A DNA stretch of 64,000 nucleotides from Auanema rhodensis (lineage: Eukaryota > Animalia > Nematoda), in assembly GCA_964057225.1 (NCBI GenBank), contig OZ059895.1, positions 10,726,001-10,790,000 on the forward strand. The letters run 5' to 3'. Under the pieces are notes generated by a model. That model ran no database searches and had not been told where the DNA came from. It saw only the letters and a program-made list of their open reading frames with translations. Positions 1 through 64,000 of the stretch are shown here, one piece after another; the first letter of the stretch is position 1; each line of letters starts with the position of its first letter. Made by a program: the position numbers and the translations under genes.

Positions 1-75
1 AGTTAATGAACCTTCATGGCCCGGTTAGTAGTTGGATCGGAGACGGCTTGGGAATCCCGGGTGGTGTAAGCTTTT
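1..75 (+). pseudogene. 5S rRNA 3' fragment (nt ~50-119 plus terminator); representative copy, present in every monomer
   Basis: AGTTAATGAACCTTCATGGCCCGGTTAGTAGTTGGATCGGAGACGGCTTGGGAATCCCGGGTGGTGTAAGCTTTT aligns by eye to nematode 5S (recalled C. elegans AGTTAAGCAACGTTGAGTCCAGTTAGTACTTGGATCGGAGACGGCCTGGGAATCCTGGATGTTGTAAGCTTTT). Confidence 0.92.
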
Positions 76-83
76 CAAATTTT

Positions 84-125
84 TTTAACAATCATAACAC
101 GTTGAAAGTACGCCATGCAGCTGAT
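84..125 (+). pseudogene. 5S rRNA 5' fragment (nt ~1-43); representative copy, present in every monomer
   Basis: ACAATCATAACACGTTGAAAGTACGCCAT versus recalled C. elegans 5S nt 5-33 ACGACCATATCACGTTGAATGCACGCCAT gives 24/29 identity by eye. It continues GCAGCTGAT versus CCCGTCCGAT. Confidence 0.85.
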
Positions 126-246
126 TTTCAATTTTATCTCTTCCGTAACAAATTTATTCAATTTTCAAGCAGTTTTACTTAGACAGCTCAAACCACGGCA
201 GCAAAATATCTTTAATCTTGATTCTATATTACAACTATGAACCAGT
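126..246 (+). other. ~120 bp AT-rich non-5S segment of the monomer (insertion or former spacer); representative copy
   Basis: Lies between the 5S 5' fragment and the box A region, with no recognisable 5S similarity. Contains TTTTCAATTTT sub-repeats and a near-invariant GGCAGCAA. Confidence 0.8.
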
Positions 247-316
247 AGGTAATGAACCTCCATGGCCGGTTAGTAGTTGGATCGCAGACGGCTTGGGAAT
301 CCCGGGTGGCGTAAGC

Positions 317-331
317 TTTTCAAATTTTTTT
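317..331 (+). terminator. Pol III-type oligo(T) terminator (TTTT then T6-7) after the 5S 3' end; representative copy
   Basis: GTAAGC-TTTT-CAAA-TTTTTTT, exactly where a 5S gene terminates. Confidence 0.65.
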
Positions 332-399
332 AACAATCATAACACGTTAAAAGTACGCCATGCAGCTGATTTTTAATTTTGTCTCTTCCGTAACAAATT

Positions 400-3300
400 T
401 ATTCAATTTTCAAGCAGTTTTACTTAGACAGCTCAAACCACGGCAGCAAATTATCTTCAATCTTATTTCTATATTACAGTTATGAACCAGTAGTTAATGA
501 ACCTTCATGGCCCGGTTAGTAGTTGGATCGGAGACGGCTTTGGGAATCCCGGATGGCGTAAGCTTTTCAAATCTTTTCAACAATCATAACACGTTAAAAG
601 TACGCCATGCAGCTGATTTTTAATTTTGTCTCTTCCGTAACAAATTTATTCAATTTTCAAGCAGTTTTACTTAGATAGCTCAAACCACGGCAGCAAATTA
701 TCTTCAATCTTATTTCTATATTACAGTTATGAACGAGTAGTTAATGAACCTTCATGGCCCGGTTAGTAGTTGGATCGGAGACGGCTTGAGAATCCCGGGT
801 GGCGTATGCTTTTCAAATTTTTTTAACAATCATAACACGTTAAAAGTGCGCCATGCAGCTGATTTTCAATTTTATCTCTTCCGTAATAAATGTTTTCATT
901 TTTCAAGCAGTCTTACTTAGATAGCAAAACCCAAGGCAGCAATATATCTTTAGTCTTGATTCTATATTACAGCTATGAACCAGTAGTTAATGAACCTCCA
1001 TGGCCGGTTAGTAGTTGGATCGCAGACGGCTTGGGAATCCCGGGTGGCGTAAGCTTTTCAAATTTTTTTAACAATCATAACACGTTAAAAGTACGCCATG
1101 CAGCTGATTTTTAATTTTGTCTCTTCCGTAACAAATTTATTCAATTTTCAAGCAGTTTTACTTAGACAGCTCAAACCACGGCAGCAAATTATCTTCAATC
1201 TTATTTCTATATTACAGTTATGAACCAGTAGTTAATGAACCTTCATGGCCCGGTTAGTAGTTGGATCGGAGACGGCTTTGGGAATCCCGGATGGCGTAAG
1301 CTTTTCAAATCTTTTCAACAATCATAACACGTTAAAAGTACGTCATGCAGCTGATTTTTAATTTTGTCTCTTCCGTAACAAATTTATTCAATTTTCAAGC
1401 AGTTTTACTTAGATAGCTCAAACCACGGCAGCAAATTATCTTCAATCTTATTTCTATATTACAGTTATGAACGAGTAGTTAATGAACCTTCATGGCCCGG
1501 TTAGTAGTTGGATCGGAGACGGCTTGAGAATCCCGGGTGGCGTATGCTTTTCAAATTTTTTTAACAATCATAACACGTTAAAAGTGCGCCATGCAGCTGA
1601 TTTTCAATTTTATCTCTTCCGTAATAAATGTTTTCAATTTTCAAGCAGTCTTACTTAGATAGCAAAACCCAAGGCAGCAAATTATCTTTAATCTTGATTC
1701 TATATTACAACTATGAACCAGTAGGTAATGAACCTCCATGGCCGGTTAGTAGTTGGATCGGAGACGGCTGGGGAATCCCGGGTGGCGTAAGCTTTTCAAA
1801 TTTTTTAACAATCATAACACGTTGAAAATACGCCATGTAGCTGATTTTTAATTTTATCTCTTCCGTAACAAATGTTTCCAATTTTCAAGCAGTTTTACTT
1901 AGATAGCTCAACCCAAGGCAGCAAATTATCTTTAGTCTTATTTCTATATTACAGTTATGAACCAGTAGTTAATGAACCTTCATGGCCCGGTTAGTAGTTG
2001 GATCGGAGACGGCTTTGGGAATCCCGGATGGCGTAAGCTTTTCAAATCTTTTCAACAATCATAACACGTTAAAAGTACGCCATGCAGCTGATTTTTAATT
2101 TTGTCTCTTCCGTAACAAATTTATTCAATTTTCAAGCAGTTTTACTTAGATAGCTCAAACCACGGCAGCAAATTATCTTCAATCTTATTTCTATATTACA
2201 GTTATGAACGAGTAGTTAATGAACCTTCATGGCCCGGTTAGTAGTTGGATCGGAGACGGCTTGAGAATCCCGGGTGGCGTATGCTTTTCAAATTTTTTTA
2301 ACAATCATAACACGTTAAAAGTGCGCCATGCAGCTGATTTTCAATTTTATCTCTTCCGTAATAAATGTTTTCAATTTTCAAGCAGTCTTACTTAGATAGC
2401 AAAACCCAAGGCAGCAAATTATCTTTAATCTTGATTCTATATTACAACTATGAACCAGTAGGTAATGAACCTCCATGGCCGGTTAGTAGTTGGATAGGAG
2501 ACGGCTGGGGAATCCCGGGTGGCGTAAGCTTTTCAAATTTTTTTAACAATCATAACACGTTAAAAGTACGCCATGCAGCTGATTTTTAATTTTGTCTCTT
2601 CCGTAACAAATTTATTCAATTTTCAAGCAGTTTTACTTAGACAGCTCAAACCACGGCAGCAAATTATCTTCAATCTTATTTCTATATTACAGTTATGAAC
2701 CAGTAGTTAATGAACCTCCATGGCCCGGTTAGTAGTTGGATCGGAGACGGCTTTGGGAATCCCGGATGGCGTAAGCTTTTCAAATCTTTTCAACAATCAT
2801 AACACGTTAAAAGTACGCCATGCAGCTGATTTTTAATTTTGTCTCTTCCGTAACAAATTTATTCAATTTTCAAGCAGTTTTACTTAGATAGCTCAAACCA
2901 CGGCAGCAAATTATCTTCAATCTTATTTCTATATTACAGTTATGAACGAGTAGTTAATGAACCTTCATGGCCCGGTTAGTAGTTGCATCGGAGACGGCTT
3001 GAGAATCCCGGGTGGCGTATGCTTTTCAAATTTTTTTAACAATCATAACACGTTAAAAGTGCGCCATGCAGCTGATTTTCAATTTTATCTCTTCCGTAAT
3101 AAATGTTTTCAATTTTCAAGAAATCTTACTTAGATAGCAAAACCCAAGGCAGCAAATTATCTTTAATCTTGATTCTATATTACAACTATGAACCAGTAGG
3201 TAATGAACCTCCATGGCCGGTTAGTAGTTGGATCGGAGACGGCTGGGGAATCCCGGGTGGCGTAAGCTTTTCAAATTTTTTAACAATCATAACACGTTGA

Positions 3301-4800
3301 AAATACGCCATGTAGCTGATTTTTAATTTTATCTCTTCCGTAACAAATTTATTCAATTTTCAAGCAGTTTTACTTAGACAGCTCAAACCACGGCAGCAAA
3401 TTATCTTCAATCTTATTTCTATATTACAGTTATGAACCAGTAGTTAATGAACCTCCATGGCCCGGTTAGTAGTTGGATCGGAGACGGCTTTGGGAATCCC
3501 GGATGGCGTAAGCTTTTCAAATCTTTTCAACAATCATAACACGTTAAAAGTACGCCATGCAGCTGATTTTTAATTTTGTCTCTTCCGTAACAAATTTATT
3601 CAATTTTCAAGCAGTTTTACTTAGATAGCTCAAACCACGGCAGCAAATTATCTTCAATCTTATTTCTATATTACAGTTATGAACGAGTAGTTAATGAACC
3701 TTCATGGCCCGGTTAGTAGTTGCATCGGAGACGGCTTGAGAATCCCGGGTGGCGTATGCTTTTCAAATTTTTTTAACAATCATAACACGTTAAAAGTGCG
3801 CCATGCAGCTGATTTTCAATTTTATCTCTTCCGTAATAAATGTTTTCAATTTTCAAGAAGTCTTACTTAGATAGCAAAACCCAAGGCAGCAAATTATCTT
3901 TAATCTTGATTCTATATTACAACTATGAACCAGTAGGTAATGAACCTCCATGGCCGGTTAGTAGTTGGATCGGAGACGGCTGGGGAATCCCGGGTGGCGT
4001 AAGCTTTTCAAATTTTTTAACAATCATAACACGTTGAAAATACGCCATGTAGCTGATTTTTAATTTTATCTCTTCCGTAACAAATGTTTCCAATTTTCAA
4101 GCAGTTTTACTTAGATAGCTCAACCCAAGGCAGCAAATTATCTTTAGTCTTATTTCTATATTACAGTTATGAACCAGTAGTTAATGAACCTCCATGGCCG
4201 GTTAGTAGTTGGATCGGAGACGGCTTTGGGAATCCCGGATGGCGTAAGCTTTTCAAATTTTTTTAACAATCATAACACGTTAAAAGTACGCCATGCAGCT
4301 GATTTTTAATTTTGTCTCTTCCGTAACAAATTTATTCAATTTTCGAGCAGTTTTACTTAGATAGCTCAAACCACGGCAGCAAATTATCTTCAATCTTATT
4401 TCTATATTACAGTTATGAACCAGTAGTTAATGAACCTTCATGGCCCGGTTAGTAGTTGGATCGGAGACGGCTTGAGAATCCCGGGTGGCGTATGCTTTTC
4501 AAATTTTTTTAACAATCATAACACGTTAAAAGTGCGCCATGCAGCTGATTTTCAATTTTATCTCTTCCGTAATAAATGTTTTCAATTTTCAAGCAGTCTT
4601 ACTTAGATAGCAAAACCCAAGGCAGCAAATTATCTTTAATCTTGATTCTATATTACAACTATGAACCAGTAGGTAATGAACCTCCATGGCCGGTTAGTAG
4701 TTGGATCGGAGACGGCTGGGGAATCCCGGGTGGCGTAAGCTTTTCAAATTTTTTAACAATCATAACACGTTGAAAATACGCCATGTAGCTGATTTTTAAT
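400..4800 (+). repeat. 3-monomer higher-order repeat (736-738 bp period), imperfect
   Basis: Equivalent ORF starts at 890, 1628, 2365, 3103, 3840 and 4576. The GAGAAT/GCGTATGC/AAGTGCG monomer recurs every third unit. Confidence 0.85.
492..543 (+). promoter_or_regulatory. Degenerate type 1 Pol III internal control region (box A - intermediate element - box C); representative copy
   Basis: AGTTAA at the +50 equivalent, GCCCGG at the intermediate element position and TGGATCGGAGACGGC as box C, collinear as in 5S genes apart from a 1-2 nt insertion. The 3' half of box A is diverged and function is unproven. Confidence 0.55.
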
Positions 4801-6560
4801 TTTATCTCTTCCGTAACAAATGTTTCCAATTTTCAAGCAGTTTTACTTAGATAGCTCAACCCAAGGCAGCAAATTATCTTTAGTCTTATTTCTATATTAC
4901 AGTTATGAACCAGTAGTTAATGAACCTTCATGGCCCGGTTAGTAGTTGGATCGGAGACGGCTTGAGAATCCCGGGTGGCGTATGCTTTTCAAATTTTTTT
5001 AACAATCATAACACGTTGAAAGTACGCCATGCAGCTGATTTTCAATTTTATCTCTTCCGTAATAAATGTTTTCAATTTTCAAGCAGTCTTACTTAGATAG
5101 CAAAACCCAAGGCAGCAAATTATCTTTAATCTTGATTCTATATTACAGCTATGAACCAGTAGGTAATGAACCTCCATGGCCGGTTAGTAGTTGGATCGGA
5201 GACGGCTTTGGGAATCCCGGATGGCGTAAGCTTTTCAAATCTTTTCAACAATCATAACACGTTAAAAGTACGCCATGCAGCTGATTTTTAATTTTGCCTC
5301 TTCCGTAACAAATTTATTCAATTTTCAAGCAGTTTTACTTAGATAGCTCAACCCAAGGCAGCAAATTATCTTTAGTCTTATTTCTATATTACAGTTATGA
5401 ACCAGTAGTTAATGAACCTCCATGGCCGGTTAGTAGTTGGATCGGAGACGGCTTTGGGAATCCCGGATGGCGTAAGCTTTTCAAATCTTTTCAACAATCA
5501 TAACACGTTAAAAGTACGCCATGCAGCTGATTTTTAATTTTGTCTCTTCCGTAACAAATTTATTCAATTTTCGAGCAGTTTTACTTAGATAGCTCAAACC
5601 ACGGCAGCAAATTATCTTCAATCTTATTTCTATATTACAGTTATGAACCAGTAGTTAATGAACCTTCATGGCCCGGTTAGTAGTTGGATCGGAGACGGCT
5701 TGAGAGTTCCGGGTGGCGTATGCTTTTCAAATTTTTTTAACAATCATAACACGTTAAAAGTGCGCCATGCAGCTGATTTTCAATTTTATCTCTTCCGTAA
5801 TAAATGTTTTCAATTTTCAAGCAGTCTTACTTAGATAGCAAAACCCAAGGCAGCAAATTATCTTTAATCTTGATTCTATATTACAACTATGAACCAGTAG
5901 GTAATGAACCTCCATGGCCGGTTAGTAGTTGGATCGGAGACGGCTGGGGAATCCCGGGTGGCGTAAGCTTTTCAAATTTTTTAACAATCATAACACGTTG
6001 AAAAGACGCCATGTAGCTGATTTTTAATTTTATCTCTTCCGTAACAAATGTTTCCAATTTTCAAGCAGTTTTACTTAGATAGCTCAACCCAAGGCAGCAA
6101 ATTATCTTTAGTCTTATTTCTATATTACAGTTATGAACCAGTAGTTAATGAACCTTCATGGCCCGGTTAGTAGTTGGATCGGAGACGGCTTGAGAATCCC
6201 GGGTGGCGTATGCTTTTCAAATTTTTTTAACAATCATAACACGTTGAAAGTACGCCATGCAGCTGATTTTCAATTTTATCTCTTCCGTAATAAATGTTTT
6301 CAATTTTCAAGCAGTCTTACTTAGATAGCAAAACCCAAGGCAGCAAATTATCTTTAATCTTGATTCTATATTACAGCTATGAACCAGTAGGTAATGAACC
6401 TCCATGGCCGGTTAGTAGTTGGATCGGAGACGGCTTTGGGAATCCCGGATGGCGTAAGCTTTTCAAATCTTTTCAACAATCATAACACGTTAAAAGTACG
6501 CCATGCAGCTGATTTTTAATTTTGCCTCTTCCGTAACAAATTTATTCAATTTTCAAGCAG
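4330..6560 (+). repeat. 5-monomer duplication (1228 bp period)
   Basis: ORF pairs 4576/5804 and 5066/6294. The rare TTTTGCCTC variant occurs at ~5296 and ~6524, and TTTCGAGC at ~4345 and ~5573. Confidence 0.75.
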
Positions 6561-8099
6561 TTTTACTTAGATAGCTCAAACCACGGCAGCAAATTATCTT
6601 CAATCTTATTTCTATATTACAGTTATGAACGAGTAGTTAATGAACCTTCATGGCCCGGTTAGTAGTTGGATCGGAGACGGCTTGAGAATCCCGGGTGGCG
6701 TATGCTTTTCAAATTTTTTTAACAATCATAACACGTTAAAAGTGCGCCATGCAGCTGATTTTCAATTTTATCTCTTCCGTAATAAATGTTTTCAATTTTC
6801 AAGCAGTCTTACTTAGATAGCAAAACCCAAGGCAGCAAATTATCTTTAATCTTGATTCTATATTACAACTATGAACCAGTAGGTAATGAACCTCCATGGC
6901 CGGTTAGTAGTTGGATCGGAGACGGCTGGGGAATCCCGGGTGGCGTAAGCTTTTCAAATTTTTTAACAATCATAACACGTTGAAAATACGCCATGTAGCT
7001 GATTTTTAATTTTATCTCTTCCGTAACAAATGTTTCCAATTTTCAAGCAGTTTTACTTAGATAGCTCAACCCAAGGCAGCAAATTATCTTTAGTCTTATT
7101 TCTATATTACAGTTATGAACCAGTAGTTAATGAACCTCCATGGCCGGTTAGTAGTTGGATCGGAGACGGCTTTGGGAATCCCGGATGGCGTAAGCTTTTC
7201 AAATCTTTTCAACAATCATAACACGTTAAAAGTACGCCATGCAGCTGATTTTTAATTTTGTCTCTTCCGTAACAAATTTATTCAATTTTCGAGCAGTTTT
7301 ACTTAGATAGCTCAAACCACGGCAGCAAATTATCTTCAATCTTATTTCTATATTACAGTTATGAACCAGTAGTTAATGAACCTTCATGGCCCGGTTAGTA
7401 CTTGGATCGGAGACGGCTTTGGGAATCCCGGATGGCGTAAGCTTTTCAAATCTTTTCAACAATCATAACACGTTAAAAGTACGCCATGCAGCTGATTTTT
7501 AATTTTGTCTCTTCCGTAATAAATGTTTTCAATTTTCAAGAAGTCTTACTTAGATAGCAAAACCCAAGGCAGCAAATTATCTTTAATCTTGATTCTATAT
7601 TACAACTATGAACCAGTAGGTAATGAACTTTCATGGCCCGGTTAGTAGTTGGATCGGAGACGGCTTGGGAATCCCGGATGGCGTAAACTTTTCAAATTTT
7701 TTTAACAATCATAACACGTTGAAAGTACGCCATGCAGCTGATTTTTAATTTTATCTCTTCCGTAACAAATGTTTCCAATTTTCAAGCAGTTTTACTTAGA
7801 TAGCTCAACCCAAGGCAGCAAAATATCTTTAATCTTATTTCTATATTACAGTTATGAACCAGTAGTTAATGAACCTTCATGGCCCGGTTAGTAGTTGGAT
7901 CGGAGACGGCTTGGGAATCCCGGGTGGCGTAAGCTTTTCAAATTTTTTTAACAATCATAACACGTTAAAAGTACGCCATGCAGCTGATTTTTAATTTTGT
8001 CTCTTCCGTAACAAATTTATTCAATTTTCAAGCAGTTTTACTTAGATAGCTCAAACCACGGCAGCAAATTATCTTCAATATTATTTCTATATTACAGTT

Positions 8100-11000
8100 A
8101 TGAACCAGTAGTTAATGAACTTTCATGGCCCGGTTAGTAGTTGGATCGGAGACGGCTTGGGAATCCCGGATGGCGTAAACTTTTCAAATTTTTTTAACAA
8201 TCATAACACGTTGAAAGTACGCCATGCAGCTGATTTTTAATTTTATCTCTTCCGTAACAAATGTTTCCAATTTTCAAGCAGTTTTACTTAGATAGCTCAA
8301 CCCAAGGCAGCAAAATATCTTTAATCTTATTTCTATATTACAGTTATGAACCAGTAGTTAATGAACCTTCATGGCCCGGTTAGTAGTTGGATCGGAGACG
8401 GCTTGGGAATCCCGGGTGGTGTAAGCTTTTCAAATTTTTTTAACAATCATAACACGTTGAAAGTACGCCATGCAGCTGATTTTCAATTTTATCTCTTCCG
8501 TAACAAATTTATTCAATTTTCAAGCAGTTTTACTTAGACAGCTCAAACCACGGCAGCAAAATATCTTTAATCTTGATTCTATATTACAACTATGAACCAG
8601 TAGGTAATGAACCTCCATGGCCGGTTAGTAGTTGGATCGCAGACGGCTTGGGAATCCCGGGTGGCGTAAGCTTTTCAAATTTTTTTAACAATCATAACAC
8701 GTTAAAAGTACGCCATGCAGCTGATTTTTAATTTTGTCTCTTCCGTAACAAATTTATTCAATTTTCAAGCAGTTTTACTTAGACAGCTCAAACCACGGCA
8801 GCAAATTATCTTCAATCTTATTTCTATATTACAGTTATGAACCAGTAGTTAATGAACCTTCATGGCCCGGTTAGTAGTTGGATCGGAGACGGCTTTGGGA
8901 ATCCCGGATGGCGTAAGCTTTTCAAATCTTTTCAACAATCATAACACGTTAAAAGTACGCCATGCAGCTGATTTTCAATTTTATCTCTTCCGTAACAAAT
9001 TTATTCAATTTTCAAGCAGTTTTACTTAGATAGCTCAAACCACGGCAGCAAAATATCTTTAATCTTGATTCTATATTACAACTATGAACCAGTAGGTAAT
9101 GAACCTCCATGGCCGGTTAGTAGTTGGATCGCAGACGGCTTGGGAATCCCGGGTGGCGTAAGCTTTTCAAATTTTTTTAACAATCATAACACGTTAAAAG
9201 TACGCCATGCAGCTGATTTTTAATTTTGTCTCTTCCGTAACAAATTTATTCAATTTTCAAGCAGTTTTACTTAGACAGCTCAAACCACGGCAGCAAATTA
9301 TCTTTAGTCTTATTTCTATATTACAGTTATGAACCAGTAGTTAATGAACCTCCATGGCCGGTTAGTAGTTGGATCGCAGACGGCTTGGAAATCCCGGGTG
9401 GCGTAAGCTTTTCAAATTTTTTTAACAATCATAACACGTTAAAAGTACGCCATGCAGCTGATTTTTAATTTTGTCTCTTCCGTAACAAATTTATTCAATT
9501 TTCAAGCAGTTTTACTTAGACAGCTCAAACCACGGCAGCAAATTATCTTCAATCTTATTTCTATATTACAGTTATGAACCAGTAGTTAATGAACCTTCAT
9601 GGCCCGGTTAGTAGTTGGATCGGAGACGGCTTTGGGAATCCCGGATGGCGTAAGCTTTTCAAATCTTTTCAACAATCATAACACGTTGAAAATACGCCAT
9701 GCAGCTGATTTTTAATTTTGTCTCTTCCGTAACAAATTTATTCAATTTTCAAGCAGTTTTACTTAGATAGCTCAAACCACGGCAGCAAATTATCTTCAAT
9801 CTTATTTCTATATTACAGTTATGAACGAGTAGTTAATGAACCTTCATGGCCCGGTTAGTAGTTGGATCGGAGACGGCTTGACAATCCCGGGTGGCGTAAG
9901 CTTTTCAAATTTTTTTAACAATCATAACACGTTAAAAGTGCGCCATGCAGCTGATTTTCAATTTTATCTCTTCCGTAATAAATGTTTTCAATTTTCAAGC
10001 AGTCTTACTTAGATAGCAAAACCCAAGGCAGCAAATTATCTTTAATCTTGATTCTATATTACAACTATGAACCAGTAGTTAATGAACTTTCATGGCCCGG
10101 TTAGTAGTTGGATCGGAGACGGCTTGGGAATCCCGGATGGCGTAAACTTTTCAAATTTTTTTAACAATCATAACACGTTGAAAGTACGCCATGCAGCTGA
10201 TTTTTAATTTTATCTCTTCCGTAACAAATGTTTCCAATTTTCAAGCAGTTTTACTTAGATAGCTCAACCCAAGGCAGCAAAATATCTTTAATCTTATTTC
10301 TATATTACAGTTATGAACCAGTAGTTAATGAACCTTCATGGCCCGGTTAGTAGTTGGATCGGAGACGGCTTGGGAATCCCGGGTGGTGTAAGCTTTTCAA
10401 ATTTTTTTAACAATCATAACACGTTGAAAGTACGCCATGCAGCTGATTTTCAATTTTATCTCTTCCGTAACAAATTTATTCAATTTTCAAGCAGTTTTAC
10501 TTAGACAGCTCAAACCACGGCAGCAAAATATCTTTAATCTTGATTCTATATTACAACTATGAACCAGTAGGTAATGAACCTCCATGGCCGGTTAGTAGTT
10601 GGATCGCAGACGGCTTGGGAATCCCGGGTGGCGTAAGCTTTTCAAATTTTTTTAACAATCATAACACGTTAAAAGTACGCCATGCAGCTGATTTTTAATT
10701 TTGTCTCTTCCGTAACAAATTTATTCAATTTTCAAGCAGTTTTACTTAGACAGCTCAAACCACGGCAGCAAATTATCTTCAATCTTATTTCTATATTACA
10801 GTTATGAACCAGTAGTTAATGAACCTTCATGGCCCGGTTAGTAGTTGGATCGGAGACGGCTTTGGGAATCCCGGATGGCGTAAGCTTTTCAAATCTTTTC
10901 AACAATCATAACACGTTAAAAGTACGCCATGCAGCTGATTTTCAATTTTATCTCTTCCGTAACAAATTTATTCAATTTTCAAGCAGTTTTACTTAGATAG

Positions 11001-12040
11001 CTCAAACCACGGCAGCAAAATATCTTTAATCTTGATTCTATATTACAACTATGAACCAGTAGGTAATGAACCTCCATGGCCGGTTAGTAGTTGGATCGCA
11101 GACGGCTTGGGAATCCCGGGTGGCGTAAGCTTTTCAAATTTTTTTAACAATCATAACACGTTAAAAGTACGCCATGCAGCTGATTTTTAATTTTGTCTCT
11201 TCCGTAACAAATTTATTCAATTTTCAAGCAGTTTTACTTAGACAGCTCAAACCACGGCAGCAAATTATCTTTAGTCTTATTTCTATATTACAGTTATGAA
11301 CCAGTAGTTAATGAACCTCCATGGCCGGTTAGTAGTTGGATCGCAGACGGCTTGGAAATCCCGGGTGGCGTAAGCTTTTCAAATTTTTTTAACAATCATA
11401 ACACGTTAAAAGTACGCCATGCAGCTGATTTTTAATTTTGTCTCTTCCGTAACAAATTTATTCAATTTTCAAGCAGTTTTACTTAGACAGCTCAAACCAC
11501 GGCAGCAAATTATCTTCAATCTTATTTCTATATTACAGTTATGAACCAGTAGTTAATGAACCTTCATGGCCCGGTTAGTAGTTGGATCGGAGACGGCTTT
11601 GGGAATCCCGGATGGCGTAAGCTTTTCAAATCTTTTCAACAATCATAACACGTTGAAAATACGCCATGCAGCTGATTTTTAATTTTGTCTCTTCCGTAAC
11701 AAATTTATTCAATTTTCAAGCAGTTTTACTTAGATAGCTCAAACCACGGCAGCAAATTATCTTCAATCTTATTTCTATATTACAGTTATGAACGAGTAGT
11801 TAATGAACCTTCATGGCCCGGTTAGTAGTTGGATCGGAGACGGCTTGAGAATCCCGGGTGGCGTATGCTTTTCAAATTTTTTTAACAATCATAACACGTT
11901 AAAAGTGCGCCATGCAGCTGATTTTCAATTTTATCTCTTCCGTAATAAATGTTTTCAATTTTCAAGCAGTCTTACTTAGATAGCAAAACCCAAGGCAGCA
12001 AATTATCTTTAATCTTGATTCTATATTACAACTATGAACC
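8100..12040 (+). repeat. 8-monomer tandem duplication (1967 bp period)
   Basis: The rare GAACTTT variant at 8117 and 10084 is followed by the same series of monomer types (GGTGGTGT, CAAAATATC, TCGCAG, TTGGAAAT). Confidence 0.85.
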
Positions 12041-15000
12041 AGTAGGTAATGAACCTCCATGGCCGGTTAGTAGTTGGATCGGAGACGGCTGGGGAATCCC
12101 GGGTGGCGTAAGCTTTTCAAATTTTTTAACAATCATAACACGTTGAAAATACGCCATGTAGCTGATTTTTAATTTTATCTCTTCCGTAACAAATGTTTCC
12201 AATTTTCAAGCAGTTTTACTTAGATAGCTCAACCCAAGGCAGCAAATTATCTTTAGTCTTATTTCTATATTACAGTTATGAACCAGTAGTTAATGAACCT
12301 CCATGGCCGGTTAGTAGTTGGATCGCAGACGGCTTGGAAATCCCGGGTGGCGTAAGCTTTTCAAATTTTTTTAACAATCATAACACGTTAAAAGTACGCC
12401 ATGCAGCTGATTTTTAATTTTGTCTCTTCCGTAACAAATTTATTCTATTTTCAAGCAGTTTTACTTAGACAGCTCAAACCACGGCAGCAAATTATCTTCA
12501 ATCTTATTTCTATATTACAGTTATGAACCAGTAGTTAATGAACCTTCATGGCCCGGTTAGTAGTTGGATCGGAGACGGCTTTGGGAATCCCGGATGGCGT
12601 AAGCTTTTCAAATCTTTTCAACAATTATAACACGTTAAAAGTACGCCATGCAGCTGATTTTTAATTTTGTCTCTTCCGTAACAAATTTATTCAATTTTCA
12701 AGCAGTTTTACTTAGACAGCTCAAACCACGGCAGCAAATTATCTTCAATCTTATTTCTATATTACAGTTATGAACCAGTAGTTAATGAACCTTCATGGCC
12801 CGGTTAGTAGTTGGATCGGAGACGGCTTGAGAATCCCGGGTGGCGTAAGCTTTTCAAATCTTTTCAACAATCATAACACGTTAAAAGTACGCCATGCAGC
12901 TGATTTTTAATTTTGTCTCTTCCGTAACAAATTTATTCAATTTTCAAGCAGTTTTACTTAGATAGCTCAAACCACGGCAGCAAATTATCTTCAATCTTAT
13001 TTCTATATTACAGTTATGAACGAGTAGTTAATGAACCTTCATGGCCCGGTTAGTAGTTGGATCGGAGACGGCTTGAGAATCCCGGGTGGCGTATGCTTTT
13101 CAAATTTTTTTAACAATCATAACACGTTAAAAGTGCGCCATGCAGCTGATTTTCAATTTTATCTCTTCCGTAATAAATGTTTTCAATTTTCAAGCAGTCT
13201 TACTTAGATAGCAAAACCCAAGGCAGCAAATTATCTTTAATCTTGATTCTATATTACAACTATGAACCAGTAGGTAATGAACCTCCATGGCCGGTTAGTA
13301 GTTGGATCGGAGACGGCTGGGGAATCCCGGGTGGCGTAAGCTTTTCAAATTTTTTTAACAATCATAACACGTTAAAAGTACGCCATGCAGCTGATTTTTA
13401 ATTTTGTCTCTTCCGTAACAAATTTATTCAATTTTCAAGCAGTTTTACTTAGACAGCTCAAACCACGGCAGCAAATTATCTTCAATCTTATTTCTATATT
13501 ACAGTTATGAACCAGTAGTTAATGAACCTCCATGGCCCGGTTAGTAGTTGGATCGGAGACGGCTTTGGGAATCCCGGATGGCGTAAGCTTTTCAAATCTT
13601 TTCAACAATAATAACACGTTAAAAGTACGCCATGCAGCTGATTTTTAATTTTGTCTCTTCCGTAACAAATTTATTCAATTTTCAAGCAGTTTTACTTAGA
13701 TAGCTCAAACCACGGCAGCAAATTATCTTCAATCTTATTTCTATATTACAGTTATGAACCAGTAGTTAATGAACCTTCATGGCCCGGTTAGTAGTTGGAT
13801 CGGAGACGGCTTTGGGAATCCCGGATGGCGTAAGCTTTTCAAATCTTTTCAACAATCATAACACGTTAAAAGTACGCCATGCAGCTGATTTTTAATTTTG
13901 TCTCTTCCGTAACAAATTTATTCAATTTTCAAGCAGTTTTACTTAGATAGCTCAAACCACGGCAGCAAATTATCTTCAATTTTATTTCTATATTACAGTT
14001 ATGAACGAGTAGTTAATGAACCTTCATGGCCCGGTTAGTAGTTGGATCGGAGACGGCTTGAGAATCCCGGGTGGCGTATGCTTTTCAAATTTTTTTAACA
14101 ATCATAACACGTTAAAAGTGCGCCATGCAGCTGATTTTCAATTTTATCTCTTCCGTAATAAATGTTTTCAATTTTCAAGCAGTCTTACTTAGATAGCAAA
14201 ACCCAAGGCAGCAAATTATCTTTAGTCTTATTTCTATATTACAGTTATGAACCAGTAGTTAATGAACCTCCATGGCCGGTTAGTAGTTGGATTGCAGACG
14301 GCTTGGAAATCCCGGGTGGCGTAAGCTTTTCAAATTTTTTTAACAATCATAACACGTTAAAAGTACGCCATGCAGCTGATTTTTAATTTTGTCTCTTCCG
14401 TAACAAATTTATTCAATTTTCAAGCAGTTTTACTTAGACAGCTCAAACCACGGCAGCAAATTATCTTCAATCTTATTTATATATTACAGTTATGAACCAG
14501 TAGTTAATGAACCTTCATGGCCCGGTTAGTAGTTGGATCGGAGACGGCTTGAGAATCCCGGGTGGCGTATGCTTTTCAAATTTTTTTAACAATCATAACA
14601 CGTTGAAAGTACGCCATGCAGCTGATTTTCAATTTTATCTCTTCCGTAATAAATGTTTTCAATTTTCAAGCAGTCTTACTTAGATAGCAAAACCCAAGGC
14701 AGCAAATTATCTTTAATCTTATTCCTATATTACAGTTATGAACCAGTAGTTAATGAACCTTCATGGCCCGGTTAGTAGTTGGATCGGAGACGGCTTTGGG
14801 AATCCCGGATGGCGTAAGCTTTTCAAATCTTTTCAACAATCATAACACGTTAAAAATACGCCATGCAGCTGATTTTTAATTTTGTCTCTTCCGTAACAAA
14901 TTTATTCAATTTTCAAGCAGTTTTACTTAGATAGCTCAAACCACGGCAGCAAATTATCTTCAATCTTATTTCTATATTACAGTTATGAACGAGTAGTTAA

Positions 15001-18000
15001 TGAACCTTCATGGCCCGGTTAGTAGTTGGATCGGAGACGGCTTGAGAATCCCGGGTGGCGTATGCTTTTCAAATTTTTTTAACAATCATAACACGTTAAA
15101 AGTGCGCCATGCAGCTGATTTTCAATTTTATCTCTTCCGTAATAAATGTTTTCAATTTTCAAGCAGTCTTACTTAGATAGCAAAACCCAAGGCAGCAAAT
15201 TATCTTTAATCTTGATTCTATATTACAACTATGAACCAGTAGGTAATGAACCTCCATGGCCGGTTAGTAGTTGGATCGGAGACGGCTGGGGAATCCCGGG
15301 TGGCGTAAGCTTTTCAAATTTTTTAACAATCATAACACGTTGAAAATACGCCATGTAGCTGATTTTTAATTTTATCTCTTCCGTAACAAATGTTTCCAAT
15401 TTTCAAGCAGTTTTACTTAGATAGCTCAACCCAAGGCAGCAAATTATCTTTAGTCTTATTTCTATATTACAGTTATGAACCAGTAGTTAATGAACCTCCA
15501 TGGCCGGTTAGTAGTTGGATCGGAGACGGCTTTGGGAATCCCGGATGGCGTAAGCTTTTCAAATCTTCTCAACAATCATAACACGTTAAAAGTACGCCAT
15601 GCAGCTGATTTTTAATTTTATCTCTTCCGTAACAAATTTATTCAATTTTCAAGCAGTTTTTCTTAGACAGCTCAAACCACGGCAGCAAAATATCTTTAAT
15701 CTTGATTCTATATTACAACTATGAACCAGTAGGTAATGAACCTCCATGGCCGGTTAGTAGTTGGATCGCAGACGGCTTGGGAATCCCGGGTGGCGTAAGC
15801 TTTTCAAATTTTTTTAACAATCATAACACGTTAAAAGTACGCCATGCAGCTGATTTTTAATTTTGTCTCTTCCGTAACAAATTTATTCAATTTTCAAGCA
15901 GTTTTACTTAGACAGCTCAAACCACGGCAGCAAATTATCTTCAATCTTATTTCTATATTACAGTTATGAACCAGTAGTTAATGAACCTTCATGGCCCGGT
16001 TAGTAGTTGGATCGGAGACGGCTTTGGGAATCCCGGATGGCGTAAGCTTTTCAAATCTTTTCAACAATCATAACACGTTAAAAGTACGCCATGCAGCTGA
16101 TTTTCAATTTTATCTCTTCCGTAACAAATTTATTCAATTTTCAAGCAGTTTTACTTAGATAGCTCAAACCACGGCAGCAAAATATCTTTAATCTTGATTC
16201 TATATTACAACTATGAACCAGTAGGTAATGAACCTCCATGGCCGGTTAGTAGTTGGATCGCAGACGGCTTGGGAATCCCGGGTGGCGTAAGCTTTTCAAA
16301 TTTTTTTAACAATCATAACACGTTAAAAGTACGCCATGCAGCTGATTTTTAATTTTGTCTCTTCCGTAACAAATTTATTCAATTTTCAAGCAGTTTTACT
16401 TAGACAGCTCAAACCACGGCAGCAAATTATCTTTAGTCTTATTTCTATATTACAGTTATGAACCAGTAGTTAATGAACCTCCATGGCCGGTTAGTAGTTG
16501 GATCGCAGACGGCTTGGAAATCCCGGGTGGCGTAAGCTTTTCAAATTTTTTTAACAATCATAACACGTTAAAAGTACGCCATGCAGCTGATTTTTAATTT
16601 TGTCTCTTCCGTAACAAATTTATTCAATTTTCAAGCAGTTTTACTTAGACAGCTCAAACCACGGCAGCAAATTATCTTCAATCTTATTTCTATATTACAG
16701 TTATGAACCAGTAGTTAATGAACCTTCATGGCCCGGTTAGTAGTTGGATCGGAGACGGCTTTGGGAATCCCGGATGGCGTAAGCTTTTCAAATCTTTTCA
16801 ACAATCATAACACGTTGAAAATACGCCATGCAGCTGATTTTTAATTTTGTCTCTTCCGTAACAAATTTATTCAATTTTCAAGCAGTTTTACTTAGATAGC
16901 TCAAACCACGGCAGCAAATTATCTTCAATCTTATTTCTATATTACAGTTATGAACGAGTAGTTAATGAACCTTCATGGCCCGGTTAGTAGTTGGATCGGA
17001 GACGGCTTGAGAATCCCGGGTGGCGTATGCTTTTCAAATTTTTTTAACAATCATAACACGTTAAAAGTGCGCCATGCAGCTGATTTTCAATTTTATCTCT
17101 TCCGTAATAAATGTTTTCAATTTTCAAGCAGTCTTACTTAGATAGCAAAACCCAAGGCAGCAAATTATCTTTAATCTTGATTCTATATTACAACTATGAA
17201 CCAGTAGGTAATGAACCTCCATGGCCGGTTAGTAGTTGGATCGGAGACGGCTGGGGAATCCCGGGTGGCGTAAGCTTTTCAAATTTTTTAACAATCATAA
17301 CACGTTGAAAATACGCCATGTAGCTGATTTTTAATTTTATCTCTTCCGTAACAAATGTTTCCAATTTTCAAGCAGTTTTACTTAGATAGCTCAACCCAAG
17401 GCAGCAAATTATCTTTAGTCTTATTTCTATATTACAGTTATGAACCAGTAGTTAATGAACCTCCATGGCCGGTTAGTAGTTGGATCGCAGACGGCTTGGA
17501 AATCCCGGGTGGCGTAAGCTTTTCAAATTTTTTTAACAATCATAACACGTTAAAAGTACGCCATGCAGCTGATTTTTAATTTTGTCTCTTCCGTAACAAA
17601 TTTATTCTATTTTCAAGCAGTTTTACTTAGACAGCTCAAACCACGGCAGCAAATTATCTTCAATCTTATTTCTATATTACAGTTATGAACCAGTAGTTAA
17701 TGAACCTTCATGGCCCGGTTAGTAGTTGGATCGGAGACGGCTTTGGGAATCCCGGATGGCGTAAGCTTTTCAAATCTTTTCAACAATTATAACACGTTAA
17801 AAGTACGCCATGCAGCTGATTTTTAATTTTGTCTCTTCCGTAACAAATTTATTCAATTTTCAAGCAGTTTTACTTAGACAGCTCAAACCACGGCAGCAAA
17901 TTATCTTCAATCTTATTTCTATATTACAGTTATGAACCAGTAGTTAATGAACCTTCATGGCCCGGTTAGTAGTTGGATCGGAGACGGCTTGAGAATCCCG

Positions 18001-20781
18001 GGTGGCGTAAGCTTTTCAAATCTTTTCAACAATCATAACACGTTAAAAGTACGCCATGCAGCTGATTTTTAATTTTGTCTCTTCCGTAACAAATTTATTC
18101 AATTTTCAAGCAGTTTTACTTAGATAGCTCAAACCACGGCAGCAAATTATCTTCAATCTTATTTCTATATTACAGTTATGAACGAGTAGTTAATGAACCT
18201 TCATGGCCCGGTTAGTAGTTGGATCGGAGACGGCTTGAGAATCCCGGGTGGCGTATGCTTTTCAAATTTTTTTAACAATCATAACACGTTAAAAGTGCGC
18301 CATGCAGCTGATTTTCAATTTTATCTCTTCCGTAATAAATGTTTTCAATTTTCAAGCAGTCTTACTTAGATAGCAAAACCCAAGGCAGCAAATTATCTTT
18401 AATCTTGATTCTATATTACAACTATGAACCAGTAGGTAATGAACCTCCATGGCCGGTTAGTAGTTGGATCGGAGACGGCTGGGGAATCCCGGGTGGCGTA
18501 AGCTTTTCAAATTTTTTTAACAATCATAACACGTTAAAAGTACGCCATGCAGCTGATTTTTAATTTTGTCTCTTCCGTAACAAATTTATTCAATTTTCAA
18601 GCAGTTTTACTTAGACAGCTCAAACCACGGCAGCAAATTATCTTCAATCTTATTTCTATATTACAGTTATGAACCAGTAGTTAATGAACCTCCATGGCCC
18701 GGTTAGTAGTTGGATCGGAGACGGCTTTGGGAATCCCGGATGGCGTAAGCTTTTCAAATCTTTTCAACAATAATAACACGTTAAAAGTACGCCATGCAGC
18801 TGATTTTTAATTTTGTCTCTTCCGTAACAAATTTATTCAATTTTCAAGCAGTTTTACTTAGATAGCTCAAACCACGGCAGCAAATTATCTTCAATCTTAT
18901 TTCTATATTACAGTTATGAACCAGTAGTTAATGAACCTTCATGGCCCGGTTAGTAGTTGGATCGGAGACGGCTTTGGGAATCCCGGATGGCGTAAGCTTT
19001 TCAAATCTTTTCAACAATCATAACACGTTAAAAGTACGCCATGCAGCTGATTTTTAATTTTGTCTCTTCCGTAACAAATTTATTCAATTTTCAAGCAGTT
19101 TTACTTAGATAGCTCAAACCACGGCAGCAAATTATCTTCAATTTTATTTCTATATTACAGTTATGAACGAGTAGTTAATGAACCTTCATGGCCCGGTTAG
19201 TAGTTGGATCGGAGACGGCTTGAGAATCCCGGGTGGCGTATGCTTTTCAAATTTTTTTAACAATCATAACACGTTAAAAGTGCGCCATGCAGCTGATTTT
19301 CAATTTTATCTCTTCCGTAATAAATGTTTTCAATTTTCAAGCAGTCTTACTTAGATAGCAAAACCCAAGGCAGCAAATTATCTTTAGTCTTATTTCTATA
19401 TTACAGTTATGAACCAGTAGTTAATGAACCTCCATGGCCGGTTAGTAGTTGGATTGCAGACGGCTTGGAAATCCCGGGTGGCGTAAGCTTTTCAAATTTT
19501 TTTAACAATCATAACACGTTAAAAGTACGCCATGCAGCTGATTTTTAATTTTGTCTCTTCCGTAACAAATTTATTCAATTTTCAAGCAGTTTTACTTAGA
19601 CAGCTCAAACCACGGCAGCAAATTATCTTCAATCTTATTTATATATTACAGTTATGAACCAGTAGTTAATGAACCTTCATGGCCCGGTTAGTAGTTGGAT
19701 CGGAGACGGCTTGAGAATCCCGGGTGGCGTATGCTTTTCAAATTTTTTTAACAATCATAACACGTTGAAAGTACGCCATGCAGCTGATTTTCAATTTTAT
19801 CTCTTCCGTAATAAATGTTTTCAATTTTCAAGCAGTCTTACTTAGATAGCAAAACCCAAGGCAGCAAATTATCTTTAATCTTATTCCTATATTACAGTTA
19901 TGAACCAGTAGTTAATGAACCTTCATGGCCCGGTTAGTAGTTGGATCGGAGACGGCTTTGGGAATCCCGGATGGCGTAAGCTTTTCAAATCTTTTCAACA
20001 ATCATAACACGTTAAAAATACGCCATGCAGCTGATTTTTAATTTTGTCTCTTCCGTAACAAATTTATTCAATTTTCAAGCAGTTTTACTTAGATAGCTCA
20101 AACCACGGCAGCAAATTATCTTCAATCTTATTTCTATATTACAGTTATGAACGAGTAGTTAATGAACCTTCATGGCCCGGTTAGTAGTTGGATCGGAGAC
20201 GGCTTGAGAATCCCGGGTGGCGTATGCTTTTCAAATTTTTTTAACAATCATAACACGTTAAAAGTGCGCCATGCAGCTGATTTTCAATTTTATCTCTTCC
20301 GTAATAAATGTTTTCAATTTTCAAGCAGTCTTACTTAGATAGCAAAACCCAAGGCAGCAAATTATCTTTAATCTTGATTCTATATTACAACTATGAACCA
20401 GTAGGTAATGAACCTCCATGGCCGGTTAGTAGTTGGATCGGAGACGGCTGGGGAATCCCGGGTGGCGTAAGCTTTTCAAATTTTTTAACAATCATAACAC
20501 GTTGAAAATACGCCATGTAGCTGATTTTTAATTTTATCTCTTCCGTAACAAATGTTTCCAATTTTCAAGCAGTTTTACTTAGATAGCTCAACCCAAGGCA
20601 GCAAATTATCTTTAGTCTTATTTCTATATTACAGTTATGAACCAGTAGTTAATGAACCTCCATGGCCGGTTAGTAGTTGGATCGGAGACGGCTTTGGGAA
20701 TCCCGGATGGCGTAAGCTTTTCAAATCTTCTCAACAATCATAACACGTTAAAAGTACGCCATGCAGCTGATTTTTAATTTT
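10452..20781 (+). repeat. 21-monomer near-perfect tandem duplication (5162 bp period)
   Basis: ORF pairs 11949/17111, 12193/17355, 13177/18339, 14162/19324, 15146/20308 and 15390/20552 are all 5162 apart, and private SNPs are duplicated. Confidence 0.93.
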
Positions 20782-23700
20782 GTCTCTTCCGTAACAAATT
20801 TATTCAATTTTCAAGCAGTATTACTTAGATAGCAAAACCCAAGGCAGCAAATTATCTTTAATCTTGATTCTATATTACAACTATGAACCAGTAGGTAATG
20901 AACCTCCATGGCCGGTTAGTAGTTGGATCGGAGACGGCTGGGGAATCCCGGGTGGCGTAAGCTTTTCAAATTTTTTAACAATTATAACACGTTAAAAGTG
21001 CGCCATGCAGCTGATTTTCAATTTTATCTCTTCCGTAACAAATGTTTCCAATTTTCAAGCAGTTTTACTTAGATAGCTCAACCCAAGGCAGCAAATTATC
21101 TTTAATCTTGATTCTATATTACAACTATGAACCAGTAGGTAATGAACCTCCATGGCCGGTTAGTAGTTGGATCGGAGACGGCTGGGGAATCCCGGGTGGC
21201 GTAAGCTTTTCAAATTTTTTAACAATCATAACACGTTGAAAATACGCCATGTAGCTGATTTTTAATTTTATCTCTTCCGTAACAAATGTTTCCAATTTTC
21301 AAGCAGTTTTACTTAGATAGCTCAACCCAAGGCAGCAAATTATCTTTAGTCTTATTTCTATATTACAGTTATGAACCAGTAGTTAATGAACCTTCATGGC
21401 CCGGTTAGTAGTTGGATCGGAGACGGCTTGAGAATCCCGGGTGGCGTATGCTTTTCAAATTTTTTTAACAATCATAACACGTTGAAAGTACGCCATGCAG
21501 CTGATTTTCAATTTTATCTCTTCCGTAATAAATGTTTTCAATTTTCAAGCAGTCTTACTTAGATAGCAAAACCCAAGGCAGCAAATTATCTTTAATCTTA
21601 TTCCTATATTACAGTTATGAACCAGTAGTTAATGAACCTTCATGGCCCGGTTAGTAGTTGGATCGGAGACGGCTTGGGAATCCCGGGTGGCGTAAGCTTT
21701 TCAAATTTTTTCAACAATCATAACACGTTGAAAGTACGCCATGCAGCTGATTTTCAATTTTATCTCTTCCGTAACAAACTTATTCAATTTTCAAGCAGTC
21801 TTACTTAGATAGCAAAACCCAAGGCAGCAAATTATCTTCAATCTTGATTCTATATTACAGCTATGAACCAGTAGTTAATGAACCTCCATGGCCGGTTAGT
21901 AGTTGGATCGGAGACGGCTTGGGAATCCCGGGTGGCGTAAGATTTTCAAATTTTTTCAACAATCATAACACGTTGAAAGTACGCCATGCAGCTGATTTTC
22001 AATTTTATCTCTTCCGTAACAAACTTATTCAATTTTCAAGCAGTCTTACTTAGATAGCAAAACCCAAGGCAGCAAATTATCTTCAATCTTGATTCTATAT
22101 TACAGCTATGAACCAGTAGTTAATGAACCTCCATGGCCGGTTAGTAGTTGGATCGGAGACGGCTTGGGAATCCCGGGTGGCGTAAGATTTTCAAATCTTT
22201 TCAACAATCATAACACGTTGAAAGTACGGCATGCAGCTGATTTTTAATTTTGTCTCTTCCGTAACAAATTTATTCAATTTTCAAGCAGTTTTACTTAGAT
22301 AGCTCAAACCACGGCAGCAAATTATCTTCAATCTTATTTCTATATTACAGTTATGAACCAGTAGTTAATGAACCTTCATGGCCCGGTTAGTAGTTGGATC
22401 GGAGACGGCTTGGGAATCCCGGGTGGCGTAAGCTTTTTAAATTTTTTTAACAATCATAACACGTTGAAAGTACGCCATGCAGCTGATTTTTAATTTTGTC
22501 TCTTCCGTAACAAATTTATTCAATTTTCAAGCAGTTTTACTTAGATAGCTCAAACCACGGCAGCAAATTATCTTCAATCTTATTTCTATATTACAGTTAT
22601 GAACCAGTAGTTAATGAACCTTCATGGCCCGGTTAGTAGTTGGATCGGAGACGGCTTGAGAATCCCGGGTGGCGTATGCTTTTCGAGTTTTTTTAACAAT
22701 CATAACACGTTAAAAGTGCGCCATGCAGCTGATTTTCAATTTTATCTCTTCCGTAATAAATGTTTTCAATTTTCAAGCAGTCTTACTTAGATAGCAAAAC
22801 CCAAGGCAGCAAATTATCTTTAATCTTGATTCTATATTACAACTATGAACCAGTAGGTAATGAACCTCCATGGCCGGTTAGTAGTTGGATCGGAGACGGC
22901 TGGGGAATCCCGGGTGGCGTAAGCTTTTCAAATTTTTTAACAATCATAACACGTTGAAAATACGCCATGTAGCTGATTTTTAATTTTATCTCTTCCGTAA
23001 CAAATGTTTCCAATTTTCAAGCAGTTTTACTTAGATAGCTCAACCCAAGGCAGCAAATTATCTTTAATCTTATTTCTATATTACAGTTATGAACCAGTAG
23101 TTAATGAACCTCCATGGCCGGTTAGTAGTTGGATCGGAGACGGCTTTGGGAATCCCGGATGGCGTAAGCTTTTCAAATCTTTTCAACAATCATAACACGT
23201 TAAAAGTACGCCATGCAGCTGATTTTTAATTTTGTCTCTTCCGTAACAAATTTATTCAATTTTCGAGCAGTTTTACTTAGATAGCTCAAACCACGGCAGC
23301 AAATTATCTTCAATCTTATTTCTATATTACAGTTATGAACCAGTAGTTAATGAACCTTCATGGCCCGGTTAGTAGTTGGATCGGAGACGGCTTGAGAATC
23401 CCGGGTGGCGTATGCTTTTCAAATTTTTTTAACAATCATAACACGTTAAGAGTGCGCCATGCAGCTGATTTTCAATTTTATCTCTTCCGTAATAAATGTT
23501 TTCAATTTTCAAGCAGTCTTACTTAGATAGCAAAACCCAAGGCAGCAAATTATCTTTAATCTTGATTCTATATTACAACTATGAACCAGTAGGTAATGAA
23601 CCTCCATGGCCGGTTAGTAGTTGGATCGGAGACGGCTGGGGAATCCCGGGTGGCGTAAGCTTTTCAAATTTTTTAACAATCATAACACGTTGAAAATACG

Positions 23701-26700
23701 CCATGTAGCTGATTTTTAATTTTATCTCTTCCGTAACAAATGTTTCCAATTTTCAAGCAGTTTTACTTAGATAGCTCAACCCAAGGCAGCAAATTATTTT
23801 TAGTCTTATTTCTATATTATAGTTATGAACCAGTAGTTAATGAACCTTCATGGCCCGGTTAGTAGTTGGATCGGAGACGGCTTGAGAATCCCGGGTGGCG
23901 TATGCTTTTCAAATTTTTTTAACAATCATAACACGTTGAAAGTACGCCATGCAGCTGATTTTCAATTTTATCTCTTCCGTAATAAATGTTTTCAATTTTC
24001 AAGCAGTCTTACTTAGATAGCAAAACCCAAGGCAGCAAATTATCTTTAATCTTGATTCTATATTACAGCTATGAACCAGTAGGTGATGAACCTCCATGGC
24101 CGGTTAGTAGTTGGATCGGAGACGGCTGGGGAATCCCGGGTGGCGTAAGCTTTTCAAATTTTTTTAACATTCATAACACGTTGAAAGTACGCCATGCAGC
24201 TGATTTTTAATTTTATCTCTTCCGTAAGAAATGTTTCCAATTTTCAAGCAGTTTAACTTAGATAGCTCAACCCAAGGCAGCAAATTATCTTTAATCTTAT
24301 TCCTATATTACAGTTATGAACCAGTAGTTAATGAACCTTCATGGCCCGGTTAGTAGTTGGATCAGAGACGGCTTGGGAATCCCGGGTGGCGTAAGCTTTT
24401 CAAATTTTTTCAACAATCATAACACGTTGAAAGTACGCCATGCAGCTGATTTTCAATTTTATCTCTTCCGTAATAAATGTTTTCAATTTTCAAGCAGTCT
24501 TACTTAGATAGCAAAACCCAAGGCAGCAAATTATCTTTAAGCTTGATTCTATATTACAGCTATGAACCTGTAGTTAATGAACCTTCATGGCCCGGTTAGT
24601 AGTTGGATCGGAGACGGCTTGGGAATCCCGGGTGGCGTAAGCTTTTCAAATTTTTTTAACAATCATAACACGTTGAAAGTACGCCATTCAGCTGATTTTC
24701 AATTTTATCTCTTCCGTAATAAATGTTTTCAATTTTCAAGCAGTTTTACTTAGATAGCAAAACCCAAGGCAGCAAATTATCTTTAATCTTGATTCTATAT
24801 TACAACTATGAACCAGTAGGTAATGAACCTTCATGGCCCGGTTAGTAGTTGGATCGGAGACGGCTTGGGAATCCCGGGTGGCGTAAGCTTTTCAAATTTT
24901 TTTAACATTCATAACACGTTGAAAGTACGCCATGCAGCTGATTTTTAATTTTATCTCTTCCGTAAGAAATGTTTCCAATTTTCAAGCAGTTTTACTTAGA
25001 TAGCTCAACCCAAGGCAGCAAATTATCTTTAATCTTGATTCTATATTACAGTTATGAACCAGTAGTTAATGAACCTTCATGGCCCGGTTAGTAGTTGGAT
25101 CGGAGACGGCTTGAGAATCCCGGGTGGCGTATGCTTTTCAAATTTTTTTAACAATCATAACACGTTAAAAGTACGCCATGCAGCTGATTTTTAATTTTGT
25201 CTCTTCTGTAACAAATTTATTCAATTTTCAAGCAGTTTTACTTAGATAGCTCAAACCACGGCAGCAAATTATCTTCAATCTTATTTCTATATTACAGTTA
25301 TGAACCAGTAGTTAATGAACCTTCATGGCCCGGTTAGTAGTTGGATCGGAGACGGCTTGGGAATCCCGGATGGCGTAAACTTTTTAAATTTTTTTAACAA
25401 TCATAACACGTTAAAAGTACGCCATGCAGCTGATTTTTAATTTTGTCTCTTCTGTAACAAATTTATTCAATTTTCAAGCAGTTTTACTTAGATAGCTCAA
25501 ACCACGGCAGCAAATTATCTTCAATCTTATTTCTATATTACAGTTATGAACCAGTAGTTAATGAACCTTCATGGCCCGGTTAGTAGTTGGATCGGAGACG
25601 GCTTGGGAATCCCGGATGGCGTAAACTTTTTAAATTTTTTTAACAATCATAACACGTTGAAAGTACGCCATGCAGCTGATTTTTAATTTTGTCTCTTCCG
25701 TAACAAATTTATTCAATTTTCAAGCAGTTTTACTTAGATAGCTCAAACCACGGCAGCAAATTATCTTCAATCTTATTTCTATATTACAGTTATGAACCAG
25801 TAGTTAATGAACCTTCATGGCCCGGTTAGTAGTTGGATCGGAGACGGCTTGAGAATCCCGGGTGGCGTATGCTTTTCAAATTTTTTTAACAATCATAACA
25901 CGTTAAAAGTGCGCCATGCAGCTGATTTTCAATTTTATCTCTTCCGTAATAAATGTTTTCAATTTTCAAGCAGTCTTACTTAGATAGCAAAACCCAAGGC
26001 AGCAAATTATCTTTAATCTTGATTCTATATTACAACTATGAACCAGTAGGTAATGAACCTCCATGGCCGGTTAGTAGTTGGATCGGAGACGGCTGGGGAA
26101 TCCCGGGTGGCGTAAGCTTTTCAAATTTTTTAACAATCATAACACGTTGAAAATACGCCATGCAGCTGATTTTTAATTTTGTCTCTTCCGTAACAAATTT
26201 ATTCAATTTTCAAGCAGTTTTACTTAGATAGCTCAAACCACGGCAGCAAATTATCTTCAATCTTATTTCTATATTACAGTTATGAACCAGTAGTTAATGA
26301 ACCTTCATGGCCCGGCTAGTAGTTGGATCGGAGACGGCTTGGGAATCCCGGATGGCGTAAACTTTTCAAATTTTTTTAACAATCATAACACGTTGAAAGT
26401 ACGCCATGCAGCTGATTTTTAATTTTGTCTCTTCCGTAATAAATGTTTTCAATTTTCAGGCAGTCTTACTTAGATAGCAAAACCCAAGGCAGCAAATTAT
26501 CTTTAATCTTGATTCTATATTACAGTTATGAACCAGTAGTTAATGAACCTTCATGGCCCGGTTAGTAGTTGGATCGGAGACGGCTTGAGAATCCCGGGTG
26601 GCGTATGCTTTTCAAATTTTTTTAACAATCATAACACGTTAAAAGTGCGCCATGCAGCTGATTTTCAATTTTATCTCTTCCGTAATAAATGTTTTCAATT

Positions 26701-29700
26701 TTCAAGCAGTCTTACTTAGGTAGCAAAACCCAAGGCAGCAAATTATCTTTAATCTTGATTCTATATTACAACTATGAACCAGTAGGTAATGAACCTCCAT
26801 GGCCGGTTAGTAGTTGGATCGGAGACGGCTGGGGAATCCCGGGTGGCGTAAGCTTTTCAAATTTTTTAACAATCATAACACGTTGAAAATACGCCATGTA
26901 GCTGATTTTTAATTTTATCTCTTCCGTAACAAATGTTTCCAATTTTCAAGCAGTTTTACTTAGATAGCTCAACCCAAGGCAGCAAATTATCTTTAGTCTT
27001 ATTTCTATATTACAGTTATGAACCAGTAGTTAATGAACCTTCATGGCCCGGTTAGTAGTTGGATCGGAGACGGCTTGAGAATCCCGGGTGGCGTATGCTT
27101 TTCAAATTTTTTTAACAATCATAACACGTTGAAAGTACGCCATGCAGCTGATTTTCAATTTTATCTCTTCCGTAATAAATGTTTTCAATTTTCAAGCAGT
27201 CTTACTTAGATAGCAAAACCCAAGGCAGCAAATTATCTTTAATCTTGATTCTATATTACAGCTATGAACCAGTAGGTAATGAACCTCCATGGCCGGTTAG
27301 TAGTTGGATCGGAGACGGCTTGGGAATCCCGGGTGGCGTAAGCTTTTCAAATTTTTTCAACAATCATAACACGTTGAAAGTACGCCATGCAGCTGATTTT
27401 CAATTTTATCTCTTCCGTAACAAACTTATTCAATTTTCAAGCAGTCTTACTTAGATAGCAAAACCCAAGGCAGCAAATTATCTTCAATCTTGATTCTTTA
27501 TTACAGCTATGAACCAGAAGTTAATGAACCTCCATGGCCGGTTAGTAGTTGGATCGGAGACGGCTTGGGATTCCCGGATGGCGTAAGCTTTTCAAATCTT
27601 TTCAACAATCATAACACGTTGAAAGTACGGCATGCAGCTGATTTTTAATTTTATCTCTTCCGTAACAAATGTTTCCAATTTTCAAGCAGTTTTACTTAGA
27701 TAGCTCAACCCAAGGCAGCAAATTATCTTTAATCTTATTTCTATATTACAGTTATGAACCAGTAGTTAATGAACCTTCATGGCCCGGTTAGTAGTTGGAT
27801 CGGAGACGGCTTGGGAATCCCGGGTGGCGTAAGCTTTTCAAATTTTTTTAACAATCATAACACGTTGAAAGTACGCCATGCAGCTGATTTTCAATTTTAT
27901 CTCTTTCGTAATAAATGTTTTCAATTTTCAAGCAGTCTTACTTAGATAGCAAAACCCAAGGCAGCAAATTATCTTTAAGCTTGATTCTATATTACAGCTA
28001 TGAACCTGTAGTTAATGAACCTGCCCGGTTAGTAGTTGGATCGGAGACGGCTTGGGAATCCCGGGTGGCGTAAGCTTTTCAAATTTTTTTAACAATCATA
28101 ACACGTTGAAAGTACGCCATTCAGCTGATTTTCAATTTTATCTCTTCCGTAATAAATGTTTTCAATTTTCAAGCAGTTTTACTTAGATAGCAAAACCCAA
28201 GGCAGCAAATTATCTTTAATCTTGATTCTATATTACAGCTATGAACCAGTAGTTAATGAACCTCCATGGCCGGTTAGTAGTTGGATCGGAGACGGCTTGG
28301 GAATCCCGGGTGGCGTAAGATTTTCAAATTTTTTTAACAATCATAACACGTTAAAAGTACGCCATGCAGCTGATTTTTAATTTTGTCTCTTCCGTAACAA
28401 ATTTATTCAATTTTCAAGCAGTTTTACTTAGATAGCTCAAACCACGGCAGCAAATTATCTTCAATCTTATTTCTATATTACAGTTATGAACCAGTAGTTA
28501 ATGAACCTTCATGGCCCGGTTAGTAGTTGGATCGGAGACGGCTTGGGAATCCCGGATGGCGTAAACTTTTCAAATTTTTTTAACAATCATAACACGTTGA
28601 AAGTACGCCATGCAGCTGATTTTTAATTTTGTCTCTTCCGTAACAAATTTATTCAATTTTCAAGCAGTTTTACTTAGATAGCTCAAACCACGGCAGCAAA
28701 TTATCTTCAATCTTATTTCTATATTACAGTTATGAACCAGTAGTTAATGAACCTTCATGGCCCGGTTAGTAGTTGGATCGGAGACGGCTTGAGAATCCCG
28801 GGTGGCGTATGCTTTTCAAATTTTTTTAACAATCATAACACGTTAAAAGTGCGCCATGCAGCTGATTTTCAATTTTATCTCTTCCGTAATAAATGTTTTC
28901 AATTTTCAAGCAGTCTTACTTAGATAGCAAAACCCAAGGCAGCAAATTATCTTTAATCTTGATTCTATATTACAACTATGAACCAGTAGGTAATGAACCT
29001 CCATGGCCGGTTAGTAGTTGGATCGGAGACGGCTGGGGAATCCCGGGTGGCGTAAGCTTTCCAAATTTTTTAACAATCATAACACGTTGAAAATACGCCA
29101 TGTAGCTGATTTTTAATTTTATCTCTTCCGTAACAAATGTTTCCAATTTTCAAGCAGTTTTACTTAGATAGCTCAACCCAAGGCAGCAAATTATCTTTAG
29201 TCTTATTTCTATATTACAGTTATGAACCAGTAGTTAATGAACCTTCATGGCCCGGTTAGTAGTTGGATCGGAGACGGCTTGAGAATCCCGGGTGGCGTAT
29301 GCTTTTCAAATTTTTTTAACAATCATAACACGTTGAAAGTACGCCATGCAGCTGATTTTCAATTTTATCTCTTCCGTAATAAATGTTTTCAATTTTCAAG
29401 CAGTCTTACTTAGATAGCAAAACCCAAGGCAGCAAATTATCTTTAATCTTGATTCTATATTACAGCTATGAACCAGTAGGTAATGAACCTCCATGGCCGG
29501 TTAGTAGTTGGATCGGAGACGGCTGGGGAATCCCGGGTGGCGTAAGCTTTTCAAATTTTTTTAACATTCATAACACGTTGAAAGTACGCCATGCAGCTGA
29601 TTTTTAATTTTATCTCTTCCGTAAGAAATGTTTCCAATTTTCAAGCAGTTTTACTTAGATAGCAAAACCCAAGGCAGCAAATTATCTTCAATCTTGATTC

Positions 29701-31864
29701 TATATTACAGCTATGAACCAGAAGTTAATGAACCTCCATGGCCCGGTTAGTAGTTGGATCGGAGACGGCTTGGGAATCCCGGATGGCGTAAGCTTTTCAA
29801 ATCTTTTCAACAATCATAACACGTTGAAAGTACGGCATGCAGCTGATTTTTAATTTTATCTCTTCCGTAACAAATGTTTCCAATTTTCAAGCAGTTTTAC
29901 TTAGATAGCTCAACCCAAGGCAGCAAATTATCTTTAATCTTATTTCTATATTACAGTTATGAACCAGTAGTTAATGAACCTCCATGGCCCGGTTAGTAGT
30001 TGGATCGGAGACGGCTTGGGAATCCCGGGTGGCGTAAGCTTTTCAAATTTTTTTAACAATCATAACACGTTGAAAGTACGCCATGCAGCTGATTTTCAAT
30101 TTTATCTCTTCCGTAATAAATGTTTTCAATTTTCAAGCAGTCTTACTTAGATAGCAAAACCCAAGGCAGCAAATTATCTTTAATCTTGATTCTATATTAC
30201 AACTATGAACCAGTAGGTAATGAACCTCCATGGCCGGTTAGTAGTTGGATCGGAGACGGCTGGGGAATCCCGGGTGGCGTAAGCTTTTCAAATTTTTTAA
30301 CAATCATAACACGTTGAAAATACGCCATGCAGCTGATTTTTAATTTTGTCTCTTCCGTAACAAATTTATTCAATTTTCAAGCAGTTTTACTTAGATAGCT
30401 CAAACCACGGCAGCAAATTATCTTCAATCTTATTTCTATATTACAGTTATGAACCAGTAGTTAATGAACCTTCATGGCCCGGTTAGTAGTTGGATCGGAG
30501 ACGGCTTGGGAATCCCGGATGGCGTAAACTTTTCAAATTTTTTTAACAATCATAACACGTTGAAAGTACGCCATGCAGCTGATTTTTAATTTTGTCTCTT
30601 CCGTAACAAATTTATTCAATTTTCAAGCAGTTTTACTTAGATAGCTCAAACCACGGCAGCAAATTATCTTCAATCTTATTTCTATATTACAGTTATGAAC
30701 CAGTAGTTAATGAACCTTCATGGCCCGGTTAGTAGTTGGATCGGAGACGGCTTGAGAATCCCGGGTGGCGTATGCTTTTCAAATTTTTTTAACAATCATA
30801 ACACGTTAAAAGTGCGCCATGCAGCTGATTTTCAATTTTATCTCTTCCGTAATAAATGTTTTCAATTTTCAAGCAGTCTTACTTAGATAGCAAAACCCAA
30901 GGCAGCAAATTATCTTTAATCTTGATTCTATATTACAACTATGAACCAGTAGGTAATGAACCTCCATGGCCGGTTAGTAGTTGGATCGGAGACGGCTGGG
31001 GAATCCCGGGTGGCGTAAGCTTTTCAAATTTTTTAACAATCATAACACGTTGAAAATACGCCATGTAGCTGATTTTTAATTTTATCTCTTCCGTAACAAA
31101 TGTTTCCAATTTTCAAGCAGTTTTACTTAGATAGCTCAACCCAAGGCAGCAAATTATCTTTAGTCTTATTTCTATATTACAGTTATGAACCAGTAGTTAA
31201 TGAACCTTCATGGCCCGGTTAGTAGTTGGATCGGAGACGGCTTGAGAATCCCGGGTGGCGTATGCTTTTCAAATTTTTTTAACAATCATAACACGTTGAA
31301 AGTACGCCATGCAGCTGATTTTCAATTTTATCTCTTCCGTAATAAATGTTTTCAATTTTCAAGCAGTCTTACTTAGATAGCAAAACCCAAGGCAGCAAAT
31401 TATCTTTAATCTTGATTCTATATTACAGCTATGAACCAGTAGGTAATGAACCTCCATGGCCGGTTAGTAGTTGGATCGGAGACGGCTGGGGAATCCCGGG
31501 TGGCGTAAGCTTTTCAAATTTTTTTAACATTCATAACACGTTGAAAGTACGCTATGCAGCTGATTTTTAATTTTATCTCTTCCGTAAGAAATGTTTCCAA
31601 TTTTCAAGCAGTTTTACTTAGATAGCTCAACCCAAGGCAGCAAATTATCTTTAATCTTATTTCTATATTACAGTTATGAACCAGTAGTTAATGAACCTTC
31701 ATGGCCCGGTTAGTAGTTGGATCGGAGACGGCTTGGGAATCCCGGGTGGCGTAAGCTTTTCAAATTTTTTTAACAATCATAACACGTTGAAAGTACGCCA
31801 TGCAGCTGATTTTCAATTTTATCTCTTCCGTAATAAATGTTTTCAATTTTCAAGCAGTCTTACT

Positions 31865-34800
31865 TAGATAGCAAAACCCAAGGCAGCAAATTATCTTTAA
31901 GCTTGATTCTATATTACACCTATGAACCTGTAGTTAATGAACCTTCATGGCCCGGTTAGTAGTTGGATCGGAGACGGCTTGGGAATCCCGGGTGGCGTAA
32001 GCTTTTCAAATTTTTTTAACAATCATAACACGTTGAAAGTACGCCATTCAGCTGATTTTCAATTTTATCTCTTCCGTAATAAATGTTTTCAATTTTCAAG
32101 CAGTTTTACTTAGATAGCAAAACCCAAGGCAGCAAATTATCTTTAATCTTGATTCTATATTACAGCTATGAACCAGTAGTTAATGAACCTCCATGGCCGG
32201 TTAGTAGTTGGATCGGAGACGGCTTGGGAATCCCGGGTGGCGTAAGCTTTTCAAATTTTTTTAACAATCATAACACGTTAAAAGTACGCCATGCAGCTGA
32301 TTTTTAATTTTTTCTCTTCCGTAACAAATTTATTCAATTTTCAAGCAGTTTTACTTAGATAGCTCAAACCACGGCAGCAAATTATCTTCAATCTTATTTC
32401 TATATTACAGTTATGAACCAGTAGTTAATGAACCTTCATGGCCCGGTTAGTAGTTGGATCGGAGACGGCTTGGGAATCCCGGGTGGCGTAAGCTTTTCAA
32501 ATTTTTTTAACAATCATAACACGTTGAAAGTACGCCATGCAGCTGATTTTCAATTTTATCTCTTCCGTAATAAATGTTTTCAATTTTCAAGCAGTCTTAC
32601 TTAGATAGCAAAACCCAAGGCAGCAAATTATCTTTAAGCTTGATTCTATATTACAGCTATGAACCAGTAGGTAATGAACCTCCATGGCCGGTTAGTAGTT
32701 GGATCGGAGACGGCTGGGGAATCCCGGGTGGCGTAAGCTTTTCAAATTTTTTTAACATTCATAACACGTTGAAAGTACGCCATGCAGCTGATTTTTAATT
32801 TTATCTCTTCCGTAAGAAATGTTTCCAATTTTCAAGCAGTTTTACTTAGATAGCTCAACCCAAGGCAGCAAATTATCTTTAATCTTATTCCTATATTACA
32901 GTTATGAACCAGTAGTTAATGAACCTTCATGGCCCGGTTAGTAGTTGGATCGGAGACGGCTTGGGAATCCCGGATGGCGTAAACTTTTCAAATTTTTTTA
33001 ACAATCATAACACGTTGAAAGTACGCCATGCAGCTGATTTTTAATTTTGTCTCTTCCGTAACAAATTTATTCAATTTTCAAGCAGTTTTACTTAGATAGC
33101 TCAAACCACGGCAGCAAATTATCTTCAATCTTATTTCTATATTACAGTTATGAACCAGTAGTTAATGAACCTTCATGGCCCGGTTAGTAGTTGGATCGGA
33201 AACGGCTTGAGAATCCCGGGTGGCGTATGCTTTTTAAATCTTTTCAACAATCATAACACGTTGAAAGTACGGCATGCAGCTGATTTTTAATTTTATCTTT
33301 TCCGTAACAAATGTTTCCAATTTTCAAGCAGTTTTACTTAGATAGCTCAACCCAAGGCAGCAAATTATCTTTAATCTTATTTCTATATTACAGTTATGAA
33401 CCAGTAGTTAATGAACCTTCATGGCCCGGTTAGTAGTTGGATCGGAGACGGCTTGGGAATCCCGGGTGGCGTAAGCTTTTCAAATTTTTTTAACAATCAT
33501 AACACGTTGAAAGTACGCCATGCAGCTGATTTTCAATTTTATCTCTTCCGTAATAAATGTTTTCAATTTTCAAGCAGTCTTACTTAGATAGCAAAACCCA
33601 AGGCAGCAAATTATCTTTAAGCTTGATTCTATATTACAGCTATGAACCTGTAGTTAATGAACCTTCATGGCCCGGTTAGTAGTTGGATCGGAGACGGCTT
33701 GGGAATCCCGGGTGGCGTAAGCTTTTCAAATTTTTTTAACAATCATAACACGTTAAAAGTACGCCATGCAGCTGATTTTTAATTTTTTCTCTTCCGTAAC
33801 AAATTTATTCAATTTTCAAGCAGTTTTACTTAGATAGCTCAAACCACGGCAGCAAATTATCTTCAATCTTATTTCTATATTACAGTTATGAACCAGTAGT
33901 TAATGAACCTTCATGGCCCGGTTAGTAGTTGGATCGGAGACGGCTTGGGAATCCCGGGTGGCGTAAGCTTTTCAAATTTTTTTAACAATCATAACACGTT
34001 GAAAGTACGCCATGCAGCTGATTTTCAATTTTATCTCTTCCGTAATAAATGTTTTCAATTTTCAAGCAGTCTTACTTAGATAGCAAAACCCAAGGCAGCA
34101 AATTATCTTTAAGCTTGATTCTATATTACAGCTATGAACCAGTAGGTAATGAACCTCCATGGCCGGTTAGTAGTTGGATCGGAGACGGCTGGGGAATCCC
34201 GGGTGGCGTAAGCTTTTCGAATTTTTTTAACATTCATAACACGTTGAAAGTACGCCATGCAGCTGATTTTTAATTTTATCTCTTCCGTAAGAAATGTTTC
34301 CAATTTTCAAGCAGTTTTACTTAGATAGCTCAACCCAAGGCAGCAAATTATCTTTAATCTTATTCCTATATTACAGTTATGAACCAGTAGTTAATGAACC
34401 TTCATGGCCCGGTTAGTAGTTGGATTGGAGACGGCTTGGGAATCCCGGGTGGCGTAAGCTTTTCAAATTTTTTCAACAATCATAACACGTTGAAAGTACG
34501 CCATGCAGCTGATTTTCAATTTTATCTCTTCCGTAATAAATGTTTTCAATTTTCAAGCAGTCTTACTTAGATAGCAAAACCCAAGGCAGCAAATTATCTT
34601 TAAGCTTGATTCTATATTACAGCTATGAACCTGTAGTTAATGAACCTTCATGGCCCGGTTAGTAGTTGGATCGGAGACGGCTTGGGAATCCCGGGTGGCG
34701 TAAGCTTTTCAAATTTTTTTAACAATCATAACACGTTGAAAGTACGCCATGCAGCTGATTTTCAATTTTATCTCTTCCGTAATAAATGTTTTCAATTTTC

Positions 34801-37485
34801 AAGCAGTTTTACTTAGATAGCAAAACCCAAGGCAGCAAATTATCTTTAAGCTTGATTCTATATTACAGCTATGAACCTGTAGTTAATGAACCTTCATGGC
34901 CCGGTTAGTAGTTGGATCGGAGACGGCTTGGGAATCCCGGGTGGCGTAAGCTTTTCAAATTTTTTTAACAATCATAACACGTTGAAAGTACGCCATTCAG
35001 CTGATTTTCAATTTTATCTCTTCCGTAATAAATGTTTTCAATTTTCAAGCAGTTTTACTTAGATAGCAAAACCCAAGGCAGCAAATTATCTTTAATCTTG
35101 ATTCTATATTACAGCTATGAACCAGTAGTTAATGAACCTCCATGGCCGGTTAGTAGTTGGATCGGAGACGGCTTGGGAATCCCGGGTGGCGTAAGCTTTT
35201 CAAATTTTTTTAACAATCATAACACGTTAAAAGTACGCCATGCAGCTGATTTTTAATTTTTTCTCTTCCGTAACAAATTTATTCAATTTTCAAGCAGTTT
35301 TACTTAGATAGCTCAAACCACGGCAGCAAATTATCTTCAATCTTATTTCTATATTACAGTTATGAACCAGTAGTTAATGAACCTTCATGGCCCGGTTAGT
35401 AGTTGGATCGGAGACGGCTTGGGAATCCCGGGTGGCGTAAGCTTTTCAAATTTTTTTAACAATCATAACACGTTGAAAGTACGCCATGCAGCTGATTTTC
35501 AATTTTATCTCTTCCGTAATAAATGTTTTCAATTTTCAAGCAGTCTTACTTAGATAGCAAAACCCAAGGCAGCAAATTATCTTTAAGCTTGATTCTATAT
35601 TACAGCTATGAACCAGTAGGTAATGAACCTCCATGGCCGGTTAGTAGTTGGATCGGAGACGGCTGGGGAATCCCGGGTGGCGTAAGCTTTTCAAATTTTT
35701 TTAACATTCATAACACGTTGAAAGTACGCCATGCAGCTGATTTTTAATTTTATCTCTTCCGTAAGAAATGTTTCCAATTTTCAAGCAGTTTTACTTAGAT
35801 AGCTCAACCCAAGGCAGCAAATTATCTTTAATCTTATTCCTATATTACAGTTATGAACCAGTAGTTAATGAACCTTCATGGCCCGGTTAGTAGTTGGATC
35901 GGAGACGGCTTGGGAATCCCGGATGGCGTAAACTTTTCAAATTTTTTTAACAATCATAACACGTTGAAAGTACGCCATGCAGCTGATTTTTAATTTTGTC
36001 TCTTCCGTAACAAATTTATTCAATTTTCAAGCAGTTTTACTTAGATAGCTCAAACCACGGCAGCAAATTATCTTCAATCTTATTTCTATATTACAGTTAT
36101 GAACCAGTAGTTAATGAACCTTCATGGCCCGGTTAGTAGTTGGATCGGAGACGGCTTGAGAATCCCGGGTGGCGTATGCTTTTTAAATCTTTTCAACAAT
36201 CATAACACGTTGAAAGTACGGCATGCAGCTGATTTTTAATTTTATCTTTTCCGTAACAAATGTTTCCAATTTTCAAGCAGTTTTACTTAGATAGCTCAAC
36301 CCAAGGCAGCAAATTATCTTTAATCTTATTTCTATATTACAGTTATGAACCAGTAGTTAATGAACCTTCATGGCCCGGTTAGTAGTTGGATCGGAGACGG
36401 CTTGGGAATCCCGGGTGGCGTAAGCTTTTCAAATTTTTTTAACAATCATAACACGTTGAAAGTACGCCATGCAGCTGATTTTCAATTTTATCTCTTCCGT
36501 AATAAATGTTTTCAATTTTCAAGCAGTCTTACTTAGATAGCAAAACCCAAGGCAGCAAATTATCTTTAAGCTTGATTCTATATTACAGCTATGAACCTGT
36601 AGTTAATGAACCTTCATGGCCCGGTTAGTAGTTGGATCGGAGACGGCTTGGGAATCCCGGGTGGCGTAAGCTTTTCAAATTTTTTTAACAATCATAACAC
36701 GTTAAAAGTACGCCATGCAGCTGATTTTTAATTTTTTCTCTTCCGTAACAAATTTATTCAATTTTCAAGCAGTTTTACTTAGATAGCTCAAACCACGGCA
36801 GCAAATTATCTTCAATCTTATTTCTATATTACAGTTATGAACCAGTAGTTAATGAACCTTCATGGCCCGGTTAGTAGTTGGATCGGAGACGGCTTGGGAA
36901 TCCCGGGTGGCGTAAGCTTTTCAAATTTTTTTAACAATCATAACACGTTGAAAGTACGCCATGCAGCTGATTTTCAATTTTATCTCTTCCGTAATAAATG
37001 TTTTCAATTTTCAAGCAGTCTTACTTAGATAGCAAAACCCAAGGCAGCAAATTATCTTTAAGCTTGATTCTATATTACAGCTATGAACCAGTAGGTAATG
37101 AACCTCCATGGCCGGTTAGTAGTTGGATCGGAGACGGCTGGGGAATCCCGGGTGGCGTAAGCTTTTCGAATTTTTTTAACATTCATAACACGTTGAAAGT
37201 ACGCCATGCAGCTGATTTTTAATTTTATCTCTTCCGTAAGAAATGTTTCCAATTTTCAAGCAGTTTTACTTAGATAGCTCAACCCAAGGCAGCAAATTAT
37301 CTTTAATCTTATTCCTATATTACAGTTATGAACCAGTAGTTAATGAACCTTCATGGCCCGGTTAGTAGTTGGATCGGAGACGGCTTGGGAATCCCGGGTG
37401 GCGTAAGCTTTTCAAATTTTTTCAACAATCATAACACGTTGAAAGTACGCCATGCAGCTGATTTTCAATTTTATCTCTTCCGTAA
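31865..37485 (+). repeat. 12-monomer tandem duplication (2949 bp period; second copy incomplete)
   Basis: ORF pairs 32083/35032, 32574/35523, 34049/36998 and 34121/37070. Private variants TTTTCGAA and GCTTTTTAAATC are duplicated. Confidence 0.9.
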
Positions 37486-38199
37486 CAAACTTATTCAATT
37501 TTCAAGCAGTCTTACTTAGATAGCAAAACCCAAGGCAGCAAATTATCTTCAATCTTGATTCTATATTACAGCTATGAACCAGAAGTTAATGAACCTCCAT
37601 GGCCGGTTAGTAGTTGGATCGGAGACGGCTTGGGAATCCCGGATGGCGTAAGCTTTTCAAATCTTTTCAACAATCATAACACGTTGAAAGTACGGCATGC
37701 AGCTGATTTTTAATTTTATCTCTTCCGTAACAAATGTTTCCAATTTTCAAGCAGTTTTACTTAGATAGCTCAACCCAAGGCAGCAAATTATCTTTAATCT
37801 TATTTCTATATTACAGTTATGAACCAGTAGTTAATGAACCTTCATGGCCCGGTTAGTAGTTGGATCGGAGACGGCTTGGGAATCCCGGGTGGCGTAAGCT
37901 TTTCAAATTTTTTTAACAATCATAACACGTTGAAAGTACGCCATGCAGCTGATTTTCAATTTTATCTCTTCCGTAATAAATGTTTTCAATTTTCAAGCAG
38001 TCTTACTTAGATAGCAAAACCCAAGGCAGCAAATTATCTTTAATCTTGATTCTATATTACAGCTATGAACCAGTAGTTAATGAACCTTCATGGCCCGGTT
38101 AGTAGTTGGATCGGAGACGGCTTGGGAATCCCGGGTGGCGTAAGCTTTTCAAATTTTTTTAACAATCATAACACGTTGAAAGTACGCCATTCAGCTGAT

Positions 38200-41100
38200 T
38201 TTCAATTTTATCTCTTCCGTAATAAATGTTTTCAATTTTCAAGCAGTTTTACTTAGATAGCAAAACCCAATTCAGCAAATTATCTTTAATCTTGATTCTA
38301 TATTACAGCTATGAACCAGTAGTTAATGAACCTCCATGGCCGGTTAGTAGTTGGATCGGAGACGGCTTGGGAATCCCGGGTGGCGTAAGCTTTTCAAATT
38401 TTTTTAACAATCATAACACGTTGAAAATACGCCATTCAGCTGATTTTCAATTTTATCTCTTCCGTAATAAATGTTTTCAATTTTCAAGCAGTTTTACTTA
38501 GATAGCTCAAACCACGGCAGCAAATTATCTTCAATCTTATTTCTATATTACAGTTATGAACCAGTAGTTAATGAACCTTCATGGCCCGGTTAGTAGTTGG
38601 ATCGGAGACGGCTTGGGAATCCCGGGTGGCGTAAGCTTTTCAAATTTTTTTAACAATCATAACACGTTAAAAGTACGCCATGCAGCTGATTTTTAATTTT
38701 GTCTCTTCCGTAACAAATTTATTCAATTTTCAAGCAGTTTTACTTAGATAGCTCAAACCACGGCAGCAAATTATCTTCAATCTTATTTCTATATTACAGT
38801 TATGAACCAGTAGTTAATGAACCTTCATGGCCCGGTTAGTAGTTGGATCGGAGACGGCTTTTGGAATCCCGGATGGCGTAAGCTTTTCAAATTTTTTTAA
38901 CAATCATAACACGTTGAAAGTACGCCATGCAGCTGATTTTCAATTTTATCTCTTCCGTAATAAATGTTTTCAATTTTCAAGCAGTCTTACTTAGATAGCA
39001 AAACCCAAGGCAGCAAATTATCTTTAATCTTGATTCTATATTACAGCTATGAACCAGTAGTTAATGAACCTTCATGGCCCGGTTAGTAGTTGGATCGGAG
39101 ACGGCTTGGGAATCCCGGGTGGCGTAAGCTTTTCAAATTTTTTTAACAATCATAACACGTTGAAAGTACGCCATTCAGCTGATTTTCAATTTTATCTCTT
39201 CCGTAATAAATGTTTTCAATTTTCAAGCAGTTTTACTTAGATAGCAAAACCCAAGGCAGCAAATTATCTTTAATCTTGATTCTATATTACAGCTATGAAC
39301 TAGTAGTTAATGAACCTCCATGGCCGGTTAGTAGTTGGATCGGAGACGGCTTGGGAATCCCGGGTGGCGTAAGCTTTTCAAATTTTTTTAACAATCATAA
39401 CACGTTAAAAGTACGCCATGCAGCTGATTTTTAATTTTGTCTCTTCCGTAACAAATTTATTCAATTTTCAAGCAGTTTTACTTAGATAGCTCAAACCACG
39501 GCAGCAAATTATCTTCAATCTTATTTCTATATTACAGTTATGAACCAGTAGTTAATGAACCTTCATGGCCCGGTTAGTAGTTGGATCGGAGACGGCTTTT
39601 GGAATCCCGGATGGCGTAAGCTTTTCAAATTTTTTTAACAATCATAACACGTTGAAAGTACGCCATGCAGCTGATTTTCAATTTTATCTCTTCCGTAATA
39701 AATGTTTTCAATTTTCAAGCAGTCTTACTTAGATAGCAAAACCCAAGGCAGCAAATTATCTTTAATCTTGATTCTATATTACAGCTATGAACCAGTAGTT
39801 AATGAACCTTCATGGCCCGGTTAGTAGTTGGATCGGAGACGGCTTGGGAATCCCGGGTGGCGTAAGCTTTTCAAATTTTTTTAACAATCATAACACGTTG
39901 AAAGTACGCCATTCAGCTGATTTTCAATTTTATCTCTTCCGTAATAAATGTTTTCAATTTTCAAGCAGTTTTACTTAGATAGCAAAACCCAAGGCAGCAA
40001 ATTATCTTTAATCTTGATTCTATATTACAGCTATGAACTAGTAGTTAATGAACCTCCATGGCCGGTTAGTAGTTGGATCGGAGACGGCTTGGGAATCCCG
40101 GGTGGCGTAAGCTTTTCAAATTTTTTTAACAATCATAACACGTTAAAAGTACGCCATGCAGCTGATTTTTAATTTTGTCTCTTCCGTAACAAATTTATTC
40201 AATTTTCAAGCAGTTTTACTTAGATAGCTCAAACCACGGCAGCAAATTATCTTCAATCTTATTTCTATATTACAGTTATGAACCAGTAGTTAATGAACCT
40301 TCATGGCCCGGTTAGTAGTTGGATCGGAGACGGCTTGGGAATCCCGGGTGGCGTAAGCTTTTCAAATTTTTTTAACAATCATAACACGTTAAAAGTACGC
40401 CATGCAGCTGATTTTTAATTTTGTCTCTTCCGTAACAAATTTATTCAATTTTCAAGCAGTTTTACTTAGATAGCTCAAACCACGGCAGCAAATTATCTTC
40501 AATCTTATTTCTATATTACAGTTATGAACCAGTAGTTAATGAACCTTCATGGCCCGGTTAGTAGTTGGATCGGAGACGGCTTTTGGAATCCCGGATGGCG
40601 TAAGCTTTTCAAATTTTTTTAACAATCATAACACGTTGAAAATACGCCATTCAGCTGATTTTCAATTTTATCTCTTCCGTAATAAATGTTTTCAATTTTC
40701 AAGCAGTCTTACTTAGATAGCAAAACCCAAGGCAGCAAATTATCTTTAATCTTGATTCTATATTACAGCTATGAACCAGTAGTTAATGAACCTTCATGGC
40801 CCGGTTAGTAGTTGGATCGGAGACGGCTTTTGGAATCCCGGATGGCGTAAGCTTTTCAAATTTTTTTAACAATCATAACACGTTGAAAATACGCCATTCA
40901 GCTGATTTTCAATTTTATCTCTTCCGTAATAAATGTTTTCAATTTTCAAGCAGTTTTACTTAGATAGCAAAACCCAAGGCAGCAAATTATCTTTAATCTT
41001 GATTCTATATTACAGCTATGAACTAGTAGTTAATGAACCTCCATGGCCGGTTAGTAGTTGGATCGGAGACGGCTTGGGAATCCCGGGTGGCGTAAGCTTT

Positions 41101-42150
41101 TCAAATTTTTTTAACAATCATAACACGTTAAAAGTACGCCATGCAGCTGATTTTTAATTTTGTCTCTTCCGTAACAAATTTATTCAATTTTCAAGCAGTT
41201 TTACTTAGATAGCTCAAACCACGGCAGCAAATTATCTTCAATCTTATTTCTATATTACAGTTATGAACCAGTAGTTAATGAACCTTCATGGCCCGGTTAG
41301 TAGTTGGATCGGAGACGGCTTGGGAATCCCGGGTGGCGTAAGCTTTTCAAATTTTTTTAACAATCATAACACGTTAAAAGTACGCCATGCAGCTGATTTT
41401 TAATTTTGTCTCTTCCGTAACAAATTTATTCAATTTTCAAGCAGTTTTACTTAGATAGCTCAAACCACGGCAGCAAATTATCTTCAATCTTATTTCTATA
41501 TTACAGTTATGAACCAGTAGTTAATGAACCTTCATGGCCCGGTTAGTAGTTGGATCGGAGACGGCTTTTGGAATCCCGGATGGCGTAAGCTTTTCAAATT
41601 TTTTTAACAATCATAACACGTTGAAAATACGCCATTCAGCTGATTTTCAATTTTATCTCTTCCGTAATAAATGTTTTCAATTTTCAAGCAGTCTTACTTA
41701 GATAGCAAAACCCAAGGCAGCAAATTATCTTTAATCTTGATTCTATATTACAGCTATGAACCAGTAGTTAATGAACCTTCATGGCCCGGTTAGTAGTTGG
41801 ATCGGAGACGGCTTTTGGAATCCCGGATGGCGTAAGCTTTTCAAATTTTTTTAACAATCATAACACGTTGAAAATACGCCATTCAGCTGATTTTCAATTT
41901 TATCTCTTCCGTAATAAATGTTTTCAATTTTCAAGCAGTCTTACTTAGATAGCAAAACCCAAGGCAGCAAATTATCTTTAATCTTGATTCTATATTACAG
42001 CTATGAACCAGTAGTTAATGAACCTCCATGGCCGGTTAGTAGTTGGATCGGAGACGGCTTGGGAAACCCGGGTGGCGTAAGCTTTTCAAATTTTTTTAAC
42101 AATCATAACACGTTAAAAGTACGCCATGCAGCTGATTTTTAATTTTGTCT
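38200..42150 (+). repeat. 3-/4-monomer higher-order repeats (738 and 984-985 bp periods)
   Basis: ORF starts at 38226, 39210, 39948, 40933 and 41918. GAACTAG and GGCTTTTGG variants are confined to this region. Confidence 0.8.
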
Positions 42151-43869
42151 TTTCCGTAACAAATGTTTCCAATTTTCAAGCAGTTTTACTTAGATAGCTC
42201 AACCCAAGGCAGCAAATTATCTTTAATCTTATTTCTATATTACAGTTATGAACCAGTAGTTAATGAACCTTCATGGCCCGGTTAGTAGTTGGATCGGAGA
42301 CGGCTTGGGAATCCCGGGTGGTGTAAGCTTTTCAAATTTTTTTAACAATCATAACACGTTGAAAGTACGCCATGCAGCTGATTTTCAATTTTATCTCTTC
42401 CGTAATAAATGTTTTCATTTTTCAAGCAGTCTTACTTAGATAGCAAAACCCAAGGCAGCAAATTATCTTTAATCTTGATTCTACATTACAGCTATGAACC
42501 AGTAGTTAATGAACCTCCATGGCCGGTTAGTAGTTGGATCGGAGACGGCTTGGGAATCCCGGGTGGCGTAAGCTTTTCAAATTTTTTTAACAATCATAAC
42601 ACGTTAAAAGTACGCCATGCAGCTGATTTTTAATTTTGTCTCTTCCGTAACAAATTTATTCAATTTTCAAGCAGTTTTACTTAGATAGCTCAAACCACGG
42701 CAGCAAATTATCTTCAATCTTATTTCTATATTACAGTTATGAACCAGTAGTTAATGAACCTTCATGGCCCGGTTAGTAGTTGGATCGGAGACGGCTTTAG
42801 GAATCCCGGATGGCGTAAGCTTTTCAAATTTTTTTAACAATCATAACACGTTGAAAATACGCCATTCAGCTGATTTTCAATTTTATCTCTTCCGTAATAA
42901 ATGTTTTCAATTTTCAAGCAGTCTTACTTAGATAGCAAAACCCAAGGCAGCAAATTATCTTTAATCTTGATTCTATATTACAGCTATGAACCAGTAGTTA
43001 ATGAACCTCCATGGCCGGTTAGTAGTTGGATCGGAGACGGCTTGGAAAACCCGGGTGGCGTAAGCTTTTCAAATTTTTTTAACAATCATAACACGTTAAA
43101 AGTACGCCATGCAGCTGATTTTTAATTTTGTCTTTTCCGTAACAAATTTATTCAATTTTCAAGCAGTTTTACTTAGATAGCTCAAACCAAGGCAGCAAAT
43201 TATCTTCAATCTTATTTCTGTACTACAGTTATGAACCAGTAGTTAATGAACCTTCATGGCCCGGTTAGTAGTTGGATCGGAGACGGCTTGGGAATCCCGG
43301 ATGGCGTAAACTTTTCAAATTTTTTTAACAATCATAACATGTTGAAAGTACGCCATGCAGCTGATTTTTAATTTTATCTCTTCCGTAACAAATGTTTCCA
43401 ATTTTCAAGCAGTTTTACTTAGATAGCTCAACCCAAGGCAGCAAATTATCTTTGATCTTATTTCTATATTACAGTTATGAACCAGTAGTTAATGAACCTT
43501 CATGGCCCGGTTAGTAGTTGGATCGGAGACGGCTTGGGAATCCTGGGTGGCGTAAGCTTTTCAAATTTTTTTAACAATCATAACACGTTGAAAGTACGCC
43601 ATTCAGCTGATTTTCAATTTTATCTCTTCCGTAATAAATGTTTTCAATTTTCAAGCAGTTTTACTTAGATAGCTCAAACCACGGCAGCAAATTATCTTCA
43701 ATCTTATTTCTATATTACAGTTATGAACCAGTAGTTAATGAACCTTCATGGCCCGGTTAGTAGTTGGATCGGAGACGGCTTGGGAATCCCGGATGGCGTA
43801 AACTTTTCAAATTTTTTTAACAATCATAACACGTTGAAAGTACGCCATGCAGCTGATTTTTAATTTTAT

Positions 43870-46800
43870 CTCTTCCGTAACAAATGTTTCCAATTTTCAA
43901 GCAGTTTTACTTAGATAGCTCAACCCAAGGCAGCAAATTATCTTTAATCTTATTTCTATATTACAGTTATGAACCAGTAGTTAATGAACCTTCATGGCCC
44001 GGTTAGTAGTTGGATCGGAGACGGCTTGGGAATCCCGGGTGGTGTAAGCTTTTCAAATTTTTTTAACAATCATAACACGTTGAAAGTACGCCATGCAGCT
44101 GATTTTCAATTTTATCTCTTCCGTAATAAATGTTTTCATTTTTCAAGCAGTCTTACTTAGATAGCTCAAACCACGGCAGCAAATTATCTTCAATCTTATT
44201 TCTATATTACAGTTATGAACCAGTAGTTAATGAACCTCCATGGCCGGTTAGTAGTAGGATCGGAGACGGCTTGGGAATCCCGGATGGCGTAAACTTTTCA
44301 AATTTTTTTAACAATCATAACACGTTGAAAGTACGCCATGCAGCTGATTTTTAATTTTATCTCTTCCGTAACAAATGTTTCCAATTTTCAAGCAGTTTTA
44401 CTTAGATAGCTCAACCCAAGGCAGCAAATTATCTTTAATCTTATTTCTATATTACAGTTATGAACCAGTAGTTAATGAACCTTCATGGCCCGGTTAGTAG
44501 TTGGATCGGAGACGGCTTGGGAATCCCGGGTGGTGTAAGCTTCTCAAATTTTTTTAACAATCATAACACGTTGAAAGTACGCCATGCAGCTGATTTTCAA
44601 TTTTATCTCTTCCGTAATAAATGTTTTCATTTTTCAAGCAGTCTTACTTAGATAGCAAAACCCAAGGCAGCAAATTATCTTTAATCTTGATTCTATATTA
44701 CAGCTATGAACCAGTAGTTAATGAACCTCCATGGCCGGTTAGTAGTTGGATCGGAGACGGCTTTGGAATCCCGGGTGGCGTAAGCTTTTCAAATTTTTTT
44801 AACAATCATAACACGTTGAAAATACGCCATTCAGCTGATTTTCAATTTTATCTCTTCCGTAATAAATGTTTTCAATTTTCAAGCAGTCTCACTTAGATAG
44901 CAAAACCCAAGGCAGCAAATTATCTTTAATCTTGATTCTATATTACAGCTATGAACCAGTAGTTAATGAACCTCCATGGCCGGTTAGTAGTTGGATCGGA
45001 GACGGCTTGGGAAACCCGGGTGGCGTAAACTTTTCAAATTTTTTTAACAATCATAACACGTTGAAAGTACGCCATGCAGCTGATTTTTAATTTTATCTCT
45101 TCCGTAACAAATGTTTCCAATTTTCAAGCAGTTTTACTTAGATAGCTCAACCCAAGGCAGCAAATTATCTTTAATCTTATTTCTATATTACAGTTATGAA
45201 CCAGTAGTTAATGAACCTTCATGGCCCGGTTAGTAGTTGGATCGGAGACGGCTTGGGAATCCCGGGTGGTGTAAGCTTTTCAAATTTTTTTAACAATCAT
45301 AACACGTTGAAAGTACGCCATGCAGCTGATTTTCAATTTTATCTCTTCCGTAATAAATGTTTTCATTTTTCAAGCAGTCTTACTTAGATAGCTCAAACCA
45401 CGGCAGCAAATTATCTTCAATCTTATTTCTATATTACAGTTATGAACCAGTAGTTAATGAACCTCCATGGCCGGTTAGTAGTTGGATCGGAGACGGCTTG
45501 GGAATCCCGGATGGCGTAAACTTTTCAAAATTTTTTAACAATCATAACACGTTGAAAGTACGCCATGCAGCTGATTTTTAATTTTATCTCTTCCGTAACA
45601 AATGTTTCCAATTTTCAAGCAGTTTTACTTAGATAGCTCAACCCAAGGCAGCAAATTATCTTTAATCTTATTTCTATATTACAGTTATGAACCAGTAGTT
45701 AATGAACCTTCATGGCCCGGTTAGTAGTTGGATCGGAGACGGCTTGGGAATCCCGGGTGGTGTAAGCTTCTCAAATTTTTTTAACAATCATAACACGTTG
45801 AAAGTACGCCATGCAGCTGATTTTCAATTTTATCTCTTCCGTAATAAATGTTTTCAATTTTCAAGCAGTCTCACTTAGATAGCAAAACCCAAGGCAGCAA
45901 ATTATCTTTAATCTTGATTCTATATTACAGCTATGAACCAGTAGTTAATGAACCTCCATGGCCGGTTAGTAGTTGGATCGGAGACGGCTTTGGAATCCCG
46001 GGTGGCGTAAGCTTTTCAAATTTTTTTAACAATCATAACACGTTGAAAATACGCCATTCAGCTGATTTTCAATTTTATCTCTTCCGTAATAAATGTTTTC
46101 AATTTTCAAGCAGTCTCACTTAGATAGCAAAACCCAAGGCAGCAAATTATCTTTAATCTTGATTCTATATTACAGCTATGAACCAGTAGTTAATGAACCT
46201 CCATGGCCGGTTAGTAGTTGGATCGGAGACGGCTTGGGAATCCCGGGTGGTGTAAGCTTCTCAAATTTTTTTAACAATCATAACACGTTGAAAGTACGCC
46301 ATGCAGCTGATTTTTAATTTTATCTCTTCCGTAATAAATGTTTTCATTTTTCAAGCAGTCTTACTTAGATAGCTCAAACCACGGCAGCAAATTATCTTCA
46401 ATCTTATTTCTATATTACAGTTATGAACCAGTAGTTAATGAACCTCCATGGCCGGTTAGTAGTTGGATCGGAGACGGCTTGGGAATCCCGGATGGCGTAA
46501 ACTTTTCAAATTTTTTTAACAATCATAACACGTTGAAAGTACGCCATGCAGCTGATTTTTAATTTTATCTCTTCCGTAACAAATGTTTCCAATTTTCAAG
46601 CAGTTTTACTTAGATAGCTCAACCCAAGGCAGCAAATTATCTTTAATCTTATTTCTATATTACAGTTATGAACCAGTAGTTAATGAACCTTCATGGCCCG
46701 GTTAGTAGTTGGATCGGAGACGGCTTGGGAATCCCGGGTGGTGTAAGCTTCTCAAATTTTTTTAACAATCATAACACGTTGAAAGTACGCCATGCAGCTG

Positions 46801-47060
46801 ATTTTCAATTTTATCTCTTCCGTAATAAATGTTTTCATTTTTCAAGCAGTCTTACTTAGATAGCAAAACCCAAGGCAGCAAATTATCTTTAATCTTGATT
46901 CTATATTACAGCTATGAACCAGTAGTTAATGAACCTCCATGGCCGGTTAGTAGTTGGATCGGAGACGGCTTTGGAAACCCGGGTGGCGTAAGCTTTTCAA
47001 ATTTTTTTAACAATCATAACACGTTAAAAGTACGCCATGCAGCTGATTTTTAATTTTGTC
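43870..47060 (+). repeat. 5-monomer duplication (1227 bp period) plus a partial third copy
   Basis: ORF pairs 44130/45357, 44621/45848 and 44866/46093. The GTCTCACTT variant is local to this region. Confidence 0.75.
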
Positions 47061-47809
47061 TCTTCCGTAACAAATGTTTCCAATTTTCAAGCAGTTTTAC
47101 TTAGATAGCTCAACCCAAGGCAGCAAATTATCTTTAATCTTATTTCTATATTACAGTTATGAACCAGTAGTTAATGAACCTTCATGGCCCGGTTAGTAGT
47201 TGGATCGGAGACGGCTTTGGGAATCCCGGATGGCGCAAGCTTTTCAAATTTTTTTAACAATCATAACACGTTGAAAATACGCCATTCAGCTGATTTTCAA
47301 TTTTATCTCTTCCGTAATAAATGTTTTCAATTTTCAAGCAGTCTTACTTAGATAGCAAAACCCAAGGCAGCAAATTATCTTTAATCTTGATTCTATATTA
47401 CAGCTATGAACCAGTAGTTAATGAACCTCCATGGCCGGTTAGTAGTTGGATCGGAGACGGCTTGGGAATCCCGGATGGCGTAAACTTTTCAAATTTTTTT
47501 AACAATCATAACACGTTGAAAGTACGCCATTCAGCTGATTTTCAATTTTATCTCTTCCGTAATAAATGTTTTCAATTTTCAAGCAGTTTTACTTAGATAG
47601 CTCAAACCACGGCAGCAAATTATCTTCAATCTTATTTCTATATTACAGTTATGAACCAGTAGTTAATGAACCTTCATGGCCCGGTTAGTAGTTGGATCGG
47701 AGACGGCTTGGGAATCCCGGATGGCGTAAACTTTTCAAATTTTTTTAACAATCATAACACGTTGAAAATACGCCATTCAGCTGATTTTCAATTTTATCTC
47801 TTCCGTAAT

Positions 47810-49770
47810 AAATGTTTTCAATTTTCAAGCAGTCTTACTTAGATAGCAAAACCCAAGGCAGCAAATTATCTTTAATCTTGATTCTATATTACAGCTATGA
47901 ACCAGTAGTTAATGAACCTCCATGGCCGGTTAGTAGTTGGATCGGAGACGGCTTGGGAAACCCGGGTGGCGTAAACTTTTCAAATTTTTTTAACAATCAT
48001 AACACGTTGAAAGTACGCCATGCAGCTGATTTTTAATTTTATCTCTTCCGTAACAAATGTTTCCAATTTTCAAGCAGTTTTACTTAGATAGCTCAACCCA
48101 AGGCAGCAAATTATCTTTAATCTTATTTCTATATTACAGTTATGAACCAGTAGTTAATGAACCTTCATGGCCCGGTTAGTAGTTGGATCGGAGACGGCTT
48201 TGGGAATCCCGGATGGCGCAAGCTTTTCAAATTTTTTTAACAATCATAACACGTTGAAAATACGCCATTCAGCTGATTTTCAATTTTATCTCTTCCGTAA
48301 TAAATGTTTTCAATTTTCAAGCAGTCTTACTTAGATAGCAAAACCCAAGGCAGCAAATTATCTTCAGTCTTATTTCTATATTACAGTTATGAACCAGTTG
48401 TTAATGAACCTCCATGGCCGGTTAGTAGTTGGATCGGAGACGGCTTGGGAATCCTGGGTGGCGTAAGCTTCTCAAATTTTTTTAACAATCATAACATGTT
48501 GAAAGTACGCCATGCAGCTGATTTTTAATTTTATCTCTTCCGTAACAAATGTTTCCAATTTTCAAGCAGTTTTACTTAGATAGCTCAACCCAAGGCAGCA
48601 AATTATCTTTAATCTTATTTCTATATTACAGTTATGAACCAGTAGTTAATGAACCTTCATGGCCCGGTTAGTAGTTGGATCGGAGACGGCTTGGGAATCC
48701 CGGGTGGCGTAAGCTTTTCAAATTTTTTTAACAATCATAACACGTTGAAAGTACGCCATTCAGCTGATTTTCAATTTTATCTCTTCCGTAATAAATGTTT
48801 TCAATTTTCAAGCAGTCTTACTTAGATAGCAAATCCCAAGGCAGCAATTTATCTTTAATCTTGATTCTATATCACAGCTATGAACCAGTAGTTAATGAAC
48901 CTCCATGGCCGGTTAGTAGTTGGATCGGAGACGGCTTGGGAAACCCGGGTGGCGTAAACTTTTCAAATTTTTTTAACAATCATAACACGTTGAAAGTACG
49001 CCATGCAGCTGATTTTTAATTTTATCTCTTCCGTAACAAATGTTTCCAATTTTCAAGCAGTTTTACTTAGATAGCTCAACCCAAGGCAGCAAATTATCTT
49101 TAATCTTATTTCTATATTACAGTTATGAACCAGTAGTTAATGAACCTTCATGGCCCGGTTAGTAGTTGGATCGGAGACGGCTTTGGGAATCCCGGATGGC
49201 GCAAGCTTTTCAAATTTTTTTAACAATCATAACACGTTGAAAATACGCCATTCAGCTGATTTTCAATTTTATCTCTTCCGTAATAAATGTTTTCAATTTT
49301 CAAGCAGTCTTACTTAGATAGCAAAACCCAAGGCAGCAAATTATCTTCAGTCTTATTTCTATATTACAGTTATGAACCAGTTGTTAATGAACCTCCATGG
49401 CCGGTTAGTAGTTGGATCGGAGACGGCTTGGGAATCCTGGGTGGCGTAAGCTTCTCAAATTTTTTTAACAATCATAACATGTTGAAAGTACGCCATGCAG
49501 CTGATTTTTAATTTTATCTCTTCCGTAACAAATGTTTCCAATTTTCAAGCAGTTTTACTTAGATAGCTCAACCCAAGGCAGCAAATTATCTTTAATCTTA
49601 TTTCTATATTACAGTTATGAACCAGTAGTTAATGAACCTTCATGGCCCGGTTAGTAGTTGGATCGGAGACGGCTTGGGAATCCCGGGTGGCGTAAGCTTT
49701 TCAAATTTTTTTAACAATCATAACACGTTGAAAGTACGCCATTCAGCTGATTTTCAATTTTATCTCTTCC
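47810..49770 (+). repeat. 4-monomer duplication (983 bp period)
   Basis: ORF pairs 47812/48795 and 48304/49287. The GGCGCAAG variant occurs at ~48218 and ~49201. Confidence 0.75.
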
Positions 49771-49929
49771 GTAATAAATTTATTCAATTTTCAAGCAGTT
49801 TTACTTAGATAGCTCAAACCACGGCAGCAAATTATCTTCAATCTTATTTCTATATTACAGTTATGAACCAGTAGTTAATGAATCTTCATGGCCCGGTTAG
49901 TAGTTGGATCGGAGACGGCTTGGGAATCC

Positions 49930-52900
49930 CGGGTGGCGTAAGCTTTTCAAATTTTTTTAACAATCATAACACGTTAAAAGTACGCCATGCAGCTGATTTT
50001 TAATTTTGTCTCTTCCGTAACAAATTTATTCAATTTTCAAGCAGTTTTACTTAGATAGCTCAAACCACGGCAGCAAATTATCTTCAATCTTATTTCTATA
50101 TTACAGTTATGAACCAGTAGTTAATGAATCTTCATGGCCCGGTTAGTAGTTGGATCGGAGACGGCTTTGAGAATCCCGGATGGCGTAAGCTTTTCAAATT
50201 TTTTTAACAATCATAACACGTTGAAAATACGCCATTCAGCTGATTTTCAATTTTATCTCTTCCGTAATAAATGTTTTCAATTTTCAAGCAGTCTTACTTA
50301 GATAGCAAAACCCAAGGCAGCAAATTATCTTTAATCTTGATTCTATATTACAGCTATGAACCAGTAGTTAATGAACCTCCATGGCCGGTTAGTAGTTGGA
50401 TCGGAGACGGCTTGGGAAACCCGGGTGGCGTAAACTTTTCAAATTTTTTTAACAATCATAACACGTTGAAAGTACGCCATGCAGCTGATTTTTAATTTTA
50501 TCTCTTCCGTAACAAATGTTTCCAATTTTCAAGCAGTTTTACTTAGATAGCTCAACCCAAGGCAGCAAATTATCTTTAATCTTATTTCTATATTACAGTT
50601 ATGAACCAGTAGTTAATGAACCTTCATGGCCCGGTTAGTAGTTGGATCGGAGACGGCTTTGGGAATCCCGGATGGCGTAAGCTTTTCAAATTTTTTTAAC
50701 AATCATAACACGTTGAAAATACGCCATTCAGCTGATTTTCAATTTTATCTCTTCCGTAATAAATGTTTTCAATTTTCAAGCAGTCTTACTTAGATAGCAA
50801 AACCCAAGGCAGCAAATTATCTTTAATCTTGATTCTATATTACAGCTATGAACCAGTAGTTAATGAACCTCCATGGCCGGTTAGTAGTTGGATCGGAGAC
50901 GGCTTGGGAATCCCGGATGGCGTAAACTTTTCAAATTTTTTTAACAATCATAACACGTTGAAAGTACGCCATGCAGCTGATTTTTAATTTTATCTCTTCC
51001 GTAACAAATGTTTCCAATTTTCAAGCAGTTTTACTTAGATAGCAAAACCCAAGGCAGCAAATTATCTTTAATCTTGATTCTATATTACAGCTATGAACCA
51101 GTAGTTAATGAACCTCCATGGCCGGTTAGTAGTTGGATCGGAGACGGCTTGGGAATCCTGGGTGGCGTAAGCTTCTCAAATTTTTTTAACAATCATAACA
51201 CGTTAAAAGTACGCCATGCAGCTGATTTTTAATTTTGTCTCTTCCGTAACAAATTTATTCAATTTTCAAGCAGTTTTACTTAGATAGCTCAAACCACGGC
51301 AGCAAATTATCTTCAATCTTATTTCTATATTACAGTTATGAACCAGTAGTTAATGAACCTTCATGGCCCGGTTAGTAGTTGGATCGGAGACGGCTTTGGG
51401 AATCCCGGATGGCGTAAGCTTTTCAAATTTTTTTAACAATCATAACACGTTGAAAATACGCCATGCAGCTGATTTTTAATTTTATCTGTTCCGTAACAAA
51501 TGTTTTCAATTTTCAAGCAGTTTTACTTAGACAGCTCAACCCAAGGCAGCAAATTATCTCCAGTCTTATTTCTATATTACAGTTATGAACCAGTTGTTAA
51601 TGAACCTTCATGGCCCGGTTAGTAGTTGGATCGGAGACGGCTTGGGAATCCCGGATGGCGTAAACTTTTCAAATTTTTTTAACAATCATAACATGTTGAA
51701 AGTACGCCATGCAGCTCATTTTTAATTTTATCTCTTCCGTAACAAATGTTTCCAATTTTCAAGCAGTTTTACTTAGATAGCTCAACCCAAGGCAGCAAAT
51801 TATCTTCAGTCTTATTTCTATATTACAGTTATGAACCAGTTGTTAATGAACCTCCATGGCCGGTTAGTAGTTGGATCGGAGACGGCTTGGGAATCCTGGG
51901 TGGCGTAAGCTTCTCAAATTTTTTTAACAATCATAACATGTTGAAAGTACGCCATGCAGCTGATTTTTAATTTTATCTCTTCCGTAACAAATGTTTCCAA
52001 TTTTCAAGCAGTTTTACTTAGATAGCAAAACCCAAGGCAGCAAATTATCTTTAATCTTATTTCTATATTACAGTTATGAACCAGTAGTTAATGAACCTTC
52101 ATGGCCCGGTTAGTAGTTGGATCGGAGACGGCTTGGGAATCCCGGGTGGCGTAAGCTTTTCAAATTTTTTTAACAATCATAACACGTTGAAAGTACGCCA
52201 TTCAGCTGATTTTCAATTTTATCTCTTCCGTAATAAATGTTTTCAATTTTCAAGCAGTCTTACTTAGATAGCAAATCCCAAGGCAGCAATTTATCTTTAA
52301 TCTTGATTCTATATCACAGCTATGAACCAGTAGTTAATGAACCTCCATGGCCGGTTAGTAGTTGGATCGGAGACGGCTTTGGAATCCCGGGTGGCGTAAG
52401 CTTTTCAAATTTTTTTAACAATCATAACACGTTAAAAGTACGCCATGCAGCTGATTTTTAATTTTGTCTCTTCCGTAACAAATTTATTCAATTTTCAAGC
52501 AGTTTTACTTAGATAGCTCAAACCACGGCAGCAAATTATCTTCAATCTTATTTCTATATTACAGTTATGAACCAGTAGTTAATGAATCTTCATGGCCCGG
52601 TTAGTAGTTGGATCGGAGACGGCTTTGAGAATCCCGGATGGCGTAAGCTTTTCAAATTTTTTTAACAATCATAACACGTTGAAAATACGCCATTCAGCTG
52701 ATTTTCAATTTTATCTCTTCCGTAATAAATGTTTTCAATTTTCAAGCAGTCTTACTTAGATAGCAAAACCCAAGGCAGCAAATTATCTTTAATCTTGATT
52801 CTATATTACAGCTATGAACCAGTAGTTAATGAACCTCCATGGCCGGTTAGTAGTTGGATCGGAGACGGCTTGGGAAACCCGGGTGGCGTAAACTTTTCAA

Positions 52901-55900
52901 ATTTTTTTAACAATCATAACACGTTGAAAGTACGCCATGCAGCTGATTTTTAATTTTATCTCTTCCGTAACAAATGTTTCCAATTTTCAAGCAGTTTTAC
53001 TTAGATAGCTCAACCCAAGGCAGCAAATTATCTTTAATCTTATTTCTATATTACAGTTATGAACCAGTAGTTAATGAACCTTCATGGCCCGGTTAGTAGT
53101 TGGATCGGAGACGGCTTTGGGAATCCCGGATGGCGTAAGCTTTTCAAATTTTTTTAACAATCATAACACGTTGAAAATACGCCATTCAGCTGATTTTCAA
53201 TTTTATCTCTTCCGTAATAAATGTTTTCAATTTTCAAGCAGTCTTACTTAGATAGCAAAACCCAAGGCAGCAAATTATCTTTAATCTTGATTCTATATTA
53301 CAGCTATGAACCAGTAGTTAATGAACCTCCATGGCCGGTTAGTAGTTGGATCGGAGACGGCTTGGGAATCCCGGATGGCGTAAACTTTTCAAATTTTTTT
53401 AACAATCATAACACGTTGAAAGTACGCCATGCAGCTGATTTTTAATTTTATCTCTTCCGTAACAAATGTTTCCAATTTTCAAGCAGTTTTACTTAGATAG
53501 CAAAACCCAAGGCAGCAAATTATCTTTAATCTTGATTCTATATTACAGCTATGAACCAGTAGTTAATGAACCTCCATGGCCGGTTAGTAGTTGGATCGGA
53601 GACGGCTTGGGAATCCTGGGTGGCGTAAGCTTCTCAAATTTTTTTAACAATCATAACACGTTAAAAGTACGCCATGCAGCTGATTTTTAATTTTGTCTCT
53701 TCCGTAACAAATTTATTCAATTTTCAAGCAGTTTTACTTAGATAGCTCAAACCACGGCAGCAAATTATCTTCAATCTTATTTCTATATTACAGTTATGAA
53801 CCAGTAGTTAATGAACCTTCATGGCCCGGTTAGTAGTTGGATCGGAGACGGCTTTGGGAATCCCGGATGGCGTAAGCTTTTCAAATTTTTTTAACAATCA
53901 TAACACGTTGAAAATACGCCATGCAGCTGATTTTTAATTTTATCTGTTCCGTAACAAATGTTTTCAATTTTCAAGCAGTTTTACTTAGACAGCTCAACCC
54001 AAGGCAGCAAATTATCTCCAGTCTTATTTCTATATTACAGTTATGAACCAGTTGTTAATGAACCTTCATGGCCCGGTTAGTAGTTGGATCGGAGACGGCT
54101 TGGGAATCCCGGATGGCGTAAACTTTTCAAATTTTTTTAACAATCATAACATGTTGAAAGTACGCCATGCAGCTCATTTTTAATTTTATCTCTTCCGTAA
54201 CAAATGTTTCCAATTTTCAAGCAGTTTTACTTAGATAGCTCAACCCAAGGCAGCAAATTATCTTCAGTCTTATTTCTATATTACAGTTATGAACCAGTTG
54301 TTAATGAACCTCCATGGCCGGTTAGTAGTTGGATCGGAGACGGCTTGGGAATCCTGGGTGGCGTAAGCTTCTCAAATTTTTTTAACAATCATAACATGTT
54401 GAAAGTACGCCATGCAGCTGATTTTTAATTTTATCTCTTCCGTAACAAATGTTTCCAATTTTCAAGCAGTTTTACTTAGATAGCAAAACCCAAGGCAGCA
54501 AATTATCTTTAATCTTATTTCTATATTACAGTTATGAACCAGTAGTTAATGAACCTTCATGGCCCGGTTAGTAGTTGGATCGGAGACGGCTTGGGAATCC
54601 CGGGTGGCGTAAGCTTTTCAAATTTTTTTAACAATCATAACACGTTGAAAGTACGCCATTCAGCTGATTTTCAATTTTATCTCTTCCGTAATAAATGTTT
54701 TCAATTTTCAAGCAGTCTTACTTAGATAGCAAAACCCAAGGCAGCAATTTATCTTTAATCTTGATTCTATATCACAGCTATGAACCAGTAGTTAATGAAC
54801 CTCCATGGCCGGTTAGTAGTTGGATCGGAGACGGCTTTGGAATCCCGGGTGGCGTAAGCTTTTCAAATTTTTTTAACAATCATAACACGTTAAAAGTACG
54901 CCATGCAGCTGATTTTTAATTTTGTCTCTTCCGTAACAAATTTATTCAATTTTCAAGCAGTTTTACTTAGATAGCTCAAACCACGGCAGCAAATTATCTT
55001 CAATCTTATTTCTATATTACAGTTATGAACCAGTAGTTAATGAATCTTCATGGCCCGGTTAGTAGTTGGATCGGAGACGGCTTTGAGAATCCCGGATGGC
55101 GTAAGCTTTTCAAATTTTTTTAACAATCATAACACGTTGAAAATACGCCATTCAGCTGATTTTCAATTTTATCTCTTCCGTAATAAATGTTTTCAATTTT
55201 CAAGCAGTCTTACTTAGATAGCAAAACCCAAGGCAGCAAATTATCTTTAATCTTGATTCTATATTACAGCTATGAACCAGTAGTTAATGAACCTCCATGG
55301 CCGGTTAGTAGTTGGATCGGAGACGGCTTGGGAAACCCGGGTGGCGTAAACTTTTCAAATTTTTTTAACAATCATAACACGTTGAAAGTACGCCATGCAG
55401 CTGATTTTTAATTTTATCTCTTCCGTAACAAATGTTTCCAATTTTCAAGCAGTTTTACTTAGATAGCTCAACCCAAGGCAGCAAATTATCTTTAATCTTA
55501 TTTCTATATTACAGTTATGAACCAGTAGTTAATGAACCTTCATGGCCCGGTTAGTAGTTGGATCGGAGACGGCTTTGGGAATCCCGGATGGCGTAAGCTT
55601 TTCAAATTTTTTTAACAATCATAACACGTTGAAAATACGCCATTCAGCTGATTTTCAATTTTATCTCTTCCGTAATAAATGTTTTCAATTTTCAAGCAGT
55701 CTTACTTAGATAGCAAAACCCAAGGCAGCAAATTATCTTTAATCTTGATTCTATATTACAGCTATGAACCAGTAGTTAATGAACCTCCATGGCCGGTTAG
55801 TAGTTGGATCGGAGACGGCTTGGGAATCCCGGATGGCGTAAACTTTTCAAATTTTTTTAACAATCATAACACGTTGAAAGTACGCCATGCAGCTGATTTT

Positions 55901-58900
55901 TAATTTTATCTCTTCCGTAACAAATGTTTCCAATTTTCAAGCAGTTTTACTTAGATAGCAAAACCCAAGGCAGCAAATTATCTTTAATCTTGATTCTATA
56001 TTACAGCTATGAACCAGTAGTTAATGAACCTCCATGGCCGGTTAGTAGTTGGATCGGAGACGGCTTGGGAATCCTGGGTGGCGTAAGCTTCTCAAATTTT
56101 TTTAACAATCATAACACGTTAAAAGTACGCCATGCAGCTGATTTTTAATTTTGTCTCTTCCGTAACAAATTTATTCAATTTTCAAGCAGTTTTACTTAGA
56201 TAGCTCAAACCACGGCAGCAAATTATCTTCAATCTTATTTCTATATTACAGTTATGAACCAGTAGTTAATGAACCTTCATGGCCCGGTTAGTAGTTGGAT
56301 CGGAGACGGCTTTGGGAATCCCGGATGGCGTAAGCTTTTCAAATTTTTTTAACAATCATAACACGTTGAAAATACGCCATGCAGCTGATTTTTAATTTTA
56401 TCTGTTCCGTAACAAATGTTTTCAATTTTCAAGCAGTTTTACTTAGACAGCTCAACCCAAGGCAGCAAATTATCTCCAGTCTTATTTCTATATTACAGTT
56501 ATGAACCAGTTGTTAATGAACCTTCATGGCCCGGTTAGTAGTTGGATCGGAGACGGCTTGGGAATCCCGGATGGCGTAAACTTTTCAAATTTTTTTAACA
56601 ATCATAACATGTTGAAAGTACGCCATGCAGCTCATTTTTAATTTTATCTCTTCCGTAACAAATGTTTCCAATTTTCAAGCAGTTTTACTTAGATAGCTCA
56701 ACCCAAGGCAGCAAATTATCTTCAGTCTTATTTCTATATTACAGTTATGAACCAGTTGTTAATGAACCTTCATGGCTCGGTTAGTAGTTGGATCGGAGAC
56801 GGCTTGGGAATCCCGGATGGCGTAAACTTTTCAAATTTTTTTAACAATCATAACATGTTGAAAGTACGCCATGCAGCTGATTTTTAATTTTATCTCTTCC
56901 GTAACAAATGTTTCCAATTTTCAAGCAGTTTTACTTAGATAGCTCAACCCAAGGCAGCAAATTATCTTTAATCTTATTTCTATATTACAGTTATGAACCA
57001 GTAGTTAATGAACCTTCATGGCCCGGTTAGTAGTTGGATCGGAGACGGCTTGGGAATCCCGGGTGGCGTAAGCTTTTCAAATTTTTTTAACAATCATAAC
57101 ACGTTGAAAATACGCCATTCAGCTGATTTTCAATTTTATCTCTTCCGTAATAAATGTTTTCAATTTTCAAGCAGTTTTACTTAGATAGCTCAACCCAAGG
57201 CAGCAAATTATCTTTAATCTTATTTCTATATTACAGTTATGAACCAGTAGTTAATGAACCTTCATGGCCCGGTTAGTAGTTGGATCGGAGACGGCTTGGG
57301 AATCCCGGGTGGCGTAAGCTTTTCAAATTTTTTTAACAATCATAACACGTTGAAAGTACGCCATTCAGCTGATTTTCAATTTTATCTCTTCCGTAATAAA
57401 TGTTTTCAATTTTCAAGCAGTCTTACTTAGATAGCAAAACCCAAGGCAGCAATTTATCTTTAATCTTGATTCTATATCACAGCTATGAACCAGTAGTTAA
57501 TGAACCTCCATGGCCGGTTAGTAGTTGGATCGGAGACGGCTTTGGAATCCCGGGTGGCGTAAGCTTTTCAAATTTTTTTAACAATCATAACACGTTAAAA
57601 GTACGCCATGCAGCTGATTTTTAATTTTGTCTCTTCCGTAACAAATTTATTCAATTTTCAAGCAGTTTTACTTAGATAGCTCAAACCACGGCAGCAAATT
57701 ATCTTCAATCTTATTTCTATATTACAGTTATGAACCAGTAGTTAATGAATCTTCATGGCCCGGTTAGTAGTTGGATCGGAGACGGCTTTGAGAATCCCGG
57801 ATGGCGTAAGCTTTTCAAATTTTTTTAACAATCATAACACGTTGAAAATACGCCATTCAGCTGATTTTCAATTTTATCTCTTCCGTAATAAATGTTTTCA
57901 ATTTTCAAGCAGTCTTACTTAGATAGCAAAACCCAAGGCAGCAAATTATCTTTAATCTTGATTCTATATTACAGCTATGAACCAGTAGTTAATGAACCTC
58001 CATGGCCGGTTAGTAGTTGGATCGGAGACGGCTTGGGAAACCCGGGTGGCGTAAACTTTTCAAATTTTTTTAACAATCATAACACGTTGAAAGTACGCCA
58101 TGCAGCTGATTTTTAATTTTATCTCTTCCGTAACAAATGTTTCCAATTTTCAAGCAGTTTTACTTAGATAGCTCAACCCAAGGCAGCAAATTATCTTTAA
58201 TCTTATTTCTATATTACAGTTATGAACCAGTAGTTAATGAACCTTCATGGCCCGGTTAGTAGTTGGATCGGAGACGGCTTTGGGAATCCCGGATGGCGTA
58301 AGCTTTTCAAATTTTTTTAACAATCATAACACGTTGAAAATACGCCATTCAGCTGATTTTCAATTTTATCTCTTCCGTAATAAATGTTTTCAATTTTCAA
58401 GCAGTCTTACTTAGATAGCAAAACCCAAGGCAGCAAATTATCTTTAATCTTGATTCTATATTACAGCTATGAACCAGTAGTTAATGAACCTCCATGGCCG
58501 GTTAGTAGTTGGATCGGAGACGGCTTGGGAATCCCGGATGGCGTAAACTTTTCAAATTTTTTTAACAATCATAACACGTTGAAAGTACGCCATGCAGCTG
58601 AATTTTAATTTTATCTCTTCCGTAACAAATGTTTCCAATTTTCAAGCAGTTTTACTTAGATAGCAAAACCCAAGGCAGCAAATTATCTTTAATCTTGATT
58701 CTATATTACAGCTATGAACCAGTAGTTAATGAACCTCCATGGCCGGTTAGTAGTTGGATCGGAGACGGCTTGGGAATCCTGGGTGGCGTAAGCTTCTCAA
58801 ATTTTTTTAACAATCATAACACGTTAAAAGTACGCCATGCAGCTGATTTTTAATTTTGTCTCTTCCGTAACAAATTTATTCAATTTTCAAGCAGTTTTAC

Positions 58901-61900
58901 TTAGATAGCTCAAACCACGGCAGCAAATTATCTTCAATCTTATTTCTATATTACAGTTATGAACCAGTAGTTAATGAACCTTCATGGCCCGGTTAGTAGT
59001 TGGATCGGAGACGGCTTTGGGAATCCCGGATGGCGTAAGCTTTTCAAATTTTTTTAACAATCATAACACGTTGAAAATACGCCATGCAGCTGATTTTTAA
59101 TTTTATCTGTTCCGTAACAAATGTTTTCAATTTTCAAGCAGTTTTACTTAGACAGCTCAACCCAAGGCAGCAAATTATCTTCAGTCTTATTTCTATATTA
59201 CAGTTATGAACCAGTTGTTAATGAACCTTCATGGCTCGGTTAGTAGTTGGATCGGAGACGGCTTGGGAATCCCGGATGGCGTAAACTTTTCAAATTTTTT
59301 TAACAATCATAACATGTTGAAAGTACGCCATGCAGCTGATTTTTAATTTTATCTCTTCCGTAACAAATGTTTCCAATTTTCAAGCAGTTTTACTTAGAGA
59401 GCTCAACCCAAGGCAGCAAATTATCTTTAATCTTATTTCTATATTACAGTTATGAACCAGTAGTTAATGAACCTTCATGGCCCGGTTAGTAGTTGGATCG
59501 GAGACGGCTTGGGAATCCCGGGTGGCGTAAGCTTTTCAAATTTTTTTAACAATCATAACACGTTGAAAGTACGCCATTCAGCTGATTTTCAATTTTATCT
59601 CTTCCGTAATAAATGTTTTCAATTTTCAAGCAGTCTTACTTAGATAGCAAAACCCAAGGCAGCAAATTATCTTTAATCTTGATTCTATATTACAGCTATG
59701 AACCAGTAGTTAATGAACCTCCATGGCCGGTTAGTAGTTGGATCGGAGACGGCTTGGGAATCCCGGGTGGCGTAAGCTTTTCAAATTTTTTTAACAATCA
59801 TAACACGTTAAAAGTACGCCATGCAGCTGATTTCTAATTTTGTCTCTTCCGTAACAAATTTATTCAATTTTCAAGCAGTTTTACTTAGATAGCTCAAACC
59901 ACGGCAGCAAATTATCTTCAATCTTATTTCTATATTACAGTTATGAACCAGTAGTTAATGAACCTTCATGGCCCGGTTAGTAGTTGGATCGGAGACGGCT
60001 TTGGGAATCCCGGATAGCGTAAGCTTTTCAAATTTTCTTAACAATCATAACACGTTGAAAATACGCCATGCAGCTGATTTTTAATTTTATCTGTTCCGTA
60101 ACAAATGTTTTCAATTTTCAAGCAGTTTTACTTAGACAGCTCAACCCAAGGCAGCAAATTATCTTCAGTCTTATTTCTATATTACAGTTATGAACCAGTT
60201 GTTAATGAACCTTCATGGCTCGGTTAGTAGTTGGATCGGAGACGGCTTTGGGAATCCCGGGTGGAGTAAACTTTTCAAATTTTTTTAACAATCATAACAC
60301 GTTGAAAATACGCCATTCAGCTGATTTTCAATTTTATCTCTTCCGTAATAAATGTTTTCAATTTTCAAGCAGTCTTACTTAGATAGCAAAACCCAAGGCA
60401 GCAAATTATCTTCAGTCTTATTTCTATATTACAGTTATGAACCAGTTGTTAATGAACCTCCATGGCCGGTTAGTAGTTGGATCGGAGACGGCTTGGGAAT
60501 CCTGGGTGGCGTAAGCTTCTCAAATTTTTTTAACAATCATAACATGTTGAAAGTACGCCATGCAGCTGATTTTTAATTTTATCTCTTCCGTAACAAATGT
60601 TTCCAATTTTCAAGCAGTTTTACTTAGATAGCTCAACCCAAGGCAGCAAATTATCTTTAATCTTATTTCTATATTACAGTTATGAACCAGTAGTTAATGA
60701 ACCTTCATGGCCCGGTTAGTAGTTGGATCGGAGACGGCTTGGGAATCCCGGGTGGCGTAAGCTTTTCAAATTTTTTTAACAATCATAACACGTTGAAAGT
60801 ACGCCATTCAGCTGATTTTCAATTTTATCTCTTCCGTAATAAATGTTTTCAATTTTCAAGCAGTCTTACTTAGATAGCAAAACCCAAGGCAGCAATTTAT
60901 CTTTAATCTTGATTCTATATCACAGCTATGAACCAGTAGTTAATGAACCTCCATGGCCGGTTAGTAGTTGGATCGGAGACGGCTTTGGAATCCCGGGTGG
61001 CGTAAGCTTTTCAAATTTTTTTAACAATCATAACACGTTAAAAGTACGCCATGCAGCTGATTTTTAATTTTGTCTCTTCCGTAACAAATTTATTCAATTT
61101 TCAAGCAGTTTTACTTAGATAGCTCAAACCACGGCAGCAAATTATCTTCAATCTTATTTCTATATTACAGTTATGAACCAGTAGTTAATGAACCTCCATG
61201 GCCGGTTAGTAGTTGGATCGGAGACGGCTTGGGAATCCCGGATGGCGTAAACTTTTCAAATTTTTTCAACAATCATAACACGTTGAAAGTACGCCATGCA
61301 GCTGATTTTTAATTTTATCTCTTCCGTAACAAATGTTTCCAATTTTCAAGCAGTTTTACTTAGATAGCAAAACCCAAGGCAGCAAATTATCTTTAATCTT
61401 GATTCTATATTACAGCTATGAACCAGTAGTTAATGAACCTTCATGGCCCGGTTAGTAGTTGGATCGGAGACGGCTTGGGAATCCCGGGTGGCGTAAGCTT
61501 TTCAAATTTTTTTAACAATCATAACACGTTGAAAGTACGCCATTCAGCTGATTTTCAATTTTATCTCTTCCGTAATAAATGTTTTCAATTTTCAAGCAGT
61601 CTTACTTAGATAGCAAAACCCAAGGCAGCAATTTATCTTTAATCTTGATTCTATATCACAGCTATGAACCAGTAGTTAATGAACCTCCATGGCCGGTTAG
61701 TAGTTGGATCGGAGACGGCTTTGGAATCCCGGGTGGCGTAAGCTTTTCAAATTTTTTTAACAATCATAACACGTTAAAAGTACGCCATGCAGCTGATTTT
61801 TAATTTTGTCTCTTCCGTAACAAATTTATTCAATTTTCAAGCAGTTTTACTTAGATAGCTCAAACCACGGCAGCAAATTATCTTCAATCTTATTTCTATA

Positions 61901-64000
61901 TTACAGTTATGAACCAGTAGTTAATGAATCTTCATGGCCCGGTTAGTAGTTGGATCGGAGACGGCTTTGAGAATCCCGGATGGCGTAAGCTTTTCAAATT
62001 TTTTTAACAATCATAACACGTTGAAAATACGCCATTCAGCTGATTTTCAATTTTATCTCTTCCGTAATAAATGTTTTCAATTTTCAAGCAGTCTTACTTA
62101 GATAGCAAAACCCAAGGCAGCAAATTATCTTTAATCTTGATTCTATATTACAGCTATGAACCAGTAGTTAATGAACCTCCATGGCCGGTTAGTAGTTGGA
62201 TCGGAGACGGCTTGGGAAACCCGGGTGGCGTAAACTTTTCAAATTTTTTTAACAATCATAACACGTTGAAAGTACGCCATGCAGCTGATTTTTAATTTTA
62301 TCTCTTCCGTAACAAATGTTTCCAATTTTCAAGCAGTTTTACTTAGATAGCTCAACCCAAGGCAGCAAATTATCTTTAATCTTATTTCTATATTACAGTT
62401 ATGAACCAGTAGTTAATGAACCTTCATGGCCCGGTTAGTAGTTGGATCGGAGACGGCTTTGGGAATCCCGGATGGCGTAAGCTTTTCAAATTTTTTTAAC
62501 AATCATAACACGTTGAAAATACGCCATTCAGCTGATTTTCAATTTTATCTCTTCCGTAATAAATGTTTTCAATTTTCAAGCAGTCTTACTTAGATAGCAA
62601 AACCCAAGGCAGCAAATTATCTTTAATCTTGATTCTATATTACAGCTATGAACCAGTAGTTAATGAACCTCCATGGCCGGTTAGTAGTTGGATCGGAGAC
62701 GGCTTGGGAATCCCGGATGGCGTAAACTTTTCAAATTTTTTTAACAATCATAACACGTTGAAAGTACGCCATGCAGCTGATTTTTAATTTTATCTCTTCC
62801 GTAACAAATGTTTCCAATTTTCAAGCAGTTTTACTTAGATAGCAAAACCCAAGGTAGCAAATTATCTTTAATCTTGATTCTATATTACAGCTATGAACCA
62901 GTAGTTAATGAACCTCCATGGCCGGTTAGTAGTTGGATCGGAGACGGCTTGGGAATCCTGGGTGGCGTAAGCTTCTCAAATTTTTTTAACAATCATAACA
63001 CGTTAAAAGTACGCCATGCAGCTGATTTTTAATTTTGTCTCTTCCGTAACAAATTTATTCAATTTTCAAGCAGTTTTACTTAGATAGCTCAAACCACGGC
63101 AGCAAATTATCTTCAATCTTATTTCTATATTACAGTTATGAACCAGTAGTTAATGAACCTTCATGGCCCGGTTAGTAGTTGGATCGGAGACGGCTTTGGG
63201 AATCCCGGATGGCGTAAGCTTTTCAAATTTTTTTAACAATCATAACACGTTGAAAATACGCCATGCAGCTGATTTTTAATTTTATCTGTTCCGTAACAAA
63301 TGTTTTCAATTTTCAAGCAGTTTTACTTAGACAGCTCAACCCAAGGCAGCAAATTATCTTCAGTCTTATTTCTATATTACAGTTATGAACCAGTTGTTAA
63401 TGAACCTTCATGGCTCGGTTAGTAGTTGGATCGGAGACGGCTTGGGAATCCCGGATGGCGTAAACTTTTCAAATTTTTTTAACAATCATAACATGTTGAA
63501 AGTACGCCATGCAGCTGATTTTTAATTTTATCTCTTCCGTAACAAATGTTTCCAATTTTCAAGCAGTTTTACTTAGATAGCTCAACCCAAGGCAGCAAAT
63601 TATCTTTAATCTTATTTCTATATTACAGTTATGAACCAGTAGTTAATGAACCTTCATGGCCCGGTTAGTAGTTGGATCGGAGACGGCTTGGGAATCCCGG
63701 GTGGCGTAAGCTTTTCAAATTTTTTTAACAATCATAACACGTTGAAAGTACGCCATTCAGCTGATTTTCAATTTTATCTCTTCCGTAATAAATGTTTTCA
63801 ATTTTCAAGCAGTCTTACTTAGATAGCAAAACCCAAGGCAGCAAATTATCTTTAATCTTGATTCTATATTACAGCTATGAACCAGTAGTTAATGAACCTC
63901 CATGGCCGGTTAGTAGTTGGATCGGAGACGGCTTGGGAATCCCGGGTGGCGTAAGCTTTTCAAATTTTTTTAACAATCATAACACGTTAAAAGTACGCCA
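49930..64000 (+). repeat. 10-monomer higher-order repeat (2458 bp) with 11-mer (2705 bp) and 17-mer (4179 bp) derivatives
   Basis: The equivalent ORF trio starts at 50271, 52729, 55187, 57892 and 62071, giving spacings of 2458, 2458, 2705 and 4179. Confidence 0.9.

Follow-up and report, generated by a model that had tools for sequence, protein, structure and literature searches.

The 64,000-nucleotide stretch of DNA analysed here (the window) is likely to be non-coding satellite DNA that has grown from decayed nematode 5S rDNA. As an earlier note on this DNA had claimed for units of 246 bp over at least 64 kb, a single tandem array occupies the whole window (1-64000), with a period of 246, 260.5 copies, and 93% matches (TRF). 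The array runs without interruption, and all of its 260 complete units are 241-247 bp in length. In each unit, the 3' part of a 5S gene with a TTTT is followed by a linker of 11 bp (the distance from 5S nt 119 to the next nt 1), the 5' part of the gene (nt ~4-45), and 117 bp of AT-rich non-5S DNA (Table 1); the two spacings had been estimated at ~12 bp and ~120 bp. Both ends of the 5S gene are present in every unit, and the 117 bp of non-5S DNA split them near nt 45-49.

Table 1. Positions of the array, of the features of its first unit, and of a hypothetical transcription unit within the window.
Feature	Position	Strand	Basis or remark
Tandem array, 246-bp unit x 260.5	1..64000	+	Extends past both window ends
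First unit: degraded box A stretch, 5S nt 50-64, 2-nt insertion	1..17	+	nhmmer alignment; anchored test p about 0.02; 4/12 invariant positions of nt 49-64 changed
First unit: 5S nt 65-119 (intermediate element, loop E, box C, helices IV/V, helix I 3' strand)	18..72	+	87-96% identity to real nematode-type 5S; 1/45 invariant positions changed
First unit: TTTT terminator, CAAA, T7 run; last three T's at 5S nt 1-3	72..86	+	Sequence reading; T4+ run at the site in 260/260 copies
First unit: 5' piece, 5S nt 1-45; firm core nt 4-33 at 87-116; nt 38 deleted	84..127	+	nhmmer, alignment; 7/32 invariant positions of nt 4-45 changed
First unit: AT-rich segment, 117 bp, 3-5 T4+ runs in or just before first half	128..244	+	Without 5S, tRNA or other Rfam match, without terminal repeats
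Hypothetical Pol III unit: 49 nt AT-rich leader + 5S nt 50-119, no T4 run before natural terminator	198..320	+	Sequence inspection

The turnover of the units resembles that of ordinary satellite DNA, with local higher-order repeats and mosaic units. The mean pairwise difference between units is 6.1%, whereas the similarity within working beetle 5S arrays is 99.4% (PMC11202950). There are 137 distinct sequences among the 260 units, local periodicities of 3, 21, 4, and 10 units are seen within the array, and the four-gamete test is failed by 383 of 496 site pairs.

The earlier note had read the 5S gene as lying in two pieces, the 3' part before the 5' part, and had expected two partial matches to RF00001 in that order. 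The 3' piece was found by the Rfam model (model positions 51-120 at window positions 1-72, 30.1 bits, E=0.0016), short of the gathering score of 38, and is given 50.7 bits by a nematode-type profile; real 5S genes score 107-115 bits with the Rfam model. Within the 3' domain, 12 of 13 base pairs are kept. However, C78 is changed to G in 259 of the 260 copies, which breaks the pair C78-G98, and box C carries a non-5S change in 113 copies and is unchanged in 147. The 5' piece was missed by the Rfam search, and a nematode-type covariance model gave only non-significant matches to it, of about 2 bits. It was detected by nhmmer (E=2e-5) and by pairwise alignment, which place a significant 5S match at 84-127, where the note had put the 5' part (84-125). 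Against nine real nematode-type 5S genes, selected by a pattern from nt 70-104 and none of them chosen from the 5' side, the 5' piece scores 37-47.5 (null mean 15.5-17.7), none of 3000 dinucleotide shuffles being as good, and its identity to such genes is 71-76% over nt 4-45. The firmly supported 5S cores are nt 4-33 and nt 65-119. Weaker support was obtained for nt 34-45 (p about 0.015) and for box A, nt 50-64 (p about 0.02, with a 2-nt insertion), and nt 46-48 were not detected in the unit; thus the statement that nearly all of a 5S gene is present holds in extent but is weak in the middle. Pattern scans from the 5' piece across genome and viral contig collections gave no matches.

The GC content of the 117-bp AT-rich part is 28%. 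Local and global alignments of this part to 5S were at the shuffle mean, it had no match in the flanks of the nine foreign 5S loci, and a tRNA search of the unit found none. A MITE-like or solo-LTR insert was considered and rejected: the inverted match found at the piece borders gave p=0.08 in an anchored test and p=0.89 overall, and the TG...CA ends and a 3-of-5 "target duplication" are incompatible with the 5S sequence. A covariance-model alignment hinted at another decayed 5' end immediately before box A, which was not significant. Furthermore, 91 open reading frames of 60-91 aa occur, in about a third of the units; they are not a constant feature, and coding potential was dismissed.

The unit cannot make 5S rRNA and is not a new kind of ribosomal RNA gene. 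No full-length 5S match, that is, a continuous gene of 119-120 nt, is present in the window, where the best score is that of the 3' piece. Among the base pairs that would join the two pieces, 11 of 22 are broken or missing, and helices I-III are half broken without compensating changes. A T4+ run follows nt 119 in every copy, and 3-5 further T4+ runs lie between the 5' piece and the next 3' piece; with runs of T4-T7 behind both pieces in all copies, a single transcript across both is not supported. Nor is the promoter intact, box A being changed and carrying the insertion, in addition to the alterations of box C. Per-site diversity is 0.047 in nt 65-119 (26 of 55 sites variable), 0.045 in the 5' piece, and 0.074 in the AT-rich part, and the differences are not significant (p=0.99 and 0.26). 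The 5S-derived positions vary about as freely as the rest, without significant constraint within the array, although the numerically lower diversity of the 5S parts would allow a weak one.

The earlier note had left the choice between an interrupted and a permuted 5S gene. The two-piece 5S satellite stands; within a head-to-tail array, however, the two readings amount only to different choices of monomer start, and thus they are indistinguishable. Neither would be a functional gene: each piece is followed by terminator-like runs of T, the helices that would join the two are disrupted, and the array shows no internal sign of constraint. A circularly permuted gene that works, or an intron-containing gene from which the 117-bp insert is spliced out, could explain why the two pieces complement each other almost exactly in extent, together covering 5S nearly completely, and why the boundaries of the unit are near the mature RNA ends. 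In a type 1 promoter, the start is set about 50 nt before box A. Here, a start about 165 nt before it would be needed. Moreover, a permuted RNA would need read-through of TTTT and usually of a second run of T6-T7, and an intron-type precursor would have to pass 3-5 runs of T4+. Together with the uncompensated damage to helices I-III and the lack of a full-length match, these features make a functional gene of either form scarcely credible, and judged from the sequence it appears to be largely refuted already.

Regarding the origin of the satellite, unequal crossing-over may have produced a tandem duplication of 246 bp from a larger 5S-pseudogene repeat, and the duplicated unit would then have been amplified and homogenised. 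More tentatively, the crossover might have taken place in shared 5S sequence near nt 65 and have placed the 3' end of a younger 5S copy behind an older interrupted pseudogene (nt 1-45, the insert, and box A). Such a crossover would account for the contrast between the nearly intact nt 65-119 and the more altered nt 4-64: among invariant 5S positions, 11 of 44 are changed in nt 4-64 and 1 of 45 in nt 65-119 (Fisher p=0.0017). When the post-hoc choice of the breakpoint is allowed for, the contrast has p=0.05 (0.023 with indels), and outside nt 70-104, the pattern by which the reference genes were chosen, p=0.096. The contrast is suggestive only, and it is consistent with a recombinant unit in which nt 65-119 would be younger than nt 4-64. 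We infer the duplication and the crossover from sequence within the array; the host 5S gene, its spacer, and the array edge lie outside the window.

The same dead satellite could have arisen by another step, in which a 5S gene lost its 5' part, a separate truncated pseudogene (nt 1-33 or 1-45) lay directly behind it, and the AT-rich part is the old spacer, nothing having been inserted. Xenopus oocyte 5S DNA carries a pseudogene of the 5' part, which counts for such an origin, as do the different divergence of the two pieces and the AT-rich part without terminal repeats or target duplication. The weak support for nt 34-45 and nt 50-64 also means that the break may be less neat than it appears. 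In the newt Notophthalmus, a 36-bp pseudogene lies directly behind the gene of the 5S repeat (PMC2111863). The present unit resembles that repeat in that the gene end and terminator are immediately followed by a partial 5S copy; the newt array, however, retains a complete working gene, and here there is none. Against two independent truncations, the 5' piece apparently ends at nt ~45 and the 3' piece starts at nt ~49 without overlap, so close a meeting being possible only by chance, and the decayed box A stretch is diverged like the 5' piece and unlike the 3' end. We regard this route as possible but somewhat doubtful, and the doubt concerns the step of origin alone, not the verdict of a dead satellite. 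Far less probable is an origin from two 5S genes joined head to tail (2 x 123 bp), of which one would have decayed at the 3' side and its partner at the 5' side. Such a dimer has the right length, and the AT-rich part contains short stretches resembling box C and the 5' end; however, alignments of that part to 5S stayed at the shuffle mean also with cheap transitions and with both main haplotypes (all p>=0.27), and the unit has no internal half-period (best 33% identity).

The array is a long head-to-tail one with significant 5S sequence, no intact 5S coding region, and non-coding-like divergence, and it is a 5S rDNA-derived satellite of the same, well-known kind as PcP190, 5SHindIII, and PLsatB. 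PcP190 of hyloid frogs has a ~190-bp unit whose 5S-like region is a single unbroken stretch of 120 bp, and it is conserved in seven families of frogs (PMC11675491). It shares with the present array the tandem organisation, the combination of 5S-like and non-5S parts, and the origin from 5S rDNA; the present array differs in its split 5S sequence, its 246-bp unit, and its nematode host, and shared ancestry is not implied. 5SHindIII of the fish Hoplias malabaricus (360 bp) combines one 5S-like segment of 95 bp with 265 bp that resemble the spacer of its host, and FISH places it at centromeres (PMC2713275); a non-genic part related to the host 5S spacer is true of 5SHindIII, not of PcP190. Like the array described here, 5SHindIII is a tandem 5S rDNA-derived satellite with a decayed and incomplete gene part, although that part is one segment and not two. 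Nematode chromosomes are often holocentric. Descent from the PcP190 or 5SHindIII families themselves seems implausible, as the 5S parts here match nematode-type genes.

In Plantago lagopus, PLsatB of the B chromosomes is a satellite of 5S rDNA fragments and spacer fragments (PMC6210368, PMC11202950). It was likewise amplified from 5S fragments but is a plant satellite specific to B chromosomes; these papers give no order for its fragments, and a similar split layout is possible in it. 219A of Rana temporaria (PMC12054243) and the spacer satellite of Tribolium freemani (PMC11202950) are further cases of 5S rDNA units becoming satellite arrays, of a size similar to that seen here; in them it is mainly the spacer that remains, the gene being lost or diluted, whereas here both gene ends are kept in each unit. 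SINE3 and Cassandra also contain 5S-derived sequence, including internal promoter boxes, but they are retroelements that occur dispersed and have tails or LTRs (PMC10946416). The present units share the 5S-derived sequence, but their box A is degraded, they are arranged purely in tandem, and they lack tail or LTR ends; within the window we found tandem units only, and neither terminal repeats nor the dispersed copies and target-site duplications of such elements.

In the open literature (subscription papers, Dfam, and Repbase being outside the search), we found no split or permuted 5S satellite and no 5S-derived satellite from a nematode. The suggestion that this may be an undescribed family could hold for the split layout and for the nematode host, but not for the kind of satellite. 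The dead satellite is probably the first nematode example, with an unreported split layout, of the known route from 5S rDNA to satellite DNA, and if it has a role at present, this would be the general role of repetitive heterochromatin and not that of a 5S-like RNA.

On sequence grounds it is conceivable, but improbable, that the array consists of hundreds of tandem Pol III mini-templates, in which the intermediate element, box C, and the terminator are kept and the 5' half is swapped for foreign DNA. The internal promoter of each unit would recruit TFIIIA and TFIIIC, with a start about 49 nt upstream of box A and a chimeric RNA of about 124 nt ending at TTTT; or the array might merely bind TFIIIA through the intact intermediate element and box C, as a large sink. 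Caenorhabditis 5S genes reportedly need upstream flanking sequence, which counts against transcription of the units, as do the changes in box A (4 of 12 invariant positions), the 2-nt insertion that alters its spacing to box C, the nearly universal change of C78, and the free mutation of box C across the array. In a folding test, the predicted RNA did not surpass shuffled sequences (z=+1.3), but this test is weak, real 5S also being near zero in it. In favour of such activity are the nearly intact nt 65-119, the copies with box C unchanged, and a predicted transcript that is free of T4 up to the terminator, though T4 runs are dense just upstream. Furthermore, newt 5S subclones with nt 41-120 alone yielded 5S-sized chimeric RNA in vitro (PMC2111863), and there is evidence of transcription for the frog satellite PcP190 (PMC11675491). 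If the units are transcribed or bound by TFIIIA, the array would matter more, as a naturally occurring, amplified counterpart to the classic promoter-deletion constructs of 5S.

The whole window is a single tandem array with a period of 246 bp (260.5 copies, 93% matches) and a GC content of about 37% along its entire length. The earlier note had described each unit as a 5S rRNA gene in two pieces, the 3' part preceding the 5' part, plus AT-rich DNA, and had expected two partial matches to Rfam RF00001. Rfam matched only the 3' part, at 30.1 bits, which is below the gathering score of 38 for 5S, and did not match the 5' piece. To compare the 5' part with real sequences, we scanned metagenomes with a 35-base pattern taken from the 3' part. 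All nine loci retrieved contain a complete 5S gene (107-115 bits); seven are distinct and one adjoins an 18S gene. From the Caenorhabditis 5S sequence, we take them to be nematode-type. Against these reference genes the 5' piece is significant (nhmmer E=2e-5), and its alignment score exceeds 3000 of 3000 dinucleotide shuffles. Identity is 71-76% over nt 4-45 and 87-96% over nt 65-119. Support is weaker in mid-gene (p~0.015 for nt 34-45; p~0.02 for nt 50-64, which carry a 2-nt insertion), and nt 46-48 have no detectable counterpart in the unit. The 117-bp AT-rich segment showed no 5S likeness by any scoring tried, no Rfam family match, and no significant terminal repeats. Since both pieces are significant and the AT-rich segment is not 5S, the anatomy proposed in the earlier note is correct.

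Locations of features in the window and at metagenome loci holding reference 5S genes
Feature	Location	Remark
Entire array	1-64000	CpG observed/expected 1.0; C>T not in excess of T>C
3' part	1-72	Rfam model positions 51-120
5' piece	84-127	aligns with nt 1-45 of reference 5S genes
AT-rich segment	128-244	first unit
Predicted chimeric start	198	49 nt before box A
Consensus unit	77-322	motif TTTTCAA(A)TTTT up to three times per unit; every run of at least four Ts on + strand, none within ~140 bp before the 5S terminator
Inverted match, 8/9	112-120 and 258-266	decayed end of 5' piece against that of box A; falls short of significance (p=0.08)
Unit with C78	7393-7410	the only one of 260 with this true 5S base; G in all others
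21-unit higher-order repeat	7393-20913	~5.2 kb
5S gene with 18S or 28S rDNA on one contig	L009:750-2558, L001:327-2933, L003:1040-2283	nematode-type; 5S inside the large rDNA unit
5S repeat, ~2.2 kb	L004:4-2260	complete U2 snRNA gene on opposite strand

In a head-to-tail array, an interrupted gene and a permuted gene are the same sequence with the unit taken to begin at different points, so these two readings of the earlier note cannot be told apart within the window; the two-piece 5S satellite itself stands, whereas a working gene does not. Runs of at least four Ts, at which Pol III stops transcribing 5S genes (PMC2111863), occur in all 260 copies, with TTTT after nt 119 and three to five such runs between the 5' piece and the next 3' part. 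To make a permuted RNA, the polymerase would have to read through that TTTT, plus another run of T6-T7 in the majority of copies; for an intron-type precursor, it would have to read through the three to five runs. When the insert is removed on paper, 11 of 22 inter-piece pairs are broken or missing with no compensating change. Inside the 3' domain 12 of 13 pairs are kept, and the sole exception, C78-G98, is lost from 259 of the 260 copies; C78 in the lone unit may stem from back-mutation, gene conversion by a real 5S gene, or sequencing error. No unit in the window has a full-length 5S match. Per-site diversity is 0.047 and 0.045 in the 5S-derived parts versus 0.074 in the AT-rich segment, a difference that is not significant (p=0.99 and 0.26), and 113 of the 260 copies have a non-5S change in box C. 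The mean difference between units is 6.1%; similarity within functional beetle 5S arrays is 99.4% (PMC11202950). The T runs, the broken pairs, the lack of a full-length match, the free variation, and the unit divergence therefore rule out a working 5S array, permuted or interrupted, and the array is most likely a non-functional 5S-derived satellite with a split layout.

From its sequence, it seems very doubtful that the array is transcribed or bound by TFIIIA. A chimeric transcript with the predicted start before box A would meet no T4 run before the natural terminator, and newt subclones limited to nt 41-120 yielded chimeric RNA of 5S size in vitro (PMC2111863). However, box A is changed and re-spaced and box C mutates freely in the array.

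At positions where the seven distinct reference genes all agree, the unit differs from them in 7 of 32 within nt 4-45, 4 of 12 within nt 49-64, and only 1 of 45 within nt 65-119. The contrast between nt 4-64 and nt 65-119 (Fisher p=0.0017) becomes p=0.05 once the chosen breakpoint at nt 65 is allowed for (0.023 with indels counted), and p=0.096 outside nt 70-104, the pattern by which the reference genes were picked. The AT-rich segment is bordered directly on its two sides by the decayed parts, namely the 5' piece and box A. On these thin statistics, we infer as the simplest account that an older 5S pseudogene carrying a 117-bp insertion near nt 45-49 may have lain directly behind a younger 5S copy; unequal crossover near nt 65, in sequence common to both, would then duplicate exactly this 246-bp unit. 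Derivation from a gene that had lost its 5' part and had an independent 5' stub behind it is a somewhat less than even prospect, for which there is a parallel in the newt 5S gene with a short pseudogene directly behind it (PMC2111863).

Satellites derived from 5S have been attributed to old pseudogenisation (PMC7806164). The array shows the three defining features tested here: a long head-to-tail array of a short unit, significant 5S sequence, and no intact 5S coding region, with non-coding-like divergence. Frog PcP190 (~190 bp) has a single continuous 120-bp 5S-like region (PMC11675491), frog 219A is chiefly spacer (PMC12054243), fish 5SHindIII (360 bp) joins 95 bp of 5S-like to 265 bp of spacer-like sequence (PMC2713275), and plant PLsatB combines 5S and spacer fragments (PMC6210368, PMC11202950). 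Unlike these (PLsatB being compared without its fragment order), the present array retains the two ends of the gene on either side of a foreign segment and has next to no spacer. Our literature search, with Dfam, Repbase, and most subscription papers outside it, found no split-layout 5S satellite and no nematode 5S-derived satellite. As for the undescribed family suggested earlier, the array belongs to a documented kind, its split layout being a variant found in none of the searched literature.

The 260 complete units obtained by cutting the array at a fixed anchor are 241-247 bp long and include 137 distinct sequences; neither an insertion nor an array edge lies among them within the 64-kb window. 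No tRNA was found in the window, and short ORFs are limited to about a third of the units. The CpG ratio and the substitution balance (see table) thus show no trace of decay driven by methylation. Higher-order periodicity is local: 3 units close to the start, 21 units over ~7-21 kb, and 4 and 10 units further on. When common variant sites are taken in pairs, 383 of the 496 pairs show all four allele combinations. Together these features are expected where satellite DNA undergoes unequal crossing-over and conversion. The 21-unit repeat, with a difference of only 2.1% at that lag, is a recent local duplication.
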